The position numbers were made by a program, and so were the translations under genes. Under the pieces are notes generated by a model. The model was not told where the DNA came from. It made no database searches and saw only the letters and a list, made by a program, of their open reading frames with translations. Of a stretch of DNA of 64,000 nucleotides, positions 1 through 64,000 are shown piece after piece. The stretch's first letter is position 1. Every line of letters begins with the position of its first letter. This DNA comes from Haliotis rubra (lineage: Eukaryota). The stretch spans positions 372,001-436,000 of the forward strand of contig NW_025767038.1 in the NCBI RefSeq assembly GCF_003918875.1, written 5' to 3'.

Positions 1-669
1 TAATTGTTTCATCAAAGAGCACAGGGCAATATTTCAGATATTGCCACATACAAGGCCAGGTATTAAGTGAGTAGGGTTAGTTCCGTTTCAAATTCAGTTT
101 ACCCTGCTTGAATCGTGTTTACAGTACTCAGGTATACCTGGATACAGGTCACGTGAACATTTCAATTTGTGCCCATTATAGTCTGACAAAGTGCTATATA
201 TAATCAGCAAGTGCATATTGAAATTTTACAATATTTTAAAATAAAATGAGCACTTTATTAAATATTGCTGTTCGAAGGTCGTGTTATGTGCAGAGAGCAT
301 TTAAATAGAAGCGACAAAACCCTCCCACATCCCTAAGAAATCTCTGCTAAAAGCAGAGTCGATTGCAAAATTGTGACTATGTCATGAGTATACATTTGTT
401 TCAGCAGTATTACAGCTGTACGATGTTGTTTGTATACAAACAAGTCTTAACCAGTGACTATCACCATGCGATACGATGAATTGCATTGGACATCATTTGT
501 GTCACTGATGCATCAAATTTGGACTTTTCCTCCACATGTCTCCCATATAACTTGAAATAGTGATGATACAAGATCTTCTCGAAAAGGTGAGCGTTTCCGA
601 CCCCACTGGTGGCACCCGTCATAAACATATGCCAAGTCTCGTCAATTGTTCACCTGCAAGTCAAAATAG

Positions 670-850
670 GGAACAAGGGTGGCAAGACGCTCTTTGAAAT
701 TTTGATAAAAAGAACAAGCTCGATTGTACCCCAAAAGTTCTGAAATGTAAACACCAAAGGCTGGTGTTGTTGGAATATTGATCGATTATTGGAAAGTAGA
801 AATCATCCTTTTTGCCATAAAGCCTTGTGGAGAGTTATTTGTCTCTCTGA
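670..850 (-). mobile_element. Penelope-like retroelement reverse transcriptase C-terminal fragment (second copy ~13870-14030)
   Basis: Degenerate translation LSTRLYGKKDDFYFPII..NIPTTPAFGVYISELLGYNRACSFYQNF matches the PLE motif LYDKRDDFNFPI..NIP..PAYGVYISQLIRY.RAC. Confidence 0.75.
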
Positions 851-1497
851 ATCTTTATGCAAAACCAATTAGAAGTGAAAAGAGGGCCCAAAAAATACCG
901 AGTTTGTGTTTTCTGTAATGAACATTAATTTGAAAGAACTGATATTAAATATCTATCTAACCATCACTCATCCTTGCAACAGGTTGTAAACATACTTTCG
1001 TTTATTGATGACTACTTAAAAATATATTTTGTAACCATATGCCCATTCCACCTTTGTAATGCTTTATGCTTGTGCCTAAAAGAATACTGATTCTGAAGGA
1101 TAAGATGACAATGATACCTATCAACAGTTGTGTATCGTGTTGAATTTCTCAGTTGAAATTCCACCGAGAACATTAAGTGCTTATCAAGCGTGATATACTC
1201 ATAGAAACGAATAATGTAACACATGAAAGTATAAGTGTTCCTTTACATATTTTCAGAATTTCACTCACAGTGCAATATATACCTTGTGAAGAAACCTGGA
1301 AAAGAATAAAGGAGCACATGTACTTACATGTGTTCCCTTATTAGTTTCCATGAGTATATATTTTGATCTATAATGGATAGAACTCATAGACACTACAAGA
1401 TCGACGGTGCTAAGAGGAGCGGGCCACGCCAATATGTCACTTAAGATTCAGCCTTTTTCCAAAGCTGGACATCATAATTATACAGTTACTTGGGTTA

Positions 1498-1924
1498 AAG
1501 GGGTCGTTTTCGGCGCGGGTACTACTGTACCCTGTACAGAGAAACGTACCCTACCAAAATCGGAATACAGAAACTTATCTAGGGACGAGACCGAACTGTC
1601 ATACTATTGTATAAGATGCATTGGATTGTGTTATAAACTTAAACAAAACACACAGTGACAAATATTGCACGATGCACAGTGTCACTTGTAATGATGCGAA
1701 TGGAAGCTAAATAAACGCGATACACTTGTGATCCTATTTAAAAAATGATCAAATATAACAAAATTACATGATATATTTGGGATTACACTCAGTACAATGT
1801 AGACTCGTCTTCCGTTTAGGGTACCGGGCACGTTATGCATGCTGTCTTTGTTCAGCGTACACTTCCGCGTACAAAACGTACCTTGGGTACATATCTGTAG
1901 TACCCGTATCAACAACGACCCCTT
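1498..1924. mobile_element. MITE-like non-autonomous DNA transposon (second copy ~7709-8145)
   Basis: Imperfect terminal inverted repeats aaggggtcgtt...cgggtactac / gtagtacccg...aacgacccctt; no coding capacity. Confidence 0.65.
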
Positions 1925-2074
1925 CGGTGTTACTTGCTTGTTTGCGTTTCTCTGCTTCCCAGTTCGTGCCTCACCAGACACCATTATTTAATAAGATTTC
2001 AAACAGCTGGTGTCACTGATGGAATATTGCTCAAAGCGGTGTATATCCACACTCATTCACTCTTTCATGTAAAC

Positions 2075-2398
2075 CAGGGTCCTGATCCACAAAGCAGCGT
2101 TCGAAATCAACGTCCGTCTGTTGGACCGAAGGCGACAGAAAACCACTCGGAGCCACAGCTTTTGTTTTCTGCATACCCAATAACTAAGAGTCTTATTTCC
2201 ATATTAAAATATAGGGCCTGCACATTCTGATCAGGAAGCACAACTTTTTATGGTTCTGGGTCCTTAGTGCCTGCAGCTTTTTAGTGTTAAGGGCAAACAC
2301 TGCCACAAAGAATTCGTAACGATAAGCCTAAATTCAGTAGTTTATCATAGGCTTACAAATGTCGTAGCGCTATAAACGATTTGTGGATCGGGACCCTG
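2075..2398. mobile_element. MITE-like element
   Basis: TIRs cagggtcctgatccacaaa / tttgtggatcgggaccctg. The right TIR is deleted in the duplicate near 8600. Confidence 0.65.
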
Positions 2399-2724
2399 TT
2401 CATAACACGTTTCAGGCAAACCTTCTAATTAAACAAAGTGCACAAAGCAAAGAAGACGGTCAGTTGTTTATTGTAATTTGACGACCACGACGAAGAGAGG
2501 AACGAATTCTAAACAAACAGAAGCATGTGTTTGTAAACAGTAGAAATATGCACTGTTGTGCAGAGTATGCGCTGTTTCATACATAACAGCACACTTGAGA
2601 TTTGTCGTGTTTAATGATGTCCATCAGATCAAATCACTCTGAACAACTTGTTTTCTAGGAAGCCAGTCTTCATGAAACCCGAGTCCGCCACGTTTTACAG
2701 CAATATGTCTATTGCATTTGATCA

Positions 2725-3831
2725 CTAGTCACTGCCATTATCACCTCCGTCATCTCCACCGTCATCACCTCCGTCATCACCTCCGTCATCTCCACCGTCA
2801 TCCCCTCCTTCATCTCCAAAGTCATCACCTCCGTCGTCTCCACCGTCATCACCTCCGTCATCGCCACCGTCATCTCCACCGTCATCACCTCCGTCATCAT
2901 CACCTCCGTCATCACCTCCGTCATCACCTGCATCATCATTACCACCGGTTTCTCCGCTTGAATTATTTGCAGGTGGAGAAGCAGGTTGAGGGGCAGTTTG
3001 AGGGGCAGGTTGAGAAGCAGGAGCAGGTGGAGTTGCTGAGAAGATTATATTTAATTAGAAAATATTCCAAAACTACGAAACAAGGGCGAAACAAAGACGT
3101 ATGGAACACAGCTATATACAAAACTCATTATTGAGAAGGAAACACTATGGCTTTAAAATCCATAGATAAGACCATCAAATATAACGTCTCCAAAATATGA
3201 CATGATGATAACGGCAATCGGACGTTAATAAAGAAACATACACATTCATCATACCATCAGAATAGTATCACACTAAAAGGAAACCTTTTGTTTAGTGTAA
3301 TCAAACATATCTTCAAGGTTATATATACTACACATCCCTTGTGGGTATATTCATCCCTTTTGGATTGCAGTATTTTCTTATTGTCATCGCAGTGAAATGA
3401 AAACAGGGTCATTCTCCAAAGTAAGGTCAGAAATAAACAATAGAACTGTCATTCCGGGTTAATATGGACTTCTGAAATGATGGCTGCGCATCAACTGTTA
3501 CATCATCAGAAAGATACAATTTGAAGACACGTTTCATGACACCTTTAAACCATTTAATGTGACAGCTGTACTGTGCAGTTTCCAAAGAGTGTTTAAGTAG
3601 TATTGTGTGTATAAATGAAAAAGACAAGATCGTGCATATCTGGGAATCTGATACATCTGATAGTCGTAGAGACATCGACCGACGGATCATACACCTTCAA
3701 TTTACACACAAACGCTTTTATTCAGAGATGTAAACTATTCATTTGAACTCACTATCCTGGGCGTCACCCATTTGCCACAAGCAGGCAAATGCAAGCACAA
3801 CCGCCATGATCATAATTGTCTTGGTCCTCAT
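2725..3831 (-). CDS. Secreted Asp/Gly-rich (DDGG)n acidic protein, copy A, 129 aa
   Basis: Coding exons 3831-3753 (MRTKTIMIMAVVLAFACLWQMGDAQD, donor GTGAGT, phase 1) and 3035-2725 (acceptor ttctcag, stop TAG). Spliced product: MRTKTIMIMAVVLAFACLWQMGDAQDTTPPAPASQPAPQTAPQPASPPANNSSGETGGNDDAG(DDGG)2DDDGG(DDGG)5DDFGDEGG(DDGG)5DNGSD. Hydrophobic signal peptide, 34 Asp in the last 70 residues, AATAAA at 2472-2467. Confidence 0.9.
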
Positions 3832-4269
3832 AGTGACTGTTCCTCAGGCGTTTCTGAAATATATGGAACAAAACATATGTTTAAGCAAATGCCTGTCTGT
3901 CCTGGACTCATGCGCACCAGATAATCAGTTCGACTTACAATATCCATAATTATTTTTCGCATTAGTCCATACAGATAATGGTACTCTCTGATGGACGAAA
4001 ATACTAAAATCATGGGAGACCTGTCAAAAGGTAAGCGCAATAATGAAATATCAAACTAAATTAACAGGTAATGTACAGAGCCAAAAATGCAAGGTTTTTG
4101 AAATAACCAAGATAACTCTTCTGGTCTATTTGATATTGACACAAGGAAATAATATCAACAGATCTTCTAAGCAGCAGGCAGTAATATATATTGGGCTGTA
4201 AAGGTTGGTTTAATGAGCAGGTCATTAAAGAGGTCGGGCGTGAATTTATATATTTGCATTTTTTTGCAG

Positions 4270-5160
4270 CCATGTCACTAATTTAATGTAAAACCACCTC
4301 TATTGTTCACGAATGCCAGAATTCGTCGAGAGAAGCTTCTGATGAGAGTACCAATTTCAACTTGAGTCATGTTGTGCTACTGATCAGAGAGAACTGCATC
4401 AGGTTCACTGAGATGCCAATGACATGACAGCCGTGCTATATACTGGACTGGTCAGGGATGAATGTTGTCCATGACATGGCTGTGTTGCTGTTGGAGGCAT
4501 TAGAATACAAGCCGGGCATGACGAGTACGTGTATTGTCATCAAGAAAATGAAACGTTCAACAAAACGAAATGCAAATGACGCCAGGATTGCATCAATGAT
4601 CCATAGACAAAGTGGCAGGTCACACAGTCAGTATGACCCTCACCATGACACTACAAACCCACCATCAAACCGGTTTTGTTATATGACAACAACGTCCGTG
4701 AAACGTTCATTAGGACTTATCGAAACGCTTTTCTCGGGCCCTTGGTCATAAAAGTCGAGAATGAACTTCGATCCGTCAGGAAACATGACATAACCCCAAC
4801 ACCGATTATCCCAACGATGACGCCATAGGATGACACATGGAGGACGAGTACTCAGAGTATCTTCCGCAAGTAACAGATCTCATATCTGAGTGGTAGTTTG
4901 CAACAAAACCGATTTCGTAATGTCATCGTCCTCTGCCCGGGTGAAGATTTATGCCAAAGAGCGGTTGCTCATCAGCTGTATTTGACAAACTGCTGATAAT
5001 AGTCTGAGGAACTTTCAACGTTTGAGTAACAACGTTCTCATATGTGCGAGCCATGTCTTTGTCATGTAAACGTTGCAAACGACGCATGATCAGTACTGTT
5101 ACAATGCATTTAACAAAGAACCTTTGAGCGTTTTCTTCCAAGATAGCAATATACGTCTGG
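4270..5160 (-). mobile_element. Highly degenerate Tc1/mariner transposase relic inside intron 1 of the DDGG gene (second copy ~10450-11340)
   Basis: Broken translations WGYVMFPDGSKFIL, ERFTD..NRFDGGFVVSW and LIRSFSRRILAFVNNRGG match Tc1 motifs FSDESKF, RFGGGSVMVW and the C-terminal SMxRR...RGG. Confidence 0.7.
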
Positions 5161-5324
5161 TGACAATCTGATGTCCAAGAGTAATTCTGGCACACCACCT
5201 CTTGCACGTAGAGTCTGAGGTCACTCACCCACTCACTCACGTCCTCATAGCAAAGCGGTTTTGAATGAAACACAAACAAACATCAGAAGAATCTAAATAA
5301 TGAAACAAGCTAAGTTATACTTAC

Positions 5325-5394
5325 GATAGAGAAAACTGTCGCAGTTTATCAACTCTTGGAAGTGTAATGTTTCAATATTCCACACGTATATATA
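5325..5394 (-). promoter_or_regulatory. TATA box and short non-coding first exon of DDGG gene copy A
   Basis: GGTATATATA on the minus strand (TATA 5394-5387), then a ~40 nt exon ending in a perfect GTAAGT donor (5324-5319). A matching tttcag acceptor lies just upstream of the ATG exon. Confidence 0.7.
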
Positions 5395-6439
5395 CCTGTT
5401 TCTTTGACATGTGTAAATTTGAATAAGGTGGTCTTAATGGAGGTGACCTCTGACGAATCATACGTGTTTACACGTGTACTTTGTGTCGTAACAATGTCAA
5501 CATGTTAATATTAGTCGTGATTTTTTTGCACGAACGTGGCAACATCTGTGATCATACTTGATGACATTGTTGACACCAGGAATGTACTATTTTTGGAAAG
5601 AGGAATATTTTGTAAAAGATATCTGTTGTTTTAGGCACCGAAGATCTGTATGAATGAGTCAAACTTTAATCTGCTTTAAGAAATGTACCTGGATTGGATA
5701 ACCTATGGAAAAAGATAAGTTTCTGAATATTGATAATATTTCTATACTAAAACATATTTTACAGGATATGTACGCATGCCTGAATTTAATAACTTTTACA
5801 CTCGTAACGTGCCCAACTATACATTCCATATTATTCGGAATATGTTTTGGTGTTTAAATCTTACTGCCAGTCTAAGCGTTTCTTTACGAAAACATAATAT
5901 GTTTATTTTGAAAATGGCATATTTTCTTCCTTAAACAATCTCCTATTAGAAATGGTCAAAACTGCTTGAGCTTTATGAAAAGGTAAAGAGACCTGTCCAT
6001 CGGTTCTTGTTACAAGTGAACGAGTCAACTGGGTAACCTAAACTACTTGTTCATCTGGAATACACAATGTAGAGGCAGGATATCAGCGAGATGTGATCAC
6101 AAGGTCTGCTCAATTACATACGAGGTTTTCATGTGAATGGAATTTAGAATTTGGACCTTCGACTAACATATATTTGAAAATTAATGATATGTTGTTTACA
6201 CAAAGTACACAAAGTACCGATTTTAAAGATTTTGATGTTAAATATTCTATTATTTACACAGGCCTTTGAAAACAAATAGTATAATTTGTTGTTGGTCACA
6301 TGTCAGCACGTATTCCGACGTTCCCCAGTTTCTCCCTTTTCAAATATAATTGTTTTCATTGGTCAAAACTGACAATTGCTTGGCAACGTGTAGTTTATGA
6401 ATTAGAGCCACAGGTCAATTTGGGAGCCATGGGTTAAAA

Positions 6440-6920
6440 GGTCATGTCCAATAATAGGAACGTGTTGGAGACCGTGGACTTGATGTAAATTCCACTACTT
6501 GTGGCTGCGAAGACTCACATACCTGTTACCAAACTGTATGCCATGTAATGAAAGGTGACATCTGTATCATTGACAATAACACTCTTCGTAAGTTATACCA
6601 AGACAAGTGCGTCTTTTATGGACCAAAGTTTCGTGAGCAACCTCCCAACAATTGGGATTAAAACTTTAAGATAATTATGGATAGTACCAAAGCTTTACCA
6701 ACAATAACCTAAAGTGGAAAAGACACCTGCTAACTGACTTCCACTGTCGGTTGAGTGTTTGATGCTGCCATTAGTAGAATGAACAAAATGAAAGGGTGAA
6801 AACGGAATTGGAATAAACCTGTTTTGTTCCTGTCATCCAAGGTCTGTCGGCCCTACATGGAAAAAATTGTAGTTGTTCCCACTTAAAACGTCCTTTAATT
6901 GTTTCATCAAAGAGCAAAGA
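6440..6920 (+). mobile_element. Penelope-like element ORF fragment (second copy ~12620-13100)
   Basis: CGCEDS..CHVMKGDICIIDNNTLRKL..GPKFREQPPNNWD*NFKIIMD..KIVVVP resembles the PLE GHVITGDL.II.N..LR....GPKYRE...NW motif; contains stops. Confidence 0.7.
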
Positions 6921-8928
6921 GCAATATTTCAGATATTGCCACATACAAGGCCAGGTATTAAGTGAGTAGGGTTAGTTCCGTTTCAAATTCAGTTTACCCT
7001 GCTTGAATCGTGTTTACAGTACTCAGGTATACCTGGATACAGGTCACGTGAACATTTCAATTTGTGCCCATTATAGTCTGACAAAGTGCTATATATAATC
7101 AGCAAGTGCATATTGAAATTTTACAATATTTTAAAATAAAATGAGCACTTTATTAAAATATTGCTGTTCGAAGGTCGTGTTATGTGCAGAGAGCATTTAA
7201 ATAGAAGCGACAAAACCCTCCCACATCCCTAAGAAATCTCTACTTAAAGCAGAGTCGATTGCAAAATTGTGACTATATCATGAGTATAAATTTGTTTCCG
7301 CAGTATTACAGCCGTACTACGATGTTGTTTGTAAACAAATCGAGTCTGAACCAGTGACTATCACCATGCGATACGATGAAGTGCATTGGACATCATTTGT
7401 GTCACTGATGCATCAAATTTGGACTTTTTTCTCCACATGTCTCTGTTCCTTTATATATTTTCAGAATTTCACTCACAGTGCAATATATACCTTGTGAAGA
7501 AACCTGGAAAAAAATAAAAGGAACACGTGTACTTACATGTGTTCCCTTATTAGTTTCCATGAGTATTTATATTTGGGTCTATAATGGATAGAGCTCATAG
7601 AAACTACAAGATGACGTTGCTAAGAGGGACGGGCCACGCCAATATGTCACCTAAGATTCAGCGTTTGTCCCAAAGCTGGACATCATAATTATACGGTTAC
7701 TTGGGCTAAAGGAGTCGTTTTCGGGGCGGGTACCGCATACATGTACCCTGTACAGAGAAACGTAACCTACCAAAATCGGAATACAGAAACTTATCCAGGG
7801 ACGAGACCGAACTGTCATACTATTGTGTAAGATGCATTGGATTGTGTTATAAACTTAAACAAAACACACAGTGACAAAATATTGCGTGATGCACAGTGTC
7901 ACTTGTAATGATGCGAACGGAAGCTAAATAAACGCGAAACACTTTCGATCCCATTTAAAAAATGATCAAATATAACAAAATTACATGATAAATTTTGGAT
8001 TACACTATCTCAGTACAATGTAGACTTGTCTTCCGTTTAGGGTACCGGGCACGTTGTGCATGCTGTCTTTGTTCAGCGTACACTTCGGCGTACAAAAACG
8101 TACCTTGGGTACATATCTGTAGTACCCGTATCAACAACGACCCCTTCGGTGTTACTTGCTTGTTTGCGTTTCTCTGCTTCCCAGTTCGTGCCTCACCAGA
8201 CACCATTATTTAATAAGATTTCAAACAGCTGGTGTCACTGATGGAATATTGTTCAAAGCGGTGTATATCCACACTCATTCACTCTTTCATGTAAACCAGG
8301 GTCCTGATCCACAAAGCAGCGTTCGAAATCAACGTCGGTCCATTGGACCGAAGGCGACAGAAAACCACTCGGAGCCACAGCTTTTGTTTTCTGCATCCCC
8401 AATAACTAAGAGTCTTATTTCCATATTAAAATATAGGGCCTGCACATTCTGATCAGGAAGCACAACTTTTTATGGTTCTGGGTCCTTAGTGCCTGCAGCT
8501 TTTCAGTGTTAAGGGCAAACACTGCCACAAAGAATTCGTAACGATAAGCCTAAATTCAGTAGTTTATCATAGGCTTACAAATGTCGTAGCGCTATAAACG
8601 ATTCATAACACGTTTCAGGTAAACCTTCTAATTAAACAAAGTGCACAAAACAAAGAAGACGGTCAGTTGTTTATTGTAATTTGACGACCACGACGAAGAG
8701 AGGAACGAATTCTAAACAAACAGAAGCATGTGTTTGTAAACAGTAGAAATATGCACTGTTGTGCAGAGTATGCGCTGTTTCATACATAACAGCACACTTG
8801 AGATTTGTCGTGTTTAATGATGTCCATCAGATCAAATCACTCTGAACAACTTGTTTTCTAGGGAAGCCAGTCTTCATGAAACCCGAGTCCGCCACGTTTT
8901 ACAGCAATATGTCTATTGCATTTGATCA

Positions 8929-10012
8929 CTAGTCACTGCCATTATCACCTCCGTCATCTCCACCGTCATCACCTCCGTCATCACCTCCGTCATCTCCACC
9001 GTCATCCCCTCCTTCATCTCCAAAGTCATCACCTCCGTCGTCTCCACCGTCATCACCTCCGTCATCGCCACCGTCATCTCCACCGTCATCACCTCCGTCA
9101 TCACCTCCGTCATCACCTGCATCATCATTACCACCGGTTTCTCCGCTTGAATTATTTGCAGGTGGAGAAGCAGGTTGAGGGGCAGTTTGAGGGGCAGGTT
9201 GAGAAGCAGGAGCAGGTGGAGTTGCTGAGAAGATTATATTTAATTAGAAAATATTCCAAAACTACGAAACAAGGGCGAAACAAAGACGTATGGAACACAG
9301 CTATATACAAAACTCATTATTGAGAAGGAAACACTATGGCTTTAAAATCCATAGATAAGACCATCAAATATAACGTCTCCAAAATATGACATGATGATAA
9401 CGGCAATCGGACGTTAATAAAGAAACATACACATTCATCATACCATCAGAATAGTATCACACTAAAAGGAAACCTTTTGTTTAGTGTAATCAAACATATC
9501 TTCAAGGTTATATATACTACACATCCCTTTGTGGGTATATTCATCCCTTTTGATTGCAGTATTTTTTATTGTCATCGCAGTGAAATGAAAACAGGGTCAT
9601 TCTCCAAAGTAAGGTCAGAAATAAACAATAGAACTGTCATTCCGGGTTAATATGGACTTCTGAAATGATGGCTGCGCATCAACTGTTACATCATCAGAAA
9701 GATACAATTTGACGATTCATGACACCTTTAAATCATTTAATGTGACAGCTGTACTGTGCATTCCAAAGAGTGTTTAAGTAGTATTGTGTGTATAAATGAA
9801 AAAGACAAGATCGTGCATATCTGGGAATCTGATACATCTGATAGTCGTAGAGACATCGACCGACGGATCATACACCTTCAATTTACACACAAACGCTTTT
9901 ATTCAGAGATGTAAACTATTCATTTGAACTCACTATCCTGGGCGTCACCCATTTGCCACAAGCAGGCAAATGCAAGCACAACCGCCATGATCATAATTGT
10001 CTTGGTCCTCAT
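8929..10012 (-). CDS. Secreted Asp/Gly-rich (DDGG)n acidic protein, copy B, 124 aa
   Basis: Exons 10012-9934 and 9224-8929. Same protein as copy A except for an in-frame 15-nt deletion (DDDGG) in the repeat. Confidence 0.9.
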
Positions 10013-11499
10013 AGTGACTGTTCTTCAGGCGTTTCTGAAATATATGGAACAAAACATGTTTAAGCAAATGCCTGTCTGTCCTGGACTCATGCGCACCAGA
10101 TAATCAGTTCGACTTAAAATATCCATAATTATTTTTGGCATTAGTCCATACAGATAATGGTACTCTCTGATGGACGAAAATACTAAAATCATGGGAGACC
10201 TGTCAAAAGGTAAGCGCAATAATGAAATATCAAACTAAATTAACAGGTAATGTACAGAGCCAAAAATGCAAGGTTATTGAAATTACCAAGATAACTCTTC
10301 TGGTCTATGTGATATTGACACAAGGAAATAATATCAACAGATCTTCTAAGCAGCAGGCAAAAATATATATTGGGCTGTGATGGTTGGTTTAATGAGCAGG
10401 TCATTAAAGAGGTCGGGTGTGAATTTATTAATTTGCATCTTTTTGCAACCATGTCACTAATTTCATGTAGAACCACCTCTATTGTTCACAAATGCTAGAA
10501 TTCGTCGAGACATGCTTCTGATGAGAGTACCAATTTCAACTTGACTCATGTTGTTCTACTGATCAGAGAGAACTGCATCAGGTTCACTGAGATGCCAATG
10601 ACATCACAGCCTTGCTATATACTGGACTGGTCAGGGATGAATGTTGTCCATGACATGGCTGTGTTGCTGTTGGAGGCATTAGAATACAAGCTGGGCATGA
10701 CGAGTACGTGCATTGTCATCAAGAAAATGAAACGTTCAACAAAACGAAATGCAAATGACACCAGGACTGCGCCTAAGATCCATAGACAAAGTGGCAGGTC
10801 ACACATTCAGTGTGACCCTCACCATGAGACTACAAACCCACCATCAAACCGGTTTTGTTATATGACAACAACGTCCGTGAAACGTTCATTAGGACTTATC
10901 GAAACGCTTTTCTCGGGCCCTTGGTCATAGAAGTCGAGAATGAACTTCGATCCGTCAGGAAACATGACATAACCCCAACACCGATTATCCCAACGATGAC
11001 GCCATAGGATGACACATGGAGGACGAGTACTCAGAGTATCTTCCGCAAGTAACAGATCTCATATCTGAGTGGTAGTTTGCAACAAAACCGATTTCGTAAT
11101 GTCATCGTCCTCTGCCCGGGTGAAGATTTATGCCAAAGAGCGGTTGCTCATCAGCTGTATTTGACAAACTGCTGATAATAGTCTGAGGAACTTTCAACGT
11201 TTGAGTAACAACGTTCTCATATGTGCGAACCATGTCTTTGTCATGTAAACGTTGCAAACGACGCATGATCAGTACCGTTACAATGCATTTAACAAAGTAC
11301 CTTTGAGCGTTTTCTTCCAAGATAGCAATATCTGGTGACAATCTGATGTCCAAGAGTAATTCTGGCACACCACCTCTTGCACGTAGAGTCTGAGGTCACT
11401 CACCCACTCACTCACGTCCTCATAGCAAAGCGGTTTTGAATGAAACACAAACAAACATCAGAAGAATCTAAATAATGAAACAAGCTAAGTTATACTTAC

Positions 11500-11569
11500 G
11501 ATAGAGAAAACTGTCGCAGTTTATCAACTCTTGGAAGTGTAATGTTTCAATATTCCACACGTATATATA
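11500..11569 (-). promoter_or_regulatory. TATA box and non-coding first exon of DDGG gene copy B
   Basis: TATATATA at 11569-11562 and GTAAGT donor at 11499-11494, same as copy A. Confidence 0.7.
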
Positions 11570-14500
11570 CCTGTTTCTTTGACATGTGTAAATTTGAATA
11601 AGGTGGTCTTAATGGAGGTGACCTCTGACGAATCATACGTGTTTACACGTGTACTTTGTGTCGTAACAATGTCAACATGTTAATATTAGTCGTGATTTTT
11701 TTGCACGAACGTGGCAACATCTGTGATCATACTTGATGACATTGTTGACACCAGGGAATGTACTATTTTTTGGAAAGAGGAATATTTTGTAAAAGATATC
11801 TGTTGTTTTAGGCACCGAAGATCTGTATGAATGAGTCAAACTTTAATCTGCTTTAAGAAATGTACCTGGATTGGATAACCTATGGAAAAAGATAAGTTTC
11901 TGAATATTGATAATATTTCTATACTAAAACATATTTTACAGGATATGTACGCATGCCTGAATGTAATAATTTTTACATTCGTAACATGCCAAACTATACA
12001 TTCCATATTAATCAGAATATTTTTGGTGTGTTTAAATCTTACTGCTAGTCTAAGCGTTTCTTTACGAAAACATAATATGTTTATTTTGAAAATGGCATAT
12101 TTTCTTCCTTAAACAATCTCCTATTAGAAATGGTCAAAACTGCTTGAGCTTTATGAAAAGGTAAAGAGACCTGTCCATCGGTTCTTGTTACAAGTGAACG
12201 AGTCAACTGGGTAACCTAAACTACTTGTTCATCTGGAATACACAATGTAGAGGCAGGATATCAGCGAGATGTGATCACAAGGTCTGCTCAATTACATACG
12301 AGGTTTTCATGTGAATGGAATTTAGAATTTGGACCTTCGACTAACATATATTTGAAAATTAATGATATGTTGTTTACACAAAGTACACAAAGTACCGATT
12401 TTAAAGATTTTGATGTTAAATATTCTATTATTTACACAGGCCTTTGAAAACAAATAGTATAATTTGTTGTTGGTCACATGTCAGCACGTATTCCGACGTT
12501 CCCCAGTTTCTCCCTTTTCAAATATAATTGTTTTCATTGGTCAAAACTGACAATTGCTTGGCAACGTGTAGTTTATGAATTAGAGCCACAGGTCAATTTG
12601 GGAGCCATGGGTTAAAAGGTCATGTCCAATAATAGGAACGTGTTGGAGACCGTGGACTTGGTAGTTCATGATGTAAATTCCACTACTTGTGGCTGCGAAG
12701 ACTCACATACCTGTTACCAAACTGTATGCCATGTAATGAAAGGTGACATCTGTATCATTGACAATAACACTCTTCGTAAGTTATACCAAGACAAGTGCGT
12801 CTTTTATGGACCAAAGTTTCGTGAGCAACCTCCCAACAATTGGGATTAAAACTTTAAGATGATTATGGATAGTACCAAAGCTTTACCAACAATAACCTAA
12901 AAGGAAAAAGACACCTTCTAACTGTCTTCCACTGTCGGTTGAGTGTTTGATGCTGCCATTAGTAGAATGAACACAATGAAAGGTTGAAAACGGAATTGGA
13001 ATAAACCTGTTTTGTTCCTGTCATCCAAGGTCTGTCAGCCCTACATGGAAAAAATTGTAGTTGTTCTCACTTAAAACGTCCTAAAAATTGTTTCATCAAA
13101 GAGCAAAGAGCAATATGTCAGATACTACAACATACAAGGCCAGGTATTAAGTGAGTAGGGTTAGTTCCGTTTCAAATTCACACCCTGCTTGAATCGTGTT
13201 TACAGTACTCAGGTATACCTGGATACAGGTCACGTGAACATTTCAATTTGTGCCCATTATAGTCTGACAAAGTGCTATATATAATCAGCAAGTGCATATT
13301 GAAATTTTACAATATTTTAAAATAAAATGAGCACTTTATTAAAATATTGCTGTTCGAAGGTCGTGTTATGTGCAGAGAGCATTTAAATAGAAGCGACAAA
13401 ACCCTCCCACATCCCTAAGAAATCTCTACTTAAAGCAGAGTCGATTGCAAAATTGTGACTATATCATGAGTATAAATTTGTTTCCGCAGTATTACAGCCG
13501 TACGATGTTGTTTGTAAACAAATCGAGTCTGAACCAGATAATCCAGTGACTATCACCATGCGCTACGATGAACTGCATTGGACACTGATGCATCAAATTT
13601 GGACTTTTCCTCCACATGTCTCTCATATAACTTGAAATAGTGATGACACCAGGTCTTCCCGAAGAGGTGAGCGTTTCCAACCCCACTGGTGGCACCCGTC
13701 ATAAACATATGCCAGTTCTCGTCAATTGTTCACCTGCAAGTCAAAATAGGGAATTGCATGGGACTTTATGTTTATGACTGATGCATCAAATTTGGACATT
13801 TACTTCTCATGCCTGCCATAACACTTATTGACAGATTTACTGAGGCCTTGAATGATGTATCCTTGATCGAACAAGGGTGGCATGACGTTCTTTGAAATCT
13901 TGATAAAAAGAGCACGCTCGATTGCACCCCAAAAGTTGGTGCTGTTGAAATATTGCTCGACTATTGGAAAGTTGAAATCAACCCTTTTGCCATACAGCCT
14001 TGTGGTGGGTTATTTGTCTCTCTGAATCTTTATGCAAAACCAACTAGATGTGAAAAGAGGGCCCCAAAAAATACCGAGTTTTTTGTTGTTGTAATGAACA
14101 TTAATTTAAAAGAACTGATATTAAATATCTATCTAACCATCACTCATCCTTGCAACAGGTTGTAAACATACTTTCGTTTATTGATGACTACTGTAAAAAT
14201 ATATTTTGTAACCATATGCCCATTCCATCTTTGTAATCCGTTATGTTTGTGCCTAAAAGAATATTGATTCTGAAGGATAAGATGTCAATCCGCCGCCATA
14301 TATAGCTGGGATATTGCTGAGTGCGGCGTAAAATTAAACTCACCCACTCACTCGATAAGATGTCAATGATACCTATCAGCACTTGTGTATCGCTTTGAAA
14401 TTCTCAGTTGAAATTACACCGAGAACATTAAGTGCTTATCAAGCGTGACAGTGAACTACTGAAACCAGTGGAATTCCTGTTGCGTAGATATGTGAATGTG

Positions 14501-15232
14501 TCAAATGCAGATTGGAACAGTTAATAGGAATAATATCTGAGGTGATGCCAAGAGTGACACAGGTCAGAAATGCTTAGCATCTGATGACAACTGATGTTGA
14601 CAAACAAAACATCAAAACTAGGAGACAATCTGGGATTCGTACATGCACACGCCAAATTCTAAAGTCTGTTGAATGTCACTCAGTCCACCACTAATGTTAA
14701 AACACGTGTTAGCAAATGGTTAGGGAACTACAACTGCGCAGCAAGAATTGGCAACTGTGAAATAACCTCCACATACGAAACATGATATCCACGATAAATG
14801 AGAATTAGCTACACTCGGGGCTAGTTCTTTCAGCCACTGTGTCGGTCTAATGTATATTTACTTACTTTAATAAACCAGCCACAAGCTGCTGCCTCGTTTC
14901 GTACATGATTCAAAACACGGATGTAAATTACATGTATTATCAGGTAAATTGTCAGTTGGTGTGTTAAATTAATCTCATTGAAATAACATACAATGTCTTC
15001 CGTCGCAAAGAAAACTTCGTTTTGATCATGTATGAAATGTGTTAAAAATATATAACATTGGAAAAATATAGAATTCAATGATGCAAATATCCATCCTTTG
15101 TTACATTTGTTTCCTGTTGCTAAAATTCAAATATTGTGTGAAAATGTCTTGTTGAACATTATGTATTCGTTGCCATAAAACGTCTTCAAACATAAAATAT
15201 TGAAAAGATAGCTTCCAATATTGTGACTATGT

Positions 15233-15400
15233 GTCCCAGTTCACGCAGCTGTAAATGGGTACCTTGGGTGGATGAGTCCGTGAGATAACTCGTTGGGTCT
15301 AACAGGCTGCATGAGTTGAATACTCTAGTTTTAAAATTCCAGAAAGAGGAACACTCCAGCACCGTGAGCATGTGCGCTATATAAATATCCTATACTAATA
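15233..15400 (+). mobile_element. Deu/Nin-domain-like SINE fragment (related copies ~28595-28830 +, ~63040-63270 -)
   Basis: Shared core ccagtccacccagctgtgaatgggtacc and 3' tail gcgctatataaatatcctat. Confidence 0.6.
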
Positions 15401-15549
15401 TGTCATGAGTATTCGAAGCAGGAGTGAAAGTATCTAAGTGGATTCTGCTGTGAACAAATAGGTTTTCATGTTACTGTCAGTAGATCGTCAACTCATGAGG
15501 TAATTAGTGAACATTGCGAAAGTGCGGAAGGTATTATTTTTCTTCACAC

Positions 15550-15787
15550 GAGTGAGTGAGTGTGTTTAGTTTTACGCCGCACTCAGCAATATTCTAGCTA
15601 TATGGCGGCGGTCTGTAAATAATCGAGTCTGGAGCAGACAATCCAGTGAACAACAGCATGAGCATCGATCTACGCAATTAGGATATGATGACATATGTCA
15701 ACCAAGTCAGCGAGCCTGACCACCCGATCCCGTTAGTCGCATTTTACGACAACATGGGTTACTGAAGATCAATTCTAACCGGATCTT
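15550..15787 (-). mobile_element. SINE family B (abalone-type, head cccgtgaagatccgggttagaa, tail (actc)n)
   Basis: Dispersed ~240 bp repeat with several copies in the window. Confidence 0.85.
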
Positions 15788-16615
15788 ACTTGTCGTAATT
15801 CTGACATCGTTACAAACAACAACGAAGCCATTATGAAGGAACTTTCAGTGACCAAGACGTTGTCTGATTTTTATTTGCGTTGCATGTTGCACGTTTTTGT
15901 GCCGGTGAATAAATGCCTTGGCTGTGCACGTGTTTGTGTGAGCTGCCTCTAGTAATGTGGGGTACACTTACTTACTCAAGAATATCACCAGGTATCTTTA
16001 CTATTTGATAGAGATTCACGGACACATGCAGATAATGTAGTGGGAATCGAACAGCGGATATTTATGTCAAATGACTGAAAATTATTTTTATCAATATGTT
16101 TCATATCTTTTATATGCCCATGTATAGCCCTAATAAAGATGCACACACATGTCTATATGTTTATATGTGTATATACGTTAACATATGCTAGTATCTTATG
16201 CTTAAAGATACCTTAAATTTATATTAATGTCGTACATTTATGTAAAGCATATGTAGCTACGGTGGAAATTTCAGTACTGTAATAATCGGGTTTGTGCATT
16301 AACGACGCGTTGACAGAACATCTCCAATCTCGCGTTACAGGTAATGCATATGGCGCAATAAGTAAATTGATTTTTTTTTTCTAAAATATCAAGCCCATTG
16401 ACTATACTGAGCTCGAAGGTTTCCACTATTCATATGTTATTGAATATTGATTAGCAATCAACGTATTCTATGAACAGTTTCTATTCTGTAGTATTGACAC
16501 GAGTACTCAAACGCTGTGTTAAACATGTGTAGCATTATCAGTTGTGTACAAGCATGTGCCAAAGAGAACCTTATGGCCAGTAGAAGTATATGAGTCACAC
16601 TAAAGTGCAGGTACA

Positions 16616-16632
16616 TATGTGTGCATGTGCAC

Positions 16633-16672
<40 letters not shown>

Positions 16673-16736
16673 ATGTGCATGTGCGTGTGTATATGCGTAT
16701 GCGTGAGTGCGTGTGTGTGTGTCTGTGTGTGTGTGT
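16616..16736. repeat. (TG)n compound microsatellite
   Basis: Long pure and interrupted TG runs. Confidence 0.95.
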
Positions 16737-17034
16737 TTTCACCACATGGGGATTCCTGGGACAAAATGGTCCCAAGTGTCATATGATTGTAATCAGTGCC
16801 GGCTAAAGGGGATTGGATGACCATCTGTCGGTGGATGGCATGGTGTGTGATGTGGTTTCAGTCACTGGCGTATCTGATCCGAACAGTCAGGATATAGAAG
16901 GACTGTTACTGAAATACCTTCAGCAACATTCACTTACTGACATGTACATTGACAGACATACAGGAGCATTGATTAGGCCAAAAACTAAAATAGTATATAT
17001 ATTATACGTTGACATTCCTGGGAAAAACATACCA

Positions 17035-17458
17035 TGATCTCCCCGCCGACCCTCGATCTCCACCGCCTCTCGATTCCCACCGACAATCGTTCCCTAACAA
17101 CCCTCGCTCTCAAACGAATCTCGCTCCATAACCACCCTCGCTCGCCAACGATGCTCATTCCCCACCGACCCTCGCTCCCAACCCAACCTTGCTCTCAACC
17201 GACCCTCACTCCCTACCCAACCTTGCTCACCACCGTTTCCTCGATCCCTACCCAACCTTGCTCTCAACAGTCCCTCGATCCCTACCCAACCTCTCAAGCA
17301 GATCTCGCTCCCTACTCACCCTCGCTTGCCAACGACTCTCATTCTCAACCGACCCTCGATCCCTATCCGACCTCGAGCTCGCTCCCCACCGACCCTTGCT
17401 CCCTACCAATTTTTAGGTCCATCGACCCTCGATCCCTATCCAATCTTGCTCCCCAAAC
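17035..17458. repeat. C-rich ~18-19 bp minisatellite (ccccaccgaccctcgctc-like); second block ~18138-18248
   Basis: Directly visible tandem degenerate units. Confidence 0.85.
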
Positions 17459-19622
17459 CGAAACATGAGTCTCATTAACCTATTCAGACAATGACCTACT
17501 TTTCTGCCGATCCGAATTTTCTCGTGTGAAAGTGAAAATAGACATCACAAACATCTATGGTTACACTGAATTCCAATTGTTTCTTTCATCAGAAAATGAT
17601 AGTTACAATGTATTTTAATTTTAAACATTAATAACATCGTATTTCTATATTTTATGGCGAGGTGTAGGCAGCATGACCTTAACTAAGACGTCACAGACTG
17701 CCCCTGTTTGATGAGGTCGTAAAATGAATCACAATGCATCTGGCTTATTGGTTACATCTGTTATGTGTTTTGTGTGCTTATGTAGTGCAGTTCTGTAACG
17801 CACAGTGTGTTTGATATAAGATCAAGTCCGTACCAGACCGCCAAACTTTTCTAGCGGGAGAGCCTCGTTTTGAGATTTCCACGATTTCCAGGTTTCCGTT
17901 GAAACAGCTCGCTGTACGATAGAGCACGCTTCACGACGTGTTTGCAAGGATTAGAAGGAGCGTAATGTTGCAATATACAAGTGCTTAGATGTATCAAATA
18001 ATACTGATTATTAATTATGTATCCAGTCAAATGAATTGGTCTCAACCTTCTGGATTGGTTATTATACTAATTTGCGCAATAGGACGGGACCCAGTCAACA
18101 GGAAACGACACTGTTGCGTAATCAATGTTTTGACTTGGCCGACCCTTGATCCCCACCGACCCTCGTTTCCAAAACACCGACCCTCGCTCTCTTCCCACCC
18201 TGGGTCTCCACCGACCCTCGCTCTCTACCCACCCTCGGTCTCCACCGGTTTTCAATTAAATCGATGCTATTTTCTGAAGAACCTGCAAACTGAAAATTGT
18301 TTCTGCAGAAACTAGGACCTGCCCAACATCACCTATTCACACACATGTAGATTAAACTATAGTTCCATATGGATGCATATACGCACGAAAATGTTAAATA
18401 GTCAACATCGATTTAAACGCTTTGTAGAGAATTTGTAATATTGGATTTCTGAAATGAAGTGAATTCAAATTGTGGTTCATTATCATGACGGATGTAAACG
18501 GAATTGTTGCATGTGTTTTTATGTTCGTTAGTATCGATTGTGGAACATATTGTGCTCAAATTGATACATTAAGATGGCGTAAATGAGTGTTCAAAGTGGC
18601 CATTGTTGCTAAAGTTCTAGTGAGTCAGCAGTATCAGGAACTCAAGCGAGATGTCCACGTGTTGTTTCCGTGGTTGGTGCACAGTGCACTGTTTGGATCG
18701 AGCTTGTACTGACTGCTTGGATTCCCACACTACTATACCAATCCGCACACGACACACACAACATCTGATGCAATTCATGTCCTTGCCATGCGATAACACT
18801 GCTCCCCTTTCCTATTTTCTAGTATATTATTCTGTTTATTCACGTTCTTTATTTAACTCAGAAACTCAAAATTATAAAAACCAAAGTTACAAGATGGACA
18901 AAGGTAAATATGTAAATGATAATTACAAAGAAAAATATTGTGATGTTATACAAATATACAGACACGCATCATAATTAAAGGAATTGTCTTAAGTGATGTA
19001 CAATATACATGCAGTTACAATCATTAACAATCAATTGGATCCAAAATAATTTGTTTACATGACAACTACTTTTTGACAATGATTGGCGTTATTTCTCGTT
19101 TTTGCATTATTTATATTTCATTCACATTGTACATTTATCATGACATGTTAACTGTTCCTTACATTGTATCCTGGAGCGGTATTCATATAGGATTATGCTT
19201 GTTTACCAATCCGCTTCCCTTCATTGGAGATAAATATGTTTAAATCAATCAATTATCGTACAAGCAAATGCGAAGTGTGTAAGATGAGGTAATATAAGAA
19301 AATAATAGAAGAGACAAGTCTGTCTAAATTATGTACGATGCCAATGTCAGTGTATGTATGTATGTATGCATGTATACATCGGATATCCGTAAAAAAAATG
19401 ATCAAATATGTAAATCCGTTCAACTAATATTTACTGAAAGAGAAATGAAAGATGCCTCTAAAATCGCTTCTGGTTCATGGTAATAACTCTGCATCAAATT
19501 GGTTCAAGATAATCCACAATACTGGAAATTTGGATGGCTTTTATGTTACAATATGCAACTGTCATTTGATAGCAACATTCCAGCATGTCCAGTCTATAGT
19601 GTCTACGTTTCATTACCCGCGA

Positions 19623-19773
19623 GGGGCGGTATGGTAGCCTAGTGGTTAAAGCGTTCGCTCGTCACGTCGATGCCCGGGTTCGATTCTTCACGTGGAAACA
19701 ATGTGTGAAGCCCATTTTCTGCTGTCCCCTGTTGGCATATTGCTAAAAGCGGCGTAAAACCACACTCACTCAC
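19623..19773 (+). mobile_element. tRNA-derived SINE family A
   Basis: A box tagcctagtgg, B box ggttcgatt, tail (actc)n. Confidence 0.85.
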
Positions 19774-19974
19774 CCATAACCCGCGAGATACAATAAATAT
19801 AACGTGCTCTGTCGCCTTTCCTTCTCCACGAAAGCTGTTTATCAGGAATCGAACATTCAGTGTTATCTTTGGGAAGCTTTCAAAAGTGTTTACGAAAGTG
19901 AACTTGCCTTTACGTGAATTTGTGATGTGTGTAGGAAAATGTAAGGATGTTTACACTTATTTCTTCGCAAACAC

Positions 19975-20293
19975 CAGTTAAAATCCGCTGGCCCGTGGCT
20001 CGTAAAAATCCAGTCGGGCCAGTAAATCTCCACAATCACTGGCCCGGCTGGCCAATGAATTTTCATGGGGTCATTTTGCAAATGAATTCCTCTTTCCGAC
20101 TTGTGAAGTTATAATACACTTTTAAATCATGCAAAACTATGGCTGATAACAATGTTCGCCATATTAATAGCTTAATGACGAAACCCGTGTCTACATTCAA
20201 ATTTCGGGCTGGTGAATTATTGTGTGGGCTAGTAATTTTCAGGCATAGCTAGCCCGACTGGCAAGCAAAATTTGGAAACTATTTTGCACACTG
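19975..20293. mobile_element. Probable non-autonomous DNA transposon (MITE) remnant
   Basis: Internal inverted ccagtcgggc / gcccgactgg motifs and an end ...ttttgcacactg. Confidence 0.4.
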
Positions 20294-20336
20294 CTCTAGC
20301 GTACCCTTAAATCGCCTGACGTTATCATATACAAGA

Positions 20337-20468
20337 CAGACTGACTGACTGAGTCTGGTTTTACGCCGCTTTTAGCAATATTCTAGCAACATCACGGCGG
20401 GGGACACCATAAATGGGCGTCACACATTGTACCCATGTGGGGATTCGAACCCGGGTCTTCGGCGTGAT
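20337..20468 (-). mobile_element. SINE family A, 5' truncated
   Basis: Reverse complement of the family A body. Confidence 0.8.
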
Positions 20469-21880
20469 CATATACAAGAGGGTCCTGATACCGTCAATGC
20501 TGATACTGCTATGGTGGACTGTACAGGGAACTGACCAGATGCAGCTGCACTCCAGTTTGATTATATACTGCATTTTTTTTCAGCTTCATTTGTTTGTCGG
20601 GTCCCTTAAAATGTGTATGTTTAATATTTTATACAACTTTTAAGTTATGTGGGTGGAGGTTGAAGAATAATCTTTAATATTATCACCAATAAATTCAAAT
20701 ATCAATTACCTGTGCAGCAGACCATTGCGCTATTGTCCACTTACCACTGTGCAACTTCCATGCCTGATGTGAGACCGATCCCACTTTATCCGACAATGCT
20801 GACATTTATTAACCAGTAGCACTTATTTTCAGCAGTACATCGTCCAAGTGCAACAAAACCAGCTGTCGGGCGTTTCCAAACAATGCAGAGCAGTTTACCT
20901 GTACGATTTTATTTTGATAGAGAAACGACCATTAATGCAATGCTAGCAAAGGGCTATCTTACTAATTTTTAGCTATATAATTCATGTTATACATTCTATT
21001 TTCCCAGCCATTATCGGAAAGATTAATAAAATTAATTTAAAAAAAATAATATCATTCATTTTACGGCTTCACCCATGAAGGTGACATACACTGAAGTCTA
21101 AAAAGGCGTTACAATACAATCCACTCACTCTTTAAATGTCATTATATGTTCTTATAGTCACAAATACGTTTCAGGAAGCTTTCCATTCTGTGATGCACAC
21201 ATTTACTGCACATTATTATTCACTCAGGTAGACTGTGTACCCTTTACCCATGTACATGAATTCAAGAGTAATGACATTCAATGATACACGTGTTATTGTC
21301 TGACCGTATCATGCAGTCGTCCTTTGGATTGATCAAAGTCTGTTAGAGTAAAAGAGGAATTGATAGTCATTGAGGTTAATAAGGTACACATAGATACATG
21401 GAGTGAAATATGTTAATATGATATGAGATCTTGTAAACCGACGGCAACAGACTCCTTAAGTGTTGCAGTCAATAAATATTATCGACACACATACCGTAAT
21501 GAACGTCTACGCTGGGCACAACTGCACCTGCGCTGGACCCAGAGAAAATGGTATGGGGTTGTGTTTAGCAACAAAAAACATTGAACGCTACTTTTTGCCG
21601 CTTAAGTGTTTCCTCTTTAATGTTTTGCCGTAGATGCAAGGTCGTGTCGCTTGTAGTCTGGTATCATGGTTGAATCTTGCTTCACTCATCATACAAACTG
21701 ATTTTATCCACAATGATTATTTTTATTGACTGTGAAATGTTTACTATAGGCACTTGGTCACAGAAAGTATTCAGTACCCAAAGGAAACCAACCAAGAAAA
21801 GTAATGTTCTGAAAATGAAAGTTAAAACGTAACAGTATCATGACATCAAACCATATCATGACCTTATCTTTACCATTATC

Positions 21881-22045
21881 GGGGCGGTGGGGTAGCCTAG
21901 TGGTTAATGCGTTCGCTCGTCACCCTGAAGACCCGGGTTCGATTCACCACATGGGTACAATGTGTGAAGCCCATTTATGGTGTCCCCCGACGTGATGTTG
22001 CTGGAATATTGTTAAAAGCGGCGTAAAAGTAAACTCACTCACTAA
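21881..22045 (+). mobile_element. SINE family A, full length
   Basis: A/B boxes; imperfect TSD ctttaccattatc / ctttatcattacc. Confidence 0.9.
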
Positions 22046-24820
22046 CTTTATCATTACCACTGCTAGTTTAGTAACATAATGCCATCTTTGCCTTTATTAT
22101 TGGAATCGGGGACTTAATCACCTTGAAAGATGTCTACTTAGTAAGTATTTAATCCTTGTCAGATGACATAAACGTATTTTTTTGCCCCAAATATATTCGA
22201 ATTCTCGACTCTTTGTAAATTATCGGGTCTGAGAACGTTTTAGACTAAGTTTCTTAAGGCACATTATTGTAATTCTCAAATTATCAGGTACCTTTTATGT
22301 CTAAATTTGTTTGTGTTTTGCAATTTGAACATTTAAAGCAATAAATTAGAATATGAGATTGGTCACTTAAAGACTTGTACACAACGATCTACATTTCGTT
22401 CAATAAATTATGCTTGATTTCATTACTCTGTCACTATATTCCCTCAAAACTCTGAAAGAAGTATAATTTGATATAGCTGTAGGTTGTTTCAGCTTTGCGT
22501 CTTGAACAGGACATTTAGCCTGGAAAGGCGCTATACAATTGCTCTGTTATTATTATTAAAAGTCCGTGCGTCTTAATGGAGCTCGAAAGGAACGGGGAAC
22601 TGAGAAATGACACTAATAACTATAGTCGATAATTTTCATAAAACAATTGTTTATGTTCGCCAAATGTTGAGATTTGGGATGTTGAGGATCTGTCGTTTGT
22701 GTCATAACGTGCTTAGTTCAATCGTACCAAGCGTCTGTTCCATTTGACATTTACAAAAATCCCAACGACCTATTTTACACAGTTACACATATTTACAGAT
22801 TATGAAAGTGATTTGTTCTTATAAACACAACCATTGACAATTCATAATGGCTGGAGACAATCACGATCTAGTTTATACATAATGTAATGTGATGCAATGG
22901 ATTTCCAGTGACTGGAATAACATAAAGTTTAATTTTGATCTGAAGGGTATCATGTTTAAATGAGATATTCTCTTCGTGTTTGCACATGCAGAACGCAATA
23001 ACTGATCATGACAGTACAATCTTCCCTCGTAGTATCAGCTAAACATATACACACTGTGCGAAGGGCAATCCATTACGCCACCCATTTAGAACGAGTAAAA
23101 CAAAGACAATGTTTGTTCCAATGTTATCAGCCAATTACATCAAAAATGATATTGGTGTAAGATGTTTTAAGGAATGCCGTCAATGTGTTTGGGAAAGGCA
23201 TCCCTGTGACCGGTTCGGCCAGCAAAGACGTGATCGTTGTGGTGTTATAGCTACTCTCACTCTTGCTGGTTTCCTAAACCGTTCGCTGTTTATTGTTCAC
23301 AGAGGTATTGTGTCTGGAACACACCAAGGCTTCAGAGGCAAAATCCTTGGAGTTTTTGAGAATACGCATGGTGTCAATTCCGCTTGTTTCTAATATTTCC
23401 TGTTAATATAGAGAAGGTCCTTCCATGATATAGCATTAAGGTTTATGGCTAATCTTTGACACAGGTATTTGGTGGTACATTTAAACGCCATGTAAGCAGT
23501 AAAAATCGAATATTTTGTGACGACCACAGAAGTAGAGAACAAAGTGACCTATTTTACTTGTAGAATATGAGACGATCTTGCTGTTTGTGTGTACCATATA
23601 TTCTCGTTTTTCGCGGTTTAATGTGTCTGTCTCAGACACCTGTGGTGGGTCAGACTTTGGCCGTGTTTTCGCAGCAAACACCTGTTACAATGTCTGTTGC
23701 ACACAGTGAATCATATATTGTACCAAGGACATTGCGTGGTGGTATTACGTGGAATAATAACATATACTCTACCCAAACAGAAACGCATAGATGATATTGA
23801 TAAATGAAATTTCAAATAGTTTTCAAAAGTAGTGTTTGGTTGTTATAATGACGCCATTATAATGCTGGTTTGTGTACATGGAACGAATGCAAATCGCAAA
23901 AACGCACGTGTACGTTGGGAAGTGTCAACTTAAATGAACATGTCAGGGAGGAAAAGTGGTTTGTAACATGCAGGTGCAAAATTCTGAGGAATCGTGAGCA
24001 GGGATATTGCCTATATCAGGCCGTTTTGGTTTTAGATGGTCAAATTAAATATTATCGTTATGCCGCTTTGAATAGAAAAAAATTCCTTCGTGTGGTGTGT
24101 GCTTCCCTTGTGTGTTATTTGACACTAATTTGACATATACACCCATTCACCTTTGTTTTATGATTCAATTTTTATAGAAAGATAGAGAAAAGGAAAGTGA
24201 CACAGCATTTGCATTGTGGGTTAAAGCGTCTCGTCGTATTTGATAAGCAAATTTTGAGTCCCTAATTACCGGTGAAAGAACATTAATAATCAAAGTTTTT
24301 GAAACGTATTGACATGATCGAAACCAAACTTTAGAGTAGCTAGCAAGAATCGACTGCAAATATTGTTTGCAAATTCCAAGAGATCTAGTTCTCGTTACCT
24401 TGACGAACCAGGTCACATAAGAGAAACTAGGCCAGAATAAAGGAAGCCATATATTTATTTTGCCTCACATTTACAATATTATTCGTTAGTGTTACAAATG
24501 TATTCCACAAGCGTGAAAATGGTTGTCTTGTTAAATTACTTTCTCATATATTGTAGAAGAAACATTTTGTTACACATGTATGTACAAGATGTGAAGGGTT
24601 TACAATAGCCATCCATGGTTGCCCATTTAACTCTTTAGTCAAAGTATTATTTCAAAATTACTTTAGTTCGTTTTGTTTTGTTCTTCCATCCTTTACATGA
24701 GCTCACATGATGTGACTGTGTTCCAGGATAACTCGTGAACTATCATTTGAAAGTGGTCGCAAATGTCAATGGAATTCAGCTACGCGATGGATGATGATAA
24801 CATCAGTTGGTTGCAACAGG

Positions 24821-25627
24821 TCATATGTCTTGCAACCAATCAAAGCAATAAGGAGTGAATTCCGTGGTGGTAGTAACGGCGGGATCAATAACAGGCTCTG
24901 TCGTCTCATGTTCTACTACGTCGTCGTGGCTCTGAAGAGTTCCTGCAAAATATATGGCACATCTCTGATCATGTTATCCCGTCCGATAGGTGAGGTGATT
25001 TAAATGGGTTTAACGTCGTGCTTGAGAATATTTCGCTCATAGGATGACGTGCATGCATGTGTATGTGCGGCTGCTTGTACTAGCCCAGACTGAAGCTGGT
25101 TTTATAGTGCTAGCCCGCTGGGATACCATGCCGCAGTGAAGCATGAATACCCCACTCAGACACATTATACTGACTCCGAGCCGACCAGTCCTTGTTGTAC
25201 CCATTAATGCCGAGCGCCAGGCAGGGACCAACAAGTACCATATTTTAACGTCTTTTGGTATGACGCGGTCGGGGATCGAACCCGCGACCTTCCGCTCTCT
25301 GGGCGGACGCTCTAACCACTACACCACAGAGGTGGTCCTGTCCGAGAGCATCACAGTGATTCAGAAAGTGGCTGACGTTGGTCAAACTAAACCACGTCCC
25401 GGGTTAGCGGGTCAGAACCTCAACACTGAGAGACTAATGCAAAATCACCCTGTACTCATTCAAAACACCGTAGAGGCACGAGTAACTCTATTTATACTCA
25501 ATCATTGTTTGATTATCGACTGCAATGTTTTGTAAGAATTAAACAAAATATACCGACCTGCCCGCACATGGTAAAAGCATGCTGACTGCACGCGCAGAAC
25601 CGCAAGCAAAAGGACACGACCGTGCAT
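24821..25627 (-). CDS. Small secreted acidic His/Glu/Thr-rich peptide, paralog 1, 63 aa
   Basis: Exons 25627-25558 (phase 1, donor GTCGGT) and 24942-24821 (acceptor ttttgcag): MHGRVLLLAVLRVQSACFYHVRAGTLQSHDDVVEHETTEPVIDPAVTTTTEFTPYCFDWLQDI*. AATAAA at 24459-24454 is conserved with the paralog. Confidence 0.78.
24990..25335 (-). mobile_element. tRNA-derived SINE with Meta/MESC-like central domain (family C)
   Basis: tRNA-like head, core cataccaaaagacgttaaaa..ggtacttg..ggcgctcggcattaa..cagtataatgtg; imperfect 13-bp TSD at 24977-24989 and 25336-25348. Confidence 0.85.
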
Positions 25628-26285
25628 TGTTATTCTGTGATTTCTTCCTGAAAGTGTACCAAACAGTTTCCGGTATCATGTGCATTCAACATGGTATATT
25701 AAAAACATAATCGGTGACAACAAATTAAAAATACATTACATGGTTGACAGAAGGCAATCTTTCTAAAACAAATAACAAGTCAGTCGGTTATGTTTCCGTA
25801 TGACAGTGAGTGAGTGAGTCACATCGGCAACATCTAAGCCATATCGTGACGAGCCGTATGACAGTACAGATGGAGTTTCCTTTACGTATTATCAGAAGGA
25901 AGAGAGATTCATATTAACTACATCACCTTCGCGATCGTGCAGAATACGGAATAGCTGTCCAGGGTAAATAAATTTGCCAGATGTGTCCAGAAATAATTAC
26001 TTTTAAAAGATGCTGCGTTTCATAAACGATATACATATGTTCAATGTAAGGAATAACTTCATAAAAAAATAATTGTTATATAAAAAGTGCTATTTCTATA
26101 GATATAACACGAAATTATGTTCCATATGAGGAAACTCGAAGTCAACTGAACCATCGAAAGAATGGATTTATGCGCAGTTCAAACCGAACGCAGTAAGTCA
26201 ATCACTTGTTGGCAAAAATCATGACTACATGTTTCGAATTATAGTTCGATTTAACCAAATTTCGCTATTTTAAACGTTTACTTAC

Positions 26286-26355
26286 CGATGTAAAAAGCTG
26301 AAAGTCATTTCTTCCTGTTTCACTGCAAGTGACGTTAATATAAGCCATATATATA
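26286..26355 (-). promoter_or_regulatory. TATA box and non-coding exon 1 of paralog 1
   Basis: GGTATATATA (TATA 26355-26348) and GTAAGT donor at 26285-26280; both conserved in the paralog at 31.2 kb. Confidence 0.7.
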
Positions 26356-27258
26356 CCCAAATGTACCATCAACGACAATTACGATACAGACCACGCACTT
26401 TTTATAAAAAAAATAGGTCTATCTTTTATTTATTTATTGGCACAGCAAGTAGCATGTCAGACGTAATGTGCACGGGAATTGTCATTGTTAAAGGTATTTT
26501 AATTGTCGGATATATTCATTCAACAGCAATTCTGCATTTAAGTTGACATTGATAGTACTATTGAAAGTACAATGAAGGAAGGTATGAATGCCATTTATAT
26601 GTACAACGCTGTATAAACATCGATATATCCGAACGGAAACTAGCTTTACATGCGATAACCTGCCTCACTCAAGTGCTTCCTTATTATTACACCCAAGACA
26701 TAAATGAATCTAATTAAAGCTGAACTGACACGTAAGACACGTATGTGTACCCATCCTTGGGTACGCATTTCGAAGATCACTTAGCGAATGGCAAATGTCT
26801 TTGTTTGCATTGATGGATTGTCTTTATTTTTATGTAAACGAATACTAGTATATATATAAACGGCATGTAAGCTTCTTAAGCGTTTTCAGAGCTCAAATAG
26901 GAATAGAGAATAAGACCTGAATACTTGGTGATAGCTACATCTCACTTGAAAGACATTGATAGTAGATCCGATCTGTGGTAGTCATGAAAACCCGTTAACA
27001 AGTTTCGTCCATGTAATATTTCTGGTTCATACAATGTGTGTGAAACTAATGAATAGTCTTCCGCCTGTTTAAGGTGATAAATTGAACCGACATTTATAAA
27101 TCGGGTGTTGTTGCATCTTGTTACAGAACCATGCAGAGACATGTATGTTGTCTTAACCATCTCTTGTTTCATTATGTATATTGTATAACGACTACGCATG
27201 TATATTATTGTATCCTAAGGTTGCATTATTGCCGTCATAGTACACGGCCCAGATTCGT

Positions 27259-27512
27259 GAGTGAGTGAGTAATTGAGTTTAGTTTTACGCCGCACTCAGC
27301 AATATTCCAGATATATGGCGGCGGTGTGTAAGTAATCGAGTCTGGACCAGACAATCCAGTGATCAACAGCATGAACATCGATCTGCGCAGTTGGGAATCG
27401 CTGACATGTGGCAACCAAGTCAGCGAGTCTGAACACCCGATCTCGTTAGTCGCCTCTTACGACAAGCATGGGTTACTGAAGGTCAATGTTCTAACCCTGA
27501 CCTTCACGGGTT
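27259..27512 (-). mobile_element. SINE family B, full length with target-site duplication
   Basis: 11-bp TSD cccagattcgt at 27248-27258 and 27513-27523. Confidence 0.9.
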
Positions 27513-27839
27513 CCCAGATTCGTATTACAGATGTAAGATGTTTTGTTTGTTTGTTTGTTTAATACCTCACTCAGCAATATTTCAGCTATACACAAAGACA
27601 AAAGTATCGCAACAGCCATATTTGAATATATTGCTGATGTTTGATTCGATGTGTTCGCTATATTACCTGCGTAAACAAATGCGTTCTCACTGTTCTTTGC
27701 ACAGCAAATACTGACACAAAAAGAAAATGTTAAAATGAAAGTTTTGGTAAAGATCATAATAATATGATTTTTTAAAGAAAGGTCAAAAATGGAGAATTTC
27801 GAGTCCAAACAACAATGGCTACAGCATGTCTCAGACAAT

Positions 27840-28455
27840 CCACAACAATACGCGCAGTGTGTGGTCGAGCGTTATTATCCATATACACTGGCCCTTGTGT
27901 TTAGAGGATGGTTGTCCAAATGAGGCACTACAACACTGTACAGGATCCCTGTTTGGTATCGTTGGCCATTAAGGTTGCCTCTTACTGTTACCAGTGGCAC
28001 CTTGCAGTCATATGACAAGCATCCCAAAATCATGTCCGAACCACCGCCAAATGGAACCTGTTCCATGATGTTCCTCTGGGCATATACCATGTTCTTACGT
28101 CGCCAAACACATGATCTACCATCTGTCATGAATAACAGAAAATGACTCTCATCAAATCAGTGAATTCTTCTCCATGACGCATTATTCAAGTGAGTACGTG
28201 TTCGACATCATGCCAATCGTGCTGTGTTGTGGCCACGTGACAACATATGTCTTCCGATAGGTCTTCTGGCACGATATCCAGCAGTTTTAATACGAATACA
28301 GACATGTCTAGGGAATATGCGGCAATGAGGTAACCACTCCCTTTTCAGAACAGTGCTTGTTGCAAATGGATCGTGTCGTACAAGTCTCGAAAGAGCTGCA
28401 TCTTCTCTTTCTGACGTACAGCGTGGCCGACACAGACGGGTACGGTCCATGACGT
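27840..28455 (-). mobile_element. Tc1/mariner transposase pseudogene fragment
   Basis: RPRCTSEREDAALSRLVRHDPFATS... and DGRSCVWRRKN...VPFGGGSDMILG...GNLNGQRY; stops and frameshifts. Confidence 0.85.
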
Positions 28456-29973
28456 CATAAGATGCTGATGCTTACTTACTCAACACTTGACTCGCCTTTG
28501 AGTGAATTTGGGTGTCGCCAGTAAGAAAGAATGTTTACGCTCATTATTCGTCTTAAACACATAGTATCATCACAATCGGGTAATAATCATATAAACACTA
28601 GGTGACCCAGTCCACCCAGCTGTGAATGGGTACCTCGTTAGGATGAGAAAGCCACAATAACTCGGTGCGCCTGGTGGCTGCAAGAGTTGTATACTCCCCA
28701 GGGAGTTGAGAGTGATAATACGATGTGCTGTTGAGATTGACATCCAATGATCGAGGGAAAAAATACCAGCGCCTTGAGCATGCACTAGTTACGTGGATAT
28801 GTGCTCTATATAAATATCCTATAATAATGGTGATGGTATAGTATGTACCGTTAGTGTTGTGTGTTTGGTTTTTGTTTCACCCCAGCGATCAATGTTCAAA
28901 CTATATGATGGCGGTTTGTAAATATTCGTGTCTGGATCACATAATCCAGAGACATCATGTGTATTGTTCTAGGCATTATGGACAGGATGGATGATTTGAA
29001 ATAGGTCTGTAACTGCTATCTGCAGTGAACTAGTTCAACGTGGTTTATGTGTGTTATCAGGGCCGAATGAGTTGAAATTTGATTAGGAATGGCATCAAGA
29101 GTGTATAAGTTGAACCTGTCTCAGAAACGTTATCCGATGTGTATAATTGCGTTTCACAAACAAAATAAAGTTAGAGGTAGTGAAGTTTACCTCTTTGGTG
29201 GAACCTACAAAGAGAATGTGGTTGGGTTGGGTAGGATTCACAACTATGCAGAGTGAAAATATCCCACTGTGCTTCCCCTGTTTGTTACCTGAATTACTGA
29301 TTTGACATAACCATCTATGTAAATTTGTTTTATGATTTTTAAGAAAGAAAACAGACAAAGAGGAAGGGATGCAGTATTTGCATTGTTGGCAAAAGAGTCT
29401 CGGCATATTTAATGAACAAATTGTGAGTCCCTACTTATCGGTAAAAGAACATTATAGATCTAAGTGTTTAATCTTGACCCCAACAAAAATCGACTCAAAT
29501 AATGTTTTGCAAATTACAAGAGATCCACCATTCGATACCTTGACGAACTAGATCACAACAAGGGACACTAGGCCAGAATAATTGAAGCCATATATTTATT
29601 TTGCATCACATTTAGAAATATTAATAATTAGTGTTTCAAATGTAATGCACAAACGTCAAAATGGTAGCGAGTTTTACTTTCTTATATATTGTAGAAGATA
29701 CATTTTGTTACATTTGTATAAATAAGATGTGAAGGTGATACTTTTACAATAGTCATCCAGGGTTGCCCATTTAACTGTACATTCAAACTATTATCTGAAA
29801 GTGCTTTATTTTGTAGTTCGCCTTTTGTTCTGCCAAATGAGTTCACTGTAATGCGATATCAATCATCGCGTGATATGGCTGTATCCCAGCATATGTATTG
29901 AACTATCCTTTGAAAGTGGTTGTAAAATGTCAATAGGTCATAATAACATCAATTGGTTCAAACAGATCGGTAA

Positions 29974-30518
29974 TTATTGAATCAGATCAGGATCAGGAAC
30001 GTGTTCCGTGGTGGTAGTGAGGAGATCAGTAACAGGCTCTGTAGTCGTAGTCTCATGTTCTTCAACGTGGTCGTGGCTTGGTAGAGTTCCTGCAACATAT
30101 ATAACCCATCTCTGGTCAAGTCATCCTGTCATTTGGCATCACAGTGATTCAGAAACTGGCTGACGTTGGTCAAACTAAAACAAGTGTTAGTGGTTCAGTA
30201 CCTCAACACTGAGTGGCGACTATTCACCATGTATTCATACAAAACATCATGTACGCATGAGTCACACAACTCATGCTCGACCCGTTACACATATCCCAAA
30301 AGGTCACACCTTGTAGCAAACACATATTTCTGGAAATACACCGATATTGTCAAGTAGCTGAGTTTCAACTCAAAACGCAACACAGCTTTACAAAGTGTTT
30401 GATTATCGACTGCAATGTATTTGTATACATTAAGAAAATTATACCGACCTGCCACCAACTGGTAAAAGCATGCTGACTGCACGAGTAGAACCATGAGCAA
30501 AAGGCAGCGGCCGTGCAT
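29974..30518 (-). CDS. Small secreted acidic His/Glu/Thr-rich peptide, paralog 2, 61 aa
   Basis: Exons 30518-30449 and 30089-29974: MHGRCLLLMVLLVQSACFYQLVAGTLPSHDHVEEHETTTTEPVTDLLTTTTEHVPDPDLIQ*. Splice sites and frame are conserved with paralog 1; AATAAA at 29600-29595. Confidence 0.85.
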
Positions 30519-31189
30519 TGTTATTCTGTGGAATCTTTCTGAAATTGTCCAAAATAGTTTCCAGTGACATGTGCTTTCAAAATTAAAAACGCAATCGGTG
30601 ACAACAAGAAATTAAAAACACATTACATGGTGGACAGGAGTCAATCCTTCAAGACAGAAGCGACAATTTCCTTTCAATCCATAAGAAATCTCTGCTCAAA
30701 GCAGAGTCGATTGTACTGTTGTGAGCATATCATGAGTATATATAATACAAAGTCAGTCGGTTTATGATAGTACGGGTGGAGTTTCCTTAAGGTATTATCA
30801 GAAGAAAGAGAGCTTCATAATTATTAACGTCAACTTCTACATACGGAATATCTGTCAAGTTTAAATATATTTGCAAGATGTATTCAGAAATAATTACTTT
30901 TAAAGGATGCAGCGTTTTATGAAAGATGGTACACATGTTGCATGTTGAGAATAACTTCATAAATATATTTAGTATAAAAATGTGATATTTTTGTAGATAT
31001 AACATAAAAGTAAGCTCCATATGAGTAAAGCAGTTAACTCGAAGTCAACTAAACCATCGACAAAATTGATTTATGCGTAGTTCTAATCGAACGTTGCTAG
31101 TCGATCGCTCGTTGGCAAAGATCATAACTGGTGTTTCGAGTTATAGTTCGAGATCACAGAAGTTCGCTATATTGTAAATGTTTACTTAC

Positions 31190-31264
31190 TGATATATAGG
31201 CGCTGGAAGTTACTTCTTTCTGTTTCACGACCAGTGAGATTAATAAAAGCCGCACATATATATA
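31190..31264 (-). promoter_or_regulatory. TATA box and non-coding exon 1 of paralog 2
   Basis: GGTATATATA (TATA 31264-31257) and GTAAGT donor at 31189-31184. Confidence 0.7.
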
Positions 31265-31736
31265 CCTAAATGTTCCCACAACGACAATTACGATACGGAC
31301 CACGCACCTTTTAACAGGTTAGGTCTATCTTTTATTTATTTCTTTGCACTAGCAAGTAGGAGGTTAGGCGTAATGCGCACCAGAATTGTCATTGTTAAGT
31401 GTATTTTAATAGTCTGTTATATCCAGTCAACAGCAATTGTACATCTAAGTTTTATTGATAGTGAAACGTAGGGAGCCATCATTAACATTTGTATGTTCGT
31501 TATCGTATGTACAATGTGTATAAAAATCGATGCATCGCCTTCGAAATGAAAAGCTGTAGCCATACATGGGATGGGCTGGCTCACTCAAGACGTGGACCCT
31601 AATTATGACACCCAATACATAAATGAATCTGATTAAAATTGAACAGATACACTCGTGTGTTTTCCCATTCTTGGGTGCGTATTTCCAAGATCACTTGACG
31701 ATGTTTTGTGTTCGGACTGATGGATAGTGTTTATTT

Positions 31737-31879
31737 NNNNNNNNNNNNNNNNNNNNNNNNNNNNNNNNNNNNNNNNNNNNNNNNNNNNNNNNNNNNNNNN
31801 NNNNNNNNNNNNNNNNNNNNNNNNNNNNNNNNNNNNNNNNNNNNNNNNNNNNNNNNNNNNNNNNNNNNNNNNNNNNNNN
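31737..31879. other. Assembly gap
   Basis: Run of N. Confidence 1.
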
Positions 31880-32018
31880 TTTGTTTTGACAGTTCAAACT
31901 AGGAATCCAGAATAACAACAAACTGTTTAGTGATAGAAATAGTTCACATGTAAGACGTTGCAGATTCGATTTGTGGTAGTCATGGAAACCGTTAACGTGC
32001 TTCGTCCATGAGTATATA

Positions 32019-32588
32019 TACGTAACAAACTTTGTTAAGCACCCCCTGACATATCTCACGATTGAATGAGCCCCAATCTTAACCCTTTGGAGCATGTCTG
32101 GGACATGATTGGTCGCCGTGTACAACAAAGGGACCTCCTGTACAGAAACTGGCCCAAATTGAAGGTGCTTTACACGAGGAATGGCGTAGACTGCCCCTTC
32201 AGAGGATCAGGAGGCTGACAGAGGGTATGTGGAGGAGGGTGCTGGCTGTTATACCGGAGGTTACACTCGGTATTGACTTTGATTCGTGTAAGACAAGCAA
32301 AAATGGCATTTTGAATGTTCACATTCACCAATAATTATATATTCAACATTAAACATGCCAGGGCCATACTTGTACAGACATAGTTTTGTATTGAAATCAG
32401 TGGGTGTGTTTTTTTCATCACAAAATCAACATGGATTCCAATCATTTTGTCTTTTTTTTCGTCCAAAAGGATCATCCGAGTCAGAAAAACGCTTGTTTTT
32501 CCATCGTGGTCACCACGAGAAATTTTGTATGCGTGTTGAAAACCTATCATTGCGAACATACAGGTGGTGCTTAATTAAGTTCTTTGTG
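32019..32588 (+). mobile_element. Internally deleted Tc1/mariner derivative with TIRs
   Basis: TIR-like ...ttaagcaccccctg / caggtggtgcttaa..., TA at both flanks, retains the SPNLNPLEHVWD transposase tail. Confidence 0.8.
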
Positions 32589-35055
32589 TATTATTTTAAA
32601 CATCTGGCTCAAGCAATGAAAGTCAAACTGGTGAGTAGCATTCCCAATGTGGAGCGTGATAAATTGAACCTATTTTTCCTTTTTCCTTTACATTACAACA
32701 CTATATGTGTAATGGAGCTTAGTGATTAAAATCTGTGATATACCAGCTGATTCTGGTTCGATCATCATATGGTGGCACAGTGGAAATCGTGTTCGTTTAG
32801 TCCCTTGCCACTGTGTGTCTGGACTATTGCTGAAGCGGCGTACAATGTAACTTCAGCATTACGTTGGGGTGTGCATGCCTAACCTCGATATAGTACCCTT
32901 GCTGATCATTACGTCCAACCTTAGTCTTCCATGCCACCGTAATATGGATGAAATATTGATGACTACGTCAATTAGCAATATTCAAGCTCAAAATAATCGA
33001 TTTGTCATTTCAAATGAAAACAGGTTGAAAATATACATAATTTTGTAGTTTTAACCGAAAAATACGAGTCACTTATCGTATACGTTGGGCAGTTGGTTCA
33101 TATATAGTACCAAGATAACACTGTATGATATAATACTCAATTAGATAATATTCAAATTGAATGAATCAATTACATTTGCTTTGTATGCGATTGTAACCCG
33201 ATCTCACGTGTTGCATGAATCAGTGGGAATTTGGGCATTTTATTATACATATATACAATATACTTCCCAATATAGTTTGGAACCCACTCGCCATAAGGGT
33301 AGAAGGTTTGGTTAAACAGATAGAGCATCATTGGGGATGGATGACTTGTTGACGTGGGAGCTGGGTTAACATCTGTTGACGGTCACTGAATAACAAACTA
33401 TGTTGTACTAACCTGCTGGACCATGGTGTGGACTCTGGCCAGTATATGATGGCAACGATCCTGTAAGCCTGTCTTCTAGGTGAACAGACTTGCAGGGGGA
33501 ACGATGACTCGTTTTCTCGGGGACGCGTGTTGACGATGATGAAATAGTGGTTGTCCAGCTGTTGCACGTCGTGCTGTTATCGACTAAGAGGATACGCGTC
33601 TCCTGACCTACATAGGACTCTAAAGATCTGTCCATGGTATTCTAATCATACAATTGCACACCGAAGAGTGACGGGTCTATAAATGATCTAAGTAATAAAG
33701 TATTTTCGAATATTGGTGCTACGTCGAGGAGACATGCGAGGAATAATAGAATAATAACTATTTGTTCATGTCTGATTTAGAAGCTTGCCCGCCGAATAGT
33801 GTGTGTGGGAATTGTGTGTACAGTGATATGGAAAGAAATGTTTGTGTTGCTGTAGTCCCATGTTGACAGAAAGCATAACATACACATAGTTGTCCAGAAG
33901 CAAGTGTACGTTTCTAGATGTGTAACTTTTCAAATGTATAGATGTACCACGAAATCATTCAACCAGTATAAATATCCGTTTTGAAAACGTCAGGATCAAC
34001 ATATTTACTCTTTATGTTAGCCTGTGATCGGTCAAAATTATTGTCACAGTCATCATGATTGGAGTCGCTGAAACAAACTGAGACTGTTATTTAAAATGTG
34101 TACACTTATCTAACGGTCAATGATCACCCTAAACACACAGAGACGATGCTCTAATTGCATAGTCTTACTTCTCTCTTTCTTGCACCGACAGTATTCCCTA
34201 CGAATGTTGGGAACAAGGCCATAAGGTGATGTTGGTACTTTATGTCAACAACAATCATGTATGTTTCAATTATCATTTTTCAAATACGGATTCCGTGGCA
34301 TGATAGATCTATATGACCAGTACTCGATTCGTATAGCAAGACTTATCGACATTTTCCTCGGTACTTCGAATGATCAAAGGGAGAGCACTTCTACTGTTTC
34401 TGTCTCCACTCGAGTAGCCGAATAAATTCATATAACTTATCATCGTTATGTACCAGTGATGAATATCCATTCACTATTCTTCGGAATTTTCTTGCATTCC
34501 ACGTACTTTCCAAAGGCTCTTTCAACTATATTCATATTCTTTTAAATTGATCAGACGAAATTCTTCATTATATATTAATTTTCCTCAAAAGAAGGCAAGC
34601 AGCACTTTTTAAGAACTTCCAATGCCTCCTTCACTTTCCCCATCCACCCACCAGGCCTCGACGCGTCATAAAAATTCATCTTCATGTTGGAATATTGTGT
34701 TTTGCATCCAAAATAAGCAATTTGTTGATGTTTGATAGTAGGAATCCCATTGGGAATTTAATTTAAAATAGGTCTTCTGCAAGCTTAAAGTTTGTTGGCC
34801 GTAAAAGGATCGAGTGCAGACTCGGTGGAATGGTTGACTGCGTATCATCATACACGGATCCGTCATTCCTTGAAAATAGCTCACTGGATATTGTTCGGGA
34901 CAGACATTATCTAAATGTTGCTGTCACGTATTGGGAATGTTGCAACTGACAGCGTCAAGCATAGACAAAAAAATATATCCTCGACTTGATTTTGTGTTGG
35001 GTATTTGATAACGCTTAGACAAGTGCATGTTGATATTCTACCCTGATAGTGATCA

Positions 35056-35480
35056 AATAATAATACTTATAACGCGCCTTTCCAGGCTTCATATCCTGCT
35101 CAAAGCTCACAAAGGATGCTCAAAGCGCACAATCTGATTATCATTACCCCGGATAACCCAAGCTACCTGTGAGGCGCTAGAAGGTTAATAGTCACATGAC
35201 TTCTTCTACCGGGTACCCATTTTCTGCCTGGTTAACAGAGGCAATTTTGATCAGACTCACTTGCCTAAGGTGAGAGCACATGTATCACTTGTAGTTCGTT
35301 GTGGGGCAGGGGTGAAGTCCTAGAACCTGCCAGGAGTCAAGCTGCCAAATACGGTCACCCATCCAAGAGCTATCCGCGCCGAACGTTGCTTAACTTCAAC
35401 TGATTTGATCAAATGGGAGCCCTTGCAATATGTGACCAAGCTTCACCAAGCGATCATATTGATACCACTGCTGTGCGCCC
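35056..35480 (-). mobile_element. SINE containing a 5S rRNA-like segment, a Deu/Nin-like core and a LINE-type tail
   Basis: Minus strand gaagttaagcaacgttcggcgcggatagctcttggatgggtgaccg (35397-35352) resembles the 5S internal control region; followed by gcctctgttaaccaggcagaaaatgggtacccgg and tail ggaaaggcgcgttataagtattattatt. Confidence 0.7.
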
Positions 35481-37369
35481 ATAAGGCAATATAAGGTGTA
35501 TACAAAACAATGGTCGAGTTTTAGTACCATCATACTTGACAGGTAATCGATGATCCTACTTCAACAGTCGACATATTTGGTCTAGACACGATGAATTACA
35601 GGCTGTTGGATGTACCTCTAAATTTGCTGACGTTGGCATGAAACCGCACACACTCACGTGTGCAACGGAAACTTTATGGAATTGTTTAACGCTGTAGAAA
35701 AGTCCCGAATTACCATTTAAATTAGTAATGGCAAATATCTGAAACACAGCAAACACATCGTACATTACGACATAATCTAAGTAGGAGATAAACATACTGC
35801 GTTGGAAAATCAGAGGTATATAACGAAATTATTATACCTCTGAATGACCTTAATTAACCAATCACAATCTAGTATTAACTGAAGTCATGTAGAATGTTAG
35901 AATGTGGATTATTACGTAGGTGAGTTAGGTTGTAGCAGTCATGCCAAGAATTTTGTTTCTAATACGTAAGAATTCACATTTCCAAGTACTAATCTCAACA
36001 GTAAACTACGGTTGCAACAAACCTTTCATGTACTCTGCTGCCACAAGACGTCACATGTACTTGGTACTTTCCAATCACGTATCATTTTACACAATTGTAA
36101 ATTAAATAATACATAAATGCATGCCCTCCTCAACCGTATGGGGTTTAAAAAATGTCATGATAAACATATTTGTTTAACTCTTTTAAAAGAAGAACTGCGA
36201 TCGGTCAGAATGACAGTCCTAGCCAGCACGATTCGAGCTGTTTAAACAATACCTGGATTGGTATCCTAAATATGTATGGTGCTGATCTGCCATATAATGA
36301 TACTAAATACATAAAGAATACAAAGAAACGCTGCCTAAATTGACCTAGTTCGGGAGAACAAATGGACTACTGCTTTATTATAAACCGTACCCCTTTTAGG
36401 CATGTTTGGTACATAGACAAACAGGAAGCCTGTGAAGTTTAGTGAAGGCCAACCGTTCCGAAAATGTGCCCACAAGATAAAATACCTTTGCTGAGAAGGG
36501 GCATCGCCTTCAGATAATGCGGCAGTAAAGTTTTCTCCCCCACCCGTACTAACAATTTATCGTCTCGTGTTATATGAAAATTGTCATTTCAAGTGAAAAC
36601 AGTTAATATAATGTTCAAAAACGTTTTAACCGAAAAGTACGTCTGACGTATTGGTAAATAAAACGCAGCACCAAACATGTGGTCTACAGCAATCCATGCC
36701 CCTTTCTCGCTGCCGTAAATGAAAGGGAGAAAGCAATGCCCCCTGTCTGCCACCATACATTGTAGATGTATGATCGTATTTCTAGGACTTACACACTGCG
36801 GGACGATATATTATACGACCGCATCGGTAAGTGGAAACCACGCTTATTGATTACATTCGGAACATGTGTTCGCAAAGGTGTTACCTGCATCAATACAGAT
36901 CAATATCTGTAATGCTGTACGGTGAAGTTTTATGCGGTGGTTCGGGATATGCAGCTTACAACATTATGAATGGTCTGTGAGCATTCAAGAACAGGACTAC
37001 TGTGATCGTTATAATCTGACTTGCAATATCAATATGTTATAATCATGTAATATATACATACACTCATTTCATATCAATGCATTTTCCATGATTAATGCAT
37101 TTTACATGGAGAGGGGATGACATTAATTAAATATTTGTGACCGAATGGACTCTCCCCGTGGGTCCCAACATAGTGTGAAATCTTGAAAGAATGAATTAAC
37201 GGATAGTTTAACAAAGTTTATTAAACATGCATGTTACCAGTAACTATGTCTTGTTTCATGATAGTTATTTTCTAACGCCTACGCATATAGATGTTTTTAT
37301 CTTAAGGCTGTATTATTGCCTTCATAGTACAGATTCAGTCACATATATAAGATGTCTTGTTTGGTTACT

Positions 37370-37563
37370 ATGTGGCGACGATCTGTACGTAATCGAGTCT
37401 GTACCAGTCAATCTAGTGATCAACAACATGAATATTGATCTACGCAACTGGGATACGATGACATGTGTCAACCAGTTCAGCGAACCTGACCACCCGATGC
37501 CGTTACTTGCCTCTTACAACAAGCTTAGGTTGCTGGAGATCAGTTCTAACCCGTATCTTCACG
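37370..37563 (-). mobile_element. SINE family B (diverged)
   Basis: Similar to 27259-27512. Confidence 0.8.
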
Positions 37564-37725
37564 TTTAACACAGATGTAAGAAACACGTAACCAGGTTCTT
37601 CCTGCTTGGTATACATGAACTTTATTGATAATGTAGAGAAAGGAAGCAGCATGGCGCATCATAAGAAACAACTATTTCCAGTAGACGGTGACAAATGTTG
37701 CTGCCGCAGTCGCGGAATGTTGCGT

Positions 37726-39645
37726 TTACTTCATCTCCAGTTCATACATTTCTTCAGAGAGGTCGGGGTCACCTAGATGTGTCTTTGTTGGGAACGTTGT
37801 ATCGTCGGTGACATCATCATCTTTAAATGAAAATGACAATGAACTAATATCAGAGAAGACAGCTGTTGACATACTGGTTATGAATATGATTAGTACCAAT
37901 ATACTAAAAAATAATAAAACTATATAATGCGTTCATATATATTACTAAGACTTTCGACAGTGTCTGGAAACTTGGCTTAGTGAAAGTTAGTGAAATATTG
38001 CTTACAGGAACATTGTAGAGATTGAAACAACATACGACCTACGTAGCTAGTCAAGGTTAACATTTATCTCCTTTGCTATTTTCAACAGTTACGATGTAAA
38101 TTACCTATAACATTTTACTTTTTTTATACATGGCTGCAAAGGGTTGGATATTAAAAGTTTGGACGATGGGAACATATTTACATGTGGTGCACTCCATTCT
38201 TGCTGATACTATATGCTAATGGCGTTGTCTCATTACGAGAAGACCTTGCATCTCCTGAAGCTACTTTCTAAGTTTTATGTGTTATTGAAGTGCAAAATAT
38301 TGCAAAAAAAACCCCAAACACCCAAACTCTCTGACATTGTAATGTAAGACATTACAAAAGTCGACGTATTTTTATCTTAGGCGACGAAGACATTTATGTA
38401 AAACATCATTGCGCCTAATTATGTTCCGTCAAAAGAAACAACATTTCAAAACGATAAAAACTTCAATTTGTCGAAAACCATTAAAAGCTAATTTATGTCT
38501 ACTAACGAATCCACAAAATACTACCTATAGTCAACCTCTCGATTCTCGTTTAATATCTGTAGCATGAGGGTGCACGTATATGTTATAGATCAGAGGTATG
38601 GGGTTTTGTAAACATTGATCAGCAGCGCTTGCCTTCTGTAAAACGACAGATCAAGATTCGCTAGGCGTTCTCCTGATCCGACCGTTTATTGGGTGTCCGC
38701 AGATCTCAACACAGAGTAGCATTGTGCTTGTGTGTTGTTTGACTCCACACTAAGCATTATTACAGCTAAGGGACGACGGTTGTAAACACACCAGACCGAA
38801 CCCGGCTATCCATTGGTTCTGGGGAACGTGCAATCTTAACCGAAATCCCCATAGTATCGTTATGCAGGGAGGTACCTTAAGGTGTAAAGCAGATTCTTGG
38901 GAGATTACGACAGATAGCTTCCAACACCAACGACAGAGTCAAGTTCAAGTGTAAGGCGGTCATAATGTGTGGCCAGTCTTATTGCCTGTTATAGTACATC
39001 GACGACTTGGGTTAGAATATGTACCCAACACAATATATATACCCAATTTATGTACCCAATTGCTTGTGGCAGTCGTCCTTTTGACTTCCGAGTGGTTTGT
39101 CTGTGCGTCTTTTAGTGTTGTGTGAACACTATTTTCTTTATCGATGAATCAATTCAGAGGCGTTGAATGAACGAGTGCCAAGATTACAGGTGAATTATTG
39201 ACAAGCAAAGGACAGATTTCATAGCGAATATCAAATTGAGTCATCCGTTAATTGACAATTTCTTTGCGAGTCACAAAAAATGCATGATTTTATTCCCATG
39301 TTTTGGGGGCGGCCTGTAGTTATCAAATCCCAACCAATGATTGATCGTCGTCGACCTGTACCATGACAAAGAATAAGTATCGCGTCAATTATTTTAGCAC
39401 CCGACCATAGCTTTGTTGGGTATTGTAAGGATGATGATTGAACATCTTTGTTGCAATTGTATTTTACCAGATTCAGTAGTGTCTTCAGTTGTGTCTTCAG
39501 TCGTGTCCTCGGTGTCGTCCTCAGTTGTGTCCTCCGTCGTATCCTCGGTGTGGTCCTCAGTTGTGTCCTCAGTAGTGTCCTCCGTTGTTTCAGTGTAGGC
39601 CAGGTGGAGGAACAATCCCAAGAAAAGGAGAAGTCTCAGTTTCAT
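37726..39645 (-). CDS. Secreted (TTED)n Thr/Glu/Asp-rich acidic protein, 90 aa
   Basis: Exons 39645-39468 (MKLRLLLFLGLFLHLAYTETTEDTTEDTTEDHTEDTTEDTTEDDTEDTTEDTTEDTTES, phase 1) and 37820-37726 (DDDVTDDTTFPTKTHLGDPDLSEEMYELEMK*). AATAAA at 37626-37621; acceptor before the ATG at 39668-39667. Confidence 0.88.
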
Positions 39646-40468
39646 GGTGTCTTTTTCGTATTCGTGCTGTAAGGTTAAGTTACAAAGCATGGTAAAGAGA
39701 TCAGGAATATGGCGTGATAATTCTGAAGTGCGATGTGTGCCCGTGTCTTGTATATATATGTGTATGTGTGTGTGTGATTGCATGAAATAATTCCGTTTCT
39801 TTTTGTGTCAGGCCACTGCCATATCATTCTAGAGTTAATCGTCCTCTTATTATGCTAATTCCGAGCCAACGGGTTCGCGTTCTCAACAACGCGGAGAACC
39901 AAGAGAGATACCGACAAGAACCATCATTTATCGCATTTTGGTACTGTCTGGAACGGCATCGAAGCAGCGACATTCTAATCTATTCAATATATCCAAGAGA
40001 CAACTCAGGTGTATGTATTATGTTATGTACAAAATAATTATGTAAAGCTGATGATATCTGCAGATGTAAAATACATTTGATGAATTACAGGACATTCAAT
40101 GCTCGCCATAGAATCAAGCTGATTAATCAGCTACACTTCTTTCCGTAGAGATCAGATTTACAAACTTCGCTTCCTCGTCAGATGTTCAATTTTTGCGTCA
40201 ACTAATCATGTTATTACATTCACATTTATACTAGCTGCTTATGGTGTTTGGCCTGTGGTAACATTATCCACAACTGGCAAATTACATTATTTCTAGTCTC
40301 AAGAGAATTATTTACCATCATCTGAAGTCATTTCCTCATTTTGATCTCCTCTTTCCAAAATGTATTTCTTTATCATTGTTGAGATACAGAACAAGTAACC
40401 ATAGTTTTCCTATTGTTCTAATCCCTCCTTTAGTTTGTAAAACTGTGAGAGACATATGTCATACTTAC

Positions 40469-40537
40469 CGAGGTAGCTGACGCTGTCGACCCTGGTTTGT
40501 CTTTACTGACGGGTCTCCGTGTCCCGGCTTTTAAATA
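40469..40537 (-). promoter_or_regulatory. TATA-like box, initiator and non-coding exon 1 of the TTED gene
   Basis: TATTTAAAA at 40537-40529, TCAGT Inr at 40509-40505 at canonical spacing, GTAAGT donor at 40468-40463. Confidence 0.72.
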
Positions 40538-41269
40538 ACACTAGTACACTTGCGTGGGAGGAGGGACCAGGATAGCAATGTTGGACATTTTAGAACCTCG
40601 ACAACAGCGACCTTGCAGGACACACATTGTATAGAAATTGTAACATGTGGAGGATGAGTAAATTATGCATCGATATGGAAATACATAAACCAAATCAGAG
40701 TTCCACTGAAGCATAAGTTCTCATTTTACAGAATGTGTATGTAATACCATATCCAGTTCTTAAACACACCCGCATGCCACCTTATATTCACTTGGGTAGC
40801 AATTGTGCCAAGTGACAAGTCAAATAAGTGTCGATAGAAGCTAGAAATTGTTCTTTGCGATTATCATTGACAGACACTCAGTGATATTTACTTGACATCT
40901 TTTCGTGGATGCTGTCAATACATTCGATGGACCATGTTAGTTTAATGGCTTTATAAACGATCTACATGTACCGATATTGATCCTTTACTCTGTTCAGATA
41001 AATTGTGCGCCCTGACGTTAAATATTTTAATCGTTGTGGCTTTTTAATTAAACGTCTCGGATTTTAAATCGACTTAAATCGTAAATTAGAAATGGCAAAA
41101 TGTATTGTGGATGATCGACACGAAACACTTTGATCTGACTGTGAATGGTCTGGATGCTAACGTAGTTATTTTTATGTTTCCGTCTGTGTCTGTATTGTGT
41201 TCAACAGAGAGATGAGACCATCGTGGATAATATCATATTGGTATTTGTCCTCGATGCAGATAAGTATAA

Positions 41270-41465
41270 CCCTTGAAGATCCGGATATGGTCTTCCGCAA
41301 CCCATGCTTGTCGTACGACACATGTCATTGTATCCCAATTACGTAGATCGATGATTATAGTGTTGATCACTGGGTTGTCTGGTGCTTACTCGAATATTTA
41401 CAGACCGCCACCATATAGTTGGATTATTGCTGGGTGCCACGTAAAACAACAAACCAACAAAAACA
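41270..41465 (+). mobile_element. SINE family B (internally deleted)
   Basis: Similar to the other family B copies. Confidence 0.75.
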
Positions 41466-41549
41466 AATGAGTACATTTCAAAATGTAACAAAATTCTAAA
41501 ATGAGATTTCAACAATTTACCTCAATAAATGTTAGGAATTGATGCGATG

Positions 41550-42090
41550 TCACCCCCTGACATATCTCACGATTGAATGAGCCCCGATCTTAACCCTTTG
41601 GAGCATATCTGGGACATGAGTGGTCGTCGTATGCAACAAATGGATCCTCCTGTACTGAACCGGGCTAAATTGGAAGCTGCTTTACACGAGGAATGGCATA
41701 GTCAACCCCTTCAGAGGATCAGGAGGCTGATATGGGATATGAGGAGGAGAGTGCTGCCTGTTAGACAGTCACATGGAGGTTACACTGAGTCTCGGTATTG
41801 ACCTTGAGTCGTGTAAGACACGCAAAATCACATTTTGAATGTTCACATGCACCAACAAATTCAACATGAAACATTCCAGGGCCTACTTGAACAGACACGG
41901 TTTTGTATGAAAATCAGTATTTTTTTTAAATGAGCAATTGTCATCATAAAATCAACATGGATTCCAATCATTTTGCCGTTTTTATGACTCAAAAGATCAT
42001 ACGGGTCAGAAAAAACTCATGACGTTTAAAGTACGTGTTGAAATCTTATCATAGCACAAATACAGGGGTGCTTAATGAAATTATTTGTAT
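41550..42090 (+). mobile_element. Tc1/mariner deletion derivative, same family as 32019-32588
   Basis: MSPDLNPLEHIWD...MRRRVLPVRQSHGGYT and the same caccccctgacatatctcacg junction. Confidence 0.82.
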
Positions 42091-43498
42091 ATACATGTAT
42101 ATGGGCATTGTAATATGAGGGTAATGTCATATGATAATTACTTAGCACAACTTTCCTTGTGAGAGCACTGTGATTGGGTCGGTGTCTTTAGTGTATCAGT
42201 ATGATGAAACTATGGCGGTGACTGTACCCTAGCAAAAGGTAAATATTATACCCTGTGATAATCAAGGAAGGTTTTACGCGACTGCAGGTTTAAGTAGGTA
42301 GATTGAAAAGGGTCTTGTACGTTGCAGGTTATACTGCACTAAATCAGATTCCGTAGTTTAACAAACACTTTGAGTCGGGAGCCTTCAGTGCAGATTGAAT
42401 CATTTGATAGCTGTGATTTGGTGATATTTTGTAAGACCTTTCTTTGTAACTGTACATCCATCCAGTAATTAAACTGACCATATTTGTCAATATTTAGTGT
42501 TGTCGTTTTTAACACAATAACTTATGCTGAATTTGGGCAGAGATATTTTCAAGTTGGTGACATTTGGTGCGGAACTGGGATTGTTGTGTTCAACTTCCTG
42601 TACTCGGAAAAGGAACTTTGTGTTTCTATTGTGGCTTAAAAGCGATACTGTGCATATATATATACATTTAGTGGTTTTAAACAAGACAATATCACGTTCC
42701 TATGGAAGTCTATGGGAAAAAACGCCGCCATAAAACTGAACTGACTTTCTCTATGGGAAAATATGTGGATTTGTGTAATCTGAAGACCTCCATTCTTTGC
42801 TACAACTACAGCCATTATTCACAAGAGTGGAAATGTGCCAACTACTGGGGCACTTTACGACGCCGACGCATGTGCTTGAAATTGAAAGAAAGTACACAAA
42901 GTCAATACTAACGACAAAGGTTGGATTGGATTGGATTGGAACACAGAGTTATCCGATATCCAATAATTGACATTACCATTTTAATGCAAATACATGAACG
43001 TATAAATCCACGGATGCTGCGATTGATTTTAATTCAAGTAGTTTACAACGGACACTTTAACTACTCCATGATGCTCGAGGCTTTATACATTATGTCGATG
43101 TCGATACATAAACAGTACCAGGATTTTGAAATTGAAATTGCAGTACAGTTGCAACACATATTGCGCACACTATAAATGCAGCTGGTTAAGAGTCCATTGG
43201 ATAACATGTAAGGTTTTAGAAAGAGGAGGATGTTTATCCAGGTTAAATATTAGGTCACATTGTTTTGAAACAATGAACTATGACATAACCAATCCTTATT
43301 GTGCTGAGACAATGTAAGAACAGTAAATACTGTTGTAATAGATATATGTTAGATACATTTGGGAGCTGTATAATCAACGAAGAAAAAGTTACCTTGTTAA
43401 TGTCAATTCTTTGTTGTTCAAAGAGGCGTTTTGTGCCCAGCTGTTTGATAAAGATACCGTTATCTGTTGCAATCAACCATAGTACGGTTATCAGTAAT

Positions 43499-43664
43499 GA
43501 GTGAGTGAGTGCGTTTGGTTTACGCCGCCTTTAGCAATATTCCAGTAATATCACGGCAGGGGACACCAGAAATGGGCTTCTCACATTGTACCCATGTCGG
43601 GAATCGAACCCGGGTGTTCGGCGTGACGAGCGAACGCTTTAACCATAAGGCTACCCCACCACCC
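43499..43664 (-). mobile_element. SINE family A
   Basis: Reverse complement of a full family A copy. Confidence 0.88.
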
Positions 43665-44636
43665 CTGTCAGTGAGGTATGTTAGAAGTAGGAATATTTTA
43701 AGTTCTCACGTCTTGTCGACTTGTTCGCGTTCACCAGTTGTTTAAGACGACGCAATTGGCTGTACTGAGTAGTCTCAAGAAGATATCAAGATCAAATGGT
43801 CATGAGTTAATCCAGAATTGTGCCCTATAGAGGCCCATGCTATCACAGCACCAATAGCATTTCGAGTCACAGTGGGTATCCTCCCGTTTTTAACTCCGTG
43901 ACATAACAAGAGTAAGGTTTAACTTATCGGCGGGAACGTCCCTATGGGTATATACCTGACAATCACAGTGATGCTGCCACATTTGTACGCAGGGTTGGAC
44001 TAAATTAACCTCTAGGCAGACATGTAATGTCAGGGCTAAATGTACTGATCAAACGCCAAATGTAACCACAGTCAGAAATCAGATTGATGTCTGATAATTG
44101 CAGTCGGGCCCGATCTTCACACTACTAATTACCTCTTCCATGAAAAGTATTAAAAAAAACAATTCACAAGTTTACGTATATATTTTACATCATCTTAAAC
44201 CACATGAAACAGTTCTCTTTAGTTGTGTGTGAGTTTAGAAACGCTTTGGTGGCGATCGATAATACTTCATTTGTTACAAAATGTACGTAAAAAAGAGAGG
44301 AGACATCATCCTTTTTCAGAGAAAGCCATTATTGTTTAACATGAATGCTTTTTCAGTACTCGCTTTGTCTTGTGATGGAGATTTTTTTTCAAAAGTGGGT
44401 TGTCCGTAATATCGGTTCCATTGGGATCTGTTTCAAAGATGGCATTATCACCTTGAAATAATTCAGGTCAAATTTATACTTTTGAAAATATGTTTTATAA
44501 TTTGGTATTGACAAAGACATATCTAAAGTTGAGAGCACATGAAAATGTTCTGTCAAAAGATAATACAATAAACACAAATGTCTTAAATCCATTTGACTTT
44601 AGGAGACACGAAGGTAGGGTTAGGAACCAATGTTGC

Positions 44637-47249
44637 CTAGCCATTAGTTCTTGATGTGGAGACGATGTCATCGTTAGTGTTCGCGGCAGCAACAGTTGGG
44701 GGCTGTTCGTTCAAACTGCACACCACCTCTGTAGTTGACTCACACATACACTGGAAGTTGAGCACCATGTACCACTTGTTAAGGTCGAAGCAGTTCTGTT
44801 CGTCCAGTATCCCACACTGCTCTGAAAAGTCGTAAATACTGGTCTGTACATTGACAGTAGCATTCAGCTAGTCAGTCTGAAAATTACAGTGCTCAGGGCC
44901 AGAACATATTTTATAAGCCAGAACACTAGTATTGACCTTTATCCACCCACAAAAAGAAAAAATAAACACATGTATTGAAGACATGATGTGACTGACTACT
45001 GACCCGTTTCCTCTAAACACTTCATGTTTGGCATACCCGTGAAGATCCGGGTTAGAATTGATCGTCAGTAACCATGCTTGTCGTAAGAGGCGACTAGTGG
45101 GATCGGGTGGTCAGGCTCGCAGACTTGGTTGACGCATGTCATCGTATCTTAATTGTGTAGATCGGTGCTCATAATTTTGATCATTAGATTGTCTGGTCTA
45201 GACTCGAATATTTACAGAACGCCGTCATATGGCTGGAATCTTGCTGAGAGCGGCATTAAACAGCAGCCAACCAACCAACTATCATGTCTGGCACCTATGA
45301 CACGCCGCCTTTTAGCATGGCAACAAAGTGGACCTCTATACTGAAGAAAGACATTTTTGTGAAGTAACTGTGGTGCAAAGTACACCATTTATCATGACAG
45401 ACAGTTTCTTATGTAAAGCACTTAGCTTTTTTATTGCATTAGTACAAGAATACAGACATACTAATGAAAGGTAATGAATGCTTTTAAGTCACTTATGTCA
45501 TGGAATGAAATTTTACTAGTTGTTATATCAGTGTTGAAATATAGGGAAATTACATAAAGACTAGTCCAGGAAACATGATTAATAAGCATACCTTTAGCAC
45601 CGGAGTTAACGAGCCACATGTACTTCTTCCCATTGAAAGTGTGGTCCGAATCCTTGCACACAAATGCTTGGCAGCCATACCGTTCCAGTCCCGGAACACA
45701 ACCACCTTTTCCCATGCAGCCTGTTAACGGATAGAATATACAGGAGTGTGTTTTAGGTGTTATATTAGTAGGTAGCTGTTGGTAGCATCTGGATGTACTG
45801 TGATAAATCACTGAACTACAGTAGCGTTATTCGTGATATTGCCATCCCCGCACGCAACATCAAGAATATGACGATTATAGAGAGACGATATTAACATGAT
45901 GTATCAAGTTTAAGTCGCCTTTAAACACAGGGTTCCATATGAATGGCAACCGTGAAGATCCGGGTTAGAATTGATCTTCAGTAACCCATGTTTTTCGTAA
46001 GAGGTGACGAACGGGGTCGGGTGGCCAGTCTCGCTGACTTGGGTGACACATGTCATCGTATCCCAATGGCGTAGATCGAAGCGTGTGCTGTTGATCACTG
46101 GGTTTTCTGGTCGAGACTCGATTATTGACAGACCACCGCCATATACCTGGAATAGCGGCGTAAAACCAAACTCATTCACTCACGCCATATAAATGGAAGA
46201 CACTCAATACCAATGGTGATCAGTCAATCCATCATCCCATCCATTTGTCAACACATCCGTCCAGCAGGTTCATTACACACACAATGAGTACATAACCATA
46301 ACAGTTAGAACAAAAAGCTGCTGTCAAAGAATAAAACACACATTACCAAGCAACGGCCTGCCATAGAACCTCACCTGAACCTTCTTTAAGGCTGACACCG
46401 GTATTGGTACAGAGATAGGTAACACAAGGTCCTGTGATGTCCAGACTAAACTCTCCATCATAGATTTTCGTAGTGCCGTTTATATCGCATCCCTCCTCGT
46501 TCAAGGTGTACACAATTTCAGCTGAAAACATTACGAATGTATCACTGACCTTCTGTAATTACTCTATTGTGAAGGTATCGATATATAAATGTCCCTGCTT
46601 TTCCCTTGAAGTACATGGTCACTTAATTAAAAATAAAACGAAAATAAAACCACAATAAAACACAAACAACATTTTACTTCTGACCATGACCTCGATGTGT
46701 CACGCTCTTTCAGGGACTCAGAGGAGGTGCACAGCAATATTTTATATTTGCTGTTTTCATAATTATATCAACAATATAAATCACTGAATTGTCTGGTCTA
46801 TCACTGAACTGATATGGAAGGAACATTGCTGAGTGTAGCATCTATTTACATGGATTAAAGGATGACGTCAACTTTGACCGGCGTATCGCTGTATTTGTAA
46901 CTAACAGGGGACACAGAATTGGGTGTTATAACACTGCTTATATAAGTGGGTGTCAGATATCAACATTTACGTCAAATATACGTAAGTATGACGTAAGCTG
47001 AAACAGCGTCTCCTCGCTGCACCATGGCTGTAGCTTTTCCAGTAAGATACATAACTACCATTTTTTGAAGACAGAATGTCAAAATACAGTGCACAGTTAA
47101 AAGTGAACACATCACAAATATTTTGGTCGTAGATTTTGTTCATTCTGTTTACCATATAGCTCTGGTTGGAGTGTCATTGAGATTATTCCTGGTCTGGACA
47201 TCACAACCGGCATCAAGGTAAGGGCAATGGACACCAACACCCAGCGCAT
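44637..47249 (-). CDS. Secreted cysteine-rich protein (12 Cys, VWC/fibronectin-I-like modules), ~185 aa
   Basis: Four exons joined by phase-1 introns: 47249-47153 (MRWVLVSIALTLMPVVMSRPGIISMTLQPELY), 46521-46375 (AEIVYTLNEEGCDINGTTKIYDGEFSLDITGPCVTYLCTNTGVSLKEGS), 45720-45592 (GCMGKGGCVPGLERYGCQAFVCKDSDHTFNGKKYMWLVNSGAK), 44821-44637 (EQCGILDEQNCFDLNKWYMVLNFQCMCESTTEVVCSLNEQPPTVAAANTNDDIVSTSRTNG*). All GT-AG and in frame. An upstream exon ending at 48279 may add MLMEMPSSRRPALA. The domain label is tentative. Confidence 0.85.
45036..45280 (+). mobile_element. SINE family B in an intron of the Cys-rich gene
   Basis: cccgtgaagatccgggttagaattg...gcggcattaaac. Confidence 0.85.
45950..46183 (+). 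mobile_element. SINE family B in an intron of the Cys-rich gene
   Basis: ccgtgaagatccgggttagaattg...aaactcattcactc. Confidence 0.85.
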
Positions 47250-49690
47250 TGCCAGTGCAGGGCGCCGTGATGAAGCTGGAATAGACATGATCGCGTTTAC
47301 CACAGGGATCAACAGTTACGTATGGGTGCGGAAACGCAATTTCACTAGACTCCAGTTGTCGGATATGTCCAATTCCCACTGTGTCAAACTCACATTCCGA
47401 ATATGGCAATGCGTTGCCACGACCACTGTTGTGTCGAAGTTAAATGAGCCTACATACTTCTAGCCATCAAACGTTCGATGCAAACGAAAAATGATGACTA
47501 TTGAAAGAATATCCATTGACCAAGTTTTTACGCTCGACACATCAACGTTCAACCCAACGGTGTTTGGCTGTCAGTGTATTATGCCGATGTGTATCCAGTA
47601 CTTAGTCATCATACAACATCATACAGACACTCTCACTGGATTCAAATCAAACCTCAAGACACACCTTTTCACGTTTGTTTGTTGATCAGTGAAATTATAT
47701 TTCTCAGACACAAAAGCGCTTTTCAGCAGTATGTTCCTGGATATCAACATTTTACAAGTTTTAGTATAGATGTATAGATAGATATATACAGCTTTCTTTG
47801 ACAAATAATATTCCAGCTACGAGAAGGATACGGTTACAGTTACCATATATATTAGAGCCTTTGACAAATTTAAAGATAGACAAATACAGAGGCTCTGACT
47901 TTTTACGCGTCTATTTAAGCTAAATTCATATGAGAATTGTTTTTGATGCAATGGAAATTGTCAAAGAAAATCATAGGCACATAGTCTAAATTTGATAGGG
48001 CAGTCGACCTATTAACTCTAGAAAATAAACTTCAGCCGAGATATTCCCTGTATTAAGCATGACAATAAGAAAAAAGACCTGATGAAACTCTACCTTGGCA
48101 AACAACCTATTTAATGGAGAACTCATCGATTCTTTCTCCGTTTCTTTATGTAAGCTCAAATGTCCATAATTCCATAATTTGCTTGTGACAAAGTTACACA
48201 AAAAGTTATTTTCAATACTACAAATACCACTGTTTTCTCAAAGCACCCGACCTTTAGACTTTAAGATCATATACTTACGCATCTCCATCAGCATCTTGCA
48301 GGGATGGTTTTCCTGAGAGGACAATTCGGAGATGAGTGTATACGAAGAAGACTTGACAGAAGCCCCAATCCCATTGGGTACTTTAGGAAATGTAAACCTT
48401 ACAAAGAGGTAACGCACCTTACGCAACATCTGTGACCGTGACAAATGCTAGGCTACGACAAGGTTTCTGATAAAGCAAGCACGGCAATTGATAAAGATGT
48501 GCATTCATTTCAAGCTTTGCATTCATAGCAGTGTCAGGTTTATTATGAATATTATGATGGAAATGACTGGTGATCAAATATAAAGGAGAGATCCTTTCTG
48601 TTTTCAGACAATATGTACAGTCTATGAAGTATTGATATAACCATACGATTAACGTCAATAGGTTAAGATGCAGCTATTTGATGGCATTTTGTCGGTACTG
48701 GTGTCTGCTTGAGCATACAAAAAGATCCCCTGGGGTTACATTTCGATCCCGTCCCGTCGATGTTGTTGCCAGGCGCAATTTAGAAGCCTGATGCCGAATA
48801 TTTGTTTCTTGCTGGAAATTGTCGTTCGGGTTTCAAGCGACTAAATCCACGTGCTGTCAATTTTTAAATGACGTTCTCCGCGCAATCATTAAATGTATGA
48901 AACTGAACGATAGCTGCTCACTCGGAATGAAAACTCAGCACGGAGTTGTGACAAATGTTCCAGTGCAAACTCATGGAGTTTCAGACTGAATGGGATCCCA
49001 ACTTTTGAAAACCCAAAAGCGTTCTTTTTGTCGGATATAGGCTATTTTCCCGAAAACGTGCATTTTTCGTGTGTTGGCATTTTACCGAAAAACGGCGTTT
49101 TCCTATTTTAGTGCAGGGGCTTGTGTAATTCAGTGGGAATTACATGTTAATTTTTGGAACCAATACTAATTGTAATGACTATTGTGCATGGATTCAGGAA
49201 AAACATGGTTCCATTTTTCCTGTTAGCCATAACTGTCATTGTTGGGTAATTGATATGAGTTCCAAAAATTGCTTGCGACACCATTTCGAGAAAAACATGT
49301 TTTCATAAACATAAGTAACTTGCATAGTCAATCAATCCGTCACTAACATGCAAGAACGAGATATGCTGTTGAAATACAAGCTTCGACATTATTTGTCATA
49401 CAAACACAAGCATGAGTTCTTTTTTCTTCTTAATTTGGAAACTACAAGGGCCCTCGTTAGAGAACATGCCTCCGCATTGCATAGCAATTTCCTTTCACTA
49501 TTACATTTTTAAAGTACTACTGTGTATTGGGACTTTAATGTACTTTCACCGAACCGTACGCAGATAGCCCTTGTGTCATACCTAACATAACCACCAAGAT
49601 TCATTCAAATCCATCCATAACTTTTTTAGTTATTATTCATATCCTCCATTTTTTAACATTGTGATTATGTAGTACATGTACATTAACATA

Positions 49691-51167
49691 CACTCTTCCA
49701 ACACAAATGAAAGTTGGTACGCAAATGTCAAATCAAGCATGTTTTGAGGATTGAATATTGCTGTTGGTATGGTTTAGAAGAACATGCGTGAGCGAATGCA
49801 ACCATAAACAATTTTGAATGGTTTTATTGACCATGATTGTCATGATGAGCTTGACTGGTATGGAATACAACCAAAAGCCGCAATTATAGCTTTTTCGCGT
49901 GCAACCTATGACTATAAAATACCCAAATGTATGTCCTAAATTCACCCAGGACCCTTGCAAATATTGGATGAGAAAATGGGACGTCTCAGCGATGCCCACC
50001 GAAATATTGCCATTGGACGATTACAAGCTGGCGAATCCAAGAGTGTCGTGGCGAAGACCTTCAGCGTTCATCCCAGCACAATACCTCGTTTGTGGGATCG
50101 TTTTGTGCATTCCATTTCGACAAATGACCAACCAAGACCAGGAAGACCGTGAGTCACCACACAGCCCAAGATCGATACATCCGGGTAACCCAATTACGTG
50201 ACAGCCATCATTCCGCCCGGGACACTGCACAAGAACGGTTTGTAGCCCGGAGAATGTCCGACCAGACAAAGAGGAACCGTTTCCGAGAGGTAGATATGCG
50301 TGCCAGACGTCCACAAGTTGAACCCTCTCTGACACGATTACATCAACGTCCGTGAGTCAGGTGGTGTAACGCGGTGCACTCATTGGCCTTGGAAACTGGA
50401 CGCACATGTGGTTTAATGATGAATCGCGGTATCCCCCAAAGCAACGTGACGGAAGACAGCGTGTCTACAGACCACGGAAAGAACGTTTTGCATCCAAATG
50501 CATTAAGCAAGTGGACAGATTTGGTGGAGATGGTGTGATGATGTGGGGAGCTATGTCATGCACCTGCAGATCGGAATTGGTGCTCGTCCAAGGCAATCTA
50601 AATGCCGCGAGATATATCGACCAGATTCTCTGTCCTCACGTGCATCGTCTTGTCGACCGCCAAAGGGAGCTGTACCACCAGGACAACGCCAGACCTCACA
50701 CAGCACGTGCTACAGTGGACTACCTGGACAAAAACAACATCAGTGTCCTCCCCTGGCCCTCCAGATCCCCGGATCTGAAACCAATTGATTATGTGTGGGA
50801 TCAGATAGATAACCGTGTACGTCAACATCGTAATCCGCCATTGAGGCTTTAACAGTAACTGTTGTTAAACATGCTGCAGGAGGAATGTAGGATTCCACAA
50901 CGAAACATCCAACAACTGATTCAATCTGTGTCAAGGAGGTGCCGTGCAGTTCTAGCAGTAAGAGGTGGCCCTAGAAGGTAGTAACGTCAACGTCACCTCG
51001 TGGACAGCAGTAATGACTATGATGACTATCATTCTTTGAAGTGTGTACGAGATACCAACGTATTGCTCTACATAATTTCAATGCTCAACCGTTTATTTTC
51101 GTTGATTTACATAACTGAATAAGTTTTCAATGATATTTTGCTTTTGCGTTTCTTTTTTTGAAGAGTG
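49691..51167 (+). mobile_element. Full-length but inactivated Tc1/mariner transposon
   Basis: TA-flanked ends cactcttc / gaagagtg; transposase ~49976-50983 (MGRLSDAHRNIAIGRL..HTH; WFNDESRY; HQDNARPH; SPDLKPIDYVW) with stops and frameshifts. Confidence 0.92.
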
Positions 51168-52233
51168 TACTTTTTCAACTTCTAATTGATTTGTCCTGGG
51201 GACATACCCAAGAGATCCAGAAAGTTTCATTGACATCCATCTAGTAGTATTTGAGTAAAGATGCTAACACATAAATACACACACACAAGCAGGGTTGACT
51301 GCATACCCTCTGCAACAAACTTTCAGTTTTAACAGAAGCACTTATGATCATAGTGATTATTATGCATCATATATTATTGAGATTTATGATATATACTAAT
51401 AGTCGTAAAACACCCATCACAAGGTACATTTTGACATACTACATGCCTATGTTGTGATAGTTTTATAAAATTATGATTTTTTTTCGATTATGGGTACCGA
51501 TGTTCAGTTATCCCAGAGTGACACTTATAATCATCAGAAAAAATGGAATCATGGTTTTTCTGAATCCATATGCAATACTGATCACAACTATCAGTGGTTC
51601 CAAAAAATTAACATCCACTTCCCACGGGAAGCATTTTTGCTACATAAGCCCCTGCACTATGTATTCGAACCATACGTTTTCCATCCAAAATCTGTTGGCA
51701 TTTGTCAACGGAATTTACAGAGAACGATGTATCAAAGCTTGATGGTGGTTTGGAGTCTTTAACTGGTTTTGGTACAGGTATAATTATGACATGACTCCAT
51801 CTCATGTTCAAAGATCACAAGAGACTAAAGTATGGGATATCTTTATCTCTTGTCGTGTTGACCTATTCATGTTTGTGATGCCACTAGGGTTTGGGACAAA
51901 GACTGGACCTGTATTTTATACATTCAGTTTATCAGAACACTACTCCTTACATGGGTGTCACACACGGACACGACATATGTTTACTGTTCAGCTGATTTGC
52001 AAGGAAAAGACAAGTTGCCCTTTCTCGCTAACTAAACATCACCGGTACTTGTTTGTAATGTCTCGAGCCAAAAAAGTGGGCCGAAGTTCTTTTAGGACAG
52101 ATCAAAGGTAAACTGTTAAAAGCATTAGTACAACTTTATTGGCACACGGAGTTCAAATCGTTCTGAGACACGACATAGTGTTTGCAAAGGTCATTGTAAA
52201 GCAATTTTTAGACGAATTCCCCTAGCGTGTATG

Positions 52234-52393
52234 GAGTGAGAGTGTTTTTACGCCACTTTTAGCAATATTCCAGCAATATCACGGCGGAAGACACTAGAAA
52301 TGGACTTGACGCATTGTACCCACGTTGGGAATCGAACCCGGGTCGTCGGTGTGACGAGATAACGCTTTAGCCACTAGGCTACCATACCGCCCC
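52234..52393 (-). mobile_element. SINE family A
   Basis: Reverse complement of family A. Confidence 0.85.
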
Positions 52394-54404
52394 ACTCCTA
52401 TTGATGTTTCAGCATGTCATCATTCCCCATGTCAGTCTCCATACACGCAATGTTGATTCGCCAAAGCACAAGCAGCGAAAAACTGAGACATCATTTTCAG
52501 CTGATCGTAATGTAGACTTTCCTTGGTAATATTATAGAAAAGCTACAAAATTACGAAAGATACATATTTAACGGTACACAGCCCCATATTAGTCGACTAC
52601 CAAGAGAAACTATCCACAATCTATCTTCGCTGACATTCATGCGTGTACATACGATTTAAGCACGGACGAGTTATGCCCCTTCTCTTCACGATGGTCTCTT
52701 TCTCGTTGTTGTGCTGAAGTATTTGATTCTCGTGTCAGGTGTAAATCGAAACTTATCTATATATAATATTTATAGATGTACATATGTTGATAGAAAGATA
52801 AATAGATAGATATTAGCGTTATGTGTATGATATCAGATTGATATCCGACTGTTTCATATCGGGCCCTTCAATATCTATCCTTTACACAGGCATATCCTTT
52901 GGACTGAACTGGTACGTTTTACATACATAATTTCAAAAATGGAACAAACTGATATGCTGCAAAGTTTCATGTCCATAACATATCTGTATAATGTTTGTTT
53001 TATATCTAAAACATGTTTAATATATTTAATAGGATTTTACTTTTTATTACAAGTGTGTCCAGTGTTGGTTGGCAGCGCCGATACTGACTTCGTTATCACG
53101 AGGAACCAACTTAAAATACAGCAACACGTTCGTGCCCAAGAATCATGTATTGTACCTTATTATATTCATACGGTTTGGACTGAGGGAGCGAATGAATGTT
53201 GATTTACACCACGGTCAACAATATACCACGAACAAGTCTACACAGATTTCAGATTGAATATTAACATTTAAAATCCCCTTTTACTGGTAATATCAAATAG
53301 AATAAAAACATATAAAAAACAACAACAACAAAACCCAAAACAAACAACTTGAAGCGAGAAAACAATATGACTCATGTCAATTGAATGTTGTATAAACACA
53401 CAATATTATATTACGAGACAAAAGACCATTCAATGATATTTCAGCAAAGGAACGTTGACTCTTTAATCTAATAAACGCACTTAGCTTCACTTTCGCTGAA
53501 TAAGGATAAAAGGCTTCCTTAATCACAAGTGAATTGTTTTGAATCCCACACATTCCTCGGCCTTCACTACCATTCAGTACCATAACGTAATTTGCTTTAT
53601 GTTCCTGTGAGTGCATATTGCTTCTCGTGTTCTTATTCTAATTATATACTGTTCTTCGTGCGTGTTACATGATACCCTATATCAAGGAATGCATTATATA
53701 CAGAAACGTCAATAAATACATATGCTTAAACTTTGAATTTTAGACTTTATAGCAATTAACAGCATACTGAAAGAAGCTTAGAGACATGATCCGTGAATAA
53801 ATTTGCTGTGCTAGATGGAACCACCCTAGAGTTTCTCCGGGATAGTATTTACACACTGAATGCATATTTTAGAGGTACAGGTCTGGATGAATGATTAGTC
53901 TATTCAAACATATGCTAGCGTCCTAGCAGTTACATCATTCATGTGTTCTATATAGTTTAACTGTTGCATTTGCGCATAATGTTTGAGAAACAACAAAACC
54001 GTTCCATGTTTCATGTGGCGTTGGACAAGGTTGTATGCTTTAGTCCATATATTTCTAGACTTCTTATCCGTAAGACATTGAGAGCCTTGTGGCAAAGTTA
54101 TATTTTCAGGAAAGATCAAATATACAGTTATGGAAGAACGTTATGGTGATATCTGACAATCGTCGTATAAAATATAAGATTTATTAACCTATAGATTCAT
54201 CACTTTTTGTACGGAACATTGTACGCACCTTTCACAAATAAAAAAATACTATCGTGTACCGCAAACACTTTTCATTTTTCCAAAATAGAAATGGGAAATT
54301 GATCTGAAAATATTACTTTGTAAAATGATCAATGTTCTATCTAAATCCATAGAAAGTATGGATAGAAAGTGTAACTTTTGAAGGGCATTTAGAAGTGGAA
54401 TGCA

Positions 54405-54588
54405 TAAGAAACGCAAGATTTATGGATTTCAGCATCTTTATTGTGAGTAACACGACGTTTCGGAGCGTATGCTTGCTCCTTCCAGTATACTCCCTACTAT
54501 TCACCTGATGAAGGAACAAGCATACGCTCCGAATTTTTGTGTTACTTACAATAAAAAAGTTGACATCCTTAAATCTTGATTTTCTTTA
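54405..54588. repeat. ~80-bp-arm inverted repeat resembling Penelope-type pLTR ends
   Basis: Arms ...tttattgtgagtaacacgacgtttcggagcgtatgcttgctccttc / ctgatgaaggaacaagcatacgctccgaa...gtgttacttacaataaa. Confidence 0.75.
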
Positions 54589-55156
54589 AAAAATTGTCCA
54601 TAATTTCCATAAACATAGTCTAGCTATGAAAGTACGAAAGTACATTTATGTTTGTCAACATATTACGCATCTGCATGAAGCAGTGGGTCCAAGCCGAGTT
54701 GCTTTTCTTCGTGATCTCCTTCTTCTTGTATAACAAAATAAGCAAGACACTGTTGAGGTACGAGAGCCCAGGGTTATGCCCCTTACCTTATATTTATCGT
54801 TCGTTGGGTTGGACAAAAACGATTCGTCCGAATGGTTTTCATTCTTTATTTACAACCTGCGTAGCTTTCAACCTAGATTAAGCTGACACGCCGCGGTCTG
54901 ACCTAATTGTTATTCGCCAACCTGAATCACCCCGGCCAACAAAGATACCGTGACACAGTTGCCTGAGAATGTGTGTTGACTCAAATGGCGCTTATCAGCC
55001 TGAACTGAGCGTCCAGTCAAACACACCCGGACGAGGTGAAGACTCGCGGTAACTAGGATGTACTCTGATGTCGACATACAGTAGGGTATACCTCTCCCTG
55101 CACACAGACTTGGCCATGTGAGCTTAAACTGTAAAGCTAGTGATCGTGGACGAACG

Positions 55157-58100
55157 ATGGAAATAATGGACGTACGTGTTCTCCATGGAGTGTGTGTTAT
55201 GCTGTTGGGAGCATTAATCACTAGTTCAGGTGGGTATTGATCGTAGTATCATGCTTGAACGTCCATTCACACCTGGATATAGAAGTGGTACACAAATATC
55301 AAACGACCTAGTTCGTACAATGTGTATGTAGTGTCAGGAACTATATCGAAATACGGTACATTCAGAAATCAATATACCAACACAAACACCTGTTCATCAA
55401 TACTGAATACACACACAATATTATTTGATACAATTTATTCTCGAAGTAAACAGAAGTCTAATGGAAACTATAAAGTGAAATGGTATGAGGATAAATAGTA
55501 TTTCTATAATAAAGGTGTGTGTTCTGCTTATCGCTCAAACAAAATGGTGGATGAAAGATTGCTTAATGCTTACACACTGTGTGAAATACGCTGTGAATAT
55601 TCGAGATGACCCACACTCCGTGGCAGACAACATGTTTGACTCATTTCAGCGACCATAGAAATAAATTTTGAAGAAGAGAACGTGCCGTTTTCTAATCCAT
55701 ATGATGCTCGTTACATTGTTCCTTTATAAAGGCACGAACTATAGTCGGGAATGCTGTGTCATGACCAGCTGGTGTTTTCCAATATTTACATTTGGAACAT
55801 GCATAGCAACGGTTTTATTTACATTTGTAACGGGCATAGCAACGGCGTTTTCATCTCAGTCATGTCGGGTATTCAAGTTACCTATCAGGTCAGCGATTGT
55901 GAGTGGTATGGGTTTACACCACGCGAAACAACAGCACCGCAGTGTGAAATCAGGACATACCAATAATTATAATAGAACAAATTGTCTGTGAGTTGTTTAC
56001 TTCAGTTACAAATGTTGAATGTTAAGGACACCTCTGTTGCGAATAAATCAGGGTTTGTGTTAGCCATTTGAAATAGCTTTTTTTTCTGGCTTCATTCCCA
56101 ATCCGCATGTCAACATATGACTAATAATTTCAGAAATTCTAAATTAAAAAATGCTACAGATTCCTCACTGGCAAGACATTTTTAGGACACATCAACCTGT
56201 ATGACACAACATTAAGCCACAATATAGCAAAGAACATGTTTACAAGTCCGTTAAACTTGGTGATTCCCTTGCTAGTATTATTAGCATGTAACATCTGGGA
56301 TTCACAGATAACAGTATTGGTCGGATATTTGTAAATTAGATAACTATGATATAATTTGATTGCTCCGTGCTTGTGAATGCGCTTAGTGATTATCAGTTAC
56401 CTAAATATCAAATACATTGCTATTACATATAATTGATACTCGATATGCTCCAATCACGTCTTTCGGGTGTGGAAGGAGAGCTCAAAGAAGATGAAGAAGA
56501 CGGTCAGCCTGTCATTTTTAATACTGGTGCATCAAAGCAAATGTCACAATCGATAACGACCACACAGTCATCGGAGAGAACCATTACATTACAAACATTT
56601 GAATGTGTCACGTCTTCACAGTTGTTTCCGTCATTTAATGTGGCTATGTTCTACAGTAGAATTTGATATCTCATTACAAGACAACGATATATAATCATTC
56701 GGTTGAAAAGTTGAAGAAGTGGTTCACCAGAGAATTAGGAGCATTTTGATCTTAACAACTAAATTAGGAAAATATAGAATGCACTAGGATGTCACAAATT
56801 TGGGAACCTATGCTCGCTTTAATCAGAGATTCGGCAACTGGTGGAAAGGTGATTAAAGGAATATTGATTTGCAAAAGCTGATGATTACATTCTTATATAT
56901 CCAGTTATGATTTCTAAACATCTCATAACCAATATGCTTTTTGTTTGAGGATTTAGAATGATACAGGACTCTACGGGATTCGGGACATAATCTCTTACAT
57001 ATACATGGATATATCTTGAATATGTTCTTTACAGATGCATGCAACATTACGCTCTATGCTCAGAGGGAGCCGCTGAACTTCACTTCTCCAAACTACCCTC
57101 ACAACTACAGAAAGTATGTACAATGATTTGATTTGCATTCTCTTTTTTTGTCTACGTGACACTAATTCATTTTGAGTCAGTGGGGATGTGTAATACCGAA
57201 ATGGCATTATGCAATATTTCGGCATGTCAGAGCATCAGGTTATATTTTATCATTCGTTCAAAGCCGATCTTCTGACGACAGATACAATATGTTCATTTCA
57301 AGATCTGCCACCTTTTGGAGAGTATTCAATATAACGGAGCATGCTTCTAACATGTATAATAACGTACAGTTTCGTCAACAGCAATGACTATTGTTATTGG
57401 AACATCTACCCCCAAACAAGCGGATACAGAGTTGTACTCGACATGGTTTACAGCAACATCGCAGGCTCAATTTATTCATGCTTGGACAGTCTAACCCTAA
57501 ACATGAAACATTCCGGTATGTTATATATACTCTTCATTGCATTTGTAATTCCGACTTACCCGCCTTTGTTGTTCTTGTCGCTTCCTGCATGGATACTGTT
57601 TTCTATATGGATGCAATTCTGCTGAAAAACCGTTCCGCGTACGATATGCATAAAAAATAATATTACTTGATAAATATTTGCTTAGGCAGGTAGCCTTTAC
57701 ACACCTTTTTCGTGAAGTTCTTGAAAGGCATATAGAAGTTGGTAACAAGTATAAGACAAACTGTTATGGATGTCAACGTCTTCTTTATTGTATATACGTT
57801 TCTGGGATTTCCTTGTCCCTTCGTCAGGTGAACCCAGCCCAGTCGAGAAAAGCCCAGAAACATGGTGTAAAGAATAAAGAAGAAAGTGACGTCTATATTA
57901 TTTTGTGATTTACGTTCTGTTTGCTTTTTCACAACTGCAGCAAAGCAAGAGAAATGGAAAGTAGAAAATATGAGTAGCCAAATATGGTTAAATAAATACG
58001 CATTGAAATATTTTATATCTAGAAATTGAGATAACTCTTACCAGAGATTTTTATTTGATCGACAGGGGACTTGAGGATCGACAGTATCCACAAGATATGT

Positions 58101-61100
58101 GGAAAAACGAGGAAAAGTATGTCAGCTCCACAAGGTCAATACTTTTACGTTGTTTTCAAGACGGATAACAGCATCACTGAAAGCGGTTTTCTGATTCGAT
58201 ACTACGAAAGTGAAGGTAAATTTGAGAATAATATGACAGTTCATGTACTTACTTTAACAACCAATATTTCAGTCCAGTATATTTGTGTTAATTAAATGAA
58301 AATCAAGAATCTAAATGGTGCTTTTTTTCACGTGTGTTGGTACTAATACAATTCGTAGAGAATCAGTACTCTCCTCAGTGAGTTGAGAAGGAAAGTCGAG
58401 TGAACACTGATCCATCATTAAGACTGAAGACATTGCACCGATATCATCAGAATTTCAGTTAATGGACCTGTTTATCGTTATTAAGCTCCCTTTATGTTAG
58501 TCGAGAGCGGAAGGTCGCGGGTTCGATCCCCGACCGCGTCATACCAAAAGACGTTAAAATGTGGTACTTGTTGGTCCCTGTCTGGCGCTCGGCATTAATG
58601 AGTACAACAAGGACTGGTCGGCTCGGAGTCAGTATAATGTGTCTGAGTGGGGTATTCATGCTTCACTGCGGCCTGGTATCTCAGTGGGCTAGCACTATAA
58701 CACCAGCTTCAGTCTGGGCTAGTACAAGCAGCCGCACATACACATACACACGCATGCACGTCGTCATATGAGCGAAATATTCTCAAGCACGACGTAAAAC
58801 CCTATTTCACCTCACCTCACCTTTATGTTAGTCAAACGAATATACTACCGACCAAAAGTTAAGATTCATTTAAAGCACTCTATATATGTTATGTATATGT
58901 TTTATATTGTTACATCTACTAACTTGGGCGAACCAACTACAAACCTTATGCAGATGAATTGCACGATGACCATGCATTCAACTGCTGAAAAGCCTGTGCA
59001 AATATCGTGCATGTGAACAGTTGCGTTTTGGTGTAAAGTTGTAGAAAGGATTCGCCAATGTTCACTGAGTTTCATCATTCATTGATCTCAGGACAATAAT
59101 CTTTCCAATGTTACGAATTTGTTTTACAATACATCAGTTCATGTGTAAACAGTACCTTTAAACAGTATAGAATATTTTGCAAAATCTAGTTTAGATCAGT
59201 TGACTGAAGTAATTGGCTACATGTACACTAGTTAGTCTAAACTTTTGATGGGTAGTATATATAGCTCCCGTCACACAGTTTGGGCCACATATGCAATATT
59301 CTGAACATGTCAACAGATGGGACCGAAATGAAGCGACTGCAGGCGACAGTAGGAAGTAAAACATTCACCAGTCCCGGGTACCCAAATGCGTACTACCCGT
59401 GAGTTGTATATTTTTGCCATTTAAAACATACAAGTTATCAAACATGTATGAGAATACCTCTAATACATACCCTAAAATATGTTTCGGAATAAACACCCGC
59501 AAATATGATCGAGTACACTTTACTTAACGGCGCCACAGTGCCTGGTGAGAGGTAGCTGATTGTATGGAATAAATGCCGTGCATGCTATATTTCATTTAAA
59601 ATCATAGGGGAAGTTGTATATACTTTAGATTACAACAATGCATTTAGCATATATTGTACGACTATGCGTGTCTTGATTTTAAGTATGACCTTTTCGGATC
59701 TTGGAAAATGTTTTCATGGAATAAATGGCTTGTTCAGTTCAAAATGCTATCACTAGACAAACACCCTGAACAGTTACCATTTACAAGGCTTGCCACGAAT
59801 TCATTAGTTTTAGATGCCTTAGAGTTTTAAGAATAAAACTGTAGATACTTCACGTTTATTGCTTAGGACCAATATGTACCCGTTGTTGAAAGTATCAAAG
59901 TATCTGAACCGATATAAACGCTTACACCTGAACTACTTGCACAATAAATATATCGTTTCATAAACCATTATTATTCGAAACTAAAGGTACATGTTATGAA
60001 AGACACATTTAGTGAAGAAAAACTGTTCAATANNNNNNNNNNNNNNNNNNNNNNNNNNNNNNNNNNNNNNNNNNNNNNNNNNNNNNNNNNNNNNNNNNNN
60101 NNNNNNNNNNNNNNNNNNNNNNNNNNNNNNNNNNNNNNNNNNNNNNNNNNNNNNNNNNNNNNNNNNNNNNNNNNNNNNNNNNNNNNNNNNNNNNNNNNNN
60201 NNNNNNNNNNNNNNNNNNNNNNNNNNNNNNNNNNNNNNNNNNNNNNNNNNNNNNNNNNNNNNNNNNNNNNNNNNNNNNNNNNNNNNNNNNNNNNNNNNNN
60301 NNNNNNNNNNNNNNNNNNNNNNNNNNNNNNNNNNNNNNNNNNNNNNNNNNNNNNNNNNNNNNNNNNNNNNNNNNNNNNNNNNNNNNNNNNNNNNNNACAG
60401 TATTGACCTAAGGTGTCATCTCACTCGAGTATGTATGAAATTTGTATGATTGTATGTAATGTAATGGGCTAAATAGAATATCGCATGAACCAGATACACG
60501 CTGCATGCATAGCTGAACCGTTTAATGACAGTAGAACAAACCTAAGGCAACGATTGCGGTGGCATTTCTGTGAAGTTTTCAACCTCCACTCTTGGTTACA
60601 TTGGTTACATTTAGTTCTATTGATTGTACTACTTAGCCATATCTAATTCCTTTTCGTGAATGTATGATTTATGGTATTTACAGAAGTAAGGGGGATAAGG
60701 TTGTAAATTGTTCAGAAGAAGATTTTGACTTTGCTATTTTGCAGAATTTATTAATGTACTGAAAGCACATTCTGAATAATGAATCTGTCTTTCAGAATGC
60801 AGACACGTGAGTGGACAATTACGACAGAACAACAAAATCAGATTGTTTTCCTGGAAACCATCGATGCTGTATTTCAGAACCCGTCATCGGGAGGAATTTG
60901 TTACGGCGATTACGTCAACGTGTATAATGGTCAAACTCGTGAGTTCCATATCAATCACAAATGATCAATCTGCGTGTAACGAAAAATTACGCCAATACTA
61001 CACTTGTAAATCAAACATGTAGCTTTGTCTGATGGGTAAAGTCGGGAAAAGAACAGTTTGACGAGAACAAAATAAATTTTGATTCATTGGATATAGAATT

Positions 61101-63870
61101 ACATCAGAACAAAATCAATATTAATACGGGCATGGAAGATGGCTTGGTGTGAGTATTTTGTTATAGCGTAGGAAATATACAGCAAACAAGGTACTCATAT
61201 CAGCATGTTCAGTGGTGAATTTCAAAGAACAAGGTAATCAATGTCCAACAAGGTTGTAATGATCACTTCCAGGTTCGGATCTCCTTGGCACATTCTGTGG
61301 GACAGATAAACCCGTTTTTCTCAGCAGTGTTTCGTCAATGCGAGTTTACTTCCACTCAGATAACACAAACAACTACAAGGGATTTCAAATGAGATACAAG
61401 GCTGTCCCAGGTGTGTATGTTTTGTGTGATGACCTATGTTTACTTGTGGTTCCGGAGTTGTGAGATTAGGTAGGCAGGCACGAGTGCAGTATCCTGTTTC
61501 TTACTTCAAAACCGCATCGCTTTAGCAATGAATCGACGAGTATATTTTGTCTATCTTTATGATGACAGTGGCGCATTAATTCATAAACAATTATCATTGG
61601 TGATGTCATGAGACTTCCATTCGTGCCATATCTGTAGACGGTGATAGGGACATCTAGATAACAACTACTCCAAAACCAAATGTTCGATGCAAGCAGGATT
61701 TCAACCGCAGCACGACCACTTTGCCAATACAATTCCAGCAGGAAAGTAGTCTGTCATACTCTGGCCTTAATTCATCATCGCGGAGTAGCCAATCACGGAT
61801 CAGGAATACATGTAATATATATAATCACTTGAGGTGAAAATTTCGGCGGATTTTGCTTTTTAGGCCCATGCACATTCACATAAGTGATCATGTCGCTGAA
61901 TCCATGTATAATCTCAAATAGATAGAAATGCATGTTTGTCCGTTTTGCAATTATACAGTTAGAATGTTGTCGTAACTGTGCAGGGACGACGGGGTAGCCC
62001 ACTGGTGAAAATGTTCGCTCGTCACCCTGAAGACCCGGGTTCGATTTCCCATATGGGTACAATGTGTAAAGGCCATTTCTTGTGTCCCCCGCCGTGATAT
62101 TACTGGAATATTGCTAAAATGGGAGTAAAAATAAACTCACACACTCACACTCACGTAACTGCGTTCGGGCGTCAGTAAACCCTACAACCGTTACCAGAAC
62201 GTATTTCCGTATGGCACACATTCATAAAATGATGTACACTAAGTTATAAACCCACATTGGTTTACTTTGCCAAGGCAGGATATGCTTGTACCACAGTGGG
62301 AAGCTGGATGACGGCGTTCGGCTTCCGTCAGTTGAAATGCGCGCACTACTCTACTCGTGTTAACTGTATCTTTTTCATGGTTCAAACCTGACCTGATCGT
62401 GATCACATGTTCACATTCCTTGTTTTGATTCGTTAACTGTATCTATCCTTGAACATACACTGATCGGTGGTGTATCCCTTTTCTTAATCGTAATAATGTC
62501 AGATTTATCTGTTCTGTTTCTCATGGCGACTGCGTTCTGCCCTTACTTCACTGACTGACTGACTGAGTTTGGTTTTACGCCGCTTTTAGCAATATTCCAG
62601 CAACATCACGGCGGGGGGACACCAGAAATGGGCTTCACACATTGTACCCATGTGGGGATTCTAACCCGGGTCTTCGGCGTGACGAGCCAACGCTTTTACC
62701 ACTAGGCTACCCCACCGCCCCCCTTACTTCACATCAACTACGGCGCAAACAATCTGTCTCCGTGGCTTTCCCAACGTTAAAGCACCCATGAGAATAACAT
62801 CAAATCTAAAGAAGGAATCTGTTGTAATTTTCTTATGGTCAAGGGATACAATTGACCTTATAACAATACTGGTAGCGTAAACATTTACTTACTTTTGTCT
62901 CCATTATTAGCAACGATGTGCAAAGTGACACTGACGGCAGCGCAGTACCCACTGAAGATTGTCTCCACTGGAGAAAGGTAACGCTGGTCCTTTGCATTGT
63001 GACATATTTTACATTGCATGTAGTCATTACTTATCATATTATATATATATATATTTGTGTATTTATATAGCGCTATAGTCCATCCCATCTACATGCATGC
63101 TCAAAGCGCTTTGTTTTCCCTCAATCATTGGCTGTCAATCTCAAAGGAACATCGTATTTTCAAGCTCAACTCCCTGGGGATCATACAACTTGTGCAGCCA
63201 ATAGCCGCACCAACTTAATGTGGCTTTCCCATCCTTTCGAAGTACCCATTCACGTCTGGGTGGACTGGGACACATAGGCACATTACTTTGTCCTAGTTTA
63301 CTGGACGTTGCTGTACCCGCAACGAAAAGTTTGTTTTCATGTGGCCACCATCTGGTCATTTACCAACGGATTCTTGGGTTGTGCACAGGGTTGTGTACTG
63401 TACACAAGGGGTTGTGACAACATTGAAAGAGTCTGCACACAAAGTTGACTCCAATGTTTTTACACCCGGTCACAAGTGGGTTCGATCCCGGCACCTAAAG
63501 CTCGCTGGATCACTAGCCTGGCGCCTTATACAGCTCGCCCACCATGCCACCATACCCCTCATCCCCATACAACTATTGTTACTCAGTAATGGAAAGTTTC
63601 AACAGTCTTAATGCCGAGACCGTTTTGTAGGACGAGGTCTGAGTTATTTCGTCTGTCTCTCAAGACATATGTTTGAAATTGGTAACAGTACAATTAGCAT
63701 AATTTGTAAAATGAATATTGCTACCTTTATTTTCTGTATTTTTCTTAGTTGGAAATGTGAGTGGTATATCAAGTCACCTGCATCACGTGGACGAGTAGGC
63801 ATCCAACTTCTTGCATCAGATATGGATGAGTCGGCCAACGGAACCTGTGTAGAACTGTACATATACGACG
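55157..63870 (+). CDS. Secreted or membrane multi-CUB-domain protein (at least 3 CUB domains; continues beyond the window)
   Basis: Phase-consistent exons 55157-55229 (signal MEIMDVRVLHGVCVMLLGALITSS), 57035-57113 (ACNITL..FTSPNYPHNY), 57382-57515 (DYCYWNI..CLDSL), 58066-58215 (ICG..FKTDNSITESGFLIRY), 59317-59398 (FTSPGYPNAY), 60796-60938 (CYGDYVNVYNG), 61273-61410 (LGTFCG..FHSDNTNNYKGFQMRY), 62911-62977 (MCKVTLTA), 63749-63870 (KCEWYI..CVELYIYDG). The first exon is less certain than the CUB exons. Confidence 0.92.
58503..58819 (+). mobile_element. SINE family C (Meta/MESC-like), 5' truncated
   Basis: Close match to 24990-25335; perfect 14-bp TSD cctttatgttagtc at 58489-58502 and 58820-58833. 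Confidence 0.9.
60033..60396. other. Assembly gap (intronic)
   Basis: Run of N. Confidence 1.
61983..62152 (+). mobile_element. SINE family A
   Basis: A/B boxes and family A body. Confidence 0.85.
62552..62720 (-). mobile_element. SINE family A with target-site duplication
   Basis: 12-bp TSD cccttacttcac at 62540-62551 and 62721-62732. Confidence 0.9.
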
Positions 63871-64000
63871 GTATGTCCTGTCACATTCTGAATGATTATT
63901 ACAGGTACTAAGTCAACTTAGACGTTGAGCGTAATGACATTGGGTCAATATATACTCAACAAAAAAGTTAAGGACCACCTCAATTATCAATATTTTAGCA

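What the first reader, a model, noticed from the sequence alone, without database searches (positions are those of the whole stretch)
2467..40537. Cryptic tandem cluster of small secreted polyanionic proteins with one shared gene architecture (candidate biomineralization or matrix locus)
Seen in sequence: five co-oriented minus-strand genes, none correctly called by the ORF track. Each has a TATA box, a ~40 nt non-coding exon with a GTAAGT donor, an exon carrying the signal peptide, a phase-1 intron, a terminal exon and AATAAA. Four share GGTATATATA. The mature regions differ completely in repeat type, (DDGG)n, HDxVxEHE-T-rich and (TTED)n, but all are strongly acidic, nearly free of basic residues and predicted disordered. 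Established: Asp-rich disordered secreted proteins such as Aspein, Asprich and MSP-1 modulate CaCO3 deposition in bivalve shells. Inference: this is one lineage-specific family that keeps a promoter and signal cassette while swapping acidic repeats. A shell role is a hypothesis; mucus, adhesive, radula or statolith roles are equally possible.
Basis: partly seen in the sequence, partly recalled or inferred. Interest (0 to 1): 0.9.

Follow-up and report, generated by a model that had tools for sequence, protein, structure and literature searches.

The report
Unannotated abalone secreted polyanion gene cluster
A 38-kb stretch of an apparent abalone genome holds five small unannotated three-exon genes for secreted, very acidic, disordered proteins; one is clearly conserved in a related species, but their tissue and role, shell-building included, remain untested.

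Summary
Five minus-strand genes in three lineages each show a TATA box, a short non-coding exon with a GTAAGT donor, a signal-peptide exon closed by a phase-1 intron, a terminal exon and AATAAA. The lineages are A/B (DDGG)n, C/D (38-40-residue Thr/acid peptides) and E (TTED)n. Mature chains have no Lys or Arg (E has two Lys) and net charges of -9 to -37.

- **Gene E** is confirmed as coding. A genomic contig from a related species keeps its signal peptide, repeats, splice phase, in-frame terminal exon and poly(A) signal, with pN 0.09 against pS 0.57.
- **A/B** are supported by synonymous-only variation among repeat units.
- **C/D** are weakly constrained (dN/dS about 0.74).

The assembly gap lies 471 bp upstream of D's TATA and touches no exon.

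"One family" rests only on shared architecture. The spacings match within a few bases, but there is no sequence similarity beyond the TATA core. No relatives of A/B or C/D turned up in billions of proteins, so no characterised family matches.

The shell role is untested. Trypsin-only shell proteomics could not have detected A-D. Abalone FITZAP shows that small secreted polyanions can instead package cationic proteins.

Verdict: new members of a known kind, moderately interesting.

The parts
2467..5396 (-). Gene A: TATA 5396-5387; non-coding exon 1 ending 5325; exon 2 3853-3753 (ATG 3831, signal peptide); exon 3 CDS 3035-2725 with a Pro-rich 12-nt repeat followed by (DDGG)n; AATAAA 2472-2467. 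129 aa.
8670..11571 (-). Gene B: tandem duplicate of A. TATA 11571; exon 1 ends 11500; exon 2 10034-9934; exon 3 CDS 9224-8929; AATAAA 8675-8670. 124 aa. Exons are identical to A except for one in-frame 15-nt repeat difference.
24454..26357 (-). Gene C: TATA 26357; exon 1 ends 26286 and carries an out-of-frame ATG at 26308; exon 2 25647-25558 (ATG 25627); exon 3 CDS 24942-24821; AATAAA 24459-24454. 63 aa. A SINE-like insert lies in intron 2.
29595..31266 (-). Gene D: paralogue of C. TATA 31266; exon 1 ends 31190; exon 2 30538-30449 (ATG 30518); exon 3 CDS 30089-29974; AATAAA 29600-29595. 61 aa.
37621..40537 (-). Gene E: TATTTAAAAG 40537-40528; exon 1 ends 40469; exon 2 39666-39468 (ATG 39645, signal peptide plus (TTED)n); 1647-nt intron 2; terminal exon CDS 37820-37726; AATAAA 37626-37621. 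90 aa.
39034..39043 (-). Fifth GGTATATATA, inside E's intron 2. It has an extended match to C's promoter (21 of 24 bases). It is absent from the relative, whose intron 2 is only 269 nt.
31737..31879 (.). Assembly gap. It is intergenic, 471 bp upstream of D's TATA, and colinear with copy C on both sides.
1236..13623 (.). Two 6.2-kb tandem units (96.4% identical) carrying A and B. Partial unit tails at 1-1235 and 13624-14448 suggest the array may continue past the left edge of the window.

Best explanation
The region carries five unannotated, TATA-driven, three-exon genes in three lineages: A/B, C/D and E. Each encodes a cleavable signal peptide followed by a short, Lys/Arg-free, strongly acidic, disordered chain. 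So far the genes appear restricted to abalone-type genomes.

Shown:
- The gene anatomy.
- The acidity of the mature chains.
- Purifying selection on E between species.
- Codon-level constraint on the DDGG frame.

Inferred mechanism: the proteins enter the ER and lose the signal peptide. The Thr/Ser/Pro-rich stretches (A's PAPQ spacer, E's TTED repeats, the C/D peptides) become O-glycosylated. The flexible Asp/Glu arrays then act outside the cell, or inside secretory granules, as multivalent anions. They would bind Ca2+ or carbonate mineral surfaces, or cationic partner proteins.

My odds for a specific role are:
- CaCO3 shell-matrix component, mainly A/B: about 0.3. This is the single most likely role.
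- Mucin- or glue-like secretion: about 0.2.
- FITZAP-like packaging partner: about 0.15-0.2.

The three lineages probably descend from one ancestral gene whose structure survived while its sequence did not (about 0.55).
For: - Canonical signals and phase-1 junctions in all five genes.
- A at position -3 of every ATG (read directly from the sequence).
- Hydrophobic signal cores, 9-residue hydropathy 2.8-3.5.
- TATA plus GTAAGT pairing: 6 observed against 0.53 expected, on the minus strand only.
- E: contig L001 from a related species keeps the signal peptide (16 of 19 residues), the 21-nt acceptor-to-ATG spacing, the phase-1 donor, a terminal exon in frame whose indels are all multiples of three, and AATAAA. 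pN/pS is 0.09/0.57 in exon 2 and 0.16/0.76 in the terminal exon.
- A/B: all 13 differences among the 13 GGDD units fall on third codon positions, and both Asp codons and all four Gly codons are used.
- E repeats: 15 of 21 variant bases are at third codon positions.
- Charges and composition.
Against: - There is no transcript evidence. No spliced product of any of the five genes is in a collection of about 15 billion proteins that includes run assemblies.
- C/D evolve almost neutrally. dN/dS is about 0.74, and exons are about 80% identical against 73-77% for introns and flanks.
- C has an upstream out-of-frame ATG in exon 1.
- The identity of the A/B exons may reflect recent duplication or gene conversion rather than selection; intron 2 is also 99.7% identical.
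- Common ancestry rests on architecture only.
- The function is inferred from composition alone.
Confidence: 0.6

Rival explanations
1. Shell-matrix reading. A/B, and perhaps the others, are mantle-secreted polyanions that become occluded in or line the CaCO3 shell and modulate nucleation and growth, like aspein, asprich or MSP-1.
For: - A/B mature chains are 33-35% Asp, with net charge -34 to -37, no basic residues and a signal peptide.
- Very acidic, disordered, tandem-repeat proteins are among the major greenlip abalone shell proteins (PMC6003135).
- With no Lys or Arg, A-D would escape trypsin-based shell proteomics. That paper itself lists lack of trypsin sites as a reason for missed proteins.
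Against: - No sequence relation to any named shell protein.
- None of six diagnostic strings occurs in the stored supplements of the greenlip abalone shell proteome, including the 80 shell-forming proteins and the peptide tables. E's C-terminal tryptic peptide would have been detectable.
- There are no expression data.
- Thr-rich C/D/E look more mucin-like than mineral-binding.
Confidence: 0.3
2. FITZAP-like reading. The proteins are anionic partners that neutralise and densely package highly cationic secreted proteins in granules, then release them in high-salt seawater. Abalone FITZAP/sp6 does this for sperm lysin and sp18.
For: - FITZAP is an abalone precedent. It is small (3-4 kDa mature), secreted, disordered and rapidly evolving, with net charge -6 to -16, and its first coding exon ends in phase 1 (PMC6952181).
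- C/D mature peptides are 38-40 residues with charge -9.
- C/D evolve fast.
- E's conserved tail carries an acid-flanked Tyr, as red FITZAP-4D does.
Against: - No significant similarity to five FITZAP mature sequences (best p about 0.03 before correcting for 25 comparisons).
- The FITZAP start motif is absent from the window.
- A-D have no furin site, and the exon layout differs.
- No tissue data.
Confidence: 0.17
3. Mucin, glue or lubricant reading. The Thr-rich acidic chains (E, C/D and A's spacer) are densely O-glycosylated components of pedal mucus, adhesive or egg coats, and Ca2+ shields their charge during granule packing.
For: - E is 35% Ser+Thr and C/D 22-29%.
- E's exon 2 gives a sub-threshold match to the Drosophila New_glue family (PF21827, E 4.7e-4, 20.3 bits against a cut-off of 31).
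- A has a Pro/Thr/Ser spacer and NNSS sequons (read directly from the sequence).
Against: - The Pfam match is below threshold and compositional.
- The proteins are far shorter than typical gel-forming mucins and lack Cys-rich multimerising domains.
- The (DDGG)n block has no glycosylation sites.
Confidence: 0.2
4. Three unrelated small secreted-protein genes sit together by chance or under shared regulation. The common architecture is the generic layout of animal secreted-peptide genes, not a sign of common descent.
For: - No sequence similarity between lineages in promoter, exon 1, signal peptide or 3' end apart from the TATA core.
- Phase-1 introns after signal peptides are common (my own knowledge).
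- Co-orientation counts only three independent events.
- The shared 550-bp segment upstream of D and E is a mobile-element insertion absent from C.
Against: - Spacings agree within a few bases in all three lineages: TATA to donor 69-77 nt, acceptor to ATG 20-22 nt.
- All three encode Lys/Arg-free polyanions within 38 kb.
- A and D share 16 of 18 bases around the TATA.
- D and E share HxxDPDL.
Confidence: 0.4
5. C and/or D are decaying or never-translated copies. Their open frames survive only because they are short.
For: - dN/dS is about 0.74, and exons are barely more conserved than introns.
- C has an out-of-frame ATG in exon 1 that D lacks (read directly from the sequence).
- The C-termini differ after residue 32.
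- No relatives or transcripts were found.
Against: At about 25% divergence both copies keep the TATA box, the GTAAGTAA donor, both acceptors, the GTCGGTAT donor, the ATG context, the phase, the open frame with in-frame indels, and the AATAAA context.
Confidence: 0.25

Closest known systems
Unusually acidic molluscan shell-matrix proteins (aspein, asprich, MSP-1; repetitive low-complexity mantle secretome proteins)
   Same: Signal peptide, Asp-rich short tandem repeats, very low pI, disorder, lineage restriction, rapid evolution and tandem duplication.
   Different: No sequence similarity. The Asp content (33-35%) is well below aspein or asprich (up to 75%, PMC6003135). Neither shell occurrence nor mantle expression is known. 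C/D/E are rich in Thr and Glu rather than Asp.
Abalone FITZAP / sp6 (PMC6952181)
   Same: Same genus-level lineage, if the abalone attribution is right. Small, secreted, disordered, strongly anionic and fast-evolving. The coding exon that carries the signal peptide ends in phase 1. Short Asp runs lie near the mature N-terminus (C: HDD; E's terminal exon: DDD).
   Different: No significant alignment. The signal peptide is different. FITZAP has no separate non-coding first exon in the alignment shown, carries a furin site, and has a removed C-terminal exon. It is not encoded in this window.
Vertebrate SCPP gene cluster (enamel, bone, milk and saliva proteins)
   Same: A tandem cluster of secreted, disordered, acidic proteins recognisable by gene structure (non-coding exon 1, signal peptide in exon 2) rather than by sequence. 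Repeat content is swapped between members.
   Different: SCPP introns are virtually all phase 0 (PMC6732285), whereas these are phase 1. There are no SxE phosphorylation motifs. SCPP is a vertebrate-only lineage. This is an analogy, not membership.
Drosophila new-glue / Sgs salivary glue proteins (Pfam PF21827)
   Same: Small secreted proteins with a signal peptide followed by Thr-rich short repeats, encoded by clustered genes.
   Different: The match is below the Pfam threshold (20.3 against 31 bits) and is compositional. The phylum is different, and no adhesive role is known here.

Membership tests
Acidic molluscan shell-matrix proteins (aspein/asprich/MSP-1 type) | N-terminal signal peptide | tested here: met
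   Hydrophobic cores and small residues at -3/-1 in all five genes. No dedicated predictor was available.
Acidic molluscan shell-matrix proteins (aspein/asprich/MSP-1 type) | Asp-dominated, very acidic mature chain | tested here: met
   A/B: 32-35 Asp in 100-105 residues, net charge -34 to -37. C/D/E are acidic but rich in Thr and Glu.
Acidic molluscan shell-matrix proteins (aspein/asprich/MSP-1 type) | Sequence similarity to a named member | tested here: not met
   No credible hit for A's exon 3, the C/D profile or Pfam.
Acidic molluscan shell-matrix proteins (aspein/asprich/MSP-1 type) | Recovered from shell extract | tested here: inconclusive
   The motifs are absent from the greenlip abalone shell proteome supplements. 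That study used trypsin only, and some files are truncated.
Acidic molluscan shell-matrix proteins (aspein/asprich/MSP-1 type) | Expression in mantle or shell field | not testable with these tools
   No read mapping is available, and no transcript-derived protein was found.
FITZAP / sp6 | Small, secreted, disordered, net-anionic peptide | tested here: met
   C/D mature peptides are 38-40 aa with charge -9. FITZAP is -6 to -16.
FITZAP / sp6 | Alignable sequence (signal peptide MRV[IV]LI..., poly-Asp followed by an EPxDL-type segment) | tested here: not met
   Shuffle tests were not significant. The start motif is absent from the window even with 3 mismatches.
FITZAP / sp6 | Furin site with the C-terminal exon product removed | tested here: not met
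   No Lys or Arg in mature A-D. FITZAP has RRKR before the exon boundary.
FITZAP / sp6 | Acrosomal location and salt-dependent binding to lysin/sp18 | not testable with these tools
   This needs expression and binding assays.
Vertebrate SCPP cluster (analogy) | Non-coding exon 1 and signal peptide in exon 2, in a tandem cluster | tested here: met
Vertebrate SCPP cluster (analogy) | Phase-0 introns throughout | tested here: not met
   All coding introns here are phase 1. The SCPP rule comes from PMC6732285.
Pfam PF21827 New_glue | Score at or above the gathering threshold | tested here: not met
   20.3 bits against a cut-off of 31, E 4.7e-4, on E's exon 2 only.

The most novel reading that the evidence does not exclude
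This is a molluscan counterpart of the vertebrate SCPP cluster. One ancestral three-exon secreted gene kept its skeleton (TATA, a roughly 40-nt non-coding exon, ATG about 21 nt into exon 2, a phase-1 junction) while its mature region was repeatedly replaced by different polyanionic repeats. The products act in CaCO3 shell formation, or in FITZ-type electrostatic packaging. They have stayed invisible because ORF callers miss them and trypsin cannot cut them.
Probability: 0.2. Interest if true: 0.7.

Novelty: new member of a known kind. Interest (0 to 1): 0.45.

Why it matters
If these genes are expressed, they add a class of very small, Lys/Arg-free polyanions to the abalone secretome. Both standard annotation and trypsin-based shell or mucus proteomics miss this class systematically.

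The (DDGG)n proteins, with net charge about -35, are obvious candidates for mineral or counter-ion functions.

The cluster also offers a test case for how gene structure can outlast sequence in fast-evolving secreted disordered proteins.

The exact splice junctions given here make the question directly testable with existing abalone RNA-seq.

Tried and rejected
1. **Alternative E model.** I spliced exon 2 to a near acceptor at 39355, and also tried reading through to the stop at 39394. Rejected: the relative places the 37820-type exon 269 nt after exon 2 and conserves it in frame.
2. **Separate sixth gene from the GGTATATATA at 39043.** The only candidate first exons are weak: ATG 38963 with a GTAATC donor, and ATG 38722. 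The whole segment is absent from the relative. Left as an observation.
3. **Sixth TATA plus GTAAGT pair at 17001.** No signal exon follows it.
4. **Shared 550-bp segment upstream of D and E as a duplication trace.** It is an insertion relative to C, so a mobile element.
5. **Antisense 140-aa ORF over A's repeat as bait for relatives' genomic contigs.** No hit among 1.84 billion representatives.
6. **Hits P0001, P0002, P0004 and metagenome locus L002.** These match only the low-complexity repeats and were not treated as relatives.
7. **More paralogous exons in the window.** tblastn with all exon peptides found none convincing.
8. **Literature strings.** DDGGDDGG and TTEDTTED appear in no paper. 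The run accession of L001 appears in no paper.
9. **FITZAP homology.** Not supported.
10. **ESM Atlas look-alikes of A.** Only unnamed low-score clusters.
11. **Organism.** I did not verify it. The blacklip abalone attribution comes from other agents' notes.

Full report
**Observation**

The window is AT-rich eukaryotic DNA (GC about 0.38) full of SINE-like and Tc1/mariner debris.

| Gene | TATA | Exon 1 ends | Exon 2 (ATG) | Exon 3 CDS | AATAAA | Length |
|---|---|---|---|---|---|---|
| A | 5396 | 5325 | 3853-3753 (3831) | 3035-2725 | 2472 | 129 aa |
| B | 11571 | 11500 | 10034-9934 (10012) | 9224-8929 | 8675 | 124 aa |
| C | 26357 | 26286 | 25647-25558 (25627) | 24942-24821 | 24459 | 63 aa |
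| D | 31266 | 31190 | 30538-30449 (30518) | 30089-29974 | 29600 | 61 aa |
| E | 40537 (TATTTAAAAG) | 40469 | 39666-39468 (39645) | 37820-37726 | 37626 | 90 aa |

- All exon-1 donors are GTAAGT.
- All signal exons end in phase 1.
- Every ATG has A at position -3.

None of the coding frames appears correctly in a mechanical ORF list. The DDGG frame has no start codon, the C/D exons are too short, and E's exon 2 is buried in a 129-aa ORF with a false start and read-through.

**More than chance**

- GGTATATATA occurs five times, all on the minus strand, against 0.19 expected.
- A TATA-like octamer followed by GTAAGT 50-95 nt later occurs six times on the minus strand and never on the plus strand, against 0.53 expected.
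- Collapsing duplicates still leaves four independent cases.

**Duplicates**

- A and B lie in a 6.2-kb tandem unit that is 96.4% identical. Partial unit tails at both ends suggest the array may run past the left edge of the window.
- C and D are older paralogues, 72-77% identical.
- There are therefore three lineages, not five independent genes.

**The gap**

The N run at 31737-31879 lies 471 bp upstream of D's TATA. Copy C aligns up to D 31736 and resumes at D 31883, with about 52 bp of C opposite the gap. The flanks are colinear, and no exon or frame is involved.

**Products**

With the predicted signal peptide removed:

| Gene | Mature length | Composition | Lys/Arg | Net charge |
|---|---|---|---|---|
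| A | 105 aa | 35 Asp, 34 Gly | 0 | -37 |
| B | 100 aa | 32 Asp, 32 Gly | 0 | -34 |
| C | 40 aa | Thr/acid-rich | 0 | -9 |
| D | 38 aa | Thr/acid-rich | 0 | -9 |
| E | 72 aa | 44% Asp+Glu, 35% Ser+Thr | 2 Lys | -30 |

A also has a 12-nt-repeat Pro/Ala/Gln spacer and NNSS sequons.

**Are they coding?**

Gene E has the strongest evidence.
- A search with E's exon 2 found one relative, a 142-aa ORF on a 1681-bp genomic contig assembled from a public run (L001).
- That contig aligns colinearly with the window at 65-78% identity.
- It has the same acceptor with a 21-nt spacing to the ATG, and a signal peptide identical at 16 of 19 residues.
- It has TTED-type repeats and a phase-1 GT donor.
- Only 269 nt further on lies the homologue of the 37820 exon, in frame, with every indel a multiple of three and a conserved GDPDLS..Y tail. 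A conserved 3' UTR block and AATAAA follow.
- pN/pS is 0.09/0.57 over 51 codons of exon 2 and 0.16/0.76 in the terminal exon.

Genes A/B:
- All 13 differences among the 13 GGDD units are at third codon positions.
- Both Asp codons and all four Gly codons are used.
- That pattern is expected if this frame is the one under selection.
- The two copies differ in the coding region only by an in-frame 15-nt block. Recent duplication or gene conversion could also explain their identity.

Genes C/D are weaker:
- Exons are about 80% identical against 73-77% for introns and flanks, and dN/dS is about 0.74.
- C carries an out-of-frame ATG in exon 1.
- Even so, all signals and the open frame survive about 25% divergence.

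**Relatives and annotation**

- A's exon 3 found nothing credible.
- An exhaustive search with the antisense ORF found nothing.
- The exact C and D proteins are not in the collection, and a C/D profile found nothing.
- Pfam gave only a sub-threshold New_glue match on E.
- No characterised family matches, and the genes appear unannotated.
- By the same token, there is no transcript evidence.

**One family?**

Between lineages nothing aligns except the TATA core. A and D share 16 of 18 bases, and the 39043 copy shares 21 of 24 with C. The signal peptides are not similar, and D and E share HxxDPDL at p about 0.02. A 550-bp segment upstream of both D and E is a mobile-element insertion, not a duplication trace.

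In favour of common descent are the matching spacings (TATA to donor 69-77 nt, acceptor to ATG 20-22 nt, phase 1) and the shared Lys/Arg-free polyanionic character within 38 kb. I put common descent at about 0.55. The literal "promoter and signal cassette" is not supported.

**Function**

Other agents' notes attribute this genome to the blacklip abalone. I did not verify this.

- *Shell role.* The greenlip abalone shell proteome reports very acidic, disordered repeat proteins. None of my diagnostic strings occurs in its supplements. The study used trypsin only, and it says that proteins lacking trypsin sites may be missed. The test is therefore blind for A-D and mildly negative for E.
- *Packaging role.* Abalone FITZAP/sp6 shows a different established use for small secreted polyanions. 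It packs cationic lysin and sp18 in the acrosome and releases them in seawater. Its sequences are not significantly similar to C, D or E, and it is not encoded in this window. It is a functional precedent only.
- *Cluster logic.* The vertebrate SCPP cluster is the best analogy, but its introns are phase 0.

**Verdict**

These are new, unannotated members of a known kind: lineage-restricted secreted acidic disordered proteins. Their role is open. Interest is moderate.

Noticed in passing
window 39034-39056 and 38963-38908 (minus strand): The fifth GGTATATATA sits in E's intron 2 and extends to a 21-of-24 match with C's promoter. Downstream of it, an ATG at 38963 opens an 18-codon weakly hydrophobic ORF that ends at a phase-1 GTAATC donor. 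Spliced to E's terminal exon it would read HDDV..., as in gene C. This could be an alternative first exon or a relic. The whole segment is missing from the relative, whose intron 2 is 269 nt.
   Followed up: partly
window 17001-16937 (minus strand), 16613-16736, 17076-17323: A sixth TATA-like box with a GTAAGT donor 64 nt downstream, but no signal-peptide exon follows. It lies between a 17/34/85-nt minisatellite and a (CA)n microsatellite.
   Followed up: partly
window 32040-32591 and 41551-42092: Two copies, about 81% identical, of a roughly 550-bp element about 1 kb upstream of D and of E, in the same orientation. The element is absent from the matching place upstream of C, so it is a mobile-element insertion.
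   Followed up: yes
window 24988-25299 and 58503-58822: A SINE-like element with a tRNA-like head (by eye; ARAGORN calls no tRNA). It is 93.75% identical between C's intron 2 and a distant copy. A second repeat family of about 230 bp has copies at 15550-15787, 27263-27509, 37368-37566, 41317-41447, 45037-45261 and 45950-46183.
   Followed up: no
window 50406-50852 (+), 28208-28450 (-), 27875-28129 (-), 4458-5279: Tc1/mariner-type transposase remnants (DDE_3 at E 8e-12; HTH_Tnp_Tc3_2 below threshold). Similar debris lies inside intron 1 of A and B.
   Followed up: partly
window 26308-26306 (minus strand): Gene C has an ATG in its non-coding exon 1, out of frame with the main ORF. Gene D has GTA at the same place. 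It may damp translation of C or mark its decay.
   Followed up: no
window 1-1235 and 13624-14448: Partial tails of the 6.2-kb DDGG unit at both ends of the pair. The array may hold further DDGG gene copies beyond the left edge of the window.
   Followed up: no
window 60033-60396: A second assembly gap (364 N), outside the finding.
   Followed up: no
window 47249 (minus strand): A signal-peptide-like ORF start (MRWVLVSIALTLMPVVMS...) with an upstream acceptor and a phase-1 donor, flagged by my generic scan. It was not examined.
   Followed up: no

Follow-up and report, generated by a model that had tools for sequence, protein, structure and literature searches.

A spliced minus-strand gene of Haliotis rubra with a (DDGG)n reading frame and its possible relation to acidic shell proteins

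Structure and transcription of the locus

The window, i.e. the whole 64,000-nucleotide stretch of the Haliotis rubra contig NW_025767038.1 that was analysed, is AT-rich (GC 0.32-0.43), contains runs of N at about 31.8 kb and at 60.0-60.4 kb and gave no match to Rfam over its whole length. Tandem repeats were located using Tandem Repeats Finder. A 12-nt array of 16.3 copies with the plus-strand consensus ATCACCTCCGTC occupies positions 2740-2938, and a second, short 12-nt array (4.4 copies, 2969-3021) corresponds to the linker described below. The locus that contains both arrays is a three-exon, TATA-driven, spliced gene on the minus strand, with exons at approximately 5368-5325, at 3853-3753 and from 3035 to about 2450.

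The TATA box (TATATATA, 5387-5394, minus strand) was read directly from the sequence and lies about 25-30 nt 5' of the inferred transcription start, within a promoter block (5369-5600) that shows no mismatches to that of a second copy of the gene. Exon 1 (5325-5368, minus strand, 5' end approximate) is a non-coding part of the 5'UTR and is followed by the donor GTAAGT at 5324. Intron 1 (3854-5324) is of the GT..AG type, with the acceptor TTTCAG at 3856-3854, and the depth of the contigs across it was about 3 or 0. Exon 2 (3753-3853) consists of 22 nt of 5'UTR, the AUG at 3831-3829, the signal codons (3831-3760), a Gln-Asp pair and the first base of a split codon. The AUG at 3831 is the first of the mRNA and has A at position -3; exon 1 and the leader of exon 2 contain no ATG. 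Intron 2 (3036-3752, phase 1, GTGAGT...CTCAG) is bounded by GT at 3752-3751 and by AG at 3037-3036, the latter following a pyrimidine-rich tract.

Exon 3 opens with a linker rich in Thr, Pro, Ala, Gln and Ser, the NNSS sequons and the segment GETGGN (2939-3035). It continues with the (DDGG)n array and a final Asp (2728-2938), the stop codon TAG (2725-2727) and the 3'UTR (2450-2724, 3' end approximate), which carries AATAAA at 2472-2467. The array comprises 17 units, of which one is 15 nt long (DDDGG), those at the ends are degenerate (DDAG and DNGS) and 15 are interior units of the DDGG type. RNA contigs extend in the 3' direction to 2455 (run X6) and 2478 (runs X2 and X5).

Transcription was assessed with public sequencing data. 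Nine runs, from four organisms and three studies, were retrieved, and each of them held a small share of the sampled words. Four of these runs, which are presumed to be RNA, were aligned to positions 2400-4300. The resulting contigs come from relatives and are about 95% identical to the window, rather than being derived from its own organism. Depth summed over bins amounted to 2,500-27,000 (run X2) and 9,000-149,000 (run X1) in the exons against 0-3.5 in the introns and upstream DNA. This contrast of three to four orders of magnitude looks like a very abundant mRNA over a faint background of pre-mRNA or DNA.

Exon 2 is covered from 3754 to 3850 by RNA contigs of runs X2 (depth 4746) and X6 (depth 53), which represent two organisms and two studies. 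Intron 2 is absent from both contigs, and in both of them position 3754 is joined to position 3009 with 15 letters between. Read as the reverse complement, the 15 letters (GCAACTCCTCCTGCT) consist of the split-codon base (G, where the window has A) and the first 14 bases of exon 3; relative to the window, this start of exon 3 carries one synonymous change and then continues directly at 3009. The contig is therefore interpreted as the mRNA of an orthologue whose linker is shorter by an in-frame deletion of 12 nt, and the exon junction thereby falls exactly at 3753|3035. The sequence-only reading of this DNA had staked its model beforehand on a splice between these two positions, and they are joined exactly in the contigs of both runs. 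It had likewise assumed a transcript from the minus strand. Both introns have GT-AG borders on the minus strand only, and this polarity assigns the RNA to that strand although the contigs themselves carry no strand information.

The match of the X2 and X6 contigs to the window stops at 3850 and is followed by about 47 letters unlike the adjacent DNA, which lead to exon 1. Within the tail, a 21-nt segment has just two matches in the window, at 5325-5345 and 11500-11520, where 0 would be expected by chance. The two-exon model put forward from the sequence alone thus keeps its splice, its signal exon and its DDGG frame, whereas the gene has three exons, the additional one being the non-coding 5' exon in the RNA contigs. 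All coordinates of that model proved correct when read on the minus strand.

The second copy and the surroundings of the gene

A tandem copy of the gene lies on the same strand. Its coding part spans 8929-10012 (exon 2 coding 10012-9934, exon 3 coding 9224-8929), its exon 1 (11500-11543, 5' end approximate) was located by the second match of the 21-nt RNA tail (11500-11520), and 12-nt arrays are again present at 8944-9127 and 9158-9210. From the ATG at 10012 the coding sequence agrees with that of the first copy letter for letter, apart from an in-frame deletion of 15 nt, which is as long as the DDDGG unit. The mature product, derived by hand as that of copy 1 minus DDDGG, would have 100 residues and a mass of about 9.11 kDa. 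The whole 6.2-kb unit is duplicated, and the start of a third, partial unit is found at 13086-13753 with 92% identity. No paralogue beyond the two copies was found elsewhere in the window using blastn and tblastn.

Over 5.66 kb, 105 substitutions and 22 indel events separate the copies. Of the 105 substitutions a single one is exonic (p = 8e-6), at a site in the 5'UTR. The copies are also nearly identical in intron 2 and in the promoter, and intron 1 and the flanks differ by 1.6-3.5%. Since intron 2 shares the near identity, the low divergence may be due to gene conversion and not to selection; gene conversion or block homogenisation accounts for the pattern no less well than purifying selection does.

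Heterozygosity is high in abalone genomes, and the second copy might be an assembly artefact in which two haplotypes of one gene, bearing two length alleles, were placed in tandem. Coding sequences that are identical but for one repeat-length indel would suit such an origin. The number of substitutions and indel events between the units, the flank mismatch of up to 3.5% and the third partial unit start all speak against it, and we consider it unlikely. The question touches the copy number only and not the existence of the DDGG gene.

Further genes for small, secreted, acidic repeat proteins lie nearby, for example a TTED gene at 39.4 kb; searches within the window with blastn and tblastn found no signal exon common to these genes and the DDGG gene. 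A remnant of a Tc1-like transposase is present at 50406-50852, and its sole named relative is a Haliotis rufescens protein (56% identity).

Reading frame and predicted protein

In the minus-strand frame 3033-2725 the linker rich in Pro, Ala and Gln is followed by the NNSS segment (A-N-N-S-S-G-E-T-G-G-N), the DDGG-type units and the terminal sequence D-N-G-S-D-stop, and positions 3831-3754 encode a Met-initiated hydrophobic leader of 26 residues. The frame is fixed by the first AUG at 3831, according to the scanning rule, and by the phase-1 splice. This agrees with the earlier proposal that splice phase and signal exon set the frame: translation from the AUG at 3831 passes through signal peptide, linker, NNSS and DDGG units in turn. 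The two decoy open reading frames that had been pointed out are also present, one His/Arg-rich on the plus strand (2712-3134, 140 amino acids) and one of the MTEV type on the minus strand (2709-2945, 78 amino acids).

For a tally of the differences between units, the array was cut into 17 units in the DDGG register, with the consensus GAT GAC GGA GGT. Third codon positions account for 18 of the 23 differences from consensus (binomial p = 1.3e-5 against one third) and, in the 15 interior units, for 15 of 17; the units are not independent, as the variant GGT GGA recurs four times, and a count of distinct events by hand gave about 9 of 14 at third positions. Sixteen of the 23 differences are synonymous, and five of 68 codons change the residue (to A, F, E, N and S). 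When read in the MTEV or His/Arg frame, almost every difference changes the residue, E and V being swapped for example, and the frame-by-frame tally suggested with the sequence-only reading therefore separates these frames from DDGG. Five of the six frames are open across the array, and one minus-strand frame is closed by 29 stops. The (SPPS)n frame of the plus strand has its third positions in common with DDGG and is equally open and equally invariant. Synonymy had been taken as a sign of selection on the DDGG peptide. The excess of synonymous differences is real in that frame, but the antisense SPPS frame behaves identically, and synonymy was rejected as proof of strand. It narrows the six frames to two, so that splice polarity, AUG and signal peptide decide.

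Orthologous contigs were compared with the window. Indels in their coding parts measure 12, 9 and 3 nt, with three 1-nt gaps in the same low-depth contigs, and those in UTR and introns measure 1, 1, 3, 2, 2 and 2 nt. The coding lengths lend the frame weak support, since a 12-nt repeat with a 3-nt sub-periodicity favours such lengths anyway. Between species, the coding contigs show substitutions at 4 of 73 and 4 of 97 letters (about 4-5%) and the introns at 8 of 177, 10 of 215 and 13 of 307; the coding values are not lower, and this comparison of coding and intron divergence gave no sign of constraint outside the repeat. Coding divergence that is no lower than that of introns fits a fast-evolving secretome gene.

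It is very improbable that the locus is transcribed and spliced with DDGG not being its product, i.e. as a non-coding RNA, as the source of the MTEV frame or as a microsatellite open by chance. The number of open frames would allow this, and the protein searches described below brought no homologue to the aid of any frame. The transcript, however, enters the DDGG frame by a phase-1 splice from a textbook signal peptide, which begins at the first AUG, with A at -3 and no AUG upstream, whereas the MTEV open reading frame starts only at an internal GTG. The unit differences are synonymous in DDGG and not in the competing MTEV and His/Arg frames, and the coding indels that distinguish species or copies have lengths divisible by three. 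That the antisense SPPS repeat is the selected product has a negligible probability: its frame is free of stops and as invariant as DDGG, but the introns are GT-AG on the minus strand only, the contigs follow the minus-strand order of exons, TATA box, AUG, stop and AATAAA, and no start codon, signal sequence or splice context was seen for the SPPS frame on the plus strand.

The DDGG frame is predicted to give a preprotein of about 129 amino acids from the AUG at 3831, from which a signal peptide of 24 residues would be removed. The leader consists of an n-region (MRTK), a hydrophobic core of 15 residues (mean Kyte-Doolittle value about 2.5, hand count) and a polar end, G-D-A. Cleavage is expected after G-D-A (Ala at -1, Gly at -3) and would leave Gln as the mature N-terminus; the cut may instead fall earlier, after A-F-A, and the properties of the mature chain would then be unchanged.

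When cut after G-D-A, the mature chain is 105 residues long, with a predicted mass of 9.57 kDa. Its composition, summed over the separate exon pieces rather than over the joined chain, is 33.3% Asp, 32.4% Gly, 8.6% Pro and 6.7% Ala, with Asx at 37.1%. The composition count bears out the claim that the mature chain has no Lys or Arg; His and Cys are likewise absent, there is one aromatic residue and the net charge is approximately -37. Three N-X-S sequons are present (NNS, NSS and NGS), and the linker, with its Thr, Ser and Pro residues, is of the O-glycosylation type and probably carries O-glycan sites. An AlphaFold2 model of exon 3 has no secondary structure (mean pLDDT 60, pTM 0.16), which indicates that the mature chain would be intrinsically disordered.

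Protein searches for relatives were performed exon by exon, the separate exons rather than the joined 129-residue chain being the queries. Pfam returned no family at E <= 1 for either coding exon, EF-hand and other Ca2+-binding domains included. A word-index search of 5.8 billion proteins with exon 3 gave only two chance low-complexity matches, and the ESM Atlas gave no usable match to the DDGG protein. Nine matches (E from 4.5e-6 to 8.4e-4) came from an exhaustive HMMER search against 1.84 billion representatives. Six of the nine were judged and rejected as relatives: five, the best one among them, are proteins that contain D/G runs but are unrelated, and the match P0001 is a chance low-complexity match. 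In an exact look-up in the protein collection, the decoy open reading frames, the TTED open reading frame and the transposase open reading frame were not present, and a literature search with DDGG strings found nothing relevant. The DDGG protein thus appears to be absent from public protein sets. The blank protein searches fit the description of its frame as unannotated.

Possible function and the AP8 proteins

The DDGG product is best explained as a soluble, unusually acidic matrix protein of the CaCO3 shell, a reading that we regard as fairly probable. It is suggested by a small, soluble, secreted protein with Asp and Gly making up two thirds of its residues, by the very abundant RNA and by the occurrence in an abalone. 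The mature chain is presumably secreted, with the shell as its probable destination. Asp-/Gly-rich acidic proteins form a recognised class of mollusc shell-matrix proteins; Ca2+ binding, attachment to crystal surfaces and control of nucleation and growth are ascribed to the soluble acidic ones (PMC6003135, PMC11583211). In the DDGG chain, pairs of Asp every four residues on a flexible Gly backbone would bind Ca2+ with low affinity and high capacity, a property that we, like the sequence-only reading, infer from composition alone. The chain might then adsorb to CaCO3 step edges and, once adsorbed, modulate nucleation and crystal growth, and the putatively glycosylated linker may space the chain from the matrix or anchor it there.

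A real gene and a real secreted protein with a role other than shell mineralisation, such as a polyanion of mucus, a cation buffer or a product of a gland or of gametes, would be covered equally well by the gene-level evidence of splicing, frame and composition. The presence of other small secreted acidic repeat genes nearby, the TTED gene at 39.4 kb among them, would suit a role of this kind, as would the fact that the DDGG protein is not in published abalone shell proteomes. The DDGG string occurs in none of the 28 supplementary files that accompany the shell proteome of Haliotis laevigata; counting this study, it is missing from the supplements of two abalone or mollusc shell papers, and the protein is not in the trypsin-based H. 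asinina shell list. Absence from trypsin-based proteomes is, however, expected for a mature chain without Lys or Arg. In the H. laevigata study trypsin is the only protease, and its authors name a lack of trypsin sites as a reason for missed proteins; the prediction that tryptic proteomics could miss the chain is thus in keeping with this proteome. A small, acidic, soluble protein dominated by Asp and Gly is, moreover, the classic composition of the mollusc soluble matrix (PMC6003135, PMC11583211), and a role outside the shell seems somewhat unlikely to us.

If the DDGG product is a shell-matrix protein, it can be set beside several known acidic proteins. In the shell proteome of H. laevigata only two entries are Asp-rich, idb_22086 (36% Asp) and Tri_57798 (25% Asp, with a 55-residue poly-Asp run). 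Like the DDGG protein they are acidic, disordered tandem-repeat proteins of Haliotis, and they were found in the shell; unlike it they are longer (one exceeds 309 amino acids) and gave tryptic peptides. Aspein of Pinctada fucata and Asprich of Atrina rigida share with it the combination of a signal peptide and, after it, a low-complexity domain dominated by Asp; they have a very low pI and are thought to control the nucleation and growth of CaCO3 (PMC6003135). They are bivalve proteins associated with calcite and contain up to 75% Asp in poly-Asp runs broken by Ser-Gly, whereas the DDGG protein has 33% Asp in a strict D-D-G-G period; protein searches found no sequence similarity between them and the DDGG protein. 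MSP-1 of Patinopecten yessoensis, a secreted shell glycoprotein, also alternates Asp-rich with Gly/Ser-rich repeat modules (PMC2989941), but it is large and modular and has basic domains, whereas the DDGG protein consists of one short array and lacks basic residues altogether. Shell proteins of the RLCD type are described as evolving rapidly and in a lineage-restricted manner (PMC1676022).

A more specific proposal, which we put forward only tentatively, is that the two tandem DDGG genes encode AP8-alpha and AP8-beta. According to the 2005 work of Fu, Valiyaveettil, Wopenka & Morse in Biomacromolecules 6:1289, the AP8 proteins reportedly have masses of 8.7 and 7.8 kDa, with Asx at about 35 mol% and Gly at about 40 mol%. 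We know of no published AP8 sequence, and none surfaced in the literature search. AP8-alpha and AP8-beta are acidic nacre proteins of about 8 kDa from Haliotis rufescens (Fu et al. 2005, cited in PMC6003135). They are called 'extremely acidic' in PMC4951644 and PMC4260845, and according to PMC12938370 they bind Ca2+ and modify crystal shape. They were purified in 2005, have since served as a model crystal modifier and come nearest, among known proteins, to the presumed function of the DDGG protein. AP8 and the DDGG protein are both small, soluble and very acidic abalone proteins, and two isoforms stand beside two tandem genes; genes differing in repeat number would explain the two isoforms. 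The species, however, are different, and measured against the reported AP8 values the DDGG masses (9.57 and about 9.11 kDa) are about 0.5-1.5 kDa higher and the Gly content (32%) is lower. The 12-, 9- and 3-nt deletions in the orthologous contigs would shorten the products.

If the two genes do encode AP8, three circumstances would have kept the gene hidden. The decoy frames would attract gene callers, or these would pass over the repeat; assemblies from short reads would be interrupted within the 12-nt array; and a chain that is free of Lys and Arg and probably blocked by pyroglutamate would escape both tryptic proteomics and Edman sequencing.

Soluble Asp-/Gly-rich proteins have been proposed as controllers of crystal growth in mollusc shells since the 1970s, and the most acidic of the soluble shell proteins are the hardest to sequence. 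The DDGG product is a further unusually acidic, repetitive, secreted protein, with a strikingly regular unit and a very high RNA level. The locus exemplifies a systematic blind spot, in which a repeat with five open frames, RNA fragmented by short-read assemblers and a chain that trypsin cannot cut come together. The predicted mass provides a target for top-down proteomics of abalone shell, and the sequence can be synthesised and tried on calcite and aragonite. The DDGG gene is an expressed source of a minimal polyanion that is perfectly periodic, comprises about 15 DDGG units and lacks basic residues, and it offers a candidate identity for the orphan AP8 proteins.

Tandem unit carrying the DDGG gene

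The DDGG gene, a three-exon minus-strand gene predicted to encode a secreted Asp-Asp-Gly-Gly repeat protein, lies within a 6.2 kb unit that is repeated in tandem over positions 1–13753 of the window. Unit 1 (1–6896) is followed by unit 2 (6897–13085) and by the start only of a third, partial unit (13086–13753; 92% identity). As the window starts within the array, further copies may precede position 1. The divergence between units was patchy, amounting to 0–0.3% in the promoter and throughout exons 2 and 3 with intron 2 between them, versus 1.6–3.5% in the remainder, a pattern that suggests gene conversion.

On the plus strand, the antisense frame of the DDGG array was open without interruption as (SPPS)n at 2728–2945. 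Third codon positions are common to this frame and to the DDGG frame on the minus strand. With any such pair of sense and antisense frames, tests that count whether differences between repeat units sit at third positions are blind to strand.

Other features of the window

A second small gene for a predicted secreted acidic repeat protein was located on the minus strand at 39394–39783 and 37726–37870. It encodes a signal-like MKLRLLLFLGLFLHLAYT followed by about ten TTED units, with repeats of 12 and 36 nt at 39473–39588; comparison within the window found no sequence similarity between this gene and the DDGG gene. Arrays with periods of 17, 34 and 85 nt (17034–17468 and 18175–18247) give an open frame rich in Pro, Ser, Thr and Leu on the plus strand, which may belong to an exon of a further repeat protein or simply be satellite DNA, and a (TG)50 microsatellite occupies 16636–16736. 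A Tc1/mariner-type DDE_3 transposase remnant was found on the plus strand at 50406–50852 (Pfam E = 8.4e-12). Its sole named relative, 56% identical and uncharacterised, comes from Haliotis rufescens and lends weak support to an abalone origin. At about 31.8 kb and 60.0–60.4 kb, ORF listings contain runs of N, which represent either gaps or masked sequence.

Variation of the DDGG gene between species

The DDGG gene was compared with orthologous contigs assembled from public runs of relatives, presumed to be RNA. Relative to the window, these contigs carry Val for Ala in the signal peptide (3791), Ala for Thr at the split codon (3753) and Asp for Asn within the NNSS sequon (2964), and four residues are deleted from the linker (3010–3035). 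The linker and sequons are therefore variable across species, with the DDGG period retained.

What the first reader, a model, noticed from the sequence alone, without database searches (positions are those of the whole stretch)
37726..39645. (TTED)10 secreted protein sharing a C-terminal HxxDPDL motif with the 30 kb peptide
After the signal peptide come about ten TTED-type units, then DDDVTDDTTFPTKTHLGDPDLSEEMYELEMK. The motif T-H-L-G-D-P-D-L aligns with E-H-V-P-D-P-D-L in the 61 aa paralog, so a short functional motif may persist despite repeat turnover. Thr followed by acidic residues could be heavily phosphorylated or O-glycosylated (inference), which would make a phosphoprotein-like polyanion.
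Basis: partly seen in the sequence, partly recalled or inferred. Interest (0 to 1): 0.7.

Follow-up and report, generated by a model that had tools for sequence, protein, structure and literature searches.

The report
Unannotated abalone acidic Thr-repeat secreted peptide
This looks like an unlisted abalone gene for a tiny, very acidic secreted protein made of ten Thr-Thr-Glu-Asp units, but I found no evidence that it is expressed or spliced as proposed, and the motif it shares with a neighbouring peptide gene is probably chance.

Summary
The sequence features are real. On the minus strand, an ATG at 39645 opens an 18-residue signal peptide. Ten in-frame TTED-type units follow, then a GT donor after 39468. 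An AG acceptor before 37820 continues in phase 1 into a 31-codon Asp/Thr-rich tail, followed by a stop and an AATAAA signal.

Differences among the repeat units fall mainly on third codon positions (15/40 against 6/80, p=1.7e-4), so this frame has been under coding constraint.

The splice itself is unverified. No RNA run held the stretch, and no protein in the searched collections matches either exon. The only DNA runs found come from a relative about 5% diverged, and they do not cover the exons.

The shared H-x-x-D-P-D-L motif exists, but support is weak:
- The two tails align at shuffle p=0.022.
- The two loci share no DNA similarity apart from mobile elements.
- A closer paralogue of the 30 kb gene, newly found at 24.8-25.6 kb, lacks the motif.

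Best reading: a lineage-restricted secreted polyanion of about 8.3 kDa and pI about 3. It is one of a same-strand cluster of small, fast-evolving secreted acidic peptide genes in what earlier notes call Haliotis rubra. A shell-matrix or mucus role and Thr phosphorylation or glycosylation are inference only. The scan had already noted the neighbouring (DDGG)n gene in this window.

The parts
39468..39645 (-). Coding part of the signal/repeat exon (178 nt, 59 codons + 1 base, phase 1), followed by a GTAAAA donor at 39467-39462
39592..39645 (-). Predicted signal peptide, about 16-18 residues (n-region K2/R4, hydrophobic core, A at -3 and T at -1 before residue 19)
   Evidence: Read; judged by the -3/-1 rule only, since no SignalP was available
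39469..39588 (-). Ten TTED-type units (12 bp each), organised as three 36-bp higher-order units
   Evidence: third-position bias, Fisher p=1.7e-4
39667..39668 (-). Acceptor-like CAG after a pyrimidine-rich stretch, 21 nt upstream of the ATG; may mark a 5'-UTR intron, as at the same distance in the neighbouring genes
   Evidence: inference; no RNA
39752..39758 (-). TATA-like heptamer inside a (CA)n(TA)n microsatellite, 107-113 nt upstream of the ATG
   Evidence: weak
37821..39467 (-). Proposed intron (1647 nt, GT..AG, acceptor TTAAAG)
   Evidence: not confirmed by RNA
37726..37820 (-). Proposed terminal coding exon: 2 bases of the split Asp codon, 30 codons, then TAA (37728-37726)
37759..37782 (-). 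THLGDPDL motif
37621..37626 (-). AATAAA polyadenylation signal, about 100 nt after the stop; a SINE-like repeat begins just beyond it (37368-37566)
29974..30518 (-). The 30 kb two-exon peptide gene model (61 aa; exon 1 is 30518-30449, exon 2 is 30089-29974; EHVPDPDL at 30006-29983)
24821..25627 (-). Newly found closer paralogue of the 30 kb gene (exon 1 is 25627-25558, exon 2 is 24942-24821); its tail lacks the DPDL motif

Best explanation
A lineage-restricted, unannotated gene (in the blacklip abalone, according to earlier notes of this scan) with two coding exons. It encodes a precursor of about 90 residues: a signal peptide, a short-period array of ten TTED-type units, and a 31-residue acidic tail. 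After signal cleavage it would give a disordered polyanion of about 73 residues and 8.3 kDa, with pI about 3.1, net charge about -30, and a composition of Thr 33%, Asp 23% and Glu 21%.

Shown:
- The array grew by slippage or duplication of a 36-bp (12-residue) unit.
- The array has been kept in frame under selection on the peptide.
- The gene sits in a same-strand cluster of similarly built small secreted acidic peptide genes: two (DDGG)n copies and the 25 kb/30 kb pair.

Inferred:
- It is secreted and acts through its charge, most plausibly as a cation- or mineral-binding component of the mantle secretion (shell matrix) or of mucus.
- The Thr residues may be modified.
- The HxxDPDL resemblance to the 30 kb peptide is most likely chance or, at best, a trace of very old paralogy. 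It is not a demonstrably conserved functional motif.
For: Gene-like anatomy:
- A at -3 of the ATG, a signal peptide, and an in-frame array.
- Unit differences concentrate at third codon positions and are all synonymous there: 15 of 40 against 6 of 80 at positions 1-2, p=1.7e-4.
- A GT donor in phase 1.
- The 37820 acceptor ranks first of 345 phase-compatible AG sites in 12 kb for Asp/Glu/Thr content of the first 12 codons. It has a 15/20 pyrimidine tract.
- AATAAA lies 100 nt after the stop.

Physical properties come from residue counts.

Cluster context:
- The DDGG genes have a signal exon with a phase-1 donor.
- The 25 kb/30 kb pair has the same layout.
- All of these have an acceptor-like CAG 20-22 nt before the ATG.

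No family membership:
- Pfam gives only a sub-threshold New_glue match.
- No homologue by word search or exhaustive search.

The motif is not conserved in the 25 kb paralogue, and the loci share no DNA homology.
Against: - No expression evidence. No RNA run held at least 5% of the sampled words of 37400-39900.
- No predicted protein in collections that include transcript assemblies matches either exon.
- The acceptor is AAG, an uncommon type.
- Contigs of a relative about 5% diverged cover the flanks (36143-37466 and 39987-41346) and bits of the intron, but not the exons. Conservation is therefore unknown and the locus may be unusually divergent.
- Much of the third-position variation is inherited within the 36-bp higher-order unit, so the number of independent events is smaller than the raw counts.
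- The role (shell, mucus or other) has no direct support.
Confidence: 0.55

Rival explanations
1. One reading: the TTED gene and the 30 kb gene are paralogues. Their mature parts were replaced by repeat turnover, while a C-terminal HxxDPDL motif (for sorting, processing or binding) is kept by selection.
For: - The only two DPDL tetrapeptides in the six-frame translation both lie near the C-termini of neighbouring same-strand signal-peptide genes.
- The alignment extends beyond the motif (V-T-D, a Thr run, then H..DPDL; 10 of 20 identical), with shuffle p=0.022.
- Both genes have a phase-1 intron and an acceptor-like CAG 20-21 nt before the ATG.
Against: - The nearest paralogue of the 30 kb gene (25 kb copy) has lost the motif through a 2-nt indel and D-to-Y / D-to-A changes.
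- In that pair the exons are no better conserved than the introns: 71-81% against 72-74%.
- There is no DNA similarity between the loci. The shared upstream piece is a mobile element.
- The p-value is marginal and post hoc, and no orthologues were found.
Confidence: 0.15
2. Exon 1 is real but the 3' end differs. Either the transcript reads through the donor to the stop at 39396-39394 and uses the AATAAA at 39294-39289 (83 aa with a hydrophobic tail), or it splices to another exon.
For: - The in-frame read-through is open for 24 more codons, and a canonical polyA signal lies 100 nt after that stop.
- The proposed acceptor is AAG.
- No RNA evidence confirms the junction.
Against: - The read-through tail breaks the composition and looks like intron sequence.
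- The 37820 exon continues the Asp/Thr composition in the right phase, which no other of 345 candidate sites outside the 30 kb gene does. It also has its own polyA signal.
Confidence: 0.15
3. It is not a functioning gene. It is either a silent or decaying copy in a fast-turnover cluster, or a chance ORF over a 12-bp minisatellite.
For: - No RNA holder.
- No matching protein in any collection searched.
- The relative's contigs do not cover the exons.
- 12-bp arrays are open in several frames.
Against: - The start codon context, the signal peptide directly fused in frame, and the synonymous bias of unit differences in exactly this frame.
- There are no stops or frameshifts.
- A phase-matched terminal exon and a polyA signal.
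- A neighbouring gene of the same build is reportedly highly transcribed.
Confidence: 0.15

Closest known systems
Acidic repetitive low-complexity shell-matrix proteins of molluscs (aspein, asprich, MSP-1; acidic disordered repeat proteins of the Haliotis laevigata shell, PMC6003135; rapidly evolving mantle secretomes, PMC4897951)
   Same: Signal peptide, pI about 3, short tandem repeats, predicted disorder, no domains, restricted to one lineage, and fast evolution in gene clusters.
   Different: Here the array is Thr/Glu/Asp rather than Asp/Gly/Ser. There is no sequence homology, no proteomic detection and no expression evidence. A search of the held (truncated) supplements of PMC6003135 found no TTED-type peptide.
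Biomineral phosphoprotein polyanions (dentin phosphophoryn; oyster MPP1 and folian-cv1). These are named from my own knowledge and were not tested here.
   Same: A hydroxyl residue alternates with acidic residues, so eight Thr fit S/T-x-E and eight fit S/T-x-x-D/E acidophilic kinase patterns. Phosphorylation would roughly double the charge.
   Different: Those proteins use Ser, and secretory-pathway kinases prefer Ser over Thr. No modification data exist for this protein.
Drosophila new-glue proteins (Pfam PF21827)
   Same: Secreted proteins of about 100 residues: a signal peptide followed by Thr-rich short repeats. This is the only Pfam match (E=4.7e-4, residues 1-57).
   Different: The score of 20.3 bits is below the curated cut-off of 31. 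The match is driven by the signal peptide and composition, and the family is insect-specific. It is an analogy, not membership.
Mucin-type Thr-rich tandem repeats
   Same: Dense Thr pairs in a secreted tandem array could carry O-glycans.
   Different: It lacks the Pro/Ser content of mucin repeats, half of the residues are acidic, and the array is very short (40 residues).

Membership tests
Pfam PF21827 New_glue | Whole-protein score at or above the curated gathering cut-off (31 bits) | tested here: not met
   20.3 bits, E=4.7e-4, for exon 1
Paralogue family with the 30 kb / 25 kb peptide genes | Detectable DNA or protein homology beyond composition | tested here: inconclusive
   No DNA similarity except mobile elements. 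Tail alignment score 38, shuffle p=0.022.
Paralogue family with the 30 kb / 25 kb peptide genes | HxxDPDL motif kept among family members | tested here: not met
   The 25 kb copy reads TTTTEFTPYCFDWLQDI at the homologous place.
Paralogue family with the 30 kb / 25 kb peptide genes | Shared exon architecture (phase-1 intron; acceptor-like site 20-22 nt before the ATG) | tested here: met
   However, phase-1 introns after signal peptides are common in secreted proteins generally, and in the TTED gene the intron follows the repeats rather than the signal peptide.
Mollusc shell-matrix proteins | Expression in mantle epithelium and/or detection in shell extracts | not testable with these tools
   No RNA holders. 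No TTED-type peptide in the held supplements of PMC6003135, which are truncated and from another species.
Mollusc shell-matrix proteins | Secretion signal plus acidic, repetitive, disordered mature part | tested here: met
Secreted phosphoproteins / O-glycoproteins | Experimentally observed modification of the Thr residues | not testable with these tools
   Only motif counts are available: 8 S/T-x-E and 8 S/T-x-x-D/E.

The most novel reading that the evidence does not exclude
The (DDGG)n genes, the 25 kb/30 kb pair and the TTED gene are one tandemly duplicated family that keeps only its scaffold: a 5'-UTR intron ending 20-22 nt before the ATG, a signal peptide and a phase-1 intron. The mature peptide is rewritten wholesale by repeat birth and frameshifts. 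This would give abalone a local 'generator' of new acidic secreted peptides, with DPDL as a surviving ancestral tail.
Probability: 0.12. Interest if true: 0.55.

Novelty: new member of a known kind. Interest (0 to 1): 0.3.

Why it matters
If it is expressed, this would add an unlisted, extremely acidic Thr-rich peptide to the abalone secretome. Mollusc mantle secretomes are known to be full of such lineage-specific repeat proteins, so the kind is familiar.

Its practical value is modest. It shows that very small repeat genes escape annotation, and it offers a testable proteotypic peptide: the tail after the single internal Lys. The cluster as a whole is a compact example of how secreted low-complexity peptides diverge faster than their gene scaffold.

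Tried and rejected
1. RNA support. The look-up of sequencing runs (kind rna) found no RNA holder. The two runs returned are DNA-like contigs of a relative about 5% diverged, and they do not cover the exons. The many 'joints' between 374xx and 412xx-414xx are short contigs of a SINE-like family present at both places. They are not a deletion allele.

2. Homologue searches, exon by exon and by reference. All were blank apart from one spurious bacterial Ig-repeat protein (P0001, multi-stretch sum):
- exon 1 word search;
- the 57-aa ORF holding exon 2;
- 30 kb exon 2;
- exact look-ups of three genomic ORFs;
- exhaustive phmmer of the 30-aa exon 2 against 1.84 billion representatives;
- ESM Atlas features;
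- a metagenome scan.

This also means that an exact look-up of the spliced product could not be done.

3. The 81% match between 32040-32489 and 41551-42014, upstream of both genes, looked like a trace of duplication. I rejected this reading. The piece is an insertion of about 590 bp in the 30 kb copy relative to the 25 kb copy, so it is a mobile element.

4. The bacterial promoter/terminator scan is irrelevant for an animal gene.

5. Literature. No abalone shell paper in the library mentions a Thr-rich or TTED protein.

6. The 17-kb Pro/Ser/Thr/Leu-rich ORF (17034-17468) was rejected as a family member. Its repeat period is 17/34 bp, not a multiple of three.

Full report
**What is there**

On the minus strand, an ATG at 39645 (A at -3) opens a reading frame. 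It starts with a typical signal peptide: basic residues at 2 and 4, an 11-residue Leu/Phe core, and small residues at -3/-1 before residue 19.

The frame then runs through ten 4-residue units: seven TTED, one HTED, one DTED and a final TTES. Tandem Repeats Finder reports the array at 39473-39588 with period 12 and a 36-bp higher-order period. The units group as three 12-residue super-units.

The exon ends at 39468 (178 coding bases, phase 1) before GTAAAA. An AG at 37822-37821, preceded by a 15/20 pyrimidine tract, opens a 31-codon continuation rich in Asp and Thr. It contains THLGDPDL and ends at TAA 37728-37726. AATAAA follows at 37626-37621, just before a SINE-like repeat.

**Is exon 1 coding?**

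Differences among the ten units lie at third codon positions in 15 of 40 cases, against 6 of 80 at first and second positions (Fisher p=1.7e-4). Every third-position difference is synonymous.

Part of this variation is inherited within the 36-bp super-unit, so the number of independent events is smaller than the raw count. The direction is still clear: the peptide, not the DNA, has been preserved in this frame.

**Is the splice right?**

I scanned all 567 AG sites in the 12 kb downstream of the donor. Of these, 345 give at least ten open codons in phase 1. The 37820 site ranks first for Asp/Glu/Thr content of its first 12 codons (9 of 12). It is matched only by sites inside the 30 kb gene.

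Two things count against it:
- The acceptor is AAG, an uncommon type.
- A read-through alternative exists, with a stop at 39396-39394 and AATAAA at 39294-39289.

No RNA evidence could be obtained. The two runs it returned are contigs of a relative about 5% diverged. They cover 36143-37466 and 39987-41346 and scraps of the intron, but not the exons. A hole in contigs proves nothing, so conservation remains unknown.

**Relatives**

The joined protein was never built for, or sent to, a search.

- Exon 1 (59 aa) and the 57-aa ORF holding exon 2 found nothing in the word-indexed collection.
- Exact look-ups of three genomic ORFs found nothing.
- An exhaustive phmmer search of the 30-aa exon 2 against 1.84 billion representatives gave only a spurious bacterial Ig-repeat protein.
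- The ESM Atlas and a metagenome scan were blank.
- Pfam gives one sub-threshold match of exon 1 to the insect New_glue family: 20.3 bits against a cut-off of 31. This is an analogy of build (signal peptide plus Thr-rich repeats), not membership.

Earlier notes of this scan assign the genome to the blacklip abalone, whose RefSeq proteins other agents found in these collections. The gene is therefore apparently unannotated.

**The shared motif**

The 61-aa model at 30 kb is correct: exon 1 is 30518-30449 in phase 1, exon 2 is 30089-29974, and EHVPDPDL lies at 30006-29983. DPDL occurs only twice in the six-frame translation, both times in these tails.

A local alignment of the two tails extends to V-T-D, a Thr run and H..DPDL, with a score of 38. 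Composition-preserving shuffles reach that score in 2.2% of trials. That is marginal for a pair chosen after the fact.

Three results weigh against a conserved motif:
- A self-comparison of the window shows that 24098-26829 is a 72-74% copy of 29268-31736. It holds an intact-looking paralogue: exon 1 is 25627-25558 and exon 2 is 24942-24821. Its tail reads TTTTEFTPYCFDWLQDI. At the homologous place there is a 2-nt indel, and the Asp codons are Tyr and Ala codons.
- In that pair the exons (71-81% identity) are no better conserved than the introns, so these peptides evolve almost freely.
- The TTED locus and the 30 kb locus share no DNA similarity. The one 81% match upstream of both (32040-32489 against 41551-42014) is an insertion of about 590 bp in the 30 kb copy relative to the 25 kb copy, so it is a mobile element.

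**What does link the genes**

The (DDGG)n gene (signal exon from 3831, phase-1 donor; duplicated 6.2 kb away), the 25 kb and 30 kb genes and the TTED gene have several things in common. All lie on the minus strand. All have a phase-1 intron. All have an acceptor-like CAG 20-22 nt before the ATG.

The background rate for such a site anywhere 18-28 nt upstream of an ATG in this window is 11%. This hints at a common scaffold with a 5'-UTR intron, but only RNA can show it. In the TTED gene the phase-1 intron follows the repeats, not the signal peptide.

**What it most likely is**

From residue counts, the mature product would be about 73 residues and 8.3 kDa, with pI about 3.1 and net charge about -30. 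Its composition is Thr 33%, Asp 23% and Glu 21%, with no Cys and no dibasic processing sites.

This is the profile of the acidic, repetitive, disordered, lineage-specific proteins that dominate mollusc mantle secretomes and shell matrices (PMC4897951, PMC6003135). I therefore read it as a secreted polyanion that binds cations or mineral surfaces, or that contributes to mucus.

Eight Thr fit S/T-x-E and eight fit S/T-x-x-D/E, so phosphorylation is conceivable, and so is O-glycosylation of the Thr pairs. Both are inference. The known biomineral phosphoproteins use Ser.

**Verdict**

- The sequence observation holds.
- The gene is plausible but unproven: I put about 0.7 on exon 1 being a real coding exon, and about 0.6 on the proposed splice given that.
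- The motif-conservation idea is weak (about 0.15).

The kind of protein is familiar, so interest is modest.

Noticed in passing
window 2725-3831 and 8930-10012 (minus strand): Two copies of the (DDGG)n secreted protein gene lie in a 6.2-kb tandem duplication (1236-7444 against 7444-13623, 96% identical), with a partial third unit reaching about 14289. From memory only: its size and Asx/Gly-dominated composition recall the never-sequenced 8-kDa acidic AP8 nacre proteins of Haliotis rufescens (Fu et al. 2005, cited in PMC6003135). This is a lead, not a test.
   Followed up: partly
window 24821-25627 (minus strand): A previously unnoted paralogue of the 30 kb peptide gene, with the same two-exon build. 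It has an Arg inside the signal-peptide core and a frameshifted C-terminal tail. An element at 24988-25299 interrupts the copy; its other copy lies at 58503-58822.
   Followed up: yes
window 47153-47249, 46521 and 44821 (minus strand): Another signal-peptide-like first exon (ATG 47249, phase-1 GGTAAAC donor at 47153, acceptor-like CAG 26 nt before the ATG). Downstream there are phase-compatible Cys-containing ORFs starting at 46521 and 44821. This may be a further secreted-protein gene.
   Followed up: partly
window 3854, 25648, 30539, 39667 (minus strand): Acceptor-like pyrimidine tract plus CAG 20-22 nt upstream of the ATG in the DDGG, 25 kb, 30 kb and TTED genes. This suggests a shared 5'-UTR intron position.
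   Followed up: partly
window 32011-32602 and 41551-42092: Two copies (81% identical) of a non-coding mobile element of about 550-590 bp. The first is an insertion in the 30 kb copy relative to the 25 kb copy.
   Followed up: yes
window 15550-15787, 27263-27509, 37368-37566, 41290-41400, 45037-45261, 45948-46183: A SINE-like repeat family. It reaches enormous depth in the relative's contigs and caused the false 'joints' in the read layout.
   Followed up: partly
window 50406-50852 (+): An ORF that looks, by eye, like a Tc1/mariner-type transposase C-terminal half. It was not run against family libraries.
   Followed up: no
window 17076-17323 and 18175-18247: Minisatellites with 17/34/85-bp periods that create a long Pro/Ser/Thr/Leu-rich ORF (17034-17468, +). 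The period is not a multiple of three, so the ORF is probably not coding.
   Followed up: partly
window 37656-39986: Contigs of the roughly 5% diverged relative stop at 37466 and 39987 and cover the TTED locus only in scraps. The locus may therefore be much more divergent, or structurally different, in that species.
   Followed up: no
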